This document shows positions 1 to 49,084 of a DNA stretch of 49,084 nucleotides, piece after piece. The position numbers were made by a program, and so were the translations under genes. Below the pieces are notes generated by a model, which made no database searches, was not told where the DNA came from, and saw nothing but the letters and a program-made list of their open reading frames with translations. The DNA is from a virus. The stretch is from UHGV virus genome UHGV-1369968; one strand, given 5' to 3'. The stretch's first letter is position 1; each line of letters begins with the position of its first letter.

Positions 1-30
1 CTTTTTTTGTTGTTTCTTTAATGCTCATAA

Positions 31-567
31 CTAAATCCTCATTGGCATAACAATAACTTTGGCAGTCTCGCCAGTGGGTGCACTGATGTTTGCGACGGCG
101 GCGTTGATGTTGCCGCTCAGCTCAAAGCGCACGCTTTCATATTTCGGGTTAAACAGCTTCGCCAGCTTCTCAACATCTGCCAGATATTTGGCATTAAAGC
201 CAATCTGTTCTGCTGGCGCAGTCTGCTTCGGGATGACGCGATCAATATCAGGGAACTTGCCATCAACCTCAGAGCAAATACCTGCGCCAACCAGCACATC
301 AAAATTGTTATGATAAGTGACAATCTTTGCCCTGGTATCAATCACTGCATAAGAGTAATTTTTTGTCGGCGACTTGCTTACCGATACGATGACGTTACTT
401 TTTATTTTGTTTTCGTGCTTACTGGCAATTATGGCGCGATGACCGTCAGTAGCGGCAACGCGACCATCAGGCATAAAGCAAATGCCATTCAGGTAGTAAC
501 GCACATCCTGTTTGGCCTGAAATATCAAAGCACCTTCAAGAAGCAACTTGCTGACTTTTAATTTCAT
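31..567 (-). CDS. DnaN-like sliding-clamp fragment (beta-clamp domains II-III only)
   Basis: Aligns to the E. coli DnaN C-terminal half: 'QDVRYYLNGI..ATDGHR' matches the 'QDVRYYLNGMLF..ATDGHRL' block, and the C-terminal 'KVIVMPMRI' matches the DnaN 'YVVMPMRL' end. The start is moved to M15 (ATG 567), which has a GGTGAAGGTG RBS and overlaps the upstream stop as ATGA. The protein is about 178 aa versus 366 aa for DnaN. Confidence 0.6.
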   Translation of the reverse strand: MKLKVSKLLLEGALIFQAKQDVRYYLNGICFMPDGRVAATDGHRAIIASKHENKIKSNVIVSVSKSPTKNYSYAVIDTRAKIVTYHNNFDVLVGAGICSEVDGKFPDIDRVIPKQTAPAEQIGFNAKYLADVEKLAKLFNPKYESVRFELSGNINAAVANISAPTGETAKVIVMPMRI

Positions 568-740
568 TTCTTCACCTTCACCATGTGTTGTTTTGCAATC
601 TTCAGGCATTCATCGAAAATCTTGCCTTTCTTTTCACTCTGGTTGCGCCTGTAGTGGGTAATTGCGGCCTCTATGGCCGCGTTGTCGATACCTGGCAGTT
701 TTTCGCGCAGGTTTTTCTCTATGAATTGTTCGGGGTTCAT
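564..740 (-). CDS. hypothetical protein (58 aa)
   Basis: Start at M10 with a GGAGAG RBS. The start overlaps the upstream stop as TAATG, and the stop overlaps the DnaN-like start as ATGA, indicating translational coupling. Confidence 0.4.
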   Translation of the reverse strand: MNPEQFIEKNLREKLPGIDNAAIEAAITHYRRNQSEKKGKIFDECLKIAKQHMVKVKK

Positions 741-934
741 TACCAACTCTCCACCACGTTTGCGCATTCATCATAAAATAAGAAATGCCTTGTTTTTTCT
801 TCGTAACGCTTCATTTCAAATGCGATTATGTCCTCCTGATAGTGAATTTTCTCAACCTGGCGAGCTACGCCGTCTCGCATTAGGATGTGATCGCCTTCTT
901 TTATGTTTTTTGCAGCAGTGCCAATTGTAATCAT
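740..934 (-). CDS. hypothetical protein (64 aa)
   Basis: ATG at 934 overlaps the ParB-like stop as TGATG. It lies in the same coupled minus-strand operon. Confidence 0.4.
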   Translation of the reverse strand: MITIGTAAKNIKEGDHILMRDGVARQVEKIHYQEDIIAFEMKRYEEKTRHFLFYDECANVVESW

Positions 935-1749
935 CAAAGCTTCTCCAGAATCGCCAGCACTTCATTCAACTCCGCAGAAGGAAGGCGCAAAAATTCTTCT
1001 GTTTCTTGTGCGACATGACCCTCAGCGACAACCATATGATCTGCTTCTTTCAGCAACTGAATGAGGCGGTCAATAGGCTTAACTTTTTTGGCCTTGAGCG
1101 TTTTCGCCGTCACCTTGTCTTTACCCTGTGCCTTCGCTTCCTCAACGGCAGCATCAATAACGTTAACGGCATCATCGCCATGCTCGCGCGCCACTGCAAC
1201 GGCGTTGGCATAGCTTATTTGCCCTGCATTGATGCGCTGCTTGATGGCATCAGGCACGTCACCAAGTGACAGGTGCATCTGCACATCAGAAACCGAGCGA
1301 CCGACCTTCTTGGCGATTTCTTCATTCGTCCATCCGAACCCTTTCAGGCGCACATAAGCCTTTGCACGCTCAAGCGGGTCGAGTTGCTTACCCTGACTGG
1401 ATGACACCATGAAGGCGATTTTATCCGCTTCATCGCCGGTGAAGTCTTTGCACTCAATGCGCGCAATTGGTACGCCGCGCTCAATGGCACGCAATGCGCC
1501 AAGGTAACGATGCTGGCCGTCAAGAATCTTGATGCGCTTTCCGTCAGCATCAGGAATAACAGTTAACGCCGGGATTGGCTGGCCTGATTCCCAGCACTGC
1601 GCGAAGTATTCAACGTGCTGCTCATCGGCTTCACGGATGTTATACCCCGGCTCAAGATAAAGCTGGTCGACAGGGACCTGATAACCTTTGTTGACCACGA
1701 TTCCGCCGCGAGTTTCTTTGTCTGAGTAAATTTTTCCGAGAGATGTCAT
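934..1749 (-). CDS. ParB-like nuclease-domain protein (ParB/Srx N-terminal 'DGQHR' motif plus HTH region)
   Basis: The 'KILDGQHRYLGAL' block is the ParB N-terminal domain signature, and the downstream 'WTNEEIAKKVGRSVSDV' segment is HTH-like. Start placed at M13 (ATG 1749), which has a GAGGAAAAG RBS. Confidence 0.7.
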   Translation of the reverse strand: MTSLGKIYSDKETRGGIVVNKGYQVPVDQLYLEPGYNIREADEQHVEYFAQCWESGQPIPALTVIPDADGKRIKILDGQHRYLGALRAIERGVPIARIECKDFTGDEADKIAFMVSSSQGKQLDPLERAKAYVRLKGFGWTNEEIAKKVGRSVSDVQMHLSLGDVPDAIKQRINAGQISYANAVAVAREHGDDAVNVIDAAVEEAKAQGKDKVTAKTLKAKKVKPIDRLIQLLKEADHMVVAEGHVAQETEEFLRLPSAELNEVLAILEKL

Positions 1750-1756
1750 CTTTTCC

Positions 1757-1873
1757 TCACTTTGATAAACAGATTGCGCTGGCAATGGAGAATCCGATAA
1801 CGATTAACGCCAGCTTGATTTTGAACTTACCCCACGCCTTCAGGTCTTCTTTGCGGATTTCGTGGCGGATCAT
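1757..1873 (-). CDS. small hydrophobic peptide (38 aa)
   Basis: Not in the ORF track because it is under 60 aa. The ATG overlaps the upstream stop as ATGA, its own stop is followed by the ParB RBS, and it has one predicted TM ('LALIVIGFSIASAI'). Confidence 0.3.
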   Translation of the reverse strand: MIRHEIRKEDLKAWGKFKIKLALIVIGFSIASAICLSK

Positions 1874-2208
1874 TGTGCTTCTCCGAGTGCTTTGGAGATG
1901 GCGGCACGCGCTTTGTTATATGAGCACATGCATGTAAAACCATTATGGCCGCATGACTTATTACCACCTGTTTGCTCAGCCATTAATAATTGAAGTGCTT
2001 CCAGCAATTCCGGTGCGGCGGCAATGAGTTGCGCATTTGCTATTGCCACCGGACCGCGATGCTCATCATTATCAAACCAACTTATTGATGAGCAAACATT
2101 CCCAACAGTTCCGCGTACCGCGTTAATGTCATAAAAATAACCGTTATCTTCTACTTTCCACGGCCCCGGCGTACCTTTGAACTCATTCATCTTCATCACC
2201 TCTAACAT
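1870..2208 (-). CDS. hypothetical protein, paralog A of the 'KGTPGPW...AAAPELL' family
   Basis: Strong GAGGTG RBS. The shared motifs 'FKGTPGPW', 'AAAPELLEAL' and 'AISKALG' match ORF 20018..20380, and the 5' leaders are near-identical ('catcttcatcacctc'). Confidence 0.55.
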   Translation of the reverse strand: MLEVMKMNEFKGTPGPWKVEDNGYFYDINAVRGTVGNVCSSISWFDNDEHRGPVAIANAQLIAAAPELLEALQLLMAEQTGGNKSCGHNGFTCMCSYNKARAAISKALGEAQ

Positions 2209-2420
2209 TTATTGTTGTTTCTACGTCATCACTATAGCCACACCCTCAATCTACGTCAACACTTTATGATAAAATTAAACCAACAACACTCACCCCGCGC
2301 TGTTCCGTCCTGAAAAACGTAAGGCGGCGAAATTGGATATAGCAATCGGCGTTATCGTCATAGCGTTTTCGCTGGTTCAGGTGTACAGATGCTGGAAGTT
2401 CATCATTCGGAGAATAATTA

Positions 2421-2708
2421 ATGAGAGACGCGCTTCAGCACGCCGCAAACCAGATAATTAGTGGCACTGTCGGCCAGGTAATCGACAAAGCCGGTTATAC
2501 ATCCATCGGCACGGGTCTTGGCCTGAAGGTGGCAGAGCAGACGCCGGTCGCACAATCATACATTGCCTCAATGATCCCCCATTCGATTACCGAGTGGGCA
2601 GCGGTAGCCTCTATACTTGGCGCGTTGTCACTGGTGGCAAAAAACCTTTTTGAGATGTGGTGGAAGATTCGGGAGAGCAAAAAGAATGGCAGCACCGACA
2701 GCAAGTGA
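2421..2708 (+). CDS. hypothetical protein with a hydrophobic segment
   Basis: First gene after a divergent promoter region. One probable TM ('AAVASILGALSLVAKNLF'). Confidence 0.4.
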   Translation: MRDALQHAANQIISGTVGQVIDKAGYTSIGTGLGLKVAEQTPVAQSYIASMIPHSITEWAAVASILGALSLVAKNLFEMWWKIRESKKNGSTDSK

Positions 2709-3078
2709 ACTCGTCGCCGCCATGGCGTCAAGAGGCGTAACTATCACCACGGCAGACGCAACGGGAATCCTGTGTCTGGTAGAGAGCATCACAGAGTGTC
2801 TTGAGCTTAATTACCCTGAAGATACATGCAGGCAGGATGCAATTCTGCTATGGGCATCTATCCTGATCGCCTCAAATACAGCTGGGAGATACATCACCAG
2901 CCACCGGGCGCCATCTGGTGCATCGCAGTCATTTGGCTATGGCAGCAAGCCGTGGATGGCCCTTTACAATCAGATGAAACTACTCGATACGGCAGACTGC
3001 ACAGGCGACCTTGTGGAAGAGCCTGATGGGGCAGCAAAGCCGTGGTTTCGGGTTGTCACCGGGAGTAAGTGCAGATGA
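2686..3078 (+). CDS. hypothetical protein, possibly a head-tail adaptor
   Basis: Internal ATG at 2686 ('MAAPTASELV') overlapping the upstream stop. Assigned by its position ahead of the head-closure and tail genes, with no motif support. Confidence 0.35.
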   Translation: MAAPTASELVAAMASRGVTITTADATGILCLVESITECLELNYPEDTCRQDAILLWASILIASNTAGRYITSHRAPSGASQSFGYGSKPWMALYNQMKLLDTADCTGDLVEEPDGAAKPWFRVVTGSKCR

Positions 3079-3196
3079 AAAGGTCAACATTAACTGTAAA
3101 TATCGCAATCCGTAAATGGTGCATGCCGCTGCTGGTTATTCTGGTATTGCTGCGCCTTCCTGTTCCGCGCTGGATTTATACTCTTGAGGCCGCGCC

Positions 3197-3541
3197 ATGT
3201 CAGCAATAGCGAGATGGAGCTATACGCAGCCATGCACAATCTGGCGGCTTACTGGCAAGGATAAGTATGGCAAACCAACATTTGCCGCTCCAGAGTCCAT
3301 CATGTGTGATTATGGCTTCGATAAGAATCTGACCACTGGCACGGCAGGCAATGAGATTGCACAGAAAAACACATTCTGGACGGAATACCAGAATGCGTCT
3401 GTTGGCGACTTCATCATGCTTGGCACCATTACCAGTGCTGACCCTCTGGCCGCTGGAGCTGACCAGATTAGAAACGTCGTGAATTACGGCAATACGCTGG
3501 ACCGCAACGACCTGCCTGATTTTGCGCTGGTAACGGGGTAA
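3197..3541 (+). CDS. putative head-closure / head-tail joining protein
   Basis: About 114 aa, and its position and size are typical of HK97 gp9 / SPP1 gp16-like head-closure proteins. Weak assignment. Confidence 0.4.
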   Translation: MSAIARWSYTQPCTIWRLTGKDKYGKPTFAAPESIMCDYGFDKNLTTGTAGNEIAQKNTFWTEYQNASVGDFIMLGTITSADPLAAGADQIRNVVNYGNTLDRNDLPDFALVTG

Positions 3542-3544
3542 TGT

Positions 3545-4012
3545 ATGGCTGCCAAAATGCGAGGTATCCAGCAGGCGATTAAGCGCACTCAGCAGATAGT
3601 CGGCGAGATTACTGGCGAGAAGGCTGTGCGGGCTATAAAGAGCGCCAACTTTATTATCCGCACTGAGGCGGCCAGCATGACGCCTGTTGATACATCCAAC
3701 CTCATAAACAGTCAATATGACACTGTTGAGGTGAATGGAACCCGTATAACCGGGAAGATAGGGTATACAGCAAAATACGCCCTGTACGTGCACAATGCGC
3801 CAGGTACGCTAAAGGGACAGCCTCGCGCCCACTTTGGCAAGACAAGTAACCGCTCTGAATTCGGGCCGCAGCAGGTCAGGGAGTTTGGTGGAGGTTCGTT
3901 ACAGGGAAACTATTGGGACCCTAGCGGCGAGCCTAAATTCCTTCTCAAGGCTGGCGAAAACACACGCGAGCTTGTCGATCAGGTAATTAAAAAAGAGATG
4001 ACGCTAAAATGA
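3545..4012 (+). CDS. putative tail component (HK97 gp10-like)
   Basis: 155 aa following the head-closure gene, followed by an overlapping start (ATGA). Order is consistent with HK97 gp10/gp11 modules. Confidence 0.45.
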   Translation: MAAKMRGIQQAIKRTQQIVGEITGEKAVRAIKSANFIIRTEAASMTPVDTSNLINSQYDTVEVNGTRITGKIGYTAKYALYVHNAPGTLKGQPRAHFGKTSNRSEFGPQQVREFGGGSLQGNYWDPSGEPKFLLKAGENTRELVDQVIKKEMTLK

Positions 4013-4392
4013 GAGATATGCTTGAGCTTGTTGACCAGTACCTTAGCGATGCCGGTCTTTATGATGGGTGGACTTCTCAGCTTGAGTTCTGGAATGATAC
4101 CGAAGTTGGCACAGACCGGTTTATGGTGCTGCAATCCAATGGCGGTACGAGCGTAAGCAAAGGACTAGGCGGAGATTACTATTTTTCGCTCTATGTTGTC
4201 GGCCAGCATGGTCAGTACAACATCGAAGAGACAAAGGCAAAAGCGCTTGATGTCATCACATACATCAAGGACCATCCAGTTGATAGTTGTATTGGCATGA
4301 TTCAGTTGCAGGCGCCGCTTGGTCGCCCTACGCTTACGACAGAGAAAAGGCCGGTTTATGAATTGTTGCTGAGGGTTGTTTTTGGTGAATAA
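4009..4392 (+). CDS. putative tail terminator / tail completion protein
   Basis: Translationally coupled with the upstream gene and followed by the terminator at 4397-4422. Assigned by position and size. Confidence 0.4.
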   Translation: MRDMLELVDQYLSDAGLYDGWTSQLEFWNDTEVGTDRFMVLQSNGGTSVSKGLGGDYYFSLYVVGQHGQYNIEETKAKALDVITYIKDHPVDSCIGMIQLQAPLGRPTLTTEKRPVYELLLRVVFGE

Positions 4393-4396
4393 AAAA

Positions 4397-4422
4397 GGCC
4401 GCTGATGCGCGGCTTTTAATAG
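4397..4422 (+). terminator. rho-independent terminator
   Basis: GGCCGC-tgat-GCGCGGC hairpin followed by a TTTT run. Confidence 0.6.
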
Positions 4423-4617
4423 TCATTACTACATAATAAATAATCAATGGCATCGCCAAGAGATTCGAATCTGGCATCATATCTCCCGGCAGAATTTGCA
4501 ACAATATACCACTTCCCGACCTTTGATATACCAGCAACCCTGCTGTTATTTTGGTCAGCTATGCGCCAGTAATCATCGTGGATTTTTTTGGATTTGTATC
4601 ATTGCGCTCACCGAAGA

Positions 4618-4694
4618 TGGTTCCCGCGACAGGATTCGAACCTGTAATCATCAGATTATGAGTCGGGTGCTTTAACCAGTTAAGCTAAACGGGA
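4618..4694 (-). tRNA. tRNA with CAT anticodon (Met or Ile2), non-canonical stems
   Basis: Minus-strand read TTCCCGTTTAGCTTAACTGGTTAAAGCACCCGACTCATAATCTGATGATTACAGGTTCGAATCCTGTCGCGGGAACCA. It has a canonical T-arm (ACAGG TTCGAAT CCTGT), a GCTT/AAGC D-stem and a CUCAUAA anticodon loop. The anticodon and acceptor stems carry mismatches, so it may be degenerate. Confidence 0.55.
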
Positions 4695-4697
4695 ATT

Positions 4698-4774
4698 TGG
4701 TGCACCATACTGGATTCGAACCAGTTACCGATTGCTTAGAAGGCAATTGCTCTATCCTGATGAGCTAATGGTGC
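4698..4774 (-). tRNA. tRNA-Arg (anticodon TCT)
   Basis: Minus-strand read GCACCATTAGCTCATCAGGATAGAGCAATTGCCTTCTAAGCAATCGGTAACTGGTTCGAATCCAGTATGGTGCACCA. All four stems are perfect, the anticodon loop is CUUCUAA, and CCA is encoded. Confidence 0.85.
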
Positions 4775-4780
4775 TGAATG

Positions 4781-4868
4781 TGGCGGATAGTACAGGATTC
4801 GAACCTGTGAACCGTTTCCGGTTTATCGGTTAGCAACCGACTGCTTTCGGCCTCTCAGCCAACTATCC
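4781..4868 (-). tRNA. tRNA-Ser (anticodon GCT), type II with long variable arm
   Basis: Acceptor GGATAGT/ACTATCC, anticodon stem GTCGG/CCGAT with loop UUGCUAA, variable arm ACCG-GAAA-CGGT, T-arm ACAGG TTCGAAT CCTGT, and CCA encoded. Confidence 0.8.
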
Positions 4869-5376
4869 GTATGTGCGCCGCTTCAATCGTGAAGCTGGTG
4901 CCAGAATAACATATCCAAGATAGGTTACTTAGCATTGCAGTTCAGAGGATATCAGTTCGACGACTTTAGGGTGATCAGCCCATTTCCTTTTTTGTGTTGT
5001 GGTGGCCGGTGCTGATCTCCGGCTTTCTCTGGCATTACACGTACCCAAGACTATTCTCCAGAGATAGCGCTGTCCTCATCAAGGGGTGCCGTCTCTAACG
5101 TATCAGCCTACGCATTCACCACAACGGAAAGAGCACTGCACTTTGCTTCGTACTCCGTGGCAATCAAGTCCACCATGTAAACCTGCAATGCTCTTACCTG
5201 TTGTGTGCCCATTATTAATCACACCGGGCCAGTGCGCCGAATTCATTGACAAGGAGTCGGAAGACCTTGCTGGTGTTTAGCCGTTAGGCTACTGCCAGAT
5301 ACATTTCTTCGTTTGCATTTATCTTTGTGGTCAGTTTCTAAAAACCCGCAAAGTCGCACCGAAAATTATCTGCCAT

Positions 5377-5420
5377 TTAATCTACACCACCAATCAAAAC
5401 CTGTCAACATGATATAATGC
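5377..5420 (+). promoter_or_regulatory. promoter for the major tail gene: motif copy TTAATCTACACCA plus extended -10 TGaTATAAT
   Basis: TGATATAAT at 5409-5417, about 35 nt upstream of an AGAGGA RBS and the ATG at 5453. A motif-like copy lies at 5377-5389. Confidence 0.5.
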
Positions 5421-5452
5421 GATTGTTTAGCTAAACACAGAGGATTCTAAAC

Positions 5453-6208
5453 ATGGCTATTTGTGCAAATGATAACGGCATCATCACAGGTCGCCAGTCG
5501 CTCATCGAGCTGGCTGATGGCTGCTGGGATGCTGTGCCAGCAGAGGAAGATTGGAAGTTTTTTGCTCCCATGACCTCAAAAGGCGTCGACTTCAGCCCAA
5601 GCACCACTACCTCAGAGGCTGATGATGGCGATGGTTTTGTCGCAACGCTGGTCACTACCGCAGACCTCACCATTTCCGGTGATTTTGAAGTTCGCAAGGC
5701 CGACAAGGCTGATGAGTATGGCGTGCATAACCTCATCAAATACTTTGTCACAGAAGTTAAAGCGCGTCGCCAGCCGTCGCTGTGGGTTCGTCAAACGACT
5801 GGTAACACCGTCGTGGTAGCTTACTGCAACATCACCGCGCTGAGCTACGATGGCGGCACCAACGACATCATTACCGGCTCAGTTGAATTCAAGCCTTATG
5901 ATGGCTCTACCGTTGACGTGTCGAGCATCGAAGATTTGACGCTGACCACTGATATCAGTGCAACCAAAAGCGTTGCTACTGGCGCCACTCTGACGCTCGG
6001 CCCGGTAGTTGCAGCTGGCGGTGTCGAGCCTTATACCTATCAATGGTATAAAGGCACCACGCCGATCAGCGGTGCTACTACCGACACGTTCACCAAGGCC
6101 ACTGCTGCCGCTGGTGATTCCGGTACGTACTTCTGCCGCGTGATGGACTCGGCAACCAGTCCTGATTACGTTGACTCCACCAAGTGTGTTGTTACCGTTA
6201 CGGCATAA
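5453..6208 (+). CDS. major tail protein with C-terminal Ig-like (I-set/Big_2-like) domain
   Basis: Position before the chaperone and tape-measure genes. The C-terminal 'YTYQWYKG...GDSGTYFCRV' is a classic Ig-fold signature, as in lambda gpV C-terminal Ig domains. Own promoter and terminator. Confidence 0.75.
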   Translation: MAICANDNGIITGRQSLIELADGCWDAVPAEEDWKFFAPMTSKGVDFSPSTTTSEADDGDGFVATLVTTADLTISGDFEVRKADKADEYGVHNLIKYFVTEVKARRQPSLWVRQTTGNTVVVAYCNITALSYDGGTNDIITGSVEFKPYDGSTVDVSSIEDLTLTTDISATKSVATGATLTLGPVVAAGGVEPYTYQWYKGTTPISGATTDTFTKATAAAGDSGTYFCRVMDSATSPDYVDSTKCVVTVTA

Positions 6209-6236
6209 AGAAAACCCCCGAAAGGGGGTTTATAAT
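6209..6236. terminator. bidirectional rho-independent terminator
   Basis: AAAACCCCCGAAAGGGGGTTTATAATTTT. Confidence 0.75.
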
Positions 6237-6517
6237 TTTGGCAGCTCAGGAAATGGCATCCAGTGAGTTATTCCTTGTGATAGATACCATTTTGTGTAAA
6301 GCTGATTCCCATCCTTATCAAGGCCACATGTAATATCATCAAAGTAATCCTGAATATGCACAGCATCGTAACCACCAATGGGGAATCCATTTGGCTTTAT
6401 TTGACCTCCAGTTGCAGAATAAACTAGCACCAAATCATCTTTTGATTCTGGCAGCCGCTCACTACACTTAATCCACTCACTCATCACGCCTTCCTCGTCT
6501 TGTTCTTGATGCCCCAC
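6230..6517 (-). CDS. DUF551-family protein
   Basis: 'WIKCSERLPE' and 'THWMPFPELP' form the DUF551 signature. The same C-terminal motif occurs in ORF 28116..28997. Confidence 0.55.
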   Translation of the reverse strand: MGHQEQDEEGVMSEWIKCSERLPESKDDLVLVYSATGGQIKPNGFPIGGYDAVHIQDYFDDITCGLDKDGNQLYTKWYLSQGITHWMPFPELPKL

Positions 6518-6605
6518 AAAATCAGATTAGCAATAAACTTAGATCGTCTCAGGTGAATTGCTATCGCATAGTTTATGTCGATGCGCTGACCTGCATATGC
6601 AGATA

Positions 6606-7004
6606 TCACATCTTCGTCGTCTTTGTTAACTGGCATTTTTTTGACTCCTGCATCATAAGGAAGGCAATCATGGCGGCGCGGAGTGGATTTATATCAAAGA
6701 CGGCATCAGAGCTTGCATAAAAACAAACTTCAGAATCTCCGGTGATGCCATCAATTACTGTATCAACCGGTGCAGCAATCCATTTGTTATCGAGTGATAT
6801 AATGCTTATCTTGTTATCATCAATAATCGGCCATGCATCTGCTGGGTTATTGCATGGGTTAAAAACATGCCAATTTGCACCATCTCCCCAATATACCTCC
6901 ATGTCAGTATACGGGAGTCTTGATATGCATTCATAGTCGACCACAATCTCTGCAACACGTAAATTAATCTCAAAATCACTCATCTTGCTGTAATCAGTGC
7001 TCAT
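6606..7004 (-). CDS. hypothetical protein
   Basis: 132-aa ORF, translationally coupled to the upstream small ORF (ATGA overlap at 7001-7004). Confidence 0.45.
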   Translation of the reverse strand: MSTDYSKMSDFEINLRVAEIVVDYECISRLPYTDMEVYWGDGANWHVFNPCNNPADAWPIIDDNKISIISLDNKWIAAPVDTVIDGITGDSEVCFYASSDAVFDINPLRAAMIAFLMMQESKKCQLTKTTKM

Positions 7005-7135
7005 CTCTTATCCTCCATCACTACGCCAATCTTAGCCAGCAACAAAATCGCCTTTACGCGAGCCTCTTCATAGGTGTAACCCTGATCGATGTAAAGGTCG
7101 ATGTAAAATCTCAAATCAGCATCAGTCTCATTCAT
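7001..7135 (-). CDS. small hypothetical protein (44 aa, MNETDADLRFYIDLYIDQGYTYEEARVKAILLLAKIGVVMEDKR)
   Basis: Under 60 aa so absent from the track. Its stop overlaps the next gene start as ATGA, and it is the first gene downstream of the 7140-7230 promoter region on the minus strand. Confidence 0.3.
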   Translation of the reverse strand: MNETDADLRFYIDLYIDQGYTYEEARVKAILLLAKIGVVMEDKR

Positions 7136-7232
7136 ATGTCAAACCCTCAATCACCTTATGCTTTCAATCTACGTCAGTCTTGCGCCCCCTGTCAATGGTA
7201 TAATTACGTCATTATGAAAACAGGATTTAGAC

Positions 7233-7940
7233 ATGAGACAACGCACACCGCTAACAGAAATCGGAGAGATGCGCATCTCCCTGGCTGATAAGTCTTTTTT
7301 CTTCAAACCATCATTTGCGGCGATGAATGAGCTTGGCTCGCCGAAAGAGATTGTCGAGCTGTATGCTACGCTTAATGGCTATGAATACGCGGCTATACTT
7401 GGCGCTATTCAGTCAATGCCATATGGCGCGCAGATTCAGGTAGCAAAAATCCTGTCACGCCCTGCCTATGGTAAGAAAGTGCTTAGCGCCGCCTGTCTCA
7501 TCATGCAGTCCTGTTGCGATGATGATATTTCTGTGCTCATTGGGTCATGGAAGCCAACTCCGCGCGGTGTGAAATACGTTACCGGAAGAATGCCAGTAAA
7601 TGACATTATTATTATTGCTCGAAACCTGATGGAGCACGGTATCATTGGCAAGTCTCCGCTCAAGGTTCCTCAACGCTCGGAAAATCAAAAGCGCACAACC
7701 AGTGAGTTGAGAATGTCGGATTACATCATCTCAGCCCGCACTCATTTCGGAATTACCCGCGAGGAAGCTGAAGACCTGACCATGACCGAGTATCAGCAGA
7801 TGATAAAATCAAAATACCCGGAACCGGAAGGCATGACGCGCGAGCAGTATGATGCGTCCTATGAGCGGGCCAAGCTGAATAAACAGAAACTGAAAGAGAA
7901 AGCCGCCAGAAAGGCCGCTAAAAGCAAAGGAGAAAAATAA
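7233..7940 (+). CDS. hypothetical protein, possible tail assembly chaperone
   Basis: Sits immediately upstream of, and coupled to, the tape measure gene (ATAATG overlap at 7937-7942). Assignment by position only. Confidence 0.35.
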   Translation: MRQRTPLTEIGEMRISLADKSFFFKPSFAAMNELGSPKEIVELYATLNGYEYAAILGAIQSMPYGAQIQVAKILSRPAYGKKVLSAACLIMQSCCDDDISVLIGSWKPTPRGVKYVTGRMPVNDIIIIARNLMEHGIIGKSPLKVPQRSENQKRTTSELRMSDYIISARTHFGITREEAEDLTMTEYQQMIKSKYPEPEGMTREQYDASYERAKLNKQKLKEKAARKAAKSKGEK

Positions 7941-10864
7941 TGGCAGAAGAAGTTGGCGGCATTGTCTATGAGGTTGGCATGGAGGTTTCAGGCCTCACTG
8001 CTGGTGCTAAACAGGCAGAGGATGCACTTGACAGTATCGACAAGTCAGCGCAGAACTCATCAAAAAGCATAGATAAACTTGATGGTGCGGCATCATCATC
8101 TGGCAAAGAGCTTTCAGCGCTGGCAAAAATCGTAAGCTCCATTGATGCAACCCTAAAGGATATGGCTTCGTCATCAAAAACGGCAGCCAGCTCAGTAGAG
8201 GCGACAACCTCCAGCGCTACTGGTGCAGAGCAGGTTATTGCAGCACTAAACCAACAGCTCGCGCAGATGCAGCAGGCGCAGGTGTCAGCAAACGCAACTG
8301 GCCTTGCACTTCAAAACTCAGTCAATCAGGTTACTCAGGCAATTCGCGCGCTTGGCGCTCAGTCAACTGAAACAGGCGGCTCAATCTCTGGCATTGACAG
8401 GATGATTGAGGGTCTTGGAAACCAGATCGCAATCCTCGACGAACAAGCGGAAAAAGGTGCAAGAAGTGCGGCTATACTGGCCGCACAGCTTCGTGCAGGA
8501 GATAGTGCCACCGACGCGCAGAAAGCAAAAATAGCTGAGCTTACTGGTCGCCTGTATGACATGAAAAACGGCACGGAGGCCGCCGGGAAGTCCACCGGTA
8601 ACTTTAAAAATATAATGCAGCAGGGCGGCTATCAGATACAGGACTTTATCGTTCAGGTTCAGGGAGGGCAGTCTGCGCTTGTGGCATTTAGTCAGCAAGG
8701 TTCGCAGCTGGCTTCTGTATTTAGCCCCGTGGCAGGCGCAGTGCTTACCATCGCAACAGTTATTGCCGGGTCACTGATAGCGTCACTCGGCAATGGTAAA
8801 AACGCCGTTGATTCACTAAAAGAAGCAATAGCGACCATGGATAGCGTTGTGTCGGTTTCATCTTCTGGTGTCGCTGTCTATACCGACAAATTTTCCCAGC
8901 TTGCAAAAGCTAACTCAGCGGTAGCTACCCTGATGCGACAACAGGCGCAGCTTGAGTTGCAGGCGGCCCTGTCTAAAGTTTCAGCGGAAATCACAAAGGC
9001 ATCAAGTGACTTTATCGGCTTTGGTGATTCACTTGTCTCATCACTTGGCGGCGGCTATGCCAGCGTGAAGCTGTTCAATGATTACATGTCACAGCTTAAT
9101 ATCACAACGAATAGCTGGACTGAAGCCATTAAACAAGCATCAGCAGCAGGCCAGGCAGGTCAGACGTCAATGAATGGCATGATTGCCACGGTAGGCGCGT
9201 TAGCTGGTAAATTCCAGCTCTCAGACCAGCAGGCTTTCGAATTTGCAAAACAGCTTTCTGATATTGCAAAAAACCCATCTGATGAGAAGCTAAAGGCGCT
9301 GATTATCACGTTACAAAAAGTCAGCGAAGGAACATCCAGCGGAGCGGCAACGGCACGAGAGTATGCCAAAAGTCTACTGGCTATTGTAACTAGTACGGCT
9401 GACGCAACACAGCGCCTGAAAGTTTTAAAACAAATGACTGATGAGTTAACTGACTCTCAGGATAAAGCGTTGCAGCAGGCTAAGCAGACCCTTTTCATTG
9501 AGCGACAGACTGGCGTAGAGAAACAGAAGGCTCTCGCATGGCGTGATGCTGAGAATCAGGGGCTAAAAGCCGGGACTCAGGCATTCCGTGACTATTACAA
9601 TGTTCGACTGCAAACCTATCAGCAACAGGAGAAAAATGCACAAGCCCTGAAAGATGAGCGTAGCGCGCAAAGTGCTGCGCAATCAGCGGCGAAAAAAGCA
9701 GCCACAGAGCAGGAGAATATCGCCAATAAACTTGAGCAGCTTCGCCAGAAGTCACTGCTTACCGCTGAAAGTACAAGAGAGCTTAACCGCGAACAGTCAA
9801 TACTGGCTGCTCAGCAATCACTTGGCAAGGGAGCCACTCAGGAGCAAATTAACCTTGCCGGGCAATATGCTGCTAAGGCATGGGATAATGCTAACGCGCT
9901 CAAGGCTCAGGCAGAGGCGGAGAAAAAAAGAGCCGAAGCTGTAAAAGGATTTGCTGCATTAAAATCGCAGACATCCCCAATGTTTGCTGTTGAAACAAAT
10001 TATCAGAAAGATTTAGCAGCGCTCAATGCTTACGCAGTAGCTTACCCGCAAAAGATAGCGGAGGTTGAGCAGGCCAGAGCAGCTATTGAGGAACAATACC
10101 GCCAGCAGCGCCTTGATGCCATGTGGCAGGAGTGGAGTCAGCAAAATGCGGCTACGCAAGCGGCTGCTGCTGCATTTGATGCTTTTGGGCAAACCGCAAG
10201 CAATGCCTTAACTGGCGTTCTGACTGGCTCAATGTCTGTTAGTGAGGCGCTACAGTCAATAGGGAGCAATGTGTTAAATGCGGTTATTAACTCTTTCGTT
10301 CAGATGGGTGTGGAGTGGCTTAAATCGGTGATTATGGGGCAGGTTGGTATGACCGCAGCCGCAGGAATGGCGGCGGCTCAGGCCCAGCTAATCGCAGCGG
10401 CAATGGCACCAGCGGCAGCAATGACCTCGCTTGCTACAGCTGGTGCGAACGCAATCCCTGCACAGGCTGGCATTGTTTCCACCGTTGGTGTAGCTAAAGC
10501 AATGTCTGTTGCCGGTGCATTAAAGAATGGCGGCCCTGCGCAGGCTGGATCAATGTATCAGGTCGGCGAGAACAACCTACCTGAAATCTTCCAGGCCAGC
10601 AATGGCAATCAGTACATGATACCTGGCGACAATGGAAAGGTTATAAGCAACAAAGACCTTACCGGCGGTTCTTCTGGTGGTGGCTTAATTATAAATAACA
10701 ATGTTTATAATAATTCAAGTGGAGCAACAGCAACTACCAGTGCGAGAGACAATGGGGATGGCTCGATTACAATTGAAACAATCGTCGCAGATATAGACAA
10801 TGGAGGCGCTGTTGGGCAGGCAATTTCAAGGAATTACAGCACCAACAGAAGAGCTACAGAGTAA
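7940..10864 (+). CDS. tail tape measure protein
   Basis: 974 aa, Ala/Gln-rich coiled-coil with a C-terminal Gly/hydrophobic region ('GMTAAAGMAAAQAQLIAAAMA'), positioned between chaperone and distal tail genes. Confidence 0.85.
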   Translation: MAEEVGGIVYEVGMEVSGLTAGAKQAEDALDSIDKSAQNSSKSIDKLDGAASSSGKELSALAKIVSSIDATLKDMASSSKTAASSVEATTSSATGAEQVIAALNQQLAQMQQAQVSANATGLALQNSVNQVTQAIRALGAQSTETGGSISGIDRMIEGLGNQIAILDEQAEKGARSAAILAAQLRAGDSATDAQKAKIAELTGRLYDMKNGTEAAGKSTGNFKNIMQQGGYQIQDFIVQVQGGQSALVAFSQQGSQLASVFSPVAGAVLTIATVIAGSLIASLGNGKNAVDSLKEAIATMDSVVSVSSSGVAVYTDKFSQLAKANSAVATLMRQQAQLELQAALSKVSAEITKASSDFIGFGDSLVSSLGGGYASVKLFNDYMSQLNITTNSWTEAIKQASAAGQAGQTSMNGMIATVGALAGKFQLSDQQAFEFAKQLSDIAKNPSDEKLKALIITLQKVSEGTSSGAATAREYAKSLLAIVTSTADATQRLKVLKQMTDELTDSQDKALQQAKQTLFIERQTGVEKQKALAWRDAENQGLKAGTQAFRDYYNVRLQTYQQQEKNAQALKDERSAQSAAQSAAKKAATEQENIANKLEQLRQKSLLTAESTRELNREQSILAAQQSLGKGATQEQINLAGQYAAKAWDNANALKAQAEAEKKRAEAVKGFAALKSQTSPMFAVETNYQKDLAALNAYAVAYPQKIAEVEQARAAIEEQYRQQRLDAMWQEWSQQNAATQAAAAAFDAFGQTASNALTGVLTGSMSVSEALQSIGSNVLNAVINSFVQMGVEWLKSVIMGQVGMTAAAGMAAAQAQLIAAAMAPAAAMTSLATAGANAIPAQAGIVSTVGVAKAMSVAGALKNGGPAQAGSMYQVGENNLPEIFQASNGNQYMIPGDNGKVISNKDLTGGSSGGGLIINNNVYNNSSGATATTSARDNGDGSITIETIVADIDNGGAVGQAISRNYSTNRRATE

Positions 10865-10865
10865 A

Positions 10866-10890
10866 AAAAGCCCCTTACGGGGCTTCTTTC
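10866..10890. terminator. bidirectional rho-independent terminator
   Basis: AAAAAAGCCCCTTACGGGGCTTCTTTC. Confidence 0.75.
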
Positions 10891-11555
10891 ATTATCTCAT
10901 TCATAAGTTCTGGTGAATATTTAAGCCACTCCGTTGCGCCGTTAAAGCCTTTAAAACCACTGGATTCGTATTTATTATGATAATAATTTTCAATTTTACG
11001 AGCCTTAACTCCATCTGTTTTTATTTTATGTATGAGATCGAAATCAAATGGAGTAACTACCTTCAAGTGCCTGACCCTATTTTTTATATCCTTTGTAACG
11101 CCAACTTTTATCGAGCCTTCTCCCATCAAGAAGTACACAAAAGAAACTCTGTTTCTATCAAACCCCCTAACTGCGCAAGATGGGCATCCTTGTCCAGATG
11201 TGTGCGCAGATGGAGTCTGCTTGAAATCACCATGCTTCATGCATGTTATTGTCACAGGTGTGTGGTTATTTTTATATTTAACATTCTTATAACCATATTT
11301 ATCCCCATGGATAGAAATTGCCTTGCTGATAAATCCAGAGGAGTTCATTTTCTTCTTTCCTGAACACATGGAACAGCCAAAGCCAGCAAGGTGACTATAA
11401 GCCCTTTGCATAAACTCACCATGGTATCGGCATGTTATAGATATTTTGTCATGAATTTTGTTAAATTTTACAAGATTGTAGTCATAATTGTTGCCGTGAA
11501 CATCTTTGGCTCTAGAAATGAATTCTTCAATGGTAATCTTTGCTGGCATACACAA
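10875..11555 (-). CDS. T5orf172 (GIY-YIG-like) domain protein with duplicated Cys/His Zn-finger-like repeats; putative homing endonuclease
   Basis: 'VSFVYFLMGEGSIKVGVTKDIKNRVRHLKV' fits the T5orf172/MUG113 motif (YVY..G..KIG.T...R). Two repeats of 'ITC..HG.F.Q....H..G.GC..C' are present. Opposite-strand insertion in the tail operon with a GAGG RBS. Confidence 0.55.
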   Translation of the reverse strand: MCMPAKITIEEFISRAKDVHGNNYDYNLVKFNKIHDKISITCRYHGEFMQRAYSHLAGFGCSMCSGKKKMNSSGFISKAISIHGDKYGYKNVKYKNNHTPVTITCMKHGDFKQTPSAHTSGQGCPSCAVRGFDRNRVSFVYFLMGEGSIKVGVTKDIKNRVRHLKVVTPFDFDLIHKIKTDGVKARKIENYYHNKYESSGFKGFNGATEWLKYSPELMNEIMKEAP

Positions 11556-11684
11556 CCTCGTAGCAGGTTCGTAGAGTGAGGGTGCAGCAGGATGTCTACG
11601 TTCATCTTTTCGTCTGGCCGGACTAGCTGCACTGTGATTGTACCATCAACGTGCTAAAATACAACAATACAAAATGGAGAGTGC

Positions 11685-12156
11685 TATGGCTATTCCTTAC
11701 CCATCGTGGCTACCGCTTGCGCAGCGTGCCAGCAAGAATATGACGACTCAAACCCCATTCCGCAGCGATCAGCCTGCGGTTGGGGCGCCAATATTTCAAA
11801 AGCTAACGACCGATGTTGCAGTAACATGGAGTTTGACATGGGTTTTCACGCTCAGGCAGGAGCGGGCATTTATGCAGTGGTTGAGAAGCCCAAATTATCT
11901 CAACAAGTGCAATGAATGGTTCACGATGGATATCGATCTTGGTGGCAGCGGATTACAGAATCAGACTTTGCACTTTACTGATTACCCCGTGCAGACAAGC
12001 ATTAATGGCGGCATCGTCACATGGACTGGAAATGTCATCTGTAAAACCCTCAATAACTCCATGGATGAGTTTGATGATGTGCTTGTTGAGCTTGATGAGA
12101 GATGGTATTCATGGCTTGATGAAGTCGTTAACAGGGATTTGCCGGAGTATCCATAA
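11685..12156 (+). CDS. minor tail protein (distal tail, gpM-like position)
   Basis: GGAGAG RBS before the ATG at 11685. First gene after the tape measure gene in the tail operon. Confidence 0.4.
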
Positions 12157-12626
12157 TGCCAACATTGCGTGAATACCAGTCAAAAAGGCCAAACTGGAAG
12201 CTGTATGACACCATAACCTTTTATCATTCTTCATTTGGTTATGTCAGGCTAGTTGGCAATGAGTTTTCTGATGTTGTGCTTGGTGGTCAGACTTACCAGC
12301 CAGTGCGTATGGATGTAACCAGAAGCCAGCAATCGAACACGCCGGTAATAAATGCCACGCTGAAGTTTGCGCGACTGGCTAATGACTTTAAACAATATTT
12401 AAAGTTATGGTCAGGCTCTGGACGCATTGAGCCTATCACTGCGTTATATCAGCGTTTTGACGAGACTGACAAAGATACACCATTAAAACCATATACGCTT
12501 TATGTTAACGATGTGACGCTTGATCAGTCTGATGTAACTGTCTCCATATCTATAAAAAACCCAATCAATGGTAACGTGGCAAAACTTTATGACATCACAG
12601 AATTCCCCGGATTGCGTACCGTTTGA
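12156..12626 (+). CDS. minor tail protein (gpL-like position)
   Basis: ATGA-coupled to the previous gene. Assigned by position. Confidence 0.4.
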
Positions 12627-12639
12627 CGATTTTGAATGT

Positions 12640-13047
12640 ATGATGGCCGGCAAGCCATACGTTGACAGATGCTGTCACGTTGATGCAGTTGACTGCTGGG
12701 GTCTGGTAGTGCTGTTCTATCGTATTTGTATGAATGTCAATGTTCATCATGATGATTCATATTCAAATGGCGGGGATTTTGTCACTTGTTTCAATGGAGA
12801 AGTTTCATTCTGGAAAGACACCGATCATCCAAAAATTGGCGATGTGGTGGTTGCCTATCGTGGGAGTCATCCGGTACATGTCGCGCTATGGTGGGGTCGT
12901 GATAAAATACTGCATGCGCGAGAGAAAACGGCAGTCAAGACAGACCGCCTTAAAACACTCGAAAAATTATCAACAAAATTAAGGTTCCTGACTTATGCCG
13001 GTTATTCACATTCAGAAGATGCCAGGAGTTCCAAAAGAGACGGGTAA
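12640..13047 (+). CDS. tail-associated NlpC/P60 peptidase-like protein (lambda gpK-like)
   Basis: '[11 protein letters not shown]' matches the NlpC/P60 catalytic Cys motif (DCSGLV), with downstream His residues. Start moved to ATG 12640, after the upstream stop. Confidence 0.55.
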
Positions 13048-15475
13048 TGTTCCTGCTGGCACTAATCTGTGGAGATGGCTGGAGAATTCCGGCCTTCCAT
13101 CTGACATCAGGATTGCGTTGAATGGCCGCATTTTTGGACCTGATGATGAATTATCGATATCGTTAAAACAAAACGATATTGTTAACATTTACTGCCAGCC
13201 TCGCGGCGCCATTGGCGACCTTATCAGCACGATACTCAAGCCTGTAACTAAGGTTCTTTCTTTTCTACTGCCAAAAGCATCAACGCCATCAACCAGCACT
13301 GGCGCGACGGTTGAATCACCCAACAACAGCCTGAAATCGCAAACCAATATTGCGCGAAATGGAGAGGCAAGACCTGACAACTTCGGTCAAATAAGGGCAT
13401 TCCCTGACCTGATCCAGGAATCTCTTTTTGAATACATTGACGATCTGAAGTACGTAACTGAGTTCATGAATTTTGGACTTGGGAAATACACCATTTCATC
13501 GGTTCGCTATGCGGAAACTAACCTTGGCTCCCTGCCCGGCGCCACTCATGTCATTTACAATCCTGGTGACGTGATTGGACAAATCATTGAGCCTTACCAG
13601 TTCGACGGGCTTGATGGTCAGGAGGTTCCTGGGCTTAACGAGTCAGAAGATACCCCGATAGAGACAGCGACCACGACATCTGTTACCAGTGGCGATTATG
13701 CTGGCGGTCAGCTGTTAATGGTCATACCAAAAAACACTGATTTCGATTACTTTATGGGGCTGTCTTTGCCTCACTCCGTATCATTAACAATAAATATTAC
13801 CTACAACTCGACATCCGGGCCAGTTACTGAAAATATCCAGCTTAGTGGCAACATCATTTCAGCTGAGGAAACTGAGACAGGCATCATTCCTGATATTCAG
13901 TATTTCTATAATTTCACCTTCAATAACCTGACTGGCGCAAATCTTGGCAACCTGACGGGCGCAACCATCAACAATACTTATTTCCAGATTGTGGATAATG
14001 AGGCGCTTGTTGTTGGCCCATATGTTGGAGCCGTGGAGTCTACGCAGGTATGGGTTCACGTTCAATCGGAGCTTGGGCCTACCAGTGGCACGGCTGATTA
14101 CCTGATCAAAGTATGGGCGGTTGATGATAATGGGGATGCCATTCCAGGAACTGAGGAGCAGCTTGCAGACAGTATTGACAACCCATTCAATCAGACAACC
14201 AAAACCTATTATCGCACGTATAAGTTAACTCCTGCTTATGGACTGGCTAAGTATGCTATCAGCATTGAAAGGACAAACAATTCAAACTCTGGCAACCGCG
14301 TAACTTTGCAGGCGGCGCATGCTATCAACATCCGCGAGAATGTGGTTTATCCTGATGACACCCTTGTTAAGGTTACGGTGAAGGCCACGCTTCAGCCCAC
14401 ATCAGTATCTGAGCGCAAATATAATGCGCTGATCACCCGCTGGACTATTGGATACAACAGAACAACCGGGACAGTCGACTACACGTTAACTCCATCAAGA
14501 AGTTTTGCAGATTCAGTGCTGCATAACTGGCTTATTACTGCTGGTCAGCCTGAAAGCACCATTGACATAGGCAGGCTCTACGAAATAGCTGATGCGCTGC
14601 CTGATGAGCGCCTTGGGTATTTTGATTACACATTTGACGATGAGGATAAATCGATCGGTGAACGAATTCAGACCATCTGTGATGCAGCTCGCGTAACGGT
14701 TTTTTGGGATGATGGAGTTTTATCTTTTTCAAGAGATGAGCAAAAATCAACTCCTGAAACCGTGTTCAATACCAGAAATACGAAAGCTGATAGCTATAAA
14801 ATGTCTTATGACATGACTTTGCCGGGGTCATATGATGGCGTAAGTGTTCAGTACCGCGACCCAAGTACCAACAAACAGGCTTACGTTTATTATAAAGTTG
14901 GGGCATCTGGTATCGAACCGGGAGAGCCAACTAAGCCGAAAAAATTCGACATGCTATATGTTCGAAACCTGTATCAGGCAACAGACAGGGCCATGCTTGA
15001 ATGTAATCGGCTGATGTACTCGCGGCGCGGAATGGAGATAAAGGCGCTTGCTGATGGAGAATGGGTAAACGTTGGCGATATGATCTCCGTTGTCGACATT
15101 TATGATTCAGTGCAGCAGACTGGGGTTATCCGTTCAAGGTCTGGAAACGTATTTACCACCAGTGAACAGCTCACGGCAGGAAGCGGTCTGTTTGTGGTCA
15201 TTACCGGCGCTAATGGGAATGTGTCAGAACGCCTGGCTTGTACCGTTACTGGATTGAATACATTCGAGTGCGCATTGCCATCTGATTTCGAGTTAAACAT
15301 TTTTGACGGTGTTAATGTTCAGTCAGAATCAAGATATGCCATCTCAACAGAGGTTGAGCTTGACTCAACGTTATGGACAGTCAGACAGAAAACTCCAGGC
15401 ACAGATGGCACTGTCTCTCTCACCGTAACTGAGTACAATGACGCCATGTATGCCTACACCAACCCTGTTGCATGA
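12995..15475 (+). CDS. tail tip / central fibre protein (J-like host-specificity protein)
   Basis: 826 aa following the gpK-like gene. The start overlaps the previous gene as in lambda K/I/J. An alternative start is M9 at 13019. Confidence 0.55.
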
Positions 15476-15513
15476 TACAATAGGGCAATTAATGATTACG
15501 GAGATCTCAGCCG

Positions 15514-17643
15514 ATGGCTACTACCCCAACTAACAAGCCAATTCCTTCTGAAGACCCGCGCGACCTGAAGTTTAACGCCGGAAAGATTGATGAAGAGGTT
15601 AACGGAAGCGCTGATTACTACACCGACCGATTCAGCGTGCAGCGGATGACGAATACCGGCAGGAATACCCAGTTTCAAAGTCAGATGACTCAGCAGGCTG
15701 ATGACTGGCTTTCTCAATTAAATCAGCAGGAATCTGATTTTCAGCAATTCCTCTTAAACTCTGGTTATCAGTTTTTAGGAGATTATGAAAATGGTCCATA
15801 CACAATTGCCGCTCGCAACCAGATTATTCGTTATCAGAATGAGTTCTGGCGTTTGAATGCGGCTACCAACCCACCATATGCAACAACTGGTGTTAATAGT
15901 ACGTCATGGGCAACCGATGTTACGCATCTGGTAAGTGTTGGTGATGCAACGTTGAGACAAGATTTATCTGCACCAGATGGTTTAAAAATTATAGGGTCTG
16001 TAGCATCAGTGGCTATTTTGCGGACCATCATCGGCGCGTCAGGTCAAAAGATAAATCTTAAGGAATATGCGTCTGGCGCCGGTTCATCAACTGGAGGGCA
16101 GCTAACTTGGATTAATAACTCAAGTTATAGCGACGACGGAGTGGTGTTTTTTAGGGTGAATAGTTCTGGGGGATGGATTAGAGACTGGAGAAAGGGAATT
16201 AATGCAGAATGGGCGGGCCCACTGGTAGAAGTTCCAGACGCGTCAGATGCGTTGAATCGTATTTCATTTGCATTAAAGACTTTTAACGCAGAAGTTAAAC
16301 TACCATCTGGAAATATTTATATTGGAGATACTTGGTGGTTACAAACAAGTCAATTGAAAGTAACTGGTAATGGCTCTAATACATGGTTGATAGGAAAGCC
16401 TACTAATGCCTCCGGCGCCTCAATTAATACACCCATAGTGCGGGTATCTAATGCTTTATGGGATTCGGTAACTGTAAACGGCCAATATCGATTGCAGGAC
16501 ATCGATTTACGTGATTTTTGTATCGCTGGAAGAAATTATCCACTAAATCCCACATCACAGACTTTTGCGCAATCCTCCAGAGATGCGCTATTCTTGGGTG
16601 GTTTCGGGTGGGATTTCCAAGTCCAAAGAATATGGTTCTATAACTTGGGCCGAAGGGCGGTTGTTGCCGAGGATTTATGGGATGGAGATTTTCTTGAGTG
16701 CAAATTTCATGAAATTTGCGTTGATAAAACTTTTTCTCCTTCTGACGCAGCACCGCAGACAATGGTGTTTAAACGAAAGGTAGATTCATGTAATGCTATA
16801 AGAATCACAAATTGCCACTTTGAGCATTGTTATCGAGGTGCTATAAACGTGCAGGATCTATGTTATGGTTTCTTTCTATTAAATAATAAATTTGAGGCTC
16901 AAAACCAAAACACGGATTATCCTGTGGAGTACCCTATATATATAGGCAATAACCATCGAAGCTTTGTATGGATCGGAGGTTTTGCCGTCGTATCGCAACA
17001 GGCAAAATATATCCATTTCGCAAGAATTTGGGGTGATTATACATCAATATCAGATGTCAAATTTATATCACCAGGTAACAACGATGGCGCCGCTCTTTTA
17101 GACCTCAGCTATGGTAACTATAGTGGCGGGGCCACCGTGAAGATCTCCGGCGATGTGCGAGGCGATATTTTAGATTTAAGCTCTTCCCAAGTGGCGCCAA
17201 TTTTAAGTAGATTGGGGAAAAATGATTTTTCAGGTACTAATTTAAAGGTGTTTAATCCTGGAATGGTTTTCCATCTGGCTTCTACAGCCAATCCAGATGA
17301 CGTATCCAAGGTTAGAATAACAGGGATAGGAACAAATACCGGAAACCCTATAATACACCAGGGAAATGCTATCCATTATGTAAATGGATTGCGTTACCGA
17401 GGAGTAGCGTATACATCATTAACTGATGTGACATCCAAAGCAGATATAGATGAATACGCACTTTTGTATAATTTATCGACTACTGTTACATTTTCTATGG
17501 GCACAATAGTTGCCTCATCATCACTTGCGCCGACATCCTCAGATGGCACGAATACCGGGTCGGGAGGAAACGTTGTGGGGCAATGGATGTGCATGGGTAA
17601 CTGTCCTCCAAATAAGGTTTCTTTGTTCAAACGCGTATCTTGA
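15514..17643 (+). CDS. tailspike / tail fibre with predicted right-handed beta-helix (pectate-lyase-like depolymerase) domain
   Basis: 709 aa, the last large gene of the tail operon. Repetitive beta-rich central region with 'NCHFEHCYRGAINVQ'-type beta-helix rungs and a distinct N-terminal anchor domain. Confidence 0.65.
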   Translation: MATTPTNKPIPSEDPRDLKFNAGKIDEEVNGSADYYTDRFSVQRMTNTGRNTQFQSQMTQQADDWLSQLNQQESDFQQFLLNSGYQFLGDYENGPYTIAARNQIIRYQNEFWRLNAATNPPYATTGVNSTSWATDVTHLVSVGDATLRQDLSAPDGLKIIGSVASVAILRTIIGASGQKINLKEYASGAGSSTGGQLTWINNSSYSDDGVVFFRVNSSGGWIRDWRKGINAEWAGPLVEVPDASDALNRISFALKTFNAEVKLPSGNIYIGDTWWLQTSQLKVTGNGSNTWLIGKPTNASGASINTPIVRVSNALWDSVTVNGQYRLQDIDLRDFCIAGRNYPLNPTSQTFAQSSRDALFLGGFGWDFQVQRIWFYNLGRRAVVAEDLWDGDFLECKFHEICVDKTFSPSDAAPQTMVFKRKVDSCNAIRITNCHFEHCYRGAINVQDLCYGFFLLNNKFEAQNQNTDYPVEYPIYIGNNHRSFVWIGGFAVVSQQAKYIHFARIWGDYTSISDVKFISPGNNDGAALLDLSYGNYSGGATVKISGDVRGDILDLSSSQVAPILSRLGKNDFSGTNLKVFNPGMVFHLASTANPDDVSKVRITGIGTNTGNPIIHQGNAIHYVNGLRYRGVAYTSLTDVTSKADIDEYALLYNLSTTVTFSMGTIVASSSLAPTSSDGTNTGSGGNVVGQWMCMGNCPPNKVSLFKRVS

Positions 17644-17652
17644 GGTGATAAA

Positions 17653-17832
17653 ATGGGTCCTGTTGAGGCTTACACAAATGCTATCGAAAGTAGATCTACT
17701 AGTGATTTGCAGGATGCGGTACTTACAATAGAAGACGCTATCATTCAAAATGAAAATAACAATATGACGCATTACAATTCTGCATTAATAGCAGAATTAG
17801 AAATTTTAAAAACAGAATTGTCTAAACGTTAA
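17653..17832 (+). CDS. small protein downstream of the tailspike (59 aa), possible fibre assembly factor
   Basis: Not in the track. GAGGTGATAAAATG RBS, and it ends at the terminator. Confidence 0.35.
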   Translation: MGPVEAYTNAIESRSTSDLQDAVLTIEDAIIQNENNNMTHYNSALIAELEILKTELSKR

Positions 17833-17860
17833 AATAAAAGGGCCATTCGGCCCTTTTCTT
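17832..17860. terminator. bidirectional rho-independent terminator
   Basis: AAAAGGGCCATTCGGCCCTTTTCTT between the convergent tail and SSB operons. Confidence 0.75.
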
Positions 17861-17862
17861 CA

Positions 17863-18366
17863 TCAAAACGGAATATCATCGTCGAAATCCATCGGCGGCT
17901 CGTTTGCCGGTGGTTTTGGTGTGTTTGATGGTTGCTGGGGTTTGCCCCATCCTGATTGCTGATTACTTCCTGACTGTTGCCGTTGCTGTGATTGTTGGTT
18001 TCCATTATCACTTGATTTACCACCAATCATTTGCATGACGCCGTTCATAGGCTGCAAGACGATTTCAGTGGTGTATTTTTCAACTCCGCTTTGGTCTGTC
18101 CATTTTCGAGTGCGTAATTTACCCTCTATGTATACCTGGAAGCCTTTGCGCAGGTATTCGCCGGCCACCTCTGCCAGCTTTCCGAAGATAACCACGCGAT
18201 GCCATTCTGTCTGCTCTTTCTTTTCACCAGTGGCTTTGTCATTCCACTGTTCTGATGTTGCCAGAGACAGATTGCACACGGCGCCGCCAGATGGCATATA
18301 TTTAACTTCCGGGTCTTGGCCTAGAGTGCCAAGAATAATTACCTTGTTGATTCCGCGAGTCGCCAT
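17863..18366 (-). CDS. ssb: single-stranded DNA-binding protein
   Basis: OB-fold N-terminus ('[20 protein letters not shown]'), Gln/Gly-rich linker and the acidic tail 'DFDDDIPF'. Confidence 0.9.
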
Positions 18367-18375
18367 AAATTACCC

Positions 18376-19038
18376 TTAAAAGTTTTCGATATTCTGTTGA
18401 GATGTTGATGGCTTCTCTTCGTTTACAGATGACGCTGGCGCATCTGTTTTCTGGAGTTTGGCCGGGTTAAAATCACTGCCGCCAGCAATGAATTTCGCTT
18501 TCATTTCCTGGTATGCGCCGACGATTACGCGAGTAGCAGCGTCATCACCACGGAATGATTTGTATTCTTCACCATAAATAGCGGTAAGCTCATCCATGTT
18601 TGCTGCTGAACGAATGAGTGCGGCTGCATCTTTAGGAGACTTCCGTGCGGCATTGCCATCGTCATCAGCCTGCGCAATACCGAACATAGACGCAATAGAG
18701 TAGCGGCGCGCATACGTCATTGCAGAGCCATAACCCTGTGCATCTTTCTTAGCAACAGGCATTGGCATGATTGAAGACATGTATTCACCAGACTCATGCA
18801 TGATTGTTGTTTCCAACTTCAAAACATCAACCGTATCGCTCTCAATGGCGTTCTGGATGATGATAAGACCGTTGGCCTCAAGCGCTGGTCTGATGGCATT
18901 CAGGAATGACTCAAGGTTAGCATAGTTGCTTTTAAGGTGCGGGTTTTGCGCGTTCTTTTTAGCGCTGCTACTCATTACCTTGCGCGCTTCTACAAGAGCC
19001 TTAATCAGGCTTGCTTTCTGTTCTGAAAATTTCATCAC
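18376..19038 (-). CDS. erf: ERF-family single-strand annealing protein
   Basis: 'GYGSAMTYARRYSIASMFGI' is the ERF core motif, with adjacent SSB and exonuclease genes. Confidence 0.8.
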   Translation of the reverse strand: MMKFSEQKASLIKALVEARKVMSSSAKKNAQNPHLKSNYANLESFLNAIRPALEANGLIIIQNAIESDTVDVLKLETTIMHESGEYMSSIMPMPVAKKDAQGYGSAMTYARRYSIASMFGIAQADDDGNAARKSPKDAAALIRSAANMDELTAIYGEEYKSFRGDDAATRVIVGAYQEMKAKFIAGGSDFNPAKLQKTDAPASSVNEEKPSTSQQNIENF

Positions 19039-19058
19039 TTCGCCTCATTTACTATAAA

Positions 19059-20015
19059 TTACAGGTTAAACTGCTTTTTGAACCATTCCGGCGTTTCCAT
19101 TTCGATGACCGGATTACCCATTGAGTAACCGGGCCATGAATTGGCTTTTTTGCATGCCTTATAGATTTCCATCGCGCTGCGCAGCTGAATGCGACCAATG
19201 CGTAACTGCTCATCCGTCAGGCGAATCAACGCAGGGATGAATGGAGATTTTTTCTCCTGCACAAGAAGGTTTACCGAGCGAGGAGCATGCCCATAAGCCT
19301 CGACAAACATGTCGTGCTGCATTGCCATCTTCATAAAGTACCCGAGCCGCGCTGCATGGCGGAAAAACTCATCAGGCTTGGCGCTCACTGCTGTTTTGTA
19401 GTCGATGATGTCGCCACCGCGAGTAAGGCAGTCAAAGCGTACTTTTGATGGCTCGCCAAGCAACTCACCGAGAATTGACACCTCGGAATAAGCACCAGAA
19501 AGCAGGCTGCTGTAATAGCTGTTGGCATGAATTACAGCACGCATCTGAATGATGGCGTCATAATCAGTTCCTTCAAGCATCTGCTTACCAGCTGCCAATT
19601 TCTCAGCTTCTTCACGGATAACATCGTAAATCTTCACTTTCTCGCCAGTGGCCTGAATGATTTTAATCACTTCGGCTTTAGTCTTACCTGAAAGACCTTT
19701 GATGCCGCGCTCTTTCGCCCATGAGTTCATGTCGGAAGCAGTTACCAGCACAGTGCGATTGCCATCTTTGTCTTTTGGAAAATCTTCGACAACTGGCATG
19801 CGGGCATATTCTACTTCGAAGCGCTCAGGCTCAAGCAGAGCGGTATGGCTACCAGTACCAAATATCAGAGCCTTTGACTGCTCATCTTCTTCGTCTTTGT
19901 AGCGCCACGCTGCCGGACAGCGGTCATAGATGTTCCACAGGCCAGAGCCGTTGATGTGCTCTGTGTCAGCGTGGTACTGCTCGTTGCTGAGTTCATTGTT
20001 TAGGTAGACTTTCAT
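19059..20015 (-). CDS. PD-(D/E)XK exonuclease (YqaJ/lambda-exonuclease-like)
   Basis: 318 aa upstream of Erf, with 'D...ELK/DYKT'-type PD-(D/E)XK elements ('RFDCLTRGGDIIDYKT'). Part of the classical exo-SSAP-SSB module. Confidence 0.6.
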   Translation of the reverse strand: MKVYLNNELSNEQYHADTEHINGSGLWNIYDRCPAAWRYKDEEDEQSKALIFGTGSHTALLEPERFEVEYARMPVVEDFPKDKDGNRTVLVTASDMNSWAKERGIKGLSGKTKAEVIKIIQATGEKVKIYDVIREEAEKLAAGKQMLEGTDYDAIIQMRAVIHANSYYSSLLSGAYSEVSILGELLGEPSKVRFDCLTRGGDIIDYKTAVSAKPDEFFRHAARLGYFMKMAMQHDMFVEAYGHAPRSVNLLVQEKKSPFIPALIRLTDEQLRIGRIQLRSAMEIYKACKKANSWPGYSMGNPVIEMETPEWFKKQFNL

Positions 20016-20017
20016 AG

Positions 20018-20380
20018 TTATTTTCCTAACGCCTTATTAATTGCAGCATCCATTGATTCAGTATCAAATCCGCCTCTATCTGGAGAATCCATCCACCATT
20101 CATCTGATTCTTCTATAATTTTTCTCGCCTTAATCAGTTCAGCAAGCAACTCAGGTGCTGCTGCCATTAGTTTGAAATCATGCTCAACAGATGAGTCAAT
20201 TTCCCATCGCATTCCATTAAATTTTGCTCCCTTATTTGAATAAGCAATATTTCTAGAATCATCATTGTGGCATCCCGGAGTATCATCAACGCAACTGGCA
20301 GGATAAATTGCTGCGCAACCACCTCTGATGTCTGCAATCCATGGCCCCGGCGTACCTTTGAACTTATCCATCTTCATCAC
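20018..20380 (-). CDS. hypothetical protein, paralog B of the 'KGTPGPW...AAAPELL' family
   Basis: See 1870..2208. Identical RBS and leader, motifs 'FKGTPGPW' and 'AAAPELLAEL'. Confidence 0.55.
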   Translation of the reverse strand: MMKMDKFKGTPGPWIADIRGGCAAIYPASCVDDTPGCHNDDSRNIAYSNKGAKFNGMRWEIDSSVEHDFKLMAAAPELLAELIKARKIIEESDEWWMDSPDRGGFDTESMDAAINKALGK

Positions 20381-20420
20381 CTCACTAGTTATTGTGTAAT
20401 TGAATCTACATCAATCTACG

Positions 20421-20837
20421 TCATTCATCAAGCCCAAAATAGAATAACGTCGCTCTTTTTATCTCTTCAAGACCATAAGCAATAGCGCCAAAATGACCCT
20501 CTGCAATGGCGCACTCAAGAACCTCAATCTGCGATGGCGATACTTTTGATTTTATCTTGTCGCGGCGCTTCAACTCAATCAGGCCGCATTTATGATTAAT
20601 TCCGTTGGTTAGTATCACGTTGTCGCTTACGCCGCTCCTGACGCCCATTTTGCGGCGTTTTTCGATGAATTGCGGCCCACTCTTTGTTCCAGTCTCGTTA
20701 GGCACATGAAACCACAGAGCATCAGGAAAACGGTATTGCATCCACAGACCATACGCCATCTGGTCAGATTCCTCCCTTGGACACTCCCCGCGATAACCGC
20801 TATCAAATACCCATATTCCACTATCAAGCTGCTTCAA
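20421..20837 (-). CDS. VRR-NUC domain nuclease
   Basis: 'GVRSGVSDNVIL' plus 'CGLIELKRRD' match the PD..(D/E)xK VRR-NUC core. Immediately downstream of the SF2 helicase, as in many phages. Confidence 0.6.
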   Translation of the reverse strand: MKQLDSGIWVFDSGYRGECPREESDQMAYGLWMQYRFPDALWFHVPNETGTKSGPQFIEKRRKMGVRSGVSDNVILTNGINHKCGLIELKRRDKIKSKVSPSQIEVLECAIAEGHFGAIAYGLEEIKRATLFYFGLDE

Positions 20838-22890
20838 TTTGTTCTCCTATGAAATCCTTGCGGTGGATGATATCGCGTCCTTTATCGTTAAAACGATGCG
20901 TAATGCGCTTAGGCGCTCGGATTAACCCGGCGTAATGCATGAAAGTCTTCGCATCATGGCAGTCCATCATTTTCTTCATAATTGATTTATCTTCCAGGTG
21001 CGGAAGCAGAGCTTTCATTTTAAACATATCGCGCAGGTGCTTTGGCTTGCCTCCAAACGGATAAAACACTTCATTTGCCCAACCGGTCTTTCCATCAGCC
21101 TTTACCACCAGATAACGATAAAGAACCCCCTCAGCGTCTTTAGTCAACTCGACTTTAAAATCTTGCACATCTGTCCATTCTTTATCCGTGTAGGCTCGCT
21201 CATTAAGCGCCGCATTAGGGTCGCGCAAAACGTGATCGCATTGACGGCAATAACGAGCTGTCGGGTCGTTCTTTGTTCCACAGCCATCATCAAAAATACG
21301 GATGCCGTGCTTGTCGAAACCACAGCGAATGAAGCTGAAAAACTCTTCGCATCGGCCATCTGGAGACGTTGAGTCTTTACCGATGCAGCGCCGTGCATAT
21401 GGGCTGTTCATAGTCTGGCATTTAGGGCATGGAACCTGCTCTCCGCTACGCTTGGCGCGCTGCGCTTCTGCTTCCTCAAGAATAGGGTCTTCATACAGAC
21501 CGCCAAGCTCGAACATGGTTCCAGTGAAGTCAAGGCAAAGATGGTTTTCTTTCACCAGACCTGCGGCAATCTGGTCTGGCTTCAATAATCGCATGCCACG
21601 GCCAAGCAACTGTGTAAGAAGCGTCAGCGACATGATTTTTCTTAGGATGACAGAAGTATCCCAATATGGGATGTTGACTCCAGTCGTCAGGCAACCGATT
21701 TGCAGCGTGTATTTTTTACGCCCGGTGGCCGCGTCTTTCAGTGCTTTCCGTCTGGCTTTCTGCCCCATATCCTCAGTTACGATTGAATAACTTCCTTCTG
21801 GCAGATATTTCGCCACATCTCTGCAATGTCGCTTTCCAGCACATGTAATTAAAACTCCGTTTCTTCCAGATGTCATGGAAATAACACTTGACATTATTTT
21901 ATCAAGCTTTTCATTTTGCTTGAGAATGCTATTTTCCATTTGCTTTAGCTGCTCAGCGGTAAAGTCCTGCACTCCGTCAACGTCACTACTGGCAAACTCA
22001 TGCAGATCGTATTGCAAGTCATCGATATCCTGCCCACCAAAGATGGTAGGAACAAGAAACCCAAGATCGACAAGGTATTTCGTGCTGATGTTGACGATTT
22101 CGTGCTTCCAGAATCCACCTTTTATTGATGTCACTCCTCTGAATGGGCTTCCGGTATAGCCAATAATTATGATGTCGTGACCGTATCTTTCGCGGCATCT
22201 GCGGTTTAACTCATTAATAATAATTCCATACTGAGAAGATGGATTCTCACTAATTACATCCTCCCAGTCAACTTGATGACACTCATCAACAAGCGCAAAT
22301 CTTGGGCAAAATTCATTCAACATGCCGCTGATTTTTTTATCGAAAAGGTTTCCAAAAAGACGCGCAACCATTGATGCGTGATTTTTCTTATCGAATTTAA
22401 AGCAGCACTCTCCGCGAACAGAAAAAGCTCCAGCAAATTTTATGCCTTTCCCTTTTATTTCTTTATCAAACAGCCCATTAATTATTGTTCCCTCCGTTCC
22501 CGCTATAAGGGGATATGCATACGCCTTACGCCCAAGAGATGCGCTAAACAGAGAGTTTTTTACGCTCAAATTCCAGAGTTCCTCCGCATCCTGCTCAATA
22601 ATTTCGCCTTGTCGCGCGATGACAAGCCCCTCCCACCCCATATCCTGAAACCGACGGGCAATCATGGCTATCATGATGGTCTTACCGGCGCCAACCGAAG
22701 CAGTTACATAACTTGGCTTTGGCTGCTTGCCAAACTTGCGGATAACCTCCGCTGTCTTTTCATATACCAGCCACTGATAGGGGCGCGGTTCAATTTCCCC
22801 GGTATGGATGCTGGCCCGCAGCTTATTCATATCCAGTTCAGCAATCATTGCATCAATTTTTTGCACTTCATCCACCTTTTTGTTGCTCAA
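20824..22890 (-). CDS. SF2 DNA helicase (DEAD/DEAH, type III res-like) with C-terminal Cys-rich Zn-binding region
   Basis: Walker A 'SVGAGKT', 'LVDECHQV' DEAH box, helicase C motifs ('GYTGSPFR'), and a C-terminal cluster CPKC..C..C..C..C. Confidence 0.8.
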   Translation of the reverse strand: MSNKKVDEVQKIDAMIAELDMNKLRASIHTGEIEPRPYQWLVYEKTAEVIRKFGKQPKPSYVTASVGAGKTIMIAMIARRFQDMGWEGLVIARQGEIIEQDAEELWNLSVKNSLFSASLGRKAYAYPLIAGTEGTIINGLFDKEIKGKGIKFAGAFSVRGECCFKFDKKNHASMVARLFGNLFDKKISGMLNEFCPRFALVDECHQVDWEDVISENPSSQYGIIINELNRRCRERYGHDIIIIGYTGSPFRGVTSIKGGFWKHEIVNISTKYLVDLGFLVPTIFGGQDIDDLQYDLHEFASSDVDGVQDFTAEQLKQMENSILKQNEKLDKIMSSVISMTSGRNGVLITCAGKRHCRDVAKYLPEGSYSIVTEDMGQKARRKALKDAATGRKKYTLQIGCLTTGVNIPYWDTSVILRKIMSLTLLTQLLGRGMRLLKPDQIAAGLVKENHLCLDFTGTMFELGGLYEDPILEEAEAQRAKRSGEQVPCPKCQTMNSPYARRCIGKDSTSPDGRCEEFFSFIRCGFDKHGIRIFDDGCGTKNDPTARYCRQCDHVLRDPNAALNERAYTDKEWTDVQDFKVELTKDAEGVLYRYLVVKADGKTGWANEVFYPFGGKPKHLRDMFKMKALLPHLEDKSIMKKMMDCHDAKTFMHYAGLIRAPKRITHRFNDKGRDIIHRKDFIGEQIEAA

Positions 22891-22940
22891 TCTACGTCAC
22901 AATAGTAGACTGAATCTACGGCAATAATCAAGGTTAAATT

Positions 22941-23834
22941 ATGCGATACGACTGGAAGGATATAGAGCCTTTAATGTTAGGAAACTGGCAGGCTGCCATC
23001 ATGTCGATAGTTAATGTCGACATGAGAATTTTCAACGGTAAGCATCAGCCATGCCCTAGCTGTGGAGGCAGTGACCGGTTCAGATTTGATGACCATCTTG
23101 ACTACAAAGGCGACGGAGGCGCCATATGCAACCAGTGCGGAAACGGCAGCGGAATCACCTGGCTAATGAAGCTGTCAGGAATGACGTTTCCAGAGTCAAT
23201 GGAGGCATTGTCCGGATTTCTTAACATGCACCCACGCGAAAAACTTGAGGCGATTAGAAAGCAACTTCCGAAGGTCAACCATGTTTCTGACTACCTTACA
23301 GAGGCAGAAGTTGAGGCGATCATGAAAAAGGTGGGAAATGACACCGTAACAGGTAAAACCGGTGAACTGGTGGCAATCCCACTCTATATGGCTGGAACTA
23401 TGACGCCATGTAATGTGGCATTCATTGCTGACGATGAAAGCGTATCATTTCGCGCTGGTTTCAGCCATGAGTACACTCGAGGAAGGCTAACGCGCGGTGC
23501 CGTTACACCCATCGGCGATAAGACAGAATGGACATACCTTGTGTCCAATTACTTTGACGCCTGGCGAGCGCATCGGCTTACAGGCGCTCATATCTGGTGT
23601 TGCTGGTCGCCTGAAAATATGGCTGAAGTTGTGCGCATTGTCAGTGAAGATGTCCGGTCGAAAATGCGATGCATCATTAATAATAATTTCGATGAAATAT
23701 GTTCCGCTGAAAATGCTGGCCTTCCGATACTGATTACTGATGACGGGCAGGATATCCGCTATAGCGGTGCAATAAGAAAGCGATTGTATAAACCTGATGA
23801 ATTATTTGAGGCACTAAAAAACAAACCCTCCTGA
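22941..23834 (+). CDS. DNA primase (P4-alpha-type Zn-ribbon plus Toprim)
   Basis: 'CPSCGGSDRFRFDD' is the primase Zn-ribbon signature. Divergent from the helicase and followed by a terminator. Confidence 0.7.
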   Translation: MRYDWKDIEPLMLGNWQAAIMSIVNVDMRIFNGKHQPCPSCGGSDRFRFDDHLDYKGDGGAICNQCGNGSGITWLMKLSGMTFPESMEALSGFLNMHPREKLEAIRKQLPKVNHVSDYLTEAEVEAIMKKVGNDTVTGKTGELVAIPLYMAGTMTPCNVAFIADDESVSFRAGFSHEYTRGRLTRGAVTPIGDKTEWTYLVSNYFDAWRAHRLTGAHIWCCWSPENMAEVVRIVSEDVRSKMRCIINNNFDEICSAENAGLPILITDDGQDIRYSGAIRKRLYKPDELFEALKNKPS

Positions 23835-23851
23835 TGGAGGGTTTTTTGTTT
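23812..23851. terminator. rho-independent terminator
   Basis: AAAAACAAACCCTCCTGATGGAGGGTTTTTTGTTT. Confidence 0.7.
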
Positions 23852-24128
23852 ACCACATTAGATGATCGACAGGTGGTGATTGCTTCATGCTTAACAACAC
23901 AAATCCTTCAAGATAAGAACTAACATCAGCAATGTGTATGATTTCTCTTTTAACAAACCGTCCAGTAAAATTTACTCCATTCCACTCACAGAGATTAAGC
24001 GTATCGCCAATTTTATAATCACGGTCGTTTTTTCTTAATTCGGCAGTTTTTAATCCTTCATAAACAGGATTGAAATGCTCTGGTAGTATTTTTAGGTTGT
24101 GTTGTTTAATCATTTTAAATAGCCTCAC
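23850..24128 (-). CDS. DUF3850 (ASCH/PUA-like) domain protein
   Basis: 'KILPEHFNPVYEGLKTAELRKNDRDYKIGD' fits the DUF3850/ASCH pattern. Confidence 0.5.
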   Translation of the reverse strand: MRLFKMIKQHNLKILPEHFNPVYEGLKTAELRKNDRDYKIGDTLNLCEWNGVNFTGRFVKREIIHIADVSSYLEGFVLLSMKQSPPVDHLMW

Positions 24129-24316
24129 CTTATCATTAACTTGGAAATTTCAACATTTGCAGGAAGATGGCGATGCCAGTATTTATCAATAACATGGTAA
24201 TTTGATATCAACCAACATCTGTGCATCTTGCTCCAGAAAAACCACACGCTCCACCCATAAGGCCTAAAATGATATGTGCCTTCTGACCTTACTAAGTAAC
24301 CTTTTATCTTCATCAT
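24125..24316 (-). CDS. hypothetical protein (63 aa, Trp/His-rich)
   Basis: Coupled by ATGA overlaps on both sides. Confidence 0.35.
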   Translation of the reverse strand: MMKIKGYLVRSEGTYHFRPYGWSVWFFWSKMHRCWLISNYHVIDKYWHRHLPANVEISKLMIR

Positions 24317-25866
24317 TTAAGCCTCGGATTCAGGTAAACAGTGTTATTGAGGAATACGCAATATCCATCTTCCTCAAGAGATGGCAAAACGTTTGACTTT
24401 AGTCTGTCATAAATATGCGGTATTCCTTTGAATGGTCTAACGTTTTTTAGTGAATCATACAGCCATTTCACCGTGACATTTGTCTTTCCTTTTTGCGCAG
24501 CTGTCCGCAATTTTTCAGCAACAACGTCGATTTCTGATTTCTCGCCAGCGTATCCATTTGACTCAACGGCATCGGTAAATGTTTTTGTTAGTGCATCATA
24601 AACGCTTATGGCGCGGCTTATATGCTCCTCACCAATAATTTTTGAGCGACGACCGCCATCGCACCAGTTTTCAGCGGCATGGAATATTGCCGAAAGCCTG
24701 ATTATCTGTTTATCAGCCTTACCCATGGCGCCACGAAGCAAAACGTGATCCCATTTACCACCTGGCAGGAAATTCTTTTCCCACTGGTTTCGCAAAAGTC
24801 CAATCATGCGCTGAGATTCTTTAGCGAGAGAGAAAACAACCTTCTCAGAAGCCACAAGGTTATGCACAAATCTGGCATATTCAGCTTTTAATTCTTGCGG
24901 CATTGGTTTGCTTACCGGGCAATCATTTTCAACATCCCAGTGCTCACGATAACCAAGCATCGACTGCTCACGAAGCATAAGGAATCGCTCAGACAATCCA
25001 TTACCCCTGTCGCCAGCAGAAAGAATGGCATCAATACTTTCATCCTGTGCAATGACGCTTATGTTACCAAGCACATAGCCAGATGAAACACCACGACCAA
25101 CGCGAGCTGAGCCAACAAACCCGCCGTCCCAGCCTTTAAGGATAACTTCGGCGTTAGACTTTCCTCCATCCTTGCCATACGAAAGGCCAAGACAGGTATT
25201 TAAAACGCTTGCCTCATCACTTATCAGGTTGAAAAAACCACCCTCATGAATTGCCTGGTGCTGCACCGCTTCTGGTGTTGCATCGGTTAACGGGTAGGTG
25301 ATGGTGTAAAGATTTTCCAGCTTTTCCTTCTCTTTAGCAATGTCATCTCCAATGATGGCCTTCGCGTTCTGATTCGTCGCTTCCTTGTAAGCCTTCATCA
25401 GATCTTCAATGCGAATGTTTATCTTTACAATTTCCTTCTCCATCTTTTTTGACAGGTTATCATATTCAATTTTTATCGGGTTCATGTGCATTGAGTTGAT
25501 AGCTGTCTTGCCAGCTGATGGTGGCTGCGATGTAACCACATACAAGGAAACAGGTAATTCAGAACCGTAGTATTCAACGCTAAAATTACGAGTCATGGCA
25601 CTGGCTACGCAGCCAAGAAGGTGCATGAATGATGTGCTAACGGGGAATTGCACAGCCCTAGCCGCTGCAACTGAGTAGCGGGTTATCAGGTCTTTCCTGT
25701 TGTCACTGGTAAGCTCTATCTCCGAGTATGTTACATCCTTCTCCTGCCCTTCCTTGATTTCCGGCCACATGTTATGGCTTGGTGTCATGCCATGATGAAT
25801 GGCTACGCGAGCCGCAGAGGTGTGCGCTTCTCTTGCCTGATTGAAGATTTCCTGTGCTGTAATCAT
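24313..25866 (-). CDS. DUF3987-like P-loop ATPase (replication-associated, primase-helicase-loader-like)
   Basis: Walker A-like 'SQPPSAGKTA' and Walker B-like 'VIAQDE'. The size and its context next to primase and helicase are typical of DUF3987/P4-alpha C-terminal-like proteins. Confidence 0.5.
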   Translation of the reverse strand: MITAQEIFNQAREAHTSAARVAIHHGMTPSHNMWPEIKEGQEKDVTYSEIELTSDNRKDLITRYSVAAARAVQFPVSTSFMHLLGCVASAMTRNFSVEYYGSELPVSLYVVTSQPPSAGKTAINSMHMNPIKIEYDNLSKKMEKEIVKINIRIEDLMKAYKEATNQNAKAIIGDDIAKEKEKLENLYTITYPLTDATPEAVQHQAIHEGGFFNLISDEASVLNTCLGLSYGKDGGKSNAEVILKGWDGGFVGSARVGRGVSSGYVLGNISVIAQDESIDAILSAGDRGNGLSERFLMLREQSMLGYREHWDVENDCPVSKPMPQELKAEYARFVHNLVASEKVVFSLAKESQRMIGLLRNQWEKNFLPGGKWDHVLLRGAMGKADKQIIRLSAIFHAAENWCDGGRRSKIIGEEHISRAISVYDALTKTFTDAVESNGYAGEKSEIDVVAEKLRTAAQKGKTNVTVKWLYDSLKNVRPFKGIPHIYDRLKSNVLPSLEEDGYCVFLNNTVYLNPRLK

Positions 25867-26124
25867 TTAAACCTCATACTCGGTTGCAAATGATTCGTGT
25901 GGGTTTTCTGATAGCCACTGCTTAGCTTTAAGTACGGCTGCGTTTGCCTCCTCTGCCGTTTCAAACCTGCCAAGCTCATACCTGAGTCGGTTAACAACAA
26001 TCCTGGCCCTGAAATATCCAGAGTGCTTATGGAAGTCAACCCCTCTAAACCCGGTAGATGATGGCCTTCCGCCACCGGATGATGAAAGTCTTTTTTTCTT
26101 AAGTAGCTTTCCATGTGCAGACAT
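25867..26124 (-). CDS. stand-alone AP2-domain DNA-binding protein
   Basis: 'GFRGVDFHKHSGYFRARIVVNRLRYELGRFETAEEANAA' is an AP2/ERF-type fold signature (RGV..G.W.A.I....LG.F.T.EEAA). Confidence 0.65.
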   Translation of the reverse strand: MSAHGKLLKKKRLSSSGGGRPSSTGFRGVDFHKHSGYFRARIVVNRLRYELGRFETAEEANAAVLKAKQWLSENPHESFATEYEV

Positions 26125-26194
26125 AATTTACCCTCGCTCACGACTTTTAACCATGATACCCCATAAATTACCCTCCGTAAAGCGGCCACAAACA

Positions 26195-26580
26195 AACTTT
26201 GGTTAGGGTTAAATGGGTTAACTGTGGGGAAGACCATCTTCCCCAAGATTTTTTACTGTAAGTGTATGTATTATAATAATAATAGTAGTAGTTGGGTTAA
26301 TTGGGTATATTATTATTCATATTATAGATTTTATTTTAACAATAAATTAACAAACGAATTATATGGGTTATATATAAGGGGATATGGATGAAAACATACC
26401 CTGCTGCCCCTAAATTGTTAAATTACAATATTAACATTAACTTACAGAGAAAAATCTGGGGCAATTAACCTGCCCCAGCACCTTACCCACAGGGGCAAAA
26501 TTTACCCCAGGCTGATTTATTTTCACCATCATATTGACGTAGATTGGGCGCCATCGTATAGTTACCACACCAACAACAAA
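26195..26580. repeat. AT-rich non-coding region with GGGTTA-type direct repeats and two hairpins (candidate replication origin / regulatory hub)
   Basis: GGTTAGGGTTAAATGGGTTAAC at 26201-26222, TTGGGTTAATTGGGTAT at 26292-26307 and TATGGGTTAT near 26353. Hairpin TGGGGAAG-accat-CTTCCCCA plus a T6 run at 26225-26252, and hairpin CTGGGGCA-N7-TGCCCCAG at 26456-26478. The 26250-26450 stretch is extremely AT-rich. Confidence 0.5.
26534..26562 (+). promoter_or_regulatory. sigma70-like promoter TTGACG-N17-TATAGT (motif copy in reverse orientation)
   Basis: TTGACGTAGATTG supplies the -35, and TATAGT lies at 26557-26562. It drives the rightward operon beginning about 26588. Confidence 0.55.
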
Positions 26581-26699
26581 GAGGCGATGAAGATGGAAGA
26601 TAAAAAGCAGCAAGACGAAAACGCAGGTGTTGTATTCGATGGCTACGTGGTGGATGAGCATGGCGAAGAGCTTGCTCAGTTCACTGGCGACTTCGGTTT

Positions 26700-26903
26700 T
26701 TGATGGAGTATCTCAGAATGACCAAAGCAATCTACACGCGCACTCAACTGGAGCCTGAAATGGGCGCAGTGAAAGCGCAAAACTTTATGGCTGCACAGGC
26801 AATGCACGCATATAGTAACGGTAAGCGCGTCTGTCGCGTTTTTAGTGGCGAAGGTAAGCAACGAGTGCTTGAGCAGGTTATCGTGTCATCTGGTGGAAAC
26901 TAA
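26700..26903 (+). CDS. hypothetical protein
   Basis: ORF in the rightward operon after the 26534 promoter. Confidence 0.35.
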   Translation: MMEYLRMTKAIYTRTQLEPEMGAVKAQNFMAAQAMHAYSNGKRVCRVFSGEGKQRVLEQVIVSSGGN

Positions 26904-26918
26904 ACCGGTTTAGCAACG

Positions 26919-27197
26919 ATGAATAAATTACTGGCAGTGGTTCTACTGGTTATCGCTAACGCAGCAAGCGCTGAGACAATATGGGTCACGAAGTATGCAT
27001 TGACCCGTGGCATTCAGAAGTACGAAAGCGCACAGCTGTTTGCTGATGGTCAGGTGGCTGTGGTTGGAGATGTTTACTTTAAACGTGGTGAATACTGGCT
27101 TGATGAACAACAGGCAAAAGAGCATGCGGAGACTTTGCGTCAACGACGTGTATCTGCACTTATGCGTGAGCTTGAGCGTTTACAGGCCGTTAAGTGA
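26919..27197 (+). CDS. small secreted protein (signal peptide)
   Basis: 'MNKLLAVVLLVIANAASAET' is a Sec signal peptide. Confidence 0.45.
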   Translation: MNKLLAVVLLVIANAASAETIWVTKYALTRGIQKYESAQLFADGQVAVVGDVYFKRGEYWLDEQQAKEHAETLRQRRVSALMRELERLQAVK

Positions 27198-27203
27198 GGA
27201 TTT

Positions 27204-27842
27204 ATGGATATTGGAATCAACGAGGTAAAAGATATGATTGAGTCACTTGAAAGTAATGGTGAACTCTCAATCAAAGAAGAAAAATATCTCAAAGTGGCAA
27301 AGCTGTGCGTGCAGCTGGCTGATGATAATGCGGGGATGGTAGAGGCGCTGGAGAAGGCGCAGCAGCTGATTGATGAACCTATCCCCTCCAGTAGAAATAT
27401 TCTGATGCCAGCATTGGACGGGCTATCCAGGGACCACCTGATAGTCACAATTCAAACCGCAGTGGATAACTACTCCGCATTGCATGCAAAGTGGCTTGAA
27501 GACCGCCAGCGCATCGCCGAGCTGGAGTCCCGCACCGTCACCGCTGCCGCCGCTGCCGTACTGGCCGAGCGTAAGCGGCAGGTTACGACGGAGGGATGGA
27601 CGCCGGAACATGATGACCAGCATGTAAATTTTGAAATGGCAATTGCAGGCGGACTGTACGCGATATCAGCTGTTGATAGCCACCATAAGTTACGCAATTC
27701 AGCTCCCTCAGCATGGCCATGGGACAGAAAGTGGTGGAAACCGGACGGTCCGCGACGTGACCTGGTTAAAGCTGGCGCGTTAATTCTGGCTGAAATTGAG
27801 CGCCTCGACCGCGCCGCTGGCATCAAGGTGGAGGCTGAGTGA
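27204..27842 (+). CDS. hypothetical protein (coiled-coil N-terminus, Trp-rich C-terminal domain)
   Basis: 212 aa with an AGGA RBS. The 'WTPEHDDQHVNFEMAIAGGLYA...PWDRKWWKP' domain is unassigned. Confidence 0.45.
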   Translation: MDIGINEVKDMIESLESNGELSIKEEKYLKVAKLCVQLADDNAGMVEALEKAQQLIDEPIPSSRNILMPALDGLSRDHLIVTIQTAVDNYSALHAKWLEDRQRIAELESRTVTAAAAAVLAERKRQVTTEGWTPEHDDQHVNFEMAIAGGLYAISAVDSHHKLRNSAPSAWPWDRKWWKPDGPRRDLVKAGALILAEIERLDRAAGIKVEAE

Positions 27843-28115
27843 TGTGTAAATGTCCGAGATGTGGCGTATCGCCATTCATGCGCATCCGTCCGTATTTCTG
27901 GAGATGCCATGTTTGCGGCACAACGTTTAAAGGGGATTGGTGATGTGGTTATTTCCGTTAAGCAAACCGTGGACATACTCGACGACTGGATACCTCTGCG
28001 CAATCGCGTGGAACGTATCAGAAATATTACAGGTTCGCCTGCCGCACGCTGATAAGGTTTTCGGGGCAGCAATTGGCAAAAATCCAAAGCGGGTGAATAA
28101 AACAGGAGCCAACCA

Positions 28116-28997
28116 ATGACCAATAACCAGTTAACAGACGCGCAAATTTCAAACGCGACACTCATTCGTTTAATTCAATGGGCTGATGAGCATAAAAGCC
28201 ACTATGTTGCATCTGCGTTGCGTGAGCTACAGGAACGTCGCAAGGCTGACAGAGAGCCGGTGGCAGAAGTGGTTTCAATTTATGGCGACCCCGAAGCCTT
28301 TGGGGAGCGAGAGATTAGACCGCTTGTCGGCATTCAGCAAATGCCATACGGGACGAAGCTCTATCGCCACGCGCAGCCAGACGCAAGTCATCTATCACGT
28401 ATTTGCGCGGAATCGTACCAGGTTGTTGGTGCATTGGCGGAGGCGCTCAGAGTTTTTAATGACGTTGGTGTTATTAAGGCACTTGACAATCTGTCTGCTC
28501 AAGAACTGATTCATGATGACGTGCTGCCATTTTCAGCTCCTGAATCTGCGCAGCCAGCGCCGGTAGCCTTTGATGCTATCGACACAAACTTGATTGAATC
28601 CCTTCGCCTGGTTCAGTGCATGCTGGATGACTATCGCGAGCGCAATTATGGTGATGCACAAGGTTGGATTCGCCATATCAATACGCACATGAGCGACTAC
28701 ACTGAAGCTCATGGTGATGATGCCTACTCGGTTCTGCATAACTTAATCACAGCCGCCCCGCAGTCACCCGGCAGTGAACCCGCTACCGTGCCGGGTAAAT
28801 GGATTCCGGTAAGCGAGCGGATTCCAGAAGAAGGCGGCCGTTACTGGTGCTACGTAGAAGAGCAAAATAGTCTGGGGAAAAGTCACTATCAATGGAATTG
28901 CTCCTGGGATGGCGATGTATGGTCTGACAAAGCGCTAACTGGACGTGTTACCCACTGGATGCCGCTGCCAGCAGCTCCACAGGAGTTTAAGCCATGA
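28116..28997 (+). CDS. hypothetical protein with C-terminal DUF551 domain
   Basis: GGAGCC RBS. The C-terminal 'WIPVSERIPEE...THWMPLPAAP' is the DUF551 signature, also in ORF 6230..6517. Confidence 0.55.
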   Translation: MTNNQLTDAQISNATLIRLIQWADEHKSHYVASALRELQERRKADREPVAEVVSIYGDPEAFGEREIRPLVGIQQMPYGTKLYRHAQPDASHLSRICAESYQVVGALAEALRVFNDVGVIKALDNLSAQELIHDDVLPFSAPESAQPAPVAFDAIDTNLIESLRLVQCMLDDYRERNYGDAQGWIRHINTHMSDYTEAHGDDAYSVLHNLITAAPQSPGSEPATVPGKWIPVSERIPEEGGRYWCYVEEQNSLGKSHYQWNCSWDGDVWSDKALTGRVTHWMPLPAAPQEFKP

Positions 28998-29247
28998 AAC
29001 CCTACATCATCCGAAGGCTGATTGCCGCATTACTGCTGGCATTCTGGATTGTTGCTGCACTAGCCGTCTACTTTATCGTGAGGTGATTTATGCTGTGGAG
29101 CGATATTCAGGCTGCATGCGAAGAAGCTGAATTTCTTTATGAGGAGACCGGGAAGCATCATGCCGTGATTCAGGTTGGCAGCATGATGATGGTGGTTGAG
29201 CATAACAGCATGCTTCGGCATATGTACTCAACGACGAGGTATCAGTA

Positions 29248-29442
29248 ATGCCGCAAAAATCAAAGCAGGAGGTGTGGCAGATAGCACAGCTGGAAGCCGT
29301 AGACAACTTCATAGCATCAATCGCCAAAGCATTTCCTGATGCGATTGAGGTGGTTCACGTTCAAAGCAATAACTGTAATGTTTGGTGTTATGCGAAAACT
29401 GATGTACAATCATCTCATCAATCATCACCCACCAACCTTTAA
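29248..29442 (+). CDS. hypothetical protein
   Basis: GAGGT RBS, and it ends at the terminator. Confidence 0.35.
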   Translation: MPQKSKQEVWQIAQLEAVDNFIASIAKAFPDAIEVVHVQSNNCNVWCYAKTDVQSSHQSSPTNL

Positions 29443-29466
29443 CCCGCTTCGGCGGGTTCTTTTTAT
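29440..29466 (+). terminator. rho-independent terminator
   Basis: AACCCGCTTCGGCGGGTTCTTTTT. Confidence 0.75.
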
Positions 29467-29543
29467 GCGTTATGCGGCATGGCGTAGAATCTGATACAAT
29501 ATCCAATAGCGGAAAAATAGCGGAATATTGATAGGTTTTATCT

Positions 29544-29963
29544 ATGGCTAAAAAACTATTCAGTAGCGAAAATCAACCACAGAATAAGCGCGGAAAAGAC
29601 AAGCGGAAGCTGCTTGTGGAGGCCCTTGAACGCAAGGGATTCAGCGAGGAAAAGCTGTACGATACCATTATTGAAATGGCAATGATTGAGCGCGACACCG
29701 CGATGATGAAAGAGCTTATCGTGCGATTTAGCCCCTTACCAAAGCCTGTAGCCCCTGTATTTGAGGTTGATTTTCCGGATGATGGAACTCCGGTAGAGAA
29801 GATTGACGCAGTCATTCGCGGCATTGCATCTGGAATCATCCCAGCCGACATTGGCAAGATGTTTGCCGAAGTTATTAAGACCGGCCTTGACGTCGCGGAA
29901 GTAACAGAGCTTGCGGCGCGCCTTGAGCGACTGGAGAAGTTACTGGAGCAGCAGAATGGATAA
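29544..29963 (+). CDS. putative terminase small subunit
   Basis: 139 aa, basic N-terminus ('NKRGKDKRK'), directly upstream of TerL in the same operon. Confidence 0.45.
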   Translation: MAKKLFSSENQPQNKRGKDKRKLLVEALERKGFSEEKLYDTIIEMAMIERDTAMMKELIVRFSPLPKPVAPVFEVDFPDDGTPVEKIDAVIRGIASGIIPADIGKMFAEVIKTGLDVAEVTELAARLERLEKLLEQQNG

Positions 29964-30111
29964 GAGCATTATGGCTTGCTTTTTGGCATCAATTATTATG
30001 AGCTTAACAAGCATAACCCTACCAAATAATGATTTTACTGGAAGCATCTTTGGCTTGATGTTCTGGTGCATTGGTTGGGTTATTGCTTTTGCGAGGGTGA
30101 GATATGTTTAA
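29911..30111 (+). CDS. small membrane protein
   Basis: Two TM segments. A second 51-aa membrane ORF (30104-30259) follows before TerL. Confidence 0.3.
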   Translation: MRRALSDWRSYWSSRMDKSIMACFLASIIMSLTSITLPNNDFTGSIFGLMFWCIGWVIAFARVRYV

Positions 30112-30248
30112 ACTATCAATGTCACTAATGGCCTGTGCCATGATCATGTTTGCTATGGGTGATAAGTCAAACGAGATTGCATTTGCGATATGGGGCATCA
30201 TGTTCATGATGTCAGCCACAATAATTACTATTGTGGGAGCATCCCGCC

Positions 30249-31673
30249 ATGGCTCGTAAACGCCTGTCCGCACTGGCAATCGAAAAGCTGGAGGCGCAGG
30301 TGGATGATGCACTGACCGATATTGCTGAGTCCGCCATCTTCGGCATCTGCGATATGCAGAAGAACGTCATCAGGCGACTCAGAATGACCGCTGCGGGCGT
30401 TGAGGATGTTACCCATGCAACCACGCAGGCCGACCACTTAATCCCCGCAAAACTCGAAAGGCTGCTTTATCCAAAGCGTAATAAGGTCGTCTTTGGTGGC
30501 CGTGCATCAACCAAAACTCGCACAGTCTGCACCATCCTTACTGAGTCGGCCCGCTTCAGGCCGGAGCGTATTGGATGCTTTCGTGAGATTCAGCAGTCTA
30601 TCGAGGACTCCAGCTATCAGGAGTTGGTAGACGAAATCGACCGAAAAGGAGAATCATCGGAATATCGCTGCATCGACGGCAAGATAACTCACAAACGGAC
30701 GAAATCAAAATTCAGGTTCCGTGGCCTTTATCGCAACATCACCGGCGTCAAGGGTTTTGCCGGGATATCGAAAGCGTGGGTGGAGGAGGCTGAAAACGTC
30801 AGCCAGGCGTCATGGGACATCCTTGAGCCAACCATCCGCGCAGAAGGCTCTGAGATATGGGTGACGTTTAACCCAAACAAAGAAACCGATGCCACGTGGA
30901 CTCAGTGGGTGGCGCCTTATTACGATAAGATGGTTGATGGCATCTATGAGGATGATGACACATTAATCATTGAGTGTAATTACCGCGATAACCCGTGGTT
31001 TTATGACACCCCGCTCCCGGCATCCATGGAGAAAATGAAGGCGGTAGACTTCGACCGATATCTTTGGATTTGGGAAGGGAAATTCAACAAGCGCAGCGAT
31101 GAGCAGGTATTCGGTGGAAAATGGCGCACTGCATCGTTTGAGGTTAAACCTGAATGGCATGGTCCATACCATGGCATGGACTTCGGTTTCTCTGGCGACC
31201 CTGCTGCAATGGTTGAGGTTTGGGTGGAAAACCTGCCCGGCGACCGGCGCAACGTTTATATTAATCGTGAGTATGGCAAGGTTCATCTTGAGATTACCGA
31301 CCACCCGGCAGCAATGGACCAGGCATTTCCGATGGCGCGTAAGGCTCGATGGTATGCCGACTCCTCAAGGCCGGAAACCATCAGTCACATCAAGCGCGCT
31401 GGATTTGATATTCATCCCTGCAACAAGTGGCCTGGCAGTGTTGAGGATGGTGTCACCTGGCTCAGGGGCTGCGACAGCATCATCATTCACGACCGCTGCA
31501 CGGAAATGAAAAACGAGGCTGCGATGTACAGCCACAAGGTCGACAAGAATACCGGCCTTGTGCTGACTGAAATAGTTGATAAATACAACCACTATTGGGA
31601 TGCGGTTCGCTATGCGTTGAACGACTATATCGTACAGCGTGGTTCTGGATGGATTAGAAGGAGCAGGAGATAA
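30249..31673 (+). CDS. terminase large subunit (PBSX/XtmB-type)
   Basis: Walker A-like 'VVFGGRASTKTRT', and the ATPase and nuclease organisation of the Terminase_6 family. Start moved to ATG 30249 (MARKRL), which has a GGGAGC RBS. Confidence 0.85.
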   Translation: MARKRLSALAIEKLEAQVDDALTDIAESAIFGICDMQKNVIRRLRMTAAGVEDVTHATTQADHLIPAKLERLLYPKRNKVVFGGRASTKTRTVCTILTESARFRPERIGCFREIQQSIEDSSYQELVDEIDRKGESSEYRCIDGKITHKRTKSKFRFRGLYRNITGVKGFAGISKAWVEEAENVSQASWDILEPTIRAEGSEIWVTFNPNKETDATWTQWVAPYYDKMVDGIYEDDDTLIIECNYRDNPWFYDTPLPASMEKMKAVDFDRYLWIWEGKFNKRSDEQVFGGKWRTASFEVKPEWHGPYHGMDFGFSGDPAAMVEVWVENLPGDRRNVYINREYGKVHLEITDHPAAMDQAFPMARKARWYADSSRPETISHIKRAGFDIHPCNKWPGSVEDGVTWLRGCDSIIIHDRCTEMKNEAAMYSHKVDKNTGLVLTEIVDKYNHYWDAVRYALNDYIVQRGSGWIRRSRR

Positions 31674-31674
31674 G

Positions 31675-31703
31675 AAAAAGCCCCGATTTCGGGGCTTAAT
31701 TTG
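31675..31703. terminator. bidirectional rho-independent terminator
   Basis: AAAAAGCCCCGATTTCGGGGCTTAATTTG. Confidence 0.75.
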
Positions 31704-31706
31704 TCC

Positions 31707-31931
31707 TTATGCAGAGATTGGGCGAATAGTATACCCATATCCAAGATAAGCATTTCTCTCCTGAAAAGATGAGGCGCGAAGGCGGGCGGCAGCCTCACCC
31801 TTCACGGTTGCAGCAACGTAGTCTGTGGAGTCTGGGCCGTTCTCTACAACTTCGAAAGCCAGTACATTTTTAGTAGTCAGGTCGTATGTATTCATTATCT
31901 CACCCTCATTCACCAGCGGCACCATTGCCAC
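31707..31931 (-). CDS. hypothetical protein (74 aa)
   Basis: GAGGTGG RBS. Promoter TTGACG-N17-TAGATT built from tandem motif copies at 31943-31973. Confidence 0.4.
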   Translation of the reverse strand: MAMVPLVNEGEIMNTYDLTTKNVLAFEVVENGPDSTDYVAATVKGEAAARLRASSFQERNAYLGYGYTIRPISA

Positions 31932-31985
31932 CTCAATGACTACAATCTACGTCAACCATGAACCCACGTCAACATTTATAATAAA

Positions 31986-32276
31986 TTATTTGTAAAGCCA
32001 GCAATGAATCCCCGCATTGCGCATTGCAGCATAAATCACGTCATCAGACACGACCGCCATTGCCACCCTGTCAGCGTCAATCTGCTGGTGCGAAGCCATG
32101 ATGTCATCATAGAAAATATCGTTAGCATGCAGCCACTCATACGCATGCTTTGCCCTCATGATAAGCACATCGTGCCCGGCAGAGTAGAGCGACTTAGCCA
32201 GTGCAACGTTGCCAGCAATGGCATTGCCCTCGGCGTCGCGCAGCACACCATCAAGCTCGAAAATGACACATTTCAT
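31986..32276 (-). CDS. minimal HAD-like protein (96 aa)
   Basis: N-terminal 'KCVIFELDGVL' is HAD motif I (DxDG[TV]), and C-terminal 'AMAVVSDDVIY' is motif IV (hhhDD). Confidence 0.45.
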   Translation of the reverse strand: MKCVIFELDGVLRDAEGNAIAGNVALAKSLYSAGHDVLIMRAKHAYEWLHANDIFYDDIMASHQQIDADRVAMAVVSDDVIYAAMRNAGIHCWLYK

Positions 32277-32364
32277 AAGATTTCTCCGAGAGGTTTCATT
32301 TTAATCTACGCCATGCTAGAATCTACGTCAAGGCGCATTGACATAACTACATCACCGGGGCATC

Positions 32365-32604
32365 ATGAAGGCATACTCATCTTTTTCGTGGGAGCAGAAG
32401 GAGAAAATATACTCACTCGCAAGAGCCGGCGTGTCTGATGAGGCGCTGTGCGAAAGGTACGATGTTGATGAGGCCATTCTGCTGCGCATGTATGATGAAG
32501 TGCTGTGTGAGTTGCAGCGGCGCCGTGGATACAGCGGCCTGAAGACGATTAACGATTTCTTTCGGAATGTTGAGTTAAATAACGATGAGGGTGGTGATTT
32601 ATGA
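32365..32604 (+). CDS. hypothetical protein
   Basis: First gene of the rightward island operon downstream of the motif-bearing region at 32296-32345. Confidence 0.4.
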   Translation: MKAYSSFSWEQKEKIYSLARAGVSDEALCERYDVDEAILLRMYDEVLCELQRRRGYSGLKTINDFFRNVELNNDEGGDL

Positions 32605-32762
32605 GGGATATCGTGTTTATGATTATGGTGAAGTTACCAACAATATTTGCCATTTGTGCGGCTGCGTGGCTGGCATACAACAATAAAGAGGGATGGGGCT
32701 GGTTTCTTTTTGTTGCGGTGCTTGTGACTTCATCTGTAAAGATTGATGATTGAGGTGATGAA

Positions 32763-33251
32763 ATGACAACAATTGCTTGGGATGGGATTACGATTGCTCA
32801 CGATAGCCAGGCCACTGCCGGGAGTCTTATTATGGCTAACCAGCAGAAGTCTTTTGTACTTGATGCCGATGATAGGTTTTTTATTTGCGGTGAGCTGGCT
32901 GTATTGATTGTTGGTAGTGGTGCTGCTGGTGATGAGCGATACGCGAAGCAGTTCATGCGGCGGAACGTTGATGACATCATGGAGATACCAGAAGAACTGG
33001 ACTTTACTCAATGGGTATTCACAGATAAAGGGAATTGTTTTGCCATCCAGAAGATTCCTGGCAATAAATATCCGGCGGTTTACGCAGTAATTCCACCGCT
33101 TGCTGCTGGTTGCGGTAGAGACTTTGCTATGACCGCTATGTATCTTGGGCAGACAGCTGAACAGGCGGTAATTACCGCGTCAGTTCTGGATGCCTTCACT
33201 GACTCGAATGTTAAAACATATAAGTTTAAGCATGGTGAGGGGATGAAATGA
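32763..33251 (+). CDS. HslV/proteasome-beta-like N-terminal-nucleophile hydrolase
   Basis: 'MTTIAWDGITIAHDSQATAG' matches the HslV N-terminus (TTIVSV..GDGQATLG) with Thr exposed after Met removal. A Lys is present at the Lys33-equivalent position ('QQKSF'). Further matches are 'VGSGAAGDERYA' to AGFAGGTADAF, and 'AAGCGRDFAMTAMYL' to IGSGGPYAQAAARAL. Confidence 0.6.
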   Translation: MTTIAWDGITIAHDSQATAGSLIMANQQKSFVLDADDRFFICGELAVLIVGSGAAGDERYAKQFMRRNVDDIMEIPEELDFTQWVFTDKGNCFAIQKIPGNKYPAVYAVIPPLAAGCGRDFAMTAMYLGQTAEQAVITASVLDAFTDSNVKTYKFKHGEGMK

Positions 33252-33415
33252 TTATTGAAGATGAAACCAAAGCGCCAATGTGCGCAATATCTGTTTGGTT
33301 TGACTCTGAATCGGTTGTTACGCAGGGGCATGACACTATTATTATCGACAAGCACCAGGCCGCGCAGCTTATCGAAGCCCTGCAACGCTGGGTTGATGGC
33401 GAGGAGATTAAGTGA
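33248..33415 (+). CDS. small hypothetical protein (55 aa)
   Basis: ATGA overlap with the HslV-like stop, and TGATG overlap with the next gene. Confidence 0.3.
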   Translation: MIIEDETKAPMCAISVWFDSESVVTQGHDTIIIDKHQAAQLIEALQRWVDGEEIK

Positions 33416-33603
33416 TGAGCATTTACTTTATTCATGCGGAAGCTATTCTCAGCAATGGCTGCGTTGCCGAGAAGGTCGGGAAAGTGGTAATTGCTACTAA
33501 TGCGGTTGCCGCGCTTGCTGAGTTTTGGTCTGAGGGTAGCGTGCAGGAATTAAAAGACCAAGGCATCAAAGTTGTCATCGACAAATTCGAAAAGGTGGAA
33601 TGA
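33415..33603 (+). CDS. small hypothetical protein
   Basis: Coupled within the island operon. Confidence 0.35.
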   Translation: MSIYFIHAEAILSNGCVAEKVGKVVIATNAVAALAEFWSEGSVQELKDQGIKVVIDKFEKVE

Positions 33604-33824
33604 TGAAAGCCGTCAAAACAATCCTGTTCTGCATCATCAACCCGCACCTGATTGTGATGCTGATATTCGCTGCCATGCTTATTGGCGCAAGAAAGTCGCT
33701 TTATTATCTTTCCGATAAGCTGGATGACGCGGCGAGTTATATTCAGAATGTTGACCATAAACTCGGCGCGAAGTCGTATCCCGCATGGTTCAGATCGCTT
33801 GTTGATGATGAGGTAAATAAATGA
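33600..33824 (+). CDS. small membrane protein
   Basis: TM 'LIVMLIFAAMLIGA', with an ATGA overlap. Confidence 0.4.
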   Translation: MMKAVKTILFCIINPHLIVMLIFAAMLIGARKSLYYLSDKLDDAASYIQNVDHKLGAKSYPAWFRSLVDDEVNK

Positions 33825-34024
33825 AACGATTCCTTTTGTCATGGGCATCCCTTTTTTTAGTGCTTATGGCATGTCTCGCTCTCGCCTTCCCGGTATGCTG
33901 GTTCATCAAGTGGCAGCCACCGATGTTGAGCGATATCATGAATATCGGCGTACTGCGCATTGCAGTGTTCATGCTGGTTGCGTCTATGGTTGGCGCGTTG
34001 TTTATTAGTAAAATTGAGGAATAG
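33821..34024 (+). CDS. small membrane protein (2 TM)
   Basis: 'LLSWASLFLVLMACLALAF' and 'IAVFMLVASMVGALFI'. Confidence 0.4.
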   Translation: MKRFLLSWASLFLVLMACLALAFPVCWFIKWQPPMLSDIMNIGVLRIAVFMLVASMVGALFISKIEE

Positions 34025-34132
34025 CAGCCAAGCGCTTTATAATAAATTGCGGATAGGAAGGCCATCCGACAAGTGCGTTAGTCAGCGCATTTCCGCAATC
34101 CTATATTGACTCCTAATGACAAGGTATAAATC

Positions 34133-34615
34133 ATGAATTGGAATGAAATATTTTCTTACTCCGATGGAAATCTTATATGGGAGAGGGTTAACAGGAATAG
34201 ATATAATAAGCCTGGCGATATTGCTGGCAGGCTAAACACGACAAACGGTTACTTGTATGTAAAAGTAAATCAGGAAGTGAGATCGGTTCATAACATCATA
34301 TGGGAGATGCACAACGGGAAGGTGCCTGACGATATGGAAATTGACCACATAAACCACATTAGAACAGATAACCGCATTGAAAATTTAAGGATTGTTTCTC
34401 ATCAGCAAAACGCTATGAACAGGAGCAAAACATTAAGGAACACATCGGGCGTTGTTGGCGTATCTTGGTGCAAGATAAAAGGGAAATGGTATGCGTACAT
34501 AAAGAAAGATGGAGTAATGCATAACCTTGGGAGATACACCAATTTTGAGGATGCTGCTCTGGCAAGATCGTCTGCCGAAAAGAGGCTTGGCTTCCATGAG
34601 AACCACGGCTCTTGA
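34133..34615 (+). CDS. HNH homing endonuclease with C-terminal AP2 domain
   Basis: 'EIDHINHIRTDNRIENLRIVSHQQN' is the HNH_3 motif, and 'SGVVGVSWCKIKGKWYAYIKKDGVMHNLGRYTNFEDAALA' is the AP2 motif. Inserted between the TerL island and portal. Confidence 0.8.
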   Translation: MNWNEIFSYSDGNLIWERVNRNRYNKPGDIAGRLNTTNGYLYVKVNQEVRSVHNIIWEMHNGKVPDDMEIDHINHIRTDNRIENLRIVSHQQNAMNRSKTLRNTSGVVGVSWCKIKGKWYAYIKKDGVMHNLGRYTNFEDAALARSSAEKRLGFHENHGS

Positions 34616-34652
34616 TGATATAATGACCCTTACAGAAATGTGAGGGTTTTTT

Positions 34653-36104
34653 ATGAGCGATAAGATCGCAGCACTGAATGCATACATTCAGCAAAGAGTA
34701 GCAAACAATAGCCGGGTTATAGAAAGCCAGAGGCGTGAGTTTAGCGGTGTAAACATAGACCAAAAGCATACCCGACTGTATGTCGAATGTGGCTATCCTG
34801 AAGAAATCACCGCCGAGATGTTCCGCTATGCCTATGAGCGCTATGCACCCGCTACAGCTGGCGTTAACCGCGTGCTTGATAAGTGCTGGCAGACTCCGCC
34901 GCAAATCCTTCAGGAGGGCGCCGATGATAAAGCAAGCACTCCATGGGAGAAGGAAGCCAATAAACTGTTTAAGCGCGCTGCGCCATTCATCAAGGATGCA
35001 GACCGCCGCAACCTCATCAACCGCTATTCCGGCCTCATCCTGCAAATCCGTGATGGAAAGCAATGGAATGAGCCTGTGGACACCACGAAAACAAAACGCA
35101 TCAAGGATACTGCCATTGTCCGCTACATTCCGGCATGGGAGGAGCAGCTTCGTGTTAGCGAGTGGGAAAATGACGAAGCCAGCGAGGACTATGGTCAGCC
35201 GAAGATGTACGAATATCAGGAGTCGGTAGTCGGCGCCTGCAACAGCAACGGCAAACCAACGCGCTCCCTGAGCATTCATCCCGATCGCGTTATCGTATTT
35301 GCCGAGGGTGCGATGGATGGTTCCATTTACTCTGGTGTCCCACTTCTGCGTGCCGGGTATAACCACCTCATCGACATGGCGAAAGTCACTGGTTCAAGCG
35401 CCGAGGGATTCCTGAAGAATGCAAGCCGACAGCTCAACGTTAATTATAATAAAGACAGCGTTTCCGCTCAGTCTCTGGCGCAGCAAATGGGTGTTCCGCT
35501 GGAAGAACTGGCAGATGTGCTCAATGAGGATGTGGCGCGCCTGAATGAGGCGATTGACGCAGCGATGTTCACGATGGGCGCTGATGTCAAGGTGCTCTCA
35601 GTGACGCCAGCCGACCCAGGGCCAACGTGGACTATCGCAGCCAACCAGTTTGCAGCATCCATCAAGAAGCCATTCACTATTCTGTTTGGTCAGCAGACTG
35701 GCCGCCTTGCATCCGATGAGGATAAAACCGACGACGCCATGAGCGCCAAGCAGCGCCGTGAGGACTGGCTGGATTACATCATCTCGGTATTCATTGACCG
35801 GATGATTTCCTTTGGCATTCTGGATAAGGCGCCAGAAAGCGGTTATTACTGCAAATGGGATGACCTGCTTGCACCTTCCGAGCTGAACAAGGCCGACCTG
35901 CTGGTCAAACTTGCCACTGCAAATAAATCCGTGTTCGATGCAGGGCAGATGGCCCTGATGACCGCAGATGAGATGCGTGGCATTGTTGGCATGGAGCCGC
36001 TGAAAACGCAGCTTCCTGACGGATTACAGGAAGGTCAACAGCAAGACCAGCAATCGCAGCAAGACCAACAGCAGGGCCAGACCGATGCGCCTCCTCAAAA
36101 TTAA
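34653..36104 (+). CDS. portal protein
   Basis: 483 aa immediately upstream of the Mu-F-like head morphogenesis gene, with an acidic Gln-rich C-terminus. Typical size and position. Confidence 0.7.
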
Positions 36105-36132
36105 TGCCCGGCTTCCGCAGCCAAAATTAAGC

Positions 36133-37029
36133 ATGAGCCTGACAGACCCACTCGGCGCAGCGGGTCGCGTCAACAAGATGGTGCGCGATGTTGACGCCAG
36201 GTATGTGACGCTAAAATCGCAGGTTGCCGAGCTGTTCCGCACGATTCCTGTGGCAACCGGCAATGCTGAGGCTGGAAATTATTATTATGATTTCTCTGCC
36301 TACCGCGCATCGACATTCTTTGATGAGCTTCAGCGCATTCTTGATGGTCAGCTGCTGGAAGGTGATAATTTCACGCATGGCAGGATGTGGGCATCATCCT
36401 ATGTCAGCGACGCCATGTACGCCGGTACGCAGAAGGCAAACTCAGACCTTGGCGACCTGTCGTCGGCATACAAAGACAGCAGGCCGCTTGCTGAAATCCT
36501 GTACTCTCAGCCGTATCTCGACAGGCTTCAGTTAGCGTACACGCGCACGTATAACGACTGGGGTGGACTTTCAGATTACACGCGACAGCAGGTGGCGGAA
36601 GTCATCACTGCTGGCATTGCAAATGGCGATGCGCCGGGCGTGGTTGAGCAAAACATCGTTAACCGCATGGATGTATCAAGGAGTTACGCGCGCTCTATTG
36701 CTCAGACTGAAATTACCAACACCCTGCGCGAAGCCAACAGGCGCGAAGTGAAAGAGGCGCAAGTCACGCTGGGCATGGATACCATCATGCTCTGGCAGTC
36801 GGCACTCATGAAAACCACCCGCGTTAATCACGCTGCACGTCACGGCAAATACTACACACCAGAAGAAATTGACGAGTTTTATAGCGAAGGAGCTAACCGC
36901 CGCAACTGTCACTGCAGCCAGACCCCGGCGCTTGTAATGGATGGCAAGCCAGTGATACTTGAGCGGACGCAGGAAAAGCTGGATAAGCAAAGAGAGGCAT
37001 GGCAGGGAGCGCATAAAAAAGCCGCCTGA
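36133..37029 (+). CDS. head morphogenesis protein (Mu gpF / SPP1 gp7 family)
   Basis: 'RVNHAARHGKYYTPEE...NCHCSQTP' matches the conserved Mu-F-like C-terminal block. The start is uncertain (36085 TTG/ATG alternatives). Confidence 0.7.
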   Translation: MSLTDPLGAAGRVNKMVRDVDARYVTLKSQVAELFRTIPVATGNAEAGNYYYDFSAYRASTFFDELQRILDGQLLEGDNFTHGRMWASSYVSDAMYAGTQKANSDLGDLSSAYKDSRPLAEILYSQPYLDRLQLAYTRTYNDWGGLSDYTRQQVAEVITAGIANGDAPGVVEQNIVNRMDVSRSYARSIAQTEITNTLREANRREVKEAQVTLGMDTIMLWQSALMKTTRVNHAARHGKYYTPEEIDEFYSEGANRRNCHCSQTPALVMDGKPVILERTQEKLDKQREAWQGAHKKAA

Positions 37030-37040
37030 TGGCGGCTTTT
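37005..37040. terminator. bidirectional rho-independent terminator
   Basis: AAAAAAGCCGCCTGATGGCGGCTTTTGCTTATTTG. Confidence 0.75.
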
Positions 37041-37042
37041 GC

Positions 37043-37234
37043 TTATTTGTATTTAGGGGTTCTGTCACACATCAGGAATCCAGTGTTATATGAGTATGCA
37101 CAATCCCATTTATCTCCATGATTAACCTCAACCCCACGATCAAATCCGTACTTTTCGCCGAGCGCAAATCCAGTTACAAATATAAATGTGACAACAATTG
37201 TTGCAATCAAAGTCTCTTTCGTATCTTTCTTCAT
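37043..37234 (-). CDS. small membrane-anchored protein with Cys-rich periplasmic tail
   Basis: N-terminal TM 'LIATIVVTFIFVTGFAL'. Last gene of the minus-strand cassette. Confidence 0.4.
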   Translation of the reverse strand: MKKDTKETLIATIVVTFIFVTGFALGEKYGFDRGVEVNHGDKWDCAYSYNTGFLMCDRTPKYK

Positions 37235-37235
37235 G

Positions 37236-38093
37236 CTAGCTCTCTAGTTTCACGCCTGGAATTTTACCGGCTGCTATGGCGTAGTAAATGTCAATAGAGT
37301 TTTGCGATGTTGAAACACCAGCATCAAGAATCTCAAATAACGCCTCAATAGCCGCATATCGCTTATTGTATTCTTCTGATCGGATGGGTCGGAAAATGGT
37401 ATTGCTCAGGTGGCGAATTCCGTTATCTGAAGTCCATACGCCTTCACCATAGTAAGCAATAATTGTTCCTCCGTACCACTTGCCGGCTTCGATTGCGGGA
37501 TGACCAGCATCTGTCTGCTTGCATGTATATTCGATACGACACCCAACCGGTGGCAAGCCTTCGCCATTCCATACCGTCTCAGGAGCCTGGCCGATGCACT
37601 CATTCAGGTCAGCTTCATCATCAGCATCGGTTTCTTCCTGCGGCTGGTGCAGGCGGTAGGCCACAATTGCATAAGGCTCCGTCTTCACGCAAAAATCCCA
37701 TCGCAAATCTTTAGCTCGCTCTGGTCTGCTGCTTTCGCTTCCATCTTGCATTTTGTAGTCCACGACATCATTTGGATGCACCGGACACTCCCCGCCACCC
37801 CACTCAATCCAGCCGTCATTTTTGGCAGCCAGCGCGGCTTCGTACTGTTCGCGGGTGATGATGGCGGTCGCCCAGTCATCAGCGATGACATCATACTTTT
37901 TCACTTTCACATCGGCATGGCCTGTGCCGTTTGCGGCTAACCATATATTCTTTTTAAGGTACGGCTCTCTGAAGTATCCGAATGCAACGCCTTTATAGAT
38001 ACTGCTTCCATTATCCTGTGTTATGCATTTAACTCCATCAGGCCATTGCCAGCCATTCAGTCCATCCACAACCAGCATATCAATCAGCTTCAT
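37236..38093 (-). CDS. hypothetical protein (285 aa, Trp/Gly-rich, no recognisable domain)
   Basis: Long clean ORF coupled to neighbours, located inside the structural region on the opposite strand. Confidence 0.5.
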   Translation of the reverse strand: MKLIDMLVVDGLNGWQWPDGVKCITQDNGSSIYKGVAFGYFREPYLKKNIWLAANGTGHADVKVKKYDVIADDWATAIITREQYEAALAAKNDGWIEWGGGECPVHPNDVVDYKMQDGSESSRPERAKDLRWDFCVKTEPYAIVAYRLHQPQEETDADDEADLNECIGQAPETVWNGEGLPPVGCRIEYTCKQTDAGHPAIEAGKWYGGTIIAYYGEGVWTSDNGIRHLSNTIFRPIRSEEYNKRYAAIEALFEILDAGVSTSQNSIDIYYAIAAGKIPGVKLES

Positions 38094-38220
38094 TTCTTCT
38101 CTCCGTTATAAATGCTTTTCAGTTCATCCATCACATTCAGCCATGCTGCATGCTCATCCATGCCGCGCATCACCAGCTTTACGTAGCGATTGCGGGCCTT
38201 AAACATCAGGCGCGGGCACA

Positions 38221-38511
38221 TTACAAGTCACCAATGCTTGATACGCAAAGCGCAATTGTGATTGCCTTGATTTCTTTTGGTGTCTTGTTCGGCATTGAGT
38301 AGGCCATCTTCACTGTTGCACCAAGCACCTTGTTGGCATCCACGCCGTACTCAGGACTTTGTGCTACCGCCATTGCTATGCTCTGAGGCACGCCGGAATC
38401 ACGAGCATCAGCTGCGGCGAATCCAACATCACCAACTTTGTTGCACACTTCACCAGCCGATGCGCCAAATGAAGTCATTGCGATAATTGCTACTGCGATT
38501 AATTTTTTCAT
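38221..38511 (-). CDS. small secreted protein (signal peptide)
   Basis: 'MKKLIAVAIIAMTSFGASAGE' signal peptide. AGGAGAG RBS. Confidence 0.5.
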   Translation of the reverse strand: MKKLIAVAIIAMTSFGASAGEVCNKVGDVGFAAADARDSGVPQSIAMAVAQSPEYGVDANKVLGATVKMAYSMPNKTPKEIKAITIALCVSSIGDL

Positions 38512-38531
38512 TTTTACTCTCCTGTGTTTGT

Positions 38532-38576
38532 GTATCTACATCATCGCCTATGATTCAATCTACGTCAATATGTTTA
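38532..38576. promoter_or_regulatory. divergent control region with two motif copies (GTATCTACATCA, CAATCTACGTCAA) and TATGATAAAAT -10-like element
   Basis: Lies between divergent genes 38511(-) and 38610(+). The arrangement is identical to the 2248-2275 region. Confidence 0.5.
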
Positions 38577-38609
38577 TGATAAAATAATCTGCATCACCGG
38601 AGGTAACAA

Positions 38610-39047
38610 ATGAAACTATCAACGCGCGGAAAGAATTTAATTAAATCTCATGAAGGGCTAGTGCTTGCGGTCTATCCTGACCCGGCAACCGGAGGCGCTC
38701 CGTACACCGCTGGATACGGTCATACCGGGGGTGACGTTAAGCCAGGAATGAAGGTCACGCAGGCAATGGCTGACGCATGGTTTGATAAAGACGTAGCGAA
38801 ATTTGAAAGCGGCGTCTCGTCACTTATCACATCCCCGACAACTCAGGGTCAGTTTGATGCAATGGTGTCGCTGGCCTATAACATCGGCCTTGGTAACTTT
38901 GGCAAATCAACTCTGCTGAAAAAGCATAACTCCCGCTGCTATACCTGCGCTGCCGACCAGTTCCGGGTATGGAATCGTGCTAATGGCAAGGTCATGAACG
39001 GACTCACCAAGCGCAGAGCAGCAGAACGTCAGGTCTACATGTCATGA
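38610..39047 (+). CDS. endolysin, GH24 lysozyme (T4/lambda R-type)
   Basis: 'SHEGLVLAVYPDPATGGAPYTAGYGHTG' contains the catalytic E-D-T triad context of GH24 lysozymes. Confidence 0.85.
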   Translation: MKLSTRGKNLIKSHEGLVLAVYPDPATGGAPYTAGYGHTGGDVKPGMKVTQAMADAWFDKDVAKFESGVSSLITSPTTQGQFDAMVSLAYNIGLGNFGKSTLLKKHNSRCYTCAADQFRVWNRANGKVMNGLTKRRAAERQVYMS

Positions 39048-39289
39048 GGCGCCTAACTAACTGGCTTATCGGAATCTGGATGGCAATATGTTCCGCCCTC
39101 CAGGTATTCCCTGATGTGGCGATGCAGGTGTGGATGATGATGCCCGATGACCTCAAGAGCGCATTGCCGCCATTTACGGTCAAGGCAATCAGCTATTCCG
39201 TGCTGGTCGTCTCCATGCTTGCGAAGATGCATGGCATGAAGAAAGAGAATAAGGCGCTGAAAAATGATTCTGCAAATCCTAAAGGCTAA
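39044..39289 (+). CDS. holin-like membrane protein (2 TM)
   Basis: ATGA-coupled to the endolysin, TMs 'WLIGIWMAICSALQVF' and 'AISYSVLVVSMLA'. Sits between endolysin and Rz. Confidence 0.45.
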   Translation: MRRLTNWLIGIWMAICSALQVFPDVAMQVWMMMPDDLKSALPPFTVKAISYSVLVVSMLAKMHGMKKENKALKNDSANPKG

Positions 39290-39758
39290 CTGGAAAGTTT
39301 TTGCGGCCATTATCGGCTTCGCACTTCTGGCATTGATTATCTACGGAGAGTGGATCAATTACGGAACGGAGAAGTATAACTCTGGATATCTGGCCGCCGT
39401 AGAGGCGCAGAAGGTCAAAGACAAAGAGGCAAGCGAACGACATGAGCAAGACAAAAAGACCATCGAGCAGGAAGCGCAGAGTCGCATTGATGCCGCGCGT
39501 GCTGATGCTTCCGCTACTGCTGTTAAGTCTGGCAGGTTGCAGCAACAGCTCGCCACAATCAGAAAGCAGCTCGTCGATTATTCCCGCACTGAGTCCATTG
39601 GCAATCCAGCCTCAAACACCGGATTTTTGCTTGCCGACGTGCTCAGCCAATCTGTCGAAAGAAATCGACAACTGGCAGAATATGCTGACTCAGCAAGAGA
39701 AGCAGGATTGACTTGTCAGGCGCAATATAATTCTCTGAGGTCAATTAATGCTAAATAA
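39264..39758 (+). CDS. i-spanin (Rz-like)
   Basis: N-terminal TM plus a long coiled coil, with Rz1 embedded. Confidence 0.65.
   Translation: MILQILKANWKVFAAIIGFALLALIIYGEWINYGTEKYNSGYLAAVEAQKVKDKEASERHEQDKKTIEQEAQSRIDAARADASATAVKSGRLQQQLATIRKQLVDYSRTESIGNPASNTGFLLADVLSQSVERNRQLAEYADSAREAGLTCQAQYNSLRSINAK
39490..39711 (+). CDS. o-spanin (Rz1-like lipoprotein), embedded in Rz in the +1 frame
   Basis: Lipobox 'LLLLSLAGC' followed by a Pro/Ser-rich mature region. Confidence 0.55.
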   Translation: MPRVLMLPLLLLSLAGCSNSSPQSESSSSIIPALSPLAIQPQTPDFCLPTCSANLSKEIDNWQNMLTQQEKQD

Positions 39759-39894
39759 AGAGAAGCGCGAGGAGTATGACAGAATGGCGGCTAATGCGGC
39801 TTCAGGCAGAGATGGTTATCAACCAGCGCGCAAAAGCCGGTATAGCAAGTCATCAAAAGATGAATATGGCCCTGCGCCTCAATTCCTGTAGTAA

Positions 39895-39928
39895 TAAAAA
39901 AGCCCCTCACGGGGCTTTGCTTGGTTTT
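39895..39928. terminator. bidirectional rho-independent terminator
   Basis: AAAAAAGCCCCTCACGGGGCTTTGCTTGGTTTT. Confidence 0.75.
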
Positions 39929-39933
39929 GAAGA

Positions 39934-40149
39934 CTAAACAACGAAGCCGATATTTTCACCATCGAGTTTTGCGGCAATTTCAACCTCAATAATCATGGTG
40001 GCAATCTTTCCTCCCGATTGCGTGCTGGTGTCAGTTTTCACCACGCCGCCAACAATTCTCCCGTCCTGGTCCACCACTTGCAGGCGCCCATCAATAATCT
40101 CCTGATGTAGCCAGATTTTCCCAGGGTCTTTCGCTGCTTGTAAAGTCAT
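39934..40149 (-). CDS. hypothetical protein
   Basis: Last gene of a 5-gene coupled minus-strand operon. Confidence 0.4.
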   Translation of the reverse strand: MTLQAAKDPGKIWLHQEIIDGRLQVVDQDGRIVGGVVKTDTSTQSGGKIATMIIEVEIAAKLDGENIGFVV

Positions 40150-40370
40150 TTTAAATCCTCATAGAGTGGTTTCATCTCATAGCCAAACATGGCTGCGTTT
40201 TGATGCTCAACACTACCAGCAAACGCAAGATAGCGGCGCCCACGATTGCTGGTGATGATGTAGGCTAACGGTTCGCCTAGTCTCGGAATGTGGTAATCGC
40301 GCTGAGCAGGTTTCTGTAACTCCACCATGTCGATTTCAATGCGCGGCACGGGGTCATATGCTGTCATCAC
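40146..40370 (-). CDS. hypothetical protein
   Basis: ATGA-coupled. Confidence 0.4.
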   Translation of the reverse strand: MMTAYDPVPRIEIDMVELQKPAQRDYHIPRLGEPLAYIITSNRGRRYLAFAGSVEHQNAAMFGYEMKPLYEDLK

Positions 40371-40945
40371 TTTATCTCCCCATTCAGTTCATTAACAATT
40401 AATGTTGCATAGCCAGCAATGTCTTTCCAGCTATCGTCGTATGTCGGGTCGCCATTCAGGATGCGACCGATTTTGTGCTGAATCATGTCGAGCGCTTCCT
40501 TCTGGCTCGCCGTCAGGTTGTTCCAGCCGTCAACGTCGCGCATGGTGTCTTTAAGTGACTGCATGATTTCTGCGCCGTCTTTGAATTTGCCATAACGGCT
40601 TCCGCGCACGGTGATAAGAGCGTCAGCCCCTGAGTAGGTTACGGGTTCTGTGCCATCAATTTCCCGCAATGAGGCACCCATAATTGATGGGTCAGGGTTG
40701 GGGTTTTTGCATTCTGTGATTCCTTGCTCTTCGCTGATTGGCTCGCGCTGGGCGACAAGCTGAAAGTTGTCAGTGTCTATTATTTTTGCGTCATAGCGCC
40801 CGCTACGCATGTTTGTCCTGGCTGCGCCATTTGTAAATGAGTCAGCGAAGACGTGACTAAACATCCCGCAACGCAACTTTACTGTTGCACTTTGTGGCGC
40901 GCCATCAAAATCCTCAGCACTTCCTTTCAGGTATTTGTATTTCAT
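40367..40945 (-). CDS. hypothetical protein; C-terminal 'ASQKEALDMIQHKIGRILNGDPTYDDSWKDIAGYATL' resembles a phage NTP-pyrophosphohydrolase-like (MazG/DUF6378-type) helical domain
   Basis: Motif resemblance only, which cannot be verified without a profile search. Confidence 0.4.
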   Translation of the reverse strand: MKYKYLKGSAEDFDGAPQSATVKLRCGMFSHVFADSFTNGAARTNMRSGRYDAKIIDTDNFQLVAQREPISEEQGITECKNPNPDPSIMGASLREIDGTEPVTYSGADALITVRGSRYGKFKDGAEIMQSLKDTMRDVDGWNNLTASQKEALDMIQHKIGRILNGDPTYDDSWKDIAGYATLIVNELNGEIK

Positions 40946-41127
40946 CTCACCACCTCAAATTTAATTTTCACCACCTCATCACTTGAGGCGCCATTCTCAA
41001 CGACCCATTTATATGCGTCAAACCGGTCTTCAAAGACAATCATTCTTGGCGGGGTGTCATCACTATCCCCATTAACATAAGAGACCGGGGCGCCCCTGTC
41101 GTTTATTACCGTCCATCTTTCCATCAC
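40942..41127 (-). CDS. hypothetical protein
   Basis: Coupled. Confidence 0.35.
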   Translation of the reverse strand: MMERWTVINDRGAPVSYVNGDSDDTPPRMIVFEDRFDAYKWVVENGASSDEVVKIKFEVVR

Positions 41128-41324
41128 TCATCTCTCAACGTAACTTTATTTTTCTCATCCACGCTGAAGTGCTCACGCACAAACGCATACATTTCTTCAG
41201 CGCTCCATTCCCGCATTGCTACATAGCAGTGCGCGTAATATCTGACATCTCGCAGGCTTAACGGCTGGCGCTTAGCGATAATCTCAGTCAGTACTTCCAG
41301 TGGTTCTTTGCGTTGTCTCGCCAT
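41124..41324 (-). CDS. hypothetical protein
   Basis: First gene after the 41340-41400 control region. Confidence 0.4.
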   Translation of the reverse strand: MARQRKEPLEVLTEIIAKRQPLSLRDVRYYAHCYVAMREWSAEEMYAFVREHFSVDEKNKVTLRDE

Positions 41325-41347
41325 TGTCGCTCTCCTGTGAAAATCAT

Positions 41348-41366
41348 CTTGACGAATCTACGTCAA
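41348..41366. promoter_or_regulatory. 18-bp inverted repeat TTGACGAATCTACGTCAA containing the recurrent motif
   Basis: TTGACG and CGTCAA are exact reverse complements separated by 6 bp. Located between divergent operons at 41324(-) and 41421(+). Confidence 0.5.
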
Positions 41367-41420
41367 TTAGTCAATACTCTGTGTTGTAGATTGTACCATA
41401 ATGATAAAAGGTGGTGTGGA

Positions 41421-41636
41421 ATGAAGAAGTGGCAGGAGGTGACAGAGGTTCATAAGCGCGATTGCCGGGAGACTCTGCAAATGCTTAATGTGCCAGAGTC
41501 AATCATTAAATCTATCGAGCAGCGCATTGACCTGGCTGCTATGGAGGCCGCCCATGAAGCCGAGGAAGCGCAAATGTTGTCATGGATGGACAGAACTCTA
41601 CCGGGCGTTTTACATCGTGGTAAGACTACCGATTGA
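41421..41636 (+). CDS. hypothetical protein
   Basis: GGTGGTG RBS before the ATG at 41421. Confidence 0.35.
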   Translation: MKKWQEVTEVHKRDCRETLQMLNVPESIIKSIEQRIDLAAMEAAHEAEEAQMLSWMDRTLPGVLHRGKTTD

Positions 41637-41719
41637 AGATGATGACGGGTATCTGCACAACCATAGTCAGGTGCTCAAATATTATGGCGTTCACTACAGA
41701 GTGCTGATGGAGAGAAAAA

Positions 41720-41911
41720 ATGACTACTGATCAGGTTTACGAAAAACAATTGCTGAACAAGCTGGAAGAACTTGACCGTACTCGCGCATGGGTTGAAAGC
41801 GAATTGCGCGAGGTTCGCAACCGCATGCAACGGCAGGTTAACCGCGAAATTATTGAGTGGCGCGAAGGGCGACCACATTTCAGCAATATTGGCGAATGGG
41901 TGGCGAAATGA
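41720..41911 (+). CDS. hypothetical protein
   Basis: ATGA-coupled to the next gene. Confidence 0.4.
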   Translation: MTTDQVYEKQLLNKLEELDRTRAWVESELREVRNRMQRQVNREIIEWREGRPHFSNIGEWVAK

Positions 41912-42138
41912 AACCAATGATGAATGATGATGGGCTGCTGGAGTGTCCGTTTTGTGGTAGCGAAAATTCCATGCAGAACAAGGATGGGCAATGGCATTTT
42001 GTAGTATGCCAGGATTGCGGTAGCCGCACTGATGACTGGATGGTTGCAGCGACAGCAATCATTAAATGGAATACAAGAGGTGGGTTTGTTTATAGTAATT
42101 CTGATTACGAGGATATCAATGATGAAGTGCGATCTTAA
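41908..42138 (+). CDS. Lar-family restriction-alleviation-like Zn-ribbon protein
   Basis: 'CPFCGSE..(19)..CQDCGSRT' double CxxC in about 75 aa is typical of Lar-family proteins. Confidence 0.5.
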   Translation: MKPMMNDDGLLECPFCGSENSMQNKDGQWHFVVCQDCGSRTDDWMVAATAIIKWNTRGGFVYSNSDYEDINDEVRS

Positions 42139-42643
42139 TCATGAGGTTGTTTTGTCGTTAATCAATTATAACCCAGAGTCTGGGAAATTCACCAGAAAGA
42201 ATGGAAAGCAATGCGGCACAAAAACAACGAAGGGGTACATCCATGTGCGATTGCTTGGTAAAAAGCGTCTTGCGCATCGTTTGGCTTGGTTTTATGTCTA
42301 CGGCGAATGGCCAGAGCATGAAATTGACCATATTAACGGAGTAAAGGATGACAACAGGATATGCAATCTAAGGAAGGCAACAAGACAACAAAATGAATGG
42401 AACAAGCCGCAGCCAAGCACCAACACGTCTGGCGTCAAGGGTGTGCGGTTTATGTCAAGTAGAGGAAAATGGCGTGCTGATTGCGTGAGAAAAACACTTG
42501 GTTACTTTGACACAAAGCAAGATGCTATTAATGCGTTAATTAAGCACAGGAGTGAAAAACAAGGGGAATTCAAAAATCACGGCCATCTCTATATCGCTGA
42601 CGACTACAAACAGGATGCAATGGAGCGCGCAAATGGACTTTAA
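42119..42643 (+). CDS. HNH homing endonuclease with C-terminal AP2 domain (second copy)
   Basis: 'EIDHINGVKDDNRICNLR' is the HNH motif and 'SGVKGVRFMSSRGKWRADCVRKTLGYFDTKQDAINA' is the AP2 motif. GAGGA RBS before the ATG at 42119. Confidence 0.75.
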   Translation: MMKCDLNHEVVLSLINYNPESGKFTRKNGKQCGTKTTKGYIHVRLLGKKRLAHRLAWFYVYGEWPEHEIDHINGVKDDNRICNLRKATRQQNEWNKPQPSTNTSGVKGVRFMSSRGKWRADCVRKTLGYFDTKQDAINALIKHRSEKQGEFKNHGHLYIADDYKQDAMERANGL

Positions 42644-43103
42644 AACGCAAATACTCACCGTGATAGAGCGCTGCGGCGGTGCAACCAATGCCATGATACG
42701 CAAGCAGACTGGCATGACAAACCGAGCCAGCGTTACAGGCTATCTGATTGAGCTTGAGGGTATGGGATTTATTATTAAAGAGGAAAGCGTCAGCCATGGC
42801 AGGCGCTGCTTTAAGTATTTCCTCAATCCCGATAATACTGCGCTTGATTTGGCAATTCAGACGTATCTTGAGGCGAATCCTGGACGCAAAAGCAAGCAGA
42901 TAGCAGAGGCTGTCGGCGTCAACTACACCATCCTCAAGGCACGCATGCGCTATCTGGCAAGCATTGGTCAGGTTGACCGTGAAATGCTTCCAGGCGGCGC
43001 ATGGAAGTATTACTGGCAGGAGGTCATCCCGTTTGGCATGAGCCGTGACAGGATGATGTTTGAAAAGCTGCTTGCCGGGGCGCGTCAGTCATGTGGTCGG
43101 TAA
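42633..43103 (+). CDS. tandem winged-helix DNA-binding protein
   Basis: Two wHTH-like units ('ILTVIERCGGATNAMIRKQTGMTNRASVTGYLIELEGMGFI' and 'IQTYLEANPGRKSKQIAEAVGVNYTILKARMRYLASIGQV'). Confidence 0.45.
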   Translation: MDFKTQILTVIERCGGATNAMIRKQTGMTNRASVTGYLIELEGMGFIIKEESVSHGRRCFKYFLNPDNTALDLAIQTYLEANPGRKSKQIAEAVGVNYTILKARMRYLASIGQVDREMLPGGAWKYYWQEVIPFGMSRDRMMFEKLLAGARQSCGR

Positions 43104-43453
43104 AGCATAAATCAGGAACCGTGCTGTTTGTCACCAATTGTGAACGCACGGCCAATAATCGAAGAGAGATGGGGTGGATAGTGGAAGAGGTAAAAATGAC
43201 AAGCAGAGAGCAGTTTGAGGCGTGGGCAAAAACGACAAATTCTGACCTGGGGAGATACAAGACGGGAATTCATAAGGGTGATTTCAAGAATCCGGTAATG
43301 AGGAAGATGTGGCTGGCATGGCAAGCATCGCGCTCATCAATTGAGTTAAACCTCACTTCGGAATGGGATATCTCTTCTGATGGTAGTCGTCACTATGATG
43401 CTGACTATGTTGATGAGCAGTTATTGGCATTAGGAATTAAGGTGAAAAAATGA
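43091..43453 (+). CDS. hypothetical protein
   Basis: Coupled ORF. The start may be the internal M at about 43196. Confidence 0.35.
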   Translation: MWSVKHKSGTVLFVTNCERTANNRREMGWIVEEVKMTSREQFEAWAKTTNSDLGRYKTGIHKGDFKNPVMRKMWLAWQASRSSIELNLTSEWDISSDGSRHYDADYVDEQLLALGIKVKK

Positions 43454-43794
43454 AACTACAACTTAACGAAATCATGGAAGCAACAGTCAGCGAACTGGAT
43501 GACATTGATATGACGCTTGCCTTTGAGATTGAGGCTATCGAGCGTCAGCTTGCTGGCAATCAGAATGGAAATAAGGTATGGAGAGAGAAGGCCGTGAAGG
43601 CAAAGGGACATATGCAGCGCACCCGCGCGCTGGTTCGCACTCGCCTTGATAAGCTCTACTATGGCGAAGAAAGAATGTTGCACGGCGCCATTCTGGCTGA
43701 AATACGCAAAACGATGTCTGTCGGTAAATTCATGGATGCCGTAAACCGCGCAAAAATTAACTGCGGAATGTTAAATAAGAATAGTCCTCAATAA
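43450..43794 (+). CDS. hypothetical protein
   Basis: ATGA-coupled. Confidence 0.4.
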   Translation: MKLQLNEIMEATVSELDDIDMTLAFEIEAIERQLAGNQNGNKVWREKAVKAKGHMQRTRALVRTRLDKLYYGEERMLHGAILAEIRKTMSVGKFMDAVNRAKINCGMLNKNSPQ

Positions 43795-43935
43795 ATTCTC
43801 TTCCGTGGCTGTTACCTTGCATTCAGGAGGTAGCAGCCATGCCAATCATACTGATATCATTCTTTGCTACTCTTTTCGCTTTTACCGCATCTCCTCTTTA
43901 CCTTCTCGCGTCCGTTTCGTGGTGCATATTCATGG

Positions 43936-43946
43936 TGTGTTATAAT
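43936..43946 (+). promoter_or_regulatory. extended -10 promoter (TGtgTTATAAT) for the scaffold-decoration-capsid operon
   Basis: About 30 nt upstream of a GGAGAAAGG RBS and the ATG at 43977. Confidence 0.5.
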
Positions 43947-43976
43947 CCGGGCATAAAGTAAGCGCGGAGAAAGGTC

Positions 43977-45377
43977 ATGATTGTCAAAATTGGCGACAAG
44001 TGGGTCGTTAAATCTAAGGATGGCTCGCACCAGTTTGGCGAGTACGACACCGAAGAGGCGGCGAAAAAGCGTCTTGCTGAGGTGGAGGCATTCAAGCACA
44101 TGAATAATAAATTACAGGTTAACATCCTGTACACCATCAACTCAGCCAGCAACATCAGTGAAAAGATCATTGATGGCGACCCACATTATGTCATCAAGAA
44201 TGTTGTGCCGGTGGTAGATGACATTGTCATGAATGGTGGTCTGTACCCTGGCGATGAGATTAAAAAATCATTTCATGGCCTTGACGGGAAACCGGCGCCA
44301 TATGACCACCCGAAGATTGACGGAAAATATGTGTCGGCCAATATGACGCGAGCCGCCAATCAGTTCAGTGTTGGCGCATGGATTGAGAACTCATCTCATG
44401 ACGGCAGCAAGGCGCTGGTAGACCTTTATATTAATAAGGTGGTGGCTGAGCGCTCTGATAAAGGCAGGGAGTTGCTGTCGCGTATTGATGGTCTCAAGGT
44501 CAACAGCGCCGATGCCGAACCTGTTCAGGTATCTACCGGCCTGTTACTCAACCGTGAGCAGGCATCAGGAACTTCTAAGGGCAAAAAATATTCCTGGATT
44601 GCCCGGAATATGGAGTGGGATCACCTTGCAATTCTTCCGCCGGGGATTCCCGGAGCTGGCGGCCCTGCTGATGGTGTCGGTATCTTTGCTGCTAACGGCG
44701 AAGACATTGAGCGCGTTGTAGTCAACCTTGAGGAATCGGCAATGACCGACGAAAGTGCAAACAAAATCAAATGGTGGCAGCGTGCCATCAATCGCCTGAC
44801 TGGCAATCAGCTGTCATTCACCGATATTACTGAGCAGCTCCGCAATATCATCAAGGCAGAGATGCCAGCCGACTCGTGGCCCTATATCGTCGCTGTTTAT
44901 GATAATTACTTCGGCGTTGAGATTGACGGCACCATTTATATGCAGTCCTACATCGTCCGCGAGGATATGGTAGAATTAGTCGGTGAACGGGTTAAGGCTG
45001 TTTATAAGACAGAGCTTGAGCCGGTAAAAACAACTCAAGGGGAAATCTCAATGACTAACGAGGAATTACAGGCTGCATTAGCCGATGCCCTCAAACCGGT
45101 TCAGGAATCGTTGACCGCAGTCAACCAGAAACTGGCCGATGTGGAGGCGCAAAACAAAACCCTGCGCGACCAGCTGCAAGCCAATGCCGCACAGGAAGAA
45201 ACCGCAATGCGCGCCGCCATTATGGCTGAGCTGAAGTTGCCGGAATCTGCTGTTAATGCGCTGACTGGCGAAGCACTGCGTGAAACCTATGCGCTCACCA
45301 GTAAAGCGGCTCCGATTTCCGGCGGGTTCCAGCCGAACCGTGCCGAAGAAGATTTTGATATGGAGGCACCTGAATAA
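43977..45377 (+). CDS. putative scaffolding / prohead-protease-like protein
   Basis: 466 aa upstream of the decoration and capsid genes. The C-terminal 90 aa is coiled-coil ('[38 protein letters not shown]'). Confidence 0.5.
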
Positions 45378-45841
45378 TGGCTACTATCCGTTATGGCACC
45401 ATCATCGGCGGCCCGGCCCGCAAAAATGACCCGCAGTTGCGCGAAGGGCTGATGAACGTCGCTCTGCAACCGGGCGCGCTGGTCGATTTCAACTCCTCTG
45501 ATAAAATCATCGCGCATGCGACTGCTGGCGGTCATGGTTTCCCTTACGTCCTGCAACACAACTATGTTGGCGGCGGTGACGTGAGCGAAGCTGTACCGGC
45601 AAATGCTACCGGCATGGCAGTGCAATGCGAATTTGGCGTAACGTATCACGCTCTGGTTGCGGCATCCTCCGCGCTGGTAAAAGGTACTCCGCTGGCAAGC
45701 AATGACTCAGGCGCGTTAAAAGTAGCTGGTACAGGTGATAAAATCCTGTTCTATGCGTATGAAGCCTACACCGTAGCATCTGATGGCGCTGAACTCGTTG
45801 CAGTTCGTCGCGCTGGCAATGCTGCAATGCCTGCGGCGTAA
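45377..45841 (+). CDS. head decoration protein (gpD-like position)
   Basis: 154 aa, Gly/Ala-rich, located between scaffold and the gpE-like capsid gene as lambda D is. ATAATG-coupled. Confidence 0.5.
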
Positions 45842-45852
45842 GGAGCCGAACA

Positions 45853-46941
45853 ATGGAAAAGATTATCTTTACGAAAGGCTTAATCACCAACTCGCAGGTG
45901 GTTAAAGAGCAATGGCGTCACCTGACCGTTGACCGCAAGGTTTTCATCAATGGTGAAAACGCTCTGGCGAAAGAATACGGCGTGAACGCTACCGCACTGG
46001 TAACGAAAGATTACTGGCGCGAAGTGGACGACGTTACCACCCGTGTATTCCGCAACGAGTCCGGCATGGACATGATGGCCGACCTGATGACGCTGGCGAC
46101 CAACATCAACATCGGTAAGACCGTGGCAATTAGCCGCATGGCCTCCGACGCTGGTAAGGTTGTGCGCACCATCTCCGGGCAGGAACCAGAAGACCTGGAT
46201 AAAACCCGCTATTCCTACAGCGGTGATGTAATCCCGATCTTCAAAACCGGTTATGGCCGCGAGTGGCGTGAGCTGCTGGGTATGCAATCTGAAGGTTTCG
46301 ACCCGCTGATTGATGACCAGGAGAGCACCACCTTCAACCTGCGTGCAGACATGGCGGATTATCTGCTGGTAGGCGATGCAAGCCTGAACGTGAACGGCGT
46401 TTATACCGCTTACGGCATCACCAACCACCCGAACACCGTGCAACTTAACCTGAGCACCTCTGGTACTGGCGCGCTGAACATCGACCTGCAAACCGCAACT
46501 CCTGATGAAATCGTTGAGTTCTTCAACCAGGATTTCCAGGCGGTTCTGGATGCGCAGAACGTGTTCGAGCCGGTTACTCTGTGGGTATCTCCGTCTGTTC
46601 GCCGTTCCTTCAGCCGCCCGTACTCCAACGCGGCAGGCTTCAAAGGCGGCACCATTGAGGATTATATCCTCGCATTCGGCAAAACCGGCAACGTTGGCCG
46701 CATCGCGTCTATCGGCACCAACTTCAAGCTGACCGGGAACCATTTCGTCGGCTATGTGAAGAATGCGCTGTATATCCGCCCTCGCGTCGCTCAGCCGGTA
46801 TCTACCTATGCAGAGCCGCGTACCACGCCGCATGCTAACTTTAACTTCCTGACCTGGGCTGCTATGGGTTTGCAAATACGGCGCGATTATTCAGGAAAAT
46901 CAAAGGTTTTCAACGGGTATGGAACACAAACAGCGTTGTAA
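45853..46941 (+). CDS. major capsid protein (lambda gpE family)
   Basis: 362 aa with an AGGAG RBS, followed by a strong terminator. Sequence features are typical of Phage_cap_E. Confidence 0.8.
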   Translation: MEKIIFTKGLITNSQVVKEQWRHLTVDRKVFINGENALAKEYGVNATALVTKDYWREVDDVTTRVFRNESGMDMMADLMTLATNINIGKTVAISRMASDAGKVVRTISGQEPEDLDKTRYSYSGDVIPIFKTGYGREWRELLGMQSEGFDPLIDDQESTTFNLRADMADYLLVGDASLNVNGVYTAYGITNHPNTVQLNLSTSGTGALNIDLQTATPDEIVEFFNQDFQAVLDAQNVFEPVTLWVSPSVRRSFSRPYSNAAGFKGGTIEDYILAFGKTGNVGRIASIGTNFKLTGNHFVGYVKNALYIRPRVAQPVSTYAEPRTTPHANFNFLTWAAMGLQIRRDYSGKSKVFNGYGTQTAL

Positions 46942-46946
46942 TTGAT

Positions 46947-46973
46947 AAAGGGGGCGTTAGCCCCCTTCTTTAT
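46947..46973. terminator. bidirectional rho-independent terminator
   Basis: AAAGGGGGCGTTAGCCCCCTTCTTTAT. Confidence 0.75.
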
Positions 46974-47754
46974 ACCTTATCTCGCCATAAACCATCCATT
47001 GAAGCATATAGCACCACTCCCACTCTGTAATATCATCCCTTAGCCATCGGCTATTCTTTTTGAAATTGTACTCTGCGGGTTCAGCTTTAAGGTTGTACAG
47101 GCAATTAACCAGTTCTGGATGTATAAGTCCATTCTTAACAAACCAGTTCACAGGAAGAATGTGATCAATATGCCACGAACTTCTATCATCAAAATTCATC
47201 CATGGCTCCATTGTTGACTCTATATGATTAATAAATTCATCCTTTGAGTAACCAAGAACTTCATCAACGCTTGAATCAGAAAGAATGGCGCCAATCTTGA
47301 CGTCCATCCTTTCCAGAGTCTTCCTCAGCAACCTATGGTGTGGATTGTCTGTCGCCCATTGCTTTACGTTTTGCAGTGCCTTTGCGTTACCATTTTTTGA
47401 GTAATACCATTTACGATAAATCTTCCTTTTCTTCTCCAGGAACGCCTCGCGCCTCAAAGGGTCTTCTCTCATCCTTTTGCTATATTTGGAGCCATTAAGC
47501 GACCTCCTTCTCCTGTTTTCTTCCTTTGAGTAATATTTATCATATGATTTTTTCCGGCTAATGCGCTCCCTTTCCTGCCCCTCACTTGTTGCGCGCTTGG
47601 CTCTGGTGAACTCATACAAGCAATCCTTGCATCTTCCTCCACCGGCAGTAAAAAAGGTGACACAACCACATTTTGCGCATGGTATTTCAGTGCAGACAAA
47701 CTGCTTTAATCCCTGCTCTCTGGCTTTAATTGCCAGCTCTTTTCTTGTAGTCAT
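46957..47754 (-). CDS. HNH-type endonuclease with N-terminal Zn ribbon (homing endonuclease in capsid module)
   Basis: 'SWHIDHILPVNWFVKNGLIHPELVNCLYNL' fits an HNH core (H-DH..P...N....N), with an N-terminal 'CAKCGC...CKDC' ribbon. Start moved to ATG 47754 (MTTRKEL) because the 5' extension overlaps a + gene. Confidence 0.55.
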   Translation of the reverse strand: MTTRKELAIKAREQGLKQFVCTEIPCAKCGCVTFFTAGGGRCKDCLYEFTRAKRATSEGQERERISRKKSYDKYYSKEENRRRRSLNGSKYSKRMREDPLRREAFLEKKRKIYRKWYYSKNGNAKALQNVKQWATDNPHHRLLRKTLERMDVKIGAILSDSSVDEVLGYSKDEFINHIESTMEPWMNFDDRSSWHIDHILPVNWFVKNGLIHPELVNCLYNLKAEPAEYNFKKNSRWLRDDITEWEWCYMLQWMVYGEIRYKEGG

Positions 47755-47791
47755 GGTGTAATCCTTGCTGATTTGGTTTTGCCATCTTAGC

Positions 47792-47816
47792 ACATCTACA
47801 TTTGATGTGTTATAAT
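47792..47816 (+). promoter_or_regulatory. motif-like element CATCTACATTTGA abutting extended -10 TGtgTTATAAT
   Basis: Upstream of the 47846 gene. Same architecture as the other + strand promoters. Confidence 0.45.
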
Positions 47817-47845
47817 TAATCAACATCAAAATAGAGGTATTTATC

Positions 47846-48040
47846 ATGGCTAAATACGAAGTTATTGCCAGCGGAATCTTCGTCAAGGATAAAGACGGTC
47901 GGCTGCGGGAGCTTGCCATTGGCGACGTGATTGACGAATCGACTCCGCACATTGAGTCAAAACTTCGCCCGGTTAGTGAGAAAATTCTGGAAGTTGCAAC
48001 TCCGCAAGAATCGCAGCCAAAGGCGAAGAAAACCAAGTAA
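47846..48040 (+). CDS. small hypothetical protein (64 aa)
   Basis: AGAGGT RBS, and it ends at the terminator at 48044-48069. Confidence 0.4.
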   Translation: MAKYEVIASGIFVKDKDGRLRELAIGDVIDESTPHIESKLRPVSEKILEVATPQESQPKAKKTK

Positions 48041-48043
48041 AAT

Positions 48044-48069
48044 AAACCCGCAAACAAGCGGGTTTTTTA
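48044..48069 (+). terminator. rho-independent terminator
   Basis: AACCCGCAAACAAGCGGGTTTTTTATT. Confidence 0.7.
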
Positions 48070-48081
48070 TTGGGGGTTATC

Positions 48082-48900
48082 ATGGCTGTCAGGTACGAAA
48101 TAAACACAACTCCGGCTGACGGAGAGGTTTTGCTTAGCGAAACCATGTCAGCAGACTGGACTGCATTGCAGGCACAGATTGTGCCGTTAAACTCTTCTGG
48201 CGACTATGAGCCATTAACAAGCGGCTCTGTTTCCGTAATGGTGTCTCCGTTCGCGTCTGGTGATTTCTGGGTTGACGTTAACAATAATAATTATTATGGC
48301 GTGGCGCTGCGACTGAAAGTGATCAAGTCACAGCTTCCTGCTGGCGTTGCATCCCTGAAAGTCCTGGTGTGGCGAGCTGACACCTCAGTGCCATCAAGTC
48401 AGGTTGTCGCTCAGCCATATACTGAGCTTGCCAATAAGCAGGGAAAGCTATTCACTGCATCGCGTCGCGTTACTGATGTTGCTGGCGGGGCTAACCTTGA
48501 CAGCATTTTTATTACCGGCTCAAAACAGGTTGTGTTTAACCAACGCATCATCGGATACACCGGCAAAGGTGTCATAGCATCCATTTACCGTGGGGCTGTA
48601 GCCACTGGCGGCACCGCTGCGGAGATTAATAACCCAAATGATATTGCACCGCATACTGCAACAGCGCAGCTTCTGACTGGCTCTACTGTGACAAGCATTG
48701 GGCAGCTGACGGTGGCGGCGACGTATAGTGAAGGGAACGCATCAAACCAGGGGCAGGGTAATTCACAGGCAAAACTTGGTGAACAGGTCATCATGGCGCC
48801 TAATACTACCTATCTGTTGCGCATTACGTCACTGGATACTGCGGCACAAAATATCAATGCTTACGTTTCGTGGTTTGAGGATGACGCCTATCTTCCTTGA
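48082..48900 (+). CDS. hypothetical protein, beta-rich (possible virion-associated protein)
   Basis: GGGGG RBS before the ATG at 48082. It follows the capsid module and ends at the bidirectional terminator at 48902-48932. Confidence 0.4.
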   Translation: MAVRYEINTTPADGEVLLSETMSADWTALQAQIVPLNSSGDYEPLTSGSVSVMVSPFASGDFWVDVNNNNYYGVALRLKVIKSQLPAGVASLKVLVWRADTSVPSSQVVAQPYTELANKQGKLFTASRRVTDVAGGANLDSIFITGSKQVVFNQRIIGYTGKGVIASIYRGAVATGGTAAEINNPNDIAPHTATAQLLTGSTVTSIGQLTVAATYSEGNASNQGQGNSQAKLGEQVIMAPNTTYLLRITSLDTAAQNINAYVSWFEDDAYLP

Positions 48901-48929
48901 TAAAAGAAAAGCCCCGTAAGGGGCTTTGT

Positions 48930-49084
48930 TTATTGTTTATCCGGGTCGGCGTAGAAATTCAGTAGCTTTATGAAATCTCTTTTCCCTGAATGATTAAGAT
49001 AAAATCCGGCAATTTCATTAAATACTTCATTTGATGCTTTTACAGAGCAGCCCATGTTGAGTGCGTCACGGGCTGCAATGGCCG
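48930..49084 (-). CDS. 3' end of a minus-strand gene whose N-terminus lies beyond the window
   Basis: Open frame '...AIAARDALNMGCSVKASNEVFNEIAGFYLNHSGKRDFIKLLNFYADPDKQ*' that ends at the shared terminator. Confidence 0.3.
   Translation of the reverse strand, partial: AIAARDALNMGCSVKASNEVFNEIAGFYLNHSGKRDFIKLLNFYADPDKQ

Follow-up and report, generated by a model that had tools for sequence, protein, structure and literature searches.

A half-length phage homologue of the bacterial β clamp retains most residues of the clamp-binding-motif pocket

Results

Mini-β is encoded in a seven-gene operon of a complete phage genome

The window, i.e., the whole stretch of DNA analyzed here, is the 49,084-nt genome of phage UHGV-1369968. 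Since one of its genes, g7, reads in frame across the window ends, the window represents a circularly joined complete genome. Seven genes located on the minus strand form an operon, where a set of five had been proposed in the first-pass annotation. The first gene, g1 (2208..1870), encodes a 112-amino acid (aa) predicted protein with no assigned role (phrog_1273). It is followed by g2 (1873..1757), whose product is a 38-aa peptide with a single hydrophobic stretch (LALIVIGFSIASAICL), labelled transmembrane in the record of phage RSU-F4K5, and by a gene for a 271-aa DNA-binding ParB/Spo0J-like protein (1749..934). The next gene, g4 (934..740; 64 aa), occupies a variable cargo slot that in relatives holds a methyltransferase, HNH, or endonuclease VII gene. 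The g5 gene (740..564) encodes a 58-aa basic protein (phrog_4439) and is found directly upstream of, and ATGA-coupled to, the gene of interest in every inspected member of the clade. The latter (567..31) encodes a 178-aa truncated homologue of the β clamp, hereafter mini-β, and is complete within the window, as claimed earlier, with its ATG at 567 and its TAG at 33..31. The last gene, g7 (28..1 and then 49084..48930; 60 aa; ATG at 28..26, TAA at 48932..48930), starts two bases past the mini-β stop codon.

ATGA overlaps join g1 to g2 and g5 to mini-β, while the ParB-like gene and g4 share TGATG and g4 and g5 share TAATG. Between g2 and the ParB-like gene, there is a 7-nt gap bearing the Shine-Dalgarno sequence GAGGAA. 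The start/stop overlaps through which mini-β had been proposed to be coupled to its upstream neighbors, in one operon with the ParB-like gene, are thus all present, and mini-β has a Shine-Dalgarno sequence of its own in addition to translational coupling. A sigma-70-like promoter (TTGACG-17-TATAGT, 10 of 12 matches; 2259..2231, minus strand) is located 22 nt upstream of g1; the call is a consensus match only, and such sites are no more numerous in the region than in shuffled sequence. Two 17-nt direct repeats overlap this site. On the other side, the operon is closed by a bidirectional intrinsic terminator (48908-48927, both strands) downstream of g7. In Flyfo siphovirus Tbat1_6, the same hairpin is located after the last gene of this operon.

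Neither a DNA polymerase, nor a clamp loader of phage origin, nor an integrase was seen among the scanned open reading frames (ORFs) of the genome. Searches of complete E. coli genomes and of the PLSDB plasmid collection yielded no nucleotide-level match (at least ~85% identity) to the phage, which argues against plasmid-like or prophage carriage. With no integrase in the scanned ORFs and no near match in these collections, the phage is apparently virulent.

Mini-β is a truncated DnaN homologue

An alternative 192-aa reading of mini-β from the ATG at 609 is available. The phrog_3007 profile aligns only from residue 15 of this longer reading, and relatives of mini-β begin with MK[LI]K; therefore, the ATG at 567 was taken as the start.

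The resulting protein matches β clamps with an E value of 5e-16 (phmmer, PDB), TIGR00663 with an E value of 1e-10, and phrog_947, “processivity factor,” with an E value of 4e-11. These searches confirm that the similarity to DnaN is far beyond chance and uphold the earlier recognition of mini-β as a real, truncated DnaN homologue. The TIGR00663 match covers profile positions 138 to 252 only and reaches 41 bits compared to a cut-off of 137.65. Both Pfam models named in the first-pass annotation, DNA_pol3_beta_2 and DNA_pol3_beta_3, match mini-β, but at 21.4 and 16.1 bits, under the gathering score of 27, so that Pfam alone would under-call the homology; the Pfam model of the N-terminal DnaN domain gave no match. 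Mini-β is thus related to clamp domains in sequence and in predicted fold and falls short of a full DnaN, which has three clamp domains in a chain of ~366 aa and scores above the curated cut-off. Longer family members contain the DnaN central domain alone, with no informative domain fusions.

Mini-β is also a clear member of the phrog_3007 family (E value of 1.3e-57, profile positions 1 to 186 of 190), which carries the label “RusA-like Holliday junction resolvase.” No Pfam RusA family matched mini-β even at E ≤ 1, and since both the sequence and the predicted fold are those of a β clamp, this label looks wrong. It has spread into RefSeq.

The missing segments include the dimer interface

In the alignment with E. 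coli β (2POL/1MMI; 366 aa), residues 1 to 114 of mini-β correspond to β residues 135 to 250, nearly all of domain II, and residues 119 to 178 correspond to β residues 313 to 366. Domain I is absent, and there is no counterpart of β residues ~251 to 312, which make up the first half of domain III and include the dimer-interface residues I272 and L273. The absence of domain I agrees with the first-pass annotation; the internal loss, which had been assigned to part of domain II, in fact affects domain III. The match also begins earlier than the QDVRYYLNG block where it had been placed, with mini-β M1-K2 aligned to β M135-K136.

The structure of mini-β was predicted with very high confidence and contains two long helices only. 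There is no helix in the model at what we take to be the location of the second helix of β domain II, which is thus predicted to be lost. Mini-β keeps the sheet across the domain II/III junction and these two helices, together with the linker and the MPMR tail at the C-terminus. The protein is basic, with a pI of 9.4 compared to 5.2 for the acidic β, and lysine or arginine is conserved at positions 11, 19, 134, 137, and 142, on or beside the two helices.

The residues of the β dimer interface are I78 and F106 in domain I and I272, L273, E298, and E304 in domain III (PMC11139829). All six fall in segments missing from mini-β. The canonical head-to-tail β dimer would therefore be out of reach for mini-β, and we infer that the protein exists in a non-ring state.

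The clamp-binding-motif pocket is preferentially retained

We next compared the pocket that accommodates clamp-binding motifs, defined by the 18 residues of subsites I and II listed in PMC11139829, with the rest of the protein. Fifteen of the 18 pocket residues are identical to those of E. coli β, compared to 47 of 138 (34%) elsewhere (Fisher p of 8e-5), and the three differences, L177A, V344I, and V360I, are all conservative. The same was observed across the family. In 132 diverse relatives, one per 50%-identity cluster, the mean identity to the E. coli residue was 0.72 in the pocket and 0.22 elsewhere, a gap reached by none of 100,000 permutations, and pocket residues account for 10 of the 13 most conserved family columns. 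In phages of Enterobacteria, Vibrio, Burkholderia, and Xanthomonas alike, the pocket stays similar to that of the host. In every DnaN, conservation is highest at the pocket residues, some of which serve the fold, so retention of the pocket is partly expected in any homologue. These data suggest that the mini-β pocket may bind peptides.

A search of six frames in this phage and in Dhillonvirus TheodorHerzl for the strict motifs Q[LIVM]x[LM]F and Q[LIVM]x[LM]xF revealed none in real genes; all matches in both genomes were located in short off-frame ORFs. Looser motifs are too frequent to be informative. A phage-encoded ligand carrying a strict motif was therefore rejected for these two phages, and the ligand of mini-β, as judged from sequence, is probably a host protein.

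Mini-β is a widespread accessory gene under purifying selection

The mini-β family is conserved in related phages and falls into more than 140 clusters when grouped at 50% identity; its short members (170 to 220 aa) outscore the first full-length DnaN. The gene evolves under purifying selection, with a dN/dS of 0.07 to 0.17. It is present in several phage genera, both with and without a DNA polymerase of their own, and in lambdoid prophages. The idea that mini-β occurs only in polymerase-less phages was discarded, since Dhillonvirus encodes Pol I and yet carries it.

Mini-β is found without ParB in Dhillonvirus, Kagunavirus, Naesvirus, Gorganvirus, Sortsnevirus, Vibrio phages, and lambdoid prophages. 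In four genera, it is a lone reverse-strand gene within head or tail gene clusters. In lambdoid prophages, it lies in the early-left operon between the repressor and the integrase; at the one lambdoid locus reaching the replication genes, these are located beyond the repressor. No inspected context places mini-β beside a polymerase, clamp-loader, or replication-initiation gene, and in only one does it share a cluster with a primase and a helicase. Mini-β is thus an accessory gene, usually without ParB.

The first-pass annotation regarded the arrangement as undescribed; the gene itself has already received an annotation in many GenBank entries. Gp15 of Bcep781 appears there as “DNA Pol III b subunit fragment,” and the NCBI label for the family is “beta clamp domain-containing protein.” Most GenBank records imply a genuine sliding clamp. 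The family is widespread and annotated, and our literature search found no functional study of it, just genome-announcement-style mentions. In one genome paper, a mini-β-type gene served as the polymerase marker in a phylogenetic analysis (PMC9901506). A Klebsiella paper on “DNA replication anti-defence” has a jumbo-phage clamp loader as its subject, and no mention of a clamp or β-subunit gene of PTXU04 was found in the CRISPRi-ART study.

The ParB-like neighbor has degenerate CTP boxes

The ParB-like protein has an N-terminal ParB domain followed by an HTH_ParB/KorB domain, the architecture of the family. It scores 43.3 bits with Pfam HTH_ParB (cut-off 22.6) and 27.7 bits with KorB (cut-off 22.3), and matches Spo0J (1VZ0) with an E value of 1.4e-11 over residues 41 to 193 and phrog_1033 with an E value of 1e-87. 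GERRxRA and ENLQR boxes are the CTP-binding motifs of ParB CTPases. When the protein is aligned with Spo0J, these boxes read DGQHRYL and SSSQG, which speaks against the CTPase role raised earlier; both altered boxes are invariant in five orthologues. A PHROGs scan of 36 window ORFs, in which small ORFs were only partly covered, detected no ParA-like family. Between this phage and phage KpV2811, identity amounts to 100% for the ParB-like protein and to 69% for mini-β, indicating that the two genes have different histories and that recombination occurred between them.

Discussion

Our results lead us to lean toward the view that mini-β is a non-ring mimic of the clamp docking pocket that binds host partners of the clamp. 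According to this model, a β-clamp derivative cut down to its client-docking cleft would bind QLxLF-type clamp-binding motifs of host proteins that dock on β, candidate clients being the α, ε, and δ subunits of Pol III, Pol II, Pol IV, and Pol V, MutS and MutL, and Hda. It would probably also contact DNA through the lysine-rich helical face. Early expression from the operon's own putative promoter could then redirect the traffic of clamp clients during infection. The general class of function suggested in the first-pass annotation, a hijacker or inhibitor of clamp traffic, is still the most plausible one.

Two modes of action can be envisaged. Mini-β may sponge competing clients off host β; for example, translesion polymerases, MutS and MutL, or Hda might be mopped up, leaving host β free for phage replication. 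Alternatively, it may keep a client bound to phage DNA with no ring loaded, as would be the case if a host polymerase were pinned there in the absence of a loaded clamp. A phage dependent on Pol III would be harmed by a global sponge for this polymerase. The family occurs both in phages that need host Pol III and in phages with their own Pol I, and no single client or purpose fits both. A more general proposal, that phages and prophages of Proteobacteria carry a minimal, loader-independent, ring-less copy of the cleft serving as a receptor decoy or tether for host proteins with the motif, is a tentative one that we consider somewhat less probable than its negation.

Several mini-β copies could instead form a closed ring and serve as a genuine sliding clamp that confers processivity on host Pol III or on a polymerase of phage origin. 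Four copies with three βαβββ motifs each would give twelve. PCNA and T4 gp45 are two-domain clamps that form trimers, and a two-domain fragment of E. coli β, β*, reportedly acts as a clamp. The predicted clamp fold, the intact polymerase-docking pocket, and the basic helical face would suit such a role. However, only two of the three expected channel-lining helices are left in the model, both canonical interface elements are missing, and the phage has no clamp loader among its scanned ORFs. Together with the location of mini-β away from polymerase, clamp-loader, and replication-initiation genes in the inspected contexts, where visible replication genes lie elsewhere, this makes a ring unlikely.

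We find it improbable that mini-β poisons the host clamp by pairing with a β monomer at the dimer interface and capping it so that rings cannot close, a role proposed in the first-pass annotation. All three residue pairs of the interface (I78/F106, I272/L273, and E298/E304) are absent or deleted in mini-β, and the first two of these pairs stabilize it. Conservation is strongest at the pocket and not at any sheet edge, although, by analogy based on the pseudo-symmetry of the clamp, the helix-less half of domain II might offer a free sheet edge like that of domain I at the interface, and mini-β does derive from β. β dimers are very stable. Moreover, this phage encodes no polymerase of its own and hence needs host Pol III and β.

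The common operon and translational coupling in this phage clade had also prompted the idea that mini-β and the ParB-like protein constitute a DNA-tracking or partition module. We regard this as very improbable, since ParB accompanies mini-β only in this clade and is lacking from most lineages that carry mini-β, variable cargo genes stand between the two genes, and the comparison with KpV2811 indicates recombination between them. The degenerate CTP boxes, the lack of ParA among the scanned ORFs, and the lack of a nucleotide-level match in the plasmid and complete E. coli genome collections argue in the same direction. Finally, the view of mini-β as a functionless, decaying fragment of a captured dnaN, in line with its truncation and with the word “fragment” in one GenBank record, is effectively refuted by the low dN/dS and a uniform length of ~178 to 196 aa over more than 140 diverged clusters, and is at odds with the very confident predicted fold and with the mini-β gene's own Shine-Dalgarno sequence and coupling.

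The β clamp is a hub that coordinates bacterial polymerases, mismatch repair, and control of replication initiation, and it is also an antibiotic target. Known phage strategies directed at this hub rely on ligands that plug the cleft. Phage Mu MuC exploits the β cleft and carries a clamp-binding motif (PMC12867686); Twort Gp168 (PDB 7EVP) binds β itself. If mini-β is a ring-less cleft mimic, it would act at the same phage-host replication interaction hub by the mirror-image strategy, imitating the receptor instead of the ligands. Such a mimic would represent a new class of phage takeover factor and the smallest natural clamp-cleft module, would reveal which clamp clients matter in infection, and would offer a small, monomer-sized natural scaffold to study or screen cleft binders. 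Hundreds of phage records list the gene either as “DNA polymerase III beta subunit” or as “RusA-like Holliday junction resolvase,” the latter apparently in error. A better annotation would be “truncated beta-clamp-like protein of unknown role.”

Herpesvirus UL42, UL44, and PF-8 have no detectable sequence relationship to mini-β. These proteins consist of two full domains and are partnered with a virus-encoded polymerase, whereas the mini-β pocket is host-like and the phage lacks a polymerase. The ParB-like neighbor shares homologous N-terminal and HTH domains with the CTP-dependent DNA clamps ParB, Spo0J, and KorB and differs from them in its DGQHRYL and SSSQG boxes, in having no ParA found, and in its location in a phage genome.

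E. coli β*, like mini-β, is an N-terminally truncated β protein that starts at domain II. It is said to be a UV-induced product of an internal dnaN start, reportedly described by Skaliter, Paz-Elizur and Livneh in J Biol Chem in 1996, that keeps all of domains II and III (~232 aa) and acts as a trimer. Compared to β*, mini-β lacks ~60 more residues, among them the half of domain III that holds the interface, and belongs to a distinct family that has diverged and is carried by phages. Calculated from its mass, a C-terminal β product of 26 kDa would start near M135.

A shortened DnaN homolog

The similarity to the bacterial sliding clamp DnaN (β) noticed in the first-pass annotation held up in profile searches, and the 178-aa product of the minus-strand gene at 567..31 is a real DnaN homolog. 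When PDB sequences were searched with phmmer, this clamp-like protein matched Enterobacter cloacae β (6AMQ; E = 5e-16) and E. coli β (E of about 2e-15), with residues 7 to 160 aligned to β 136 to 295 and a second stretch, 120 to 178, aligned to β 315 to 366. TIGR00663 (E = 1e-10) and phrog_947, “DNA polymerase processivity factor” (E = 4e-11), also matched, though the TIGR00663 score is far under the model’s cut-off and two Pfam clamp domain models were under theirs. An AlphaFold model based on an alignment of 83 diverse relatives was very confident (pLDDT 97.3, pTM 0.91). PDB sequence and structure searches turned up no experimentally determined structure for a short relative.

The gene has been annotated for about 20 years under several names, among them “DNA Pol III beta subunit (fragment)” and, at NCBI, “beta clamp domain-containing protein.” In PHROGs (PHROG 3007) and RefSeq it carries the label “RusA-like Holliday junction resolvase” (31–567, minus strand, in the window; 3007–3585 in comparison locus L001). 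Since no RusA similarity was detected at Pfam E ≤ 1 and both sequence and fold are those of a β clamp, this looks like a mislabel, now propagated to many RefSeq phage records. Literature searches revealed no study of the gene’s function, structure, or genetics. New here are an exact map of the deletion, the pairing of a lost interface with a kept cleft, the family’s size and distribution, and its consistent accessory-gene context.

Domains were mapped on a family alignment that included residues 130 to 366 of E. coli β (366 aa, whose numbering is used here). Residues 1 to 114 fall on β 135 to 250, with M1-K2 opposite M135-K136, and residues 119 to 178 fall on β 313 to 366, anchored by IGFNAKYL/IGFNVSYV and VIVMPMRI/YVVMPMRL. 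β ~251 to 312, the first beta-alpha-beta-beta-beta motif of domain III, has no counterpart, and domain I is absent. The AlphaFold model contains only two long helices (7 to 16 and 126 to 139) and none at 64 to 72, where domain II’s second helix should presumably fall. The initial map, which had domain I and a portion of domain II missing, was thus right about domain I; domain II lacks its second helix, and domain III, too, has lost its first half. Judging from the pseudo-symmetry of the clamp, the surviving unit would correspond to three consecutive ring motifs, that is, a helix-less flank plus an intact eight-stranded sheet across the domain II/III boundary with one helix per side. A 192-aa reading from ATG 609 is unlikely because the family profile begins at its residue 15 and relatives start with MK[LI]K.

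Loss of the ring interface and retention of the docking cleft

The interface of β involves I78, F106, I272, and L273, plus R103, E298, and E304 (PMC11139829, a 2024 β-clamp review). Every one of these residues sits in a segment missing from the clamp-like protein. An unconventional homo-oligomeric ring is unlikely, and capping of host β, against which the missing residues speak, is more improbable still.

The client-binding pocket was assessed over 18 residues in two subsites: R152, L155, T172, G174, H175, R176, L177, P242, R246, V247, V360, and M362 (subsite I) and H175, N320, Y323, V344, M362, P363, M364, and R365 (subsite II) (PMC11139829). The clamp-like protein is identical to E. coli β at 15 of the 18, with conservative changes at the other three, compared to 47 of 138 aligned positions outside the pocket (Fisher P = 8e-5). 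When 132 representatives of 50%-identity clusters were compared, the E. coli residue was present at a mean frequency of 0.72 in the pocket versus 0.22 elsewhere, a value reached by none of 100,000 permutations, and pocket residues made up 10 of the 13 most conserved columns. Pocket residues are also the most conserved ones in cellular DnaN, but the family has otherwise drifted to about 30% identity, and their retention above 90% against that background argues for continued use of the cleft. The parts lost are those that form the ring in β, and the docking cleft is spared.

The clamp-like protein is basic (pI 9.4, net charge +7; E. coli β, 5.2; family median, 8.2). Family-conserved K/R positions 11, 19, 134, 137, and 142 lie on or beside the two long helices, the E. 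coli counterparts being E140, H148, N329, and K332. The equivalent helices in β face DNA. This placement hints that the clamp-like protein may bind DNA directly.

Family size, selection, and genomic positions

Searching 1.84 billion cluster representatives exhaustively with HMMER returned 2,464 matches, and more than 140 clusters of 170 to 220 aa outscored the first full-length DnaN. The gene is conserved in related phages, being found by tblastn in 270 phage records, and dN/dS among five orthologs is 0.07 to 0.17. The family is therefore large and under selection, and a dead dnaN fragment is effectively excluded.

A lone reverse-strand gene within head or tail clusters is seen in Dhillonvirus TheodorHerzl, Kagunavirus Snoke (with annotated RBS and terminators), Naesvirus Bcep781 (gp15, “DNA Pol III b subunit fragment”), and Gorganvirus. 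In Sortsnevirus and Vibrio phage R20L, the gene lies among DNA-metabolism genes, adjoining Dam-type methyltransferases. Lambdoid prophages of Salmonella, Klebsiella, and Providencia carry it in the early-left operon, between a CI-like repressor and xis/int; DnaB/DnaC-like replication genes lie past the repressor in the one prophage locus extending that far. These positions are typical of accessory, host-directed genes and not of a core replisome part. Dhillonvirus encodes its own Pol I, so the gene’s range extends beyond phages that lack a polymerase.

In the Klebsiella and Providencia chromosomes (L015–L018) and in two plasmid-borne prophages (L013 and L014), the gene directly follows a Rha or ANT-type regulator gene a few genes ahead of xis/int, and a conserved 74- to 75-aa ORF follows each copy.

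The operon and its ParB-like member

The gene belongs to a compact minus-strand operon of seven genes, not the five initially counted: g1 (2208..1870, 112 aa), g2 (1873..1757, 38 aa, hydrophobic), the ParB-like gene (1749..934, 271 aa), g4 (934..740, 64 aa), g5 (740..564, 58 aa), the clamp-like gene, and g7 (28..1 joined to 49084..48930, 60 aa). Inspection of the junctions, in order ATGA, a 7-nt gap with GAGGAA, TGATG, TAATG, ATGA, and a 2-nt gap, bore out the gene overlaps described earlier. A sigma-70-like site, TTGACG-17-TATAGT (2259..2231, minus strand), lies 22 nt upstream of g1, and a bidirectional hairpin terminator (48908–48927) lies downstream of g7. Two 17-nt direct repeats, TCTACGTCAtCACTaTA and TCTACGTCAaCACTtTA (2220–2236 and 2250–2266), are 30 nt apart and overlap the −10 and −35 hexamers; these repeats may serve as an operator, possibly one bound by the ParB-like HTH protein.

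The operon is flanked by the capsid cluster on one side and the head-tail genes on the other and runs on the strand opposite to them. The relatives of the phage, namely Flyfo siphovirus Tbat1_6, Klebsiella phages RSU-F4K5 and KpV2811, and Shigella phage DS8 (genus Deseoctovirus), have the same arrangement. The interval from the ParB-like gene to g5 holds variable cargo, a small ORF in the window and C5 or other methyltransferase, HNH, or endonuclease VII genes in relatives. The first gene also differs between phages (the DS8 version is annotated as an anti-restriction protein), and the end slot is variable since Tbat1_6 has an unrelated 83-aa gene in place of g7.

The ParB-like protein is homologous to Spo0J, ParB, Noc, and KorB across the N-terminal and HTH domains (E = 1.4e-11), with Pfam HTH_ParB and KorB above cut-off. 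The CTP-binding motifs are degenerate, with DGQHRYL in place of GERRxRA and SSSQG in place of ENLQR, both invariant in five orthologs. No ParA was found among the ORFs scanned in the window, and megablast (roughly ≥85% identity) gave no nucleotide match to this phage in complete E. coli genomes or PLSDB plasmids. The most fitting reading of the protein is a DNA-binding and possibly regulatory one encoded in the same early operon; it seems to be neither a partition CTPase nor an obligate partner of the clamp-like protein. The ParB-partnered module proposed in the first-pass annotation is effectively excluded: ParB is absent from all contexts inspected outside the window’s clade (the phage lineages and lambdoid prophages named above), and the two proteins differ in history, the ParB-like one being 100% identical to that of KpV2811 (L012) and the clamp-like one, encoded 400 bp downstream, 69% identical with dS above 2. 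This difference indicates recombination inside the operon, which is a mosaic, and implies a breakpoint in the variable cargo slot.

Replication gene content and a proposed mechanism

From its start codon at 28..26, g7 runs off the left edge and resumes in frame at 49084, ending with a TAA at 48932..48930; the window is therefore a complete siphophage genome of 49,084 bp with joined ends. PHROG scans of its ORFs identified SSB, Erf, a RecE-like exonuclease, two helicases, and a primase, together with terminase, portal, major capsid protein, and tail genes; they found no DNA polymerase or clamp loader, which means that the phage has to rely on host Pol III for replication. No strict clamp-binding motif was found in real ORFs of this phage or TheodorHerzl, and the pocket is host-like in phages of very different hosts, which points to host clamp clients as the likely ligands.

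On the best-supported reading, the clamp-like protein mimics the client-docking cleft of β without forming a ring. It would bind host proteins carrying clamp-binding motifs, probably bind DNA too, and redirect clamp-client traffic early in infection. One outcome would be sequestration of, for example, translesion polymerases, MutS/MutL, or Hda, as competitors of Pol III for β; another would be anchoring of a client on phage DNA, by analogy with herpesvirus UL42. Because this phage depends on Pol III, a sponge for Pol III in general is unlikely here.

RSU-F4K5 has a “transposase/putative RNA-guided endonuclease” annotated within its head-tail cluster (L002, 7775–8890), which is absent from the corresponding position in the window. 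The window has two phrog_1273 paralogs, g1 of the operon (1870–2208, minus strand) and a copy in the recombination module adjoining the RecE-like exonuclease (20018–20380, minus strand). Three homing-endonuclease-like genes were also detected: two HNH genes on the plus strand (34133–34615 and 42032–42643, both phrog_99), one of them between terminase and portal, and an endonuclease VII-domain gene (46957–48057) on the reverse strand, just past the major capsid gene and abutting a bidirectional terminator at 48044–48065.

Follow-up and report, generated by a model that had tools for sequence, protein, structure and literature searches.

A recurrent asymmetric 12-bp box on the sigma-70 promoters of a virulent Klebsiella siphophage: a putative operator of a phage-wide regulator

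What is the role of a 12-bp box that recurs at the transcription-unit starts of a phage genome, at times within the promoter hexamers themselves? The window analysed here, 49,084 bp in length, is the complete genome of a virulent Roufvirus-like siphophage of Klebsiella. Based on the distribution of the box, its placement relative to predicted promoters and its conservation, we propose, with a probability of about one half, that it serves as the operator of a putative phage-wide regulator, mainly a repressor, acting on essentially all host sigma-70 promoters of this phage family. Possibly, the regulator also switches transcription over to late extended -10 promoters.

Distribution of the box

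The box has an invariant core, AATCTAC, and a fuller form, AATCTAC[G/A]TCAA, with the reverse complement TTGACGTAGATT. Exact copies of AATCTACGTCAA occur six times (2248, 26534 on the minus strand, 31944, 32320, 38557 and 41355; 0.00 expected from 100 shuffles), and 18 copies are found with up to two mismatches, against 3.3 expected. The core TCTACRTCA, far from being equally frequent in coding sequence, is present 12 times in intergenic DNA, which makes up 4,539 of the 49,084 bp (9%), and never in coding sequence (Fisher p=4e-13); it is likewise enriched in the intergenic DNA of three relatives. Clear copies lie in eight of the nine divergent (-/+) gaps and at four other operon starts. The motif that an initial annotation had placed at nearly every transcription-unit start is thus real, and its claim that all copies are intergenic holds for the core, but not for a one-mismatch copy inside an ORF (47875-47886). 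The positions given there are accurate to within 1-2 nt (2218/2248, 5379, 7166, 20403/20413, 22889/22913, 26534(-), 31944/31961, 32303/32320, 38533/38557, 41355 and 47792), except that a supposed degenerate copy at 11593 matches at 8 of 12 positions only, which is chance level. Overlooked were copies at 41381-41392(-), 38586-38597, 29479-29490(-) and 47818-47829 and a copy with a 1-nt deletion at ~7202-7212. The box is asymmetric; a palindrome, TTGACG-N6-CGTCAA, is formed only at 41349-41366, where it had been noticed before.

Box-bearing phages belong to four lineages, Roufvirus, Deseoctovirus/Skatevirus, Shuimuvirus and an uncultured group (group 4), which share only ~75-78% nucleotide identity across 13-20% of their genomes and nevertheless keep the box at orthologous promoters, with 10-14 such sites in each genome. 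The relatives are Salmonella and E. coli phages, and the cultured hosts are Enterobacteriaceae throughout. A T1-like identity of the window phage was rejected, and T1 contains no copy of the box.

Placement relative to predicted promoters

All six best fully intergenic sigma-70-like promoters contain the box, as -35 or as -10, and 14 of the 15 copies in the window overlap the core of a predicted promoter, compared to 26% of random intergenic positions. Partner hexamers at 16-18 bp are found in TTGACG-N17-TATAGT at 2259 and 26534, TTGACA-N17/18-TAGATT at 5407 and 7195, and TTGACG-N17-TAGATT at 31972 and 32331; the TTGACG-N17-TATAGT/TAGATT geometries, already pointed out in the initial annotation, score highest among the sigma-70-like sites of the genome. 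When 77 copies from six genomes are classified by predicted promoters and predicted starts, 17 fall on the -35, 15 on the -10, 13 in the spacer only and 21 over the -10/start region, with 6 outside any predicted promoter; 32 copies (~40%) supply a sigma-70 hexamer, and 34 are spacer- or start-only without a full hexamer. Most promoters have two copies, of which one lies in the -35/spacer zone and the other at the predicted start, with spacings of 10, 17, 24-26 or 30 bp, and the pairing at -35/spacer and +1 described earlier recurs at primase/helicase, 32303/32320, 41355/41381, 47792/47818 and 2218/2248.

Table 1. Box copies, their predicted promoter context and candidate binding proteins in the window.
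Feature	Position	Strand	Context or role	Relatives
ParB/KorB-like protein	934..1749	-	Best annotated candidate, dispensable; adjoins region A	
Box TTTCTACGTCAT	2218..2229	+	-5..+6 of predicted leftward region A promoter	Invariant in 65 unique orthologous sequences
Perfect box	2248..2259	+	Reverse complement TTGACG is -35 of leftward TTGACG-N17-TATAGT (2259..2231); also ~-34..-23 of rightward extended -10 promoter TGaTAAAAT (2267-2275)	Both halves invariant; adjoining 8-10 nt variable
Variant AATCTACACCAC	5379..5390	+	TAGATT is -10 of leftward TTGACA-N17-TAGATT (5407..5379), toward tRNA genes	Kept as AATCTACAYCACC
AATCTACGTCAG	7166..7177	+	TAGATT is -10 of leftward TTGACA-N18-TAGATT (7195..7166)	
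Degenerate AAT-TACGTCAT (1-nt deletion)	7202..7212	+	Right behind extended -10 TGgTATAAT of rightward tail-operon promoter	AATCAACATCAG at same place in IME207
Two overlapping direct copies, 10 bp apart, AATCTACATCAATCTACGTCAT	20403..20424	+	Within promoter TTGATG-N17-TAGATT (20431..20403)	Pair kept in IME207 (38705/38715) and C1 (44703/44693)
AATCTACGTCAC	22889..22900	+	Spacer (-29..-18) of primase promoter TTGCTC-N17-TAGACT; -5..+6 of opposing helicase promoter; contributes no sigma-70 hexamer	Two-copy layout with 22913..22924 kept in C1 and IME207; in group 4 positions kept, copies inverted
AATCTACGGCAA	22913..22924	+	-5..+6 of primase promoter; -29..-18 of helicase promoter TTGATT-N18-TACTAT	
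Sole reversed perfect copy	26534..26545	-	Plus-strand TTGACG-N17-TATAGT (26534-26562), upstream of small-gene and terminase block	
Variant ATTCTACGCCAT	29479..29490	-	Plus-strand ATGGCGTAGAAT is -10 of TTTATG-N17-TAGAAT, upstream of small terminase gene	
Perfect copy and AACCCACGTCAA 17 bp downstream	31944..31972	+	Jointly leftward TTGACG-N17-TAGATT	
Densest cluster: AATCTACGCCAT, AATCTACGTCAA, weak TAACTACATCAC	32303..32355	+	Leftward TTGACG-N17-TAGATT; copies at -26..-15 and -9..+2 of rightward extended -10 promoter TGcTAGAAT; 79-aa ORF follows directly	Three-copy clusters before orthologous gene in IME207 (2476/2499/2522) and group 4 (33642-33706)
79-aa acidic ORFan, three-helix HTH-like model	32365..32604	+	New candidate box-binding factor or co-factor	
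Three copies: TATCTACATCAT, perfect AATCTACGTCAA, AATCTGCATCAC	38533..38597	+	Divergent region of lysis cassette; leftward TTGACG-N17-GATGAT; rightward extended -10 TGaTAAAAT (38577-38585)	Orthologous in IME207 (7768/7796) and C1
Region C	41349..41398	.	-35 TTGACG abutting perfect box 41355-41366 (in spacer), then -10 AATACT; AAT of inverted copy 41381-41392(-) ends leftward extended -10 TGgTACAAT (41398..41390)	Leftward TGnTAnAAT co-varies over 42 variants: TGGTACAAT, TGTTATAAT, TGTTAGAAT, TGATATAAT
Tandem winged-helix protein	42633..43103	+	Family-restricted, not universal	
Variants ATCTACATTTGA (spacer), AATCAACATCAA (-5..+6)	47792..47829	+	Predicted promoter TTAGCA-N18-TGtTATAAT	

The initial annotation had left the choice between a defining promoter element and an operator. 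A connection with promoters has strong support. With both orientations and at least four registers in use, however, a fixed promoter element is not supported, and the operator is favoured. Nor does it resemble the promoter of a single-subunit phage RNA polymerase, i.e. a conserved element of ~20 bp in one orientation, accompanied by a phage-encoded polymerase; no RNA polymerase gene was found in the annotation of the relatives or in Pfam scans of the window ORFs.

In the proposed mechanism, the operator would be interleaved with promoter elements, often doubling, as TTGACGTAGATT, as -35 or -10, and elsewhere filling the spacer or covering the predicted transcription start. A protein bound to the box would block RNA polymerase, silencing strong early promoters. 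In the back-to-back regions that precede the connector and lysis operons, the same copy is followed, ~8 bp further downstream, by an extended -10 promoter without a -35, and the factor may, more speculatively, also favour late rightward transcription. The site is asymmetric and its copies differ in spacing and orientation, which points to recognition by monomer-like units and away from the palindromic operator of a classic dimer. As suggested in the initial annotation, the box may coordinate early and middle transcription as a whole.

Conservation and alternative explanations

Alternatively, the 12-mer may merely be a preferred -35 (TTGACG) or -10 (TAGATT) read by host sigma-70 only, with the repeats derived from duplicated or exchanged promoter modules, a reading that we regard as rather unlikely. 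It accounts for the six best promoters and the 32 hexamer-supplying copies, for copies 17 bp apart that make a full TTGACG-N17-TAGATT (31944/31961, 32303/32320) and for a longer shared unit, box-N5/6-TATGATAAAAT, at both 2248 and 38557. As ~40% of the copies supply a hexamer, promoter function by itself accounts for part of the box conservation. However, the 34 spacer- or start-only copies are at odds with it, and so is the pattern of conservation. In the region A footprint, none of the 65 unique sequences deviates in either 12-mer, not even in the AATCTA half located in the spacer of the leftward promoter, i.e. bases that sigma-70 would not read are retained while 8-10 nt of neighbouring spacer drift. 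AATCTAC is fixed in four different registers, and in region C it is fixed next to an extended -10 that is itself maintained through co-variation. In group 4, two core-flanking positions, again not read by sigma-70, shift in concert from (C/G)A to (A/T)T at dispersed sites, as expected if a trans-acting reader changed its specificity.

An activator or sigma-appropriation site, comparable to the T4 MotA box near -30 and replacing the -35 at extended -10 late promoters, appears improbable. At the connector and lysis operons, whose promoters have no -35-like hexamer, the box does end 7-9 bp before the TG of TGnTA(A/G)AAT, a spacing kept in the window, VLCpiS13f, VLCpiS13d, IME207 and C1 despite differing intervening sequence. 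Yet this geometry is confined to two regions. The major-tail and tail-operon promoters of the window have a distance of 21-22 bp, those of IME207 and C1 one of 26-31 bp, and most copies lie over the spacer, the -10 or the start, positions unworkable for an activator. Furthermore, no sigma, MotA or AsiA domain was detected in the window ORFs scanned against Pfam.

That the phage exploits a conserved enterobacterial DNA-binding protein is likewise improbable, even though all cultured hosts are Enterobacteriaceae and no annotated phage DNA-binding protein is universal among the motif-bearing genomes. We know of no enterobacterial regulator with a consensus matching the box, and the lineage-specific flank shift fits a co-evolving phage factor better. 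The least probable role is a non-transcriptional one, as ParB-like loading sites (centromere- or condensation-like) or as recombination hot spots for the exchange of mosaic cassettes: beside region A lies the gene of a true ParB-family protein, 68-94% conserved, whose HTH resembles that of KorB, and in this highly mosaic genome the boxes coincide with module boundaries, but ParB, Noc and KorB sites are palindromic whereas the box is asymmetric, copies are placed base-precisely inside predicted promoter cores, and the viable VLCpiS13d keeps ~14 copies without ParB.

The factor that binds the proposed operator is probably phage-encoded, and every annotated DNA-binding protein is absent from at least one motif-bearing genome. 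The AP2 protein, suggested previously, is excluded as box regulator by its absence from four genomes that keep the box (VLCpiS13f, VLCpiS13d, C1 and Bas79). The tandem winged-helix protein, proposed likewise, is missing from a complete motif-bearing genome of the fourth lineage and split in IME207. The third suggestion, the ParB-like protein, fares better, being present in all four lineages, at 68-94% identity, and in 196 of ~203 family records, with matches to HTH_ParB (4e-11) and KorB (2.4e-6) in Pfam and to Spo0J (1e-11), KorB (8qa8; 9e-5), ParB and Noc in the PDB; however, its gene is reduced to a 25-aa remnant in VLCpiS13d, boxes being kept, and the box was not found in phages with a 44%-identical ParB. 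As a new candidate we put forward the 79-aa ORFan, which is present in seven of seven motif-bearing genomes tested and in 206 phage records, all of the same family. Its predicted fold (pLDDT 81) is HTH-like, although the fold search returned LuxR, sigma-r4 and transposase HTH matches only, all non-significant, and the Pfam match to HTH_Tnp_1 has E=0.13, leaving the HTH assignment statistically unsupported; the acidity of the protein also tells against it.

An extended form of the operator model, which we consider quite unlikely, is a genome-wide bidirectional early/late switch, in which the box would be the -35 of a strong early promoter and, on the opposite strand, a docking site within the -35 zone of a late extended -10 promoter placed back to back with it. 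Monomer-like binding by a family-specific ORFan, e.g. the 79-aa protein, possibly with the ParB/KorB-like protein, would turn all early units off and direct host polymerase to late ones. If true, this would represent a mode of temporal control not known from virulent siphophages that rely only on the host polymerase.

Comparison with known regulatory systems

The KorA/KorB regulon of IncP-1 plasmids (RK2/RP4) likewise combines a mobile replicon of ~50-60 kb and many divergent transcription units with a 12-13-bp operator repeated about a dozen times on or beside promoters, the position taken here by the box, and the phage, too, encodes a ParB-family protein whose HTH is of the KorB type. KorA and KorB operators are, however, palindromes bound by dimers, whereas the phage box is no 13-16-bp palindrome but an asymmetric unit that occurs in either orientation and in several registers. 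In addition, a viable relative has lost the ParB-like gene but keeps the boxes, and the replicon is a virulent phage rather than a plasmid. The middle promoters of T4 (MotA box and AsiA) share an asymmetric 9-12-bp box in the -35 zone, ~10-12 bp upstream of an often extended (TGn) -10, as seen here at the connector and lysis promoters; MotA-like spacing (10-12 bp to the hexamer) is found at regions A and B across genera, while other promoters deviate. In contrast to T4, no MotA/AsiA homologue was detected in the window ORFs scanned against Pfam, most box copies occupy activation-incompatible positions, and the same box provides opposing early promoters with their -35 or -10.

The phi29 p4 switch may be comparable in that one factor could repress an early promoter via its -35 and favour a late promoter without one; the sites of p4 are inverted repeats that precede the late promoter in a single region, as opposed to the dozen regions and asymmetric box here. 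Finally, two-operator repressible promoters of the lac, tet and LexA type have palindromic operators bound by dimers or tetramers, unlike the asymmetric phage units with their spacings of 10, 17, 24-26 and 30 bp, but they display the same arrangement of one operator in the spacer/-35 zone and another across the start as is found at 22889/22913, 32303/32320, 41355/41381 and 47792/47818.

Box placement and promoter registers

The 12-mer AATCTACGTCAA (core AATCTAC, fuller form AATCTAC(G/A)TCAA; reverse complement TTGACGTAGATT), hereafter the box, occurs as six exact copies in the window against none expected, and as 18 copies at up to two mismatches against 3.3 expected. The 9-mer TCTACRTCA is found 12 times in 4.5 kb of intergenic sequence and never in 44.5 kb of coding sequence (p=4e-13), an intergenic bias seen likewise in the relatives VLCpiS13f, C1 and IME207. 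The box positions of the initial annotation are right within a base or two and the copies it listed are real, except for a 'degenerate' one at 11593 that is indistinguishable from chance; five further copies had been overlooked. Its claim that all copies are intergenic holds for the 9-mer, but one single-mismatch copy lies within an ORF, while placement at divergent or operon-initial positions is borne out by clear copies at eight of the nine divergent gaps that separate the gene blocks of the window and at four other operon starts. The intragenic copy (AATCTTCGTCAA, 47875-47886, in the small ORF 47846-48040) is kept in VLCpiS13f, probably through conservation of the coding sequence and not as a functional site.

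Read as TTGACGTAGATT, the box holds a near-consensus -35 and a usable -10 element and, in agreement with the promoter link suggested at the outset, it is used by every one of the six top-scoring promoter-like sites that are fully intergenic (table). These promoters are predictions, scored by a consensus scan and by our own weight-matrix scan, with agreement between the two. The strong leftward promoter at 5407..5379 is directed at the three tRNA genes, which begin approximately 510 nt downstream; the stretch in between (4869-5378) contains no convincing ORF, gives no Rfam match and may be a leader, a small RNA or a decayed gene. An RNA-family explanation of the box is not borne out, the Rfam search returning three tRNAs only. 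A predicted promoter core is overlapped by 14 of the 15 intergenic copies in the window, compared with 26% of random intergenic positions.

Of the two options initially considered, a defining promoter element and an operator of a phage regulator, the first is at odds with the variation of the box in register and orientation, and the second is better supported. Among 77 copies with an intact ATCTAC core from six genomes, each classed against its best predicted promoter, 17 serve as the -35 and 15 as the -10, 13 lie in the spacer only and 21 cover the -10/start region, with five overlapping otherwise and six having no predicted promoter; the box is used in both orientations. A two-copy layout recurs, in which the first copy adjoins the -35 and occupies the spacer, the second lying across the start. 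In group 4, a fourth and uncultured box-bearing lineage next to Roufvirus, Deseoctovirus/Skatevirus and Shuimuvirus, the primase/helicase copies are inverted instead of direct, with their positions retained.

Conservation within single regions extends beyond a promoter hexamer. An alignment of 65 unique versions of region A, the divergent promoter region with box copies at 2218 and 2248, shows no variation in either 12-mer, in the -10 TATAGT or in the rightward TATGnTAAAAT, in contrast to the 8-10 nt that separate them. Among these constant bases is the AATCTA half, located in the leftward promoter's spacer, where we know of no sigma-70 contact. In region C (41349-41398), co-variation (TGGTACAAT, TGTTATAAT, TGTTAGAAT, TGATATAAT) maintains a leftward extended -10; beside it AATCTAC is fixed while the 3' half of the copy varies freely, and AATCTAC is therefore the invariant core. 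Conservation of the GTCAA part is highest at sites where it also serves as a -35. Separately, the leader at 2197-2217 (AACATTTATTGTTGTT on the plus strand), reaching from box copy 2218 to the ribosome-binding site, is near-invariant across genera in 65 sequence variants, exceeding the need of a spacer.

Phage identity and conservation of the box

The window represents the essentially complete genome (49,084 bp) of a virulent siphophage. It shares ~91% identity, in mosaic blocks, with Klebsiella phages VLCpiS13f, 6991 and KpV2811 and with 'Aeromonas' phage pIS4-A, the type of the genus Roufvirus. The more distant E. coli phage C1 (Deseoctovirus), IME207 (Shuimuvirus) and BASEL phage Bas79 (Skatevirus cluster) can be aligned over only 13-20% of the sequence, at ~75-78% nucleotide identity. 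All these relatives have been grouped into a proposed family of strictly lytic phages (PMC11769527). A T1-like identity is ruled out, as the T1 layout differs and T1 has no box copies. According to a rough gene map of the window and the annotations of relatives, gene blocks alternate in strand: the minus strand carries most of the replication, recombination and small unknown genes, and the plus strand most of the structural and lysis genes.

Several further features were observed. Three likely homing-endonuclease genes are inserted in structural/regulatory blocks, and their presence varies among relatives. The 192-aa protein encoded at 31-609 is annotated differently in relatives (DNA polymerase, RusA-like) and has a weak Pfam match (E=3e-4) to the DNA polymerase III beta-clamp central domain. 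The 368-bp gene-caller 'gap' at 12627-12994 is not truly intergenic: both an ORF (12568-13047) and the minor-tail-protein annotation in relatives mark it as coding. The AT-rich 468-bp gap at 26125-26592, adjoining helicase/primase genes, is non-coding; with four GGGTTAAATGGGT-like repeats, three CATAATTTACCCTC repeats, several AT-rich palindromes and a 31-nt inverted repeat with arms 164 bp apart, it looks like a candidate replication origin. IME207 and C1 have a similar gap of ~400 bp.

Each relative carries 11-13 box copies at no more than one mismatch, at orthologous positions (table). Among 79 loci retrieved via the ParB-like protein, the box is present at every one with a ParB at least 67% identical and absent from five with a 44%-identical ParB; the phages of the latter have no altered repeated motif, only enrichment of the Chi-like CCACCAGC. 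Group 4 corresponds to IMGVR_UViG_3300013022_000001, a complete assembled genome of 46,807 bp with ten box copies and a rearranged module order (tail genes, ParB, then recombination/replication genes). Its box consensus differs, reading (A/T)T-ATCTACGTCAA; both core-flanking positions have moved jointly from (C/G)A to (A/T)T at scattered sites. Judged from sequence, such a concerted shift would be the expected outcome of altered specificity in a trans-acting reader. No box or promoter analysis for the Skatevirus/Roufvirus group is reported in the literature searched, and the motif string appears in no paper searched.

Features of the window related to the box, with orthologous sites in relatives
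Feature	Coordinates (strand)	Description
TTGACG-N17-TATAGT	2259(-), 26534(+)	box-based predicted promoters
TTGACA-N17/18-TAGATT	5407(-), 7195(-)	box-based predicted promoters
TTGACG-N17-TAGATT	31972(-), 32331(-)	box-based predicted promoters
Primase-gene promoter		two-copy layout, TTGCTC/AATCTACGTCAC-5-TAGACT-1-AATCTACGGCAA
Helicase promoter		opposes primase; same two copies, mirror positions
Other two-copy layouts	32303/32320, 41355/41381, 47792/47818, 2218/2248	
Orthologous site		upstream of ParB operon and connector genes
Orthologous site		lysis cassette
Orthologous site		gap flanked by 66-aa gene
Orthologous site		primase/helicase intergenic gap
Orthologous site		tandem pair before gene preceding exonuclease
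Orthologous site		edge of origin-like gap
tRNA cluster	4618-4868(-)	tRNA-Ser/Arg/Met
Likely homing endonuclease	10875-11549	T5orf172/GIY-YIG-like
Likely homing endonuclease	34133-34615	HNH+AP2
Likely homing endonuclease	42119-42643	HNH
ParB-like protein	934-1749	candidate regulator
Tandem winged-helix protein	42633-43103	candidate regulator
AP2 protein	25867-26124	excluded as regulator
Small ORFan	29248-29442	
Small ORFan	32365-32604	79-aa product
Small ORFan	41124-41324	
Small ORFan	41720-41911	

Candidate binders of the box

Three DNA-binding proteins had been put forward as regulators. The ParB-like protein is a genuine member of the ParB family with a KorB-like HTH, 68-94% conserved and present in all four lineages (~196 of 203 family records); known sites of ParB, Noc and KorB are palindromes. 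Its case as an essential regulator is weakened by VLCpiS13d, a viable and otherwise typical relative, in which a natural deletion leaves the first 25 codons (15149-15223, 100% identity) and yet all ~14 boxes are kept. The protein may bind the box but is dispensable. In VLCpiS13e, ParB is present. The tandem winged-helix protein, a generic double winged helix in the predicted structure (MarR or Pol III C34-like), is restricted to the family (152 records; 36% identity between genera) but not universal: it is undetectable in the complete 46.8-kb group-4 genome, and in IME207 an apparent frameshift splits the gene (12412-12887) into two annotated ORFs (gp33/gp34), a split that may reflect genuine inactivation or an error in the sequence. 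The AP2 protein is excluded by its phyletic distribution, being missing from VLCpiS13f, VLCpiS13d, C1 and Bas79, and its stand-alone ORF may be a remnant of a homing-endonuclease element.

As none of these three obvious proteins is universal, four small family-specific ORFans remain as candidates, present in all seven box-bearing genomes tested, with structural and replication genes set aside. The most suggestive lead among putative box binders is the 79-aa protein, whose gene is always first behind the densest box cluster. This protein is family-exclusive and essentially universal there (206 records), and its model is a three-helix, HTH-like bundle. It is acidic, however, and none of its similarities to known HTH families reaches significance. 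Pfam, PDB sequence search, Foldseek and a 1.8-billion-protein profile search give no significant link to a known family, the 11 clusters matched in the profile search all being close relatives. Alternatively, a host factor may bind the box. Searching bacterial genomes and viral contigs for ATCTACGTCAAN{5,35}AATCTACRTCA, a pattern without a match in the window, yielded 9 and 7 matches and is uninformative.

Proposed regulation and related systems

We propose, with a probability of roughly one half, that the box is the operator of a global regulator, with sites interleaved with promoter elements. A regulator positioned on the -35, spacer, -10 or +1 would block RNA polymerase, and we therefore infer repression by default; shut-off or autoregulation of strong early promoters would be the most plausible role. 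The regulator may act positively at two places, namely ahead of the connector genes and ahead of the lysis cassette. There, 7-9 bp separate the end of the box from the TG of an extended -10 (TGnTAAAAT / TGnTAGAAT) without a -35, a distance common to several genera despite differing intervening bases.

Members of the Skatevirus/Roufvirus cluster are now included in the BASEL E. coli collection (bioRxiv 10.1101/2024.09.12.612763). Phages of this cluster are under development for Klebsiella and Salmonella therapy, and the timing of their expression without an own polymerase is not addressed in the literature searched. With one conserved box on nearly all promoters, the promoter map is defined and a global regulator predicted, and a short oligo becomes available with which to pull that regulator out. 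The box promoters are compact and strong and may be repressible, of use for engineering.

The geometry of box and extended -10 at the connector and lysis regions resembles the T4 middle promoter. However, the spacing varies at the major-tail and tail-operon promoters, and MotA, AsiA and sigma domains are absent from all window ORFs scanned using Pfam. Better supported is a multi-copy operator regulon on a mobile replicon, of which the box system would be an instance unreported in the literature searched. The closest working likeness is the KorA/KorB network of IncP plasmids, or two-operator repressible promoters, with the unusual twist that -35-like and -10-like hexamers are built into the asymmetric operator, which is used in several registers.

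Follow-up and report, generated by a model that had tools for sequence, protein, structure and literature searches.

Tailed phages and prophages carry a family of compact proteasome homologs, PPH, whose members typically span about 140 residues, and a C-terminal extension marks the RPC proteins (Fuchs et al. 2021, PMC8665760). A phage 'HslV without HslU' has also been remarked upon before (PMC7823757), and we found in the searchable literature no biochemical data, function, substrate or assembly state for any PPH. In bacterial HslV, a cluster of basic residues in the H2-S7 region (Arg86/Arg89/Lys90) responds to HslU (PMC5777263), whereas the C-terminus of HslU is received, in Ec and Hi HslV, by a pocket that comprises Phe54, Phe57, Ala79/Lys80 and Gln114 (PMC6429459). 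The Betaproteobacteria proteasome homolog (BPH) is a descendant of HslV that has no ATPase partner (PMC5777263).

The stretch of DNA analysed here (the window; 49,084 nucleotides, virus genome UHGV-1369968) is a siphophage genome that carries, on its plus strand at positions 32763-33251, a gene for a PPH-family proteasome/HslV-like Ntn (Thr1) hydrolase of 162 amino acids plus stop codon. Translation of this interval reproduces the product beginning M-T-T-I-A-W-D-G that had been claimed in an earlier note made from the same DNA. The ORF is a genuine gene. A strong Shine-Dalgarno sequence, GAGGTGA, can be read at 32752-32758 (+) with the ATG 4 nt downstream, and dN/dS values of 0.05-0.07 (0.069 against phage KlebP_265 and 0.058 against SeSz-2) show that purifying selection on the gene is strong. 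The product begins directly with M-T-T and so has no propeptide, and its final strand stops at residue 156 of 162, leaving no C-terminal extension.

The relationship of this protein to HslV can be detected only by profiles and fold comparison, because pairwise searches fail. A phmmer search of the PDB with the 162-residue sequence returned only a chance match (E=1.6), and tblastn with E. coli HslV against the window did not recover the ORF. At profile level, the similarity to HslV is far above chance: an hhalign profile-profile comparison with E. coli K-12 HslV reached a probability of 95.9% (E=5.3e-9), although sequence identity is only about 23-24%. The block-by-block motif pairing with HslV proposed in the earlier note is recovered by this alignment, in which HDSQAT of the phage protein is paired with GDGQAT of E. 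coli HslV, K29 with Lys33, VGSGAAGD with GFAGGTAD, and AAGCGRDFAMTAM with AIGSGGPYAQAAA. A profile of the family searched against the PDB matched proteasome beta5i (E=4.6e-12), BPH (4.2e-10) and HslV (4.5e-9), and the HMMER alignment placed the N-terminal TT of the profile on the mature Thr1 of beta5i. By both profile and fold comparison, HslV is no nearer to the family than beta5 or BPH. Searches of curated family collections, which had been proposed as a check, were divided in their outcome. The PHROG collection gave a match to phrog_1040, 'peptidase HslV family' (E=3.4e-27), but the Pfam Proteasome model PF00227 scored 13.4 bits (E=0.059) against a gathering score of 22.4 and is thus below threshold, and NCBIfam offered no family even at E<=10, with no HslV model matched.

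Judged by its traits, the protein belongs to the PPH phage family already described by Fuchs et al. (2021, PMC8665760). The identification is therefore correct but not new: the family is published, and the Klebsiella phages VLCpiS13d/a and KlebP_265 have proteins 94-97% identical to the one studied here that already bear the annotation 'peptidase HslV family'. An exhaustive profile search recovered 10,318 clusters (50% identity) at E<=1e-10, which suggests that the PPH family is very large. Homologs were found in 99 phage records, and further ones lie on contigs with phage-type genes or strings of small unannotated ORFs. The relatives listed from the profile search are mostly 136-165 amino acids long.

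The AlphaFold2 (AF2) model of the protein (pLDDT 93.2, pTM 0.88) and a fold search place it in the proteasome-beta/HslV fold, with helix H2 absent. The alpha-beta-beta-alpha sandwich with a nucleophile at the predicted mature N-terminus, on which the earlier note had staked its assignment, is thus borne out, and none of the refuting outcomes named in that note was encountered. A single helix (residues 58-66) lies between strands 44-52 and 81-87, which correspond to S5 and S6, and no H2 follows it. The place of H2 and the pore loop is taken by an acidic linker, RNVDDIMEIPEELD (residues 67-80, encoded at 32961-33002 on the plus strand), as delimited by the model and by alignment. This linker has 14 residues, of which six are acidic and one is basic; across the family its median length is 15 amino acids, and 70% of linkers are net negative. 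Consistent with the model, the HslV segment DWRTDRMLRK falls in a gap of the hhalign alignment with the phage protein. According to Fuchs et al. (PMC8665760), H2 is absent only from PPH/RPC and connectase. A connectase-like mode of action, in which the protein would be a sequence-specific transpeptidase/ligase or a processor that makes a single cut, working as a monomer or small oligomer with no degradative ring, is a separate reading that we regard as quite improbable.

The predicted active site is intact, since all proteasome active-site positions are retained in the alignments, with Cys117 at the position of Ser129 and Thr146 at that of Ser169. Residue conservation was counted over 254 relatives in one family alignment, and all codons given here are on the plus strand. 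Thr2 (32766-32768), the predicted catalytic Thr1 after loss of the initiator methionine, aligns with the mature Thr1 of beta5i and with T2 of the E. coli HslV precursor; the position is occupied by Thr in 248 relatives and by Ser in five, and 229 of the 254 start with MTT. Asp14 (32802-32804), equivalent to proteasome Asp17, aligns with the Asp of HslV GDGQ and is Asp in 253/254, and Lys29 (32847-32849), equivalent to Lys33 of the proteasome and aligned with Lys33 of HslV, is Lys in 242/254. The HMMER alignment equates Gly53 (32919-32921) with the oxyanion-hole residue Gly47 of beta5i. This position is at least 90% conserved in alignment A2, and it is Gly in 154 and Ala in 90 sequences of the larger, less certain alignment of 254 relatives. 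Gly116-Cys117-Gly118 (33108-33116) correspond to the proteasome G-S129-G and align with GSG of beta5i and HslV. Both flanking residues are Gly in 253/254 relatives, whereas the central position is Ser in 235, Thr in 10 and, in the clade that includes the phage protein, Cys (8/254). The segment Asp143-Thr146 (33189-33200) aligns with D-S-Y-S of beta5i and supplies the equivalents of Asp166 and Ser169; Asp is found at position 143 in 245 relatives, and position 146 holds Thr (187), Ser (53) or Cys (10), so that Thr or Ser is present in 240. Conserved residues are no proof of peptidase activity, because BPH, with all active-site residues, gave no activity in standard peptidase assays (PMC5777263).

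Taken together, profiles, structure prediction, fold search and active-site conservation agree with the core claim of the earlier note, namely that this is an HslV/proteasome-beta-like Ntn-hydrolase encoded with no cognate HslU. With respect to the missing ATPase, a tblastn search of the window for E. coli HslU yielded no match with E below 2.8, and Walker-A motifs are confined to the ORFs for a tape measure protein and a DNA helicase, so that both surveys bear out the absence that had been asserted. In eight other genomic contexts of homologs, no AAA+ annotation or Pfam match was encountered among the neighbouring genes, many of which are without annotation.

A further question is whether the phage protein could make use of the HslU of its host. 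Under one such proposal, the protein would replace host HslV by forming HslV-like hexameric rings that dock host HslU (ClpY) and redirect this unfoldase to substrates chosen by the phage. The lack of H2 speaks against this arrangement, as does the alignment of the HslU-responsive cluster Arg86/Arg89/Lys90 (PMC5777263) to a gap in the phage protein. Furthermore, the pocket for the HslU C-terminus (PMC6429459) is not conserved, in that Phe54, Phe57 and Ala79/Lys80 of HslV are aligned with Arg59, Lys62 and Leu79/Asp80. Given also that the family is no nearer to HslV than to beta5 or BPH and that NCBIfam HslV models fail to match, we judge replacement of host HslV to be improbable. Because the H2/pore-loop element and the residues of the HslU C-tail pocket are missing, the protein is most likely independent of HslU, as far as alignment and a monomer model can indicate. 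An HslV orthologue was likewise rejected on the grounds of the absent NCBIfam match, the sub-threshold Pfam score, the missing H2 and the loss of the basic cluster and the HslU pocket; the likeness to HslV first noticed in the sequence thus holds as kinship at the family level, but not as orthology.

Phage-encoded inhibitors of host proteases are common, and a second proposal that involves the host system is that the protein is a decoy or poison subunit whose catalytic function is irrelevant. Either by titrating HslU or by joining host HslV in mixed assemblies, which the shared fold could in principle allow, it would disable the HslUV protease and stabilise substrates of the SulA/RcsA type. 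However, a decoy has no need of an active site, yet Thr1, Asp17, Lys33, the G-S-G motif and Asp166 are near-invariant in the 254 relatives. The determinants for docking HslU are also absent, identity with HslV is low, and co-assembly with HslV looks unlikely given the missing H2. We therefore consider a decoy role highly improbable. Three mechanisms had been put forward in the earlier note, and of these the recruitment of host HslU and the decoy are both disfavoured, whereas a self-contained peptidase fits best.

Comparison with the known systems places the protein with PPH on most counts. It shares with PPH the compact single domain, the M-T-T start, the Thr1/Asp17/Lys33/Gly47 constellation, the lack of H2 and of a propeptide, the lack of a C-terminal H5 or extension, and carriage by a tailed phage or prophage. 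It differs in being 162 rather than typically about 140 amino acids long and in having Cys at the equivalent of Ser129, a position occupied by Ser in the family. The additional length is due to clade-specific insertions, chiefly around residues 35-48, where the insertion lengthens the hairpin ahead of strand 44-52. With HslV (ClpQ) the protein has in common the Thr at the second residue, Lys33 and the GSG-type motif, but it has none of H2, the basic cluster, the HslU-pocket residues or an adjacent hslU gene. BPH, in contrast, keeps H1 and H2, a long acidic pore loop and heptameric double rings (PMC5777263), and it is encoded chromosomally in stress-related operons, whereas the gene in the window is borne by a phage; the BPH chains matched in our searches have 185-201 residues. 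The 20S beta subunits (beta5/beta5i and archaeal PsmB) provide the best profile matches, and their catalytic constellation maps one to one. Unlike these subunits, the phage protein lacks a propeptide and autoprocessing, contains neither H2 nor H5 and has no alpha subunit as a partner. It falls short of the matched mature beta chains (200-204 residues) by about 40 residues.

The gene resides in a hypervariable accessory slot (31674-34652) between the genes for TerL (30231-31673) and portal (34653-36104), both of which were assigned via Pfam and PHROGs. This gap of 2979 bp had been viewed as an island inserted between two normally contiguous genes. A slot is found in every relative examined and is thus lineage-wide: it occurs with differing content in KlebP_265, 6991, pIS4-A, MK54 and SeSz-2, and its genes assort as a mosaic. 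The GC content of the slot is 0.39-0.49, compared with 0.50-0.55 in the flanks. The PPH gene is optional accessory cargo of this slot.

A position between TerL and portal, with a head-morphogenesis gene following, might be taken to indicate an enzyme of head morphogenesis, for instance a prohead protease or a scaffold protease. The distribution of the gene argues otherwise. The close relatives 6991, pIS4-A and MK54, which share the TerL, portal and head genes, lack the PPH gene, and it occurs in no more than about 14 of 153 related records. In other phages the homolog occurs among early genes, beside tRNAs or within the tail module, and the eight other contexts are heterogeneous. In the window, moreover, TerL and the PPH gene are separated by a gene on the opposite strand and by a bidirectional terminator-like hairpin just 3' of TerL (31678-31697; 8 pairs, 6 of them G-C). 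A role in head morphogenesis is thus scarcely credible, and a prohead protease was rejected because PPH is optional among close relatives.

The opposite-strand gene (31986-32276, minus strand) encodes a truncated HAD/polynucleotide-kinase-phosphatase-like product of 96 amino acids (phrog_415, E=1.4e-11) that has no Pfam match and no PDB sequence match, and it is 96-99% conserved in four relatives irrespective of PPH. The HAD-like gene that had been included in the island thus exists in the slot, but on the strand opposite to the PPH run. The small neighbouring ORFs, in turn, are present as described, with overlapping stop and start codons. The run of small plus-strand genes opens with a 79-aa ORF (32365-32604; phrog_13301, E=2e-40) that is 99-100% conserved in relatives both with and without PPH. 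The label 'regulator-like' previously attached to it has as its sole basis a sub-threshold HTH_Tnp_1 match (E=0.13). The best sigma-70-like promoter match (32338-32366) runs into the start codon of this ORF and so does not define the transcription unit; the co-transcription asserted in the earlier note is thus at most putative. A hydrophobic 50-aa ORF (32601-32753, +; weak phrog_14810 match, E=5e-4) comes next and was found in 0/5 relatives compared. Downstream of PPH lie four translationally coupled plus-strand ORFs of 55, 63, 74 and 67 amino acids (33248-34024) with overlapping stop and start codons; all are matched by PHROG families, and the distribution of each one among relatives is independent of that of PPH.

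Because the small neighbours assort independently, none of those compared looks like a dedicated partner of PPH, and this possibility was rejected since none is restricted to PPH-carrying relatives. PADLOC defence models matched neither PPH nor any of seven neighbour ORFs, so a role in a known defence system is unsupported. The slot also holds, immediately upstream of portal, a gene for an HNH endonuclease (34133-34615, +; HNH_3 plus AP2-like; PF13392 E=1.3e-20, phrog_99 E=4e-62) that the earlier note did not mention. Its GC content is 0.385-0.42, and it is present in 6991 and missing from KlebP_265, pIS4-A and MK54.

The best explanation for these observations, and one we consider likely, is that the gene encodes a PPH-type minimal, propeptide-free Thr1 hydrolase that would operate independently of HslU on a specific target. 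Host methionine aminopeptidase, which permits Thr at the second residue, would remove Met1 and expose Thr1 as a nucleophile with its own alpha-amine; such a step takes place in E. coli HslV, which likewise starts fMet-Thr-Thr-Ile. The resulting enzyme may assemble by itself into an oligomer, as BPH does, or function as a small oligomer in the manner of connectase. It would be an active threonine hydrolase functioning apart from host HslU, and during infection it would act on a specific host or phage target. A bolder version of this explanation, which we think unlikely though conceivable, is a self-sufficient viral 'mini-proteasome' that cuts or, like connectase, ligates one host target during infection, perhaps a protein of the stress response or of anti-phage defence, and whose assembly would be non-canonical because H2 is lacking.

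The window does not present a new kind of element. It is instead a clean, intact and well-expressed-looking example of PPH in a cultivable siphophage lineage of Klebsiella and Salmonella. The annotation 'peptidase HslV family' should be read with caution, as it implies a dependence on HslU that sequence and model speak against. Viral enzymes of the proteasome family have been catalogued but never characterised, and the near-isogenic relatives that lack PPH offer a practical entry to the question of how a minimal proteasome homolog benefits a phage. The sister phages of Klebsiella and Salmonella with and without PPH would make the 'mini-proteasome' reading directly testable, and if it is true, this protein would become the first virus-encoded member of the proteasome family to have a defined function.

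The open reading frame (ORF) at positions 32763-33251 of the plus strand encodes a 162-amino-acid protein whose translation, beginning M-T-T-I-A-W-D-G, is identical to that quoted in the earlier note. A strong Shine-Dalgarno sequence, GAGGTGA (32752-32758, plus strand), resides 4 nucleotides upstream of its ATG. In addition, purifying selection on the gene is strong, with Nei-Gojobori dN/dS values of 0.069 (dS 0.43) against the orthologue of Klebsiella phage KlebP_265 and 0.058 (dS 1.04) against that of Salmonella phage SeSz-2. The exact ORF, its Shine-Dalgarno sequence and this selection therefore identify a real, functional coding sequence.

The protein had been proposed to be an HslV/proteasome-beta-like Ntn-hydrolase, and profile searches with the single sequence bear this out in part. 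PHROG 1040 ('peptidase HslV family') matches with E=3.4e-27, whereas Pfam Proteasome (PF00227) remains sub-threshold at 13.4 bits (gathering score 22.4, E=0.059) and an NCBIfam scan yields no match, even at E<=10. Pairwise phmmer against the PDB likewise gives no meaningful match. A profile of 93 family sequences gathered by two homolog-search rounds (alignment A2) matches known structures of proteasome beta5i (E=4.6e-12), BPH (another proteasome-like family, E=4.2e-10) and HslV (E=4.5e-9), as well as beta5 and beta2, and pairs the N-terminal T-T with the mature Thr1-Thr2 of beta5i. Comparison of A2 with Escherichia coli K-12 HslV (from NC_000913.3) using hhalign gives a probability of 95.9% and E=5.3e-9, and recovers each HslV motif pairing that the first inspection had proposed. 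These matches confirm the structural hypothesis, run counter to the outcome that had been named in advance as refuting it, and support a proteasome/HslV-like Thr1 hydrolase.

HslV is no nearer to the A2 profile than beta5 or BPH. A phage family of such threonine hydrolases, PPH, has been described from tailed phages and prophages (Fuchs et al. 2021, PMC8665760); its members have about 140 residues, lack a propeptide and the C-terminal S12/H5 elements, and are placed with HslV and BPH in 'group I'. Connectase aside, the second helix H2 is missing only from PPH and its relative RPC (PMC8665760). The predicted structure of the 162-residue protein carries a single helix (58-66) between strands 44-52 and 81-87, and the helices that follow (119-127 and 132-142) correspond to H3 and H4. 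Its H1-to-S6 linker of 14 residues, near the median of 15 among 254 relatives (interquartile range 13-17), is too short for H2. RPC is defined by a C-terminal extension, which the present protein lacks. The protein is a long variant, with extra residues located chiefly at about 35-48, where they lengthen the hairpin before strand 44-52; smaller insertions elsewhere also add to the length in its clade. By its fit to the published traits in sequence and model, the protein is predicted to be a PPH, not an HslV orthologue.

Computed alignments (A2 profile with beta5i, hhalign with HslV) were used to transfer proteasome numbering to the protein, and conservation was counted across 254 family members aligned with MAFFT. 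Thr2 corresponds to proteasome Thr1 (Thr in 248, Ser in 5), Asp14 to Asp17 (Asp in 253), Lys29 to Lys33 (Lys in 242), Gly53 to Gly47, Asp143 to Asp166 (Asp in 245) and Thr146 to Ser169 (Thr in 187, Ser in 53), while Gly116-Cys117-Gly118 occupies the position of Gly-Ser129-Gly, with each glycine present in 253 sequences. Such strict conservation speaks for an enzyme that is catalytically active, and the earlier suggestion that the phage protein acts purely as a decoy is thus very improbable. Proteasome Ser129 helps to position Thr1. Its equivalent, residue 117 (codon 33111-33113), is Ser in 235 family members, Thr in 10 and Cys in 8; the clade of the present protein forms the Cys group, and in a 12-sequence alignment (A1) Cys117 is confined to close relatives with 86-95% identity. 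This substitution may signify altered catalysis or a redox-sensitive enzyme. The MTT start is shared by 229 of the 254 sequences, and E. coli HslV begins in the same manner (fMet(GTG)-Thr-Thr-Ile). Because methionine aminopeptidase tolerates Thr as the second residue, removal of Met1 could plausibly expose Thr1 with no need for a propeptide.

As had been stated at the outset, no HslU-like gene is present in the window: the best tblastn match to E. coli HslU has an E-value of 2.8, and the sole ORFs with a Walker-A motif encode the tape measure protein and a DNA helicase. Eight other PPH contexts, in which many neighbours are unannotated, likewise show no adjacent AAA+ gene by annotation or Pfam match. 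Recruitment of host HslU had been offered as one way in which the phage protein might function. In HslV, a basic pore-entrance cluster at the H2-S7 junction (Arg86/Arg89/Lys90) is remodelled on HslU binding, and its mutation cripples the protease (PMC5777263). We verified these positions on the E. coli sequence, where they reside within DWRTDRMLRK, and hhalign places this segment opposite a gap in PPH. The pocket that receives the HslU C-terminus is formed by Phe54, Phe57, Ala79/Lys80 and Gln114 (PMC6429459); of these five residues the first four were mapped, and they lie opposite Arg59, Lys62 and Leu79/Asp80. Moreover, the linker that replaces the H2 region (RNVDDIMEIPEELD) has six acidic residues and one basic residue, and 70% of relatives have a linker of net negative charge. 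This character is reminiscent of the acidic pore loop found in BPH, which works without an ATPase, and not of the basic cluster of HslV. The elements through which HslV communicates with HslU thus appear to be missing from PPH, and recruitment of the host ATPase is unlikely. We infer HslU independence and catalytic activity, as we do Met removal and the oligomeric state of PPH; the most likely mechanism, which we consider probable, is that of an HslU-independent, catalytically active accessory hydrolase with a host or phage target.

The window's large ORFs form a set typical of siphophages (tape measure, tail proteins, helicases, exonuclease, major head-like protein, TerL and portal). The region from TerL to portal (30000-36200) has matches in 153 phage records, most of them from siphophages of Klebsiella and Salmonella, including Klebsiella phages 6991, KlebP_265, MK54 and the VLCpiS13 series, Aeromonas phage pIS4-A (Roufvirus) and Salmonella phage SeSz-2 (Skatevirus). 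The earlier note described an island inserted between normally contiguous TerL and portal genes. However, the interval, 2979 bp here, has a comparable counterpart in all five relatives examined (KlebP_265, 6991, pIS4-A, MK54 and SeSz-2), and does not represent an isolated insertion event. Its first gene in the four Roufvirus-like relatives is the same minus-strand 96-residue gene, followed by the same plus-strand 79-residue ORF (phrog_13301) and then by variable small ORFs. PPH occurs at 94% identity in KlebP_265 and at 90% in SeSz-2, and is absent from 6991, pIS4-A and MK54; only 14 phage records, versus the 153 matching the region, carry a PPH that is at least 90% identical. No small neighbour is restricted to the PPH-bearing phages among those compared.

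The 96-residue gene (31986-32276, minus strand) resembles a truncated polynucleotide-kinase/HAD-like gene (phrog_415, E=1.4e-11), is 96-99% conserved in the four relatives, and has no Pfam or PDB sequence match. HAD enzymes normally carry D-x-D-x-T/V; the N-terminal motif here is F-E-L-D-G-V, with Glu apparently at the position of the nucleophilic Asp. The protein is probably functional, and may not be a phosphatase. A 50-residue ORF with two hydrophobic segments (32601-32753, plus strand) is present in none of the five relatives and fills an extra ~130 nucleotides between the 79-residue ORF and PPH, where KlebP_265 has a gap of 31 nucleotides; it may have been inserted recently, or the ORF may be spurious. 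Downstream of PPH, a 55-residue ORF (33248-33415, plus strand) is conserved in PPH-less phages only over its C-terminal ~25 residues (80-85%), which there end a different small gene (L006 3254-3328, L007 2202-2276 and L008 2608-2685). This C-terminus marks the right edge of the PPH cassette as a recombination junction, a signature of mosaic recombination. Directly upstream of portal, an HNH_3/AP2-like endonuclease gene (34133-34615, plus strand; GC 0.385-0.42) looks like a mobile homing endonuclease; it is shared with 6991 (97%) and absent from KlebP_265, pIS4-A and MK54. A promoter-like site (34596-34624) and a terminator-like hairpin (34625-34648) precede the portal ATG at 34653.

A bidirectional terminator-like hairpin with a perfect 8-bp stem (AAGCCCCG-ATTT-CGGGGCTT, 31678-31697, both strands) sits after TerL, between the convergent TerL and 96-residue genes, so that read-through from TerL into the small-gene run containing PPH would be unlikely. 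Tight stop/start overlaps at 32601/32604, 33248/33251, 33412/33415, 33600/33603 and 33821/33824 suggest translational coupling within the run. The best promoter-like match overlaps the start codon of its first ORF, and so does not delimit a transcription unit.

PPH homologs elsewhere occupy scattered locations: before the lysis cassette, amid early or accessory genes, in Jerseyvirus; as gene 1 beside tRNAs in SPN3US; in a short opposite-strand insertion that interrupts the tail module of one Jedunavirus; and after replication genes in a metagenomic phage. An optional accessory gene is typically distributed in this way, and these varied locations across phage groups therefore rule out an essential role in head morphogenesis. 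The window also encodes, at 28116-28997 (plus strand) and 37236-38093 (minus strand), two accessory proteins of larger size and unknown function; between them they match phrog_60, phrog_7798 and other families. The former resembles DUF551 at its C-terminus, and DUF551 genes adjoin PPH or lie near it in Jerseyvirus FSL SP-101 and Jedunavirus BUCT_49532, which may be coincidence among accessory genes.

The identification is correct and already known. Near-identical proteins are annotated as 'peptidase HslV family protein' in VLCpiS13d (97%) and VLCpiS13a and as 'HslV family protease proteolytic subunit-like protein' in KlebP_265, and the PPH family has been named and described (PMC8665760). The Salmonella jumbo phage pSal-SNUABM-04 was noted to carry two HslV-like genes (ORF 1 and ORF 116) and no HslU (PMC7823757); two such paralogues in one genome make hetero-oligomeric phage proteasome-like assemblies possible. 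The family is very large: the A2 profile matches 14,527 clusters (50% identity) at E<=1e-3, 10,318 at E<=1e-10 and 1,219 at E<=1e-30, and at E<=1e-3 it also matches 39 viral models in BFVD. The searchable literature yielded no report in which a PPH had been characterised experimentally, and the natural relatives with and without PPH are well suited to studying the function of a viral proteasome homolog for the first time.
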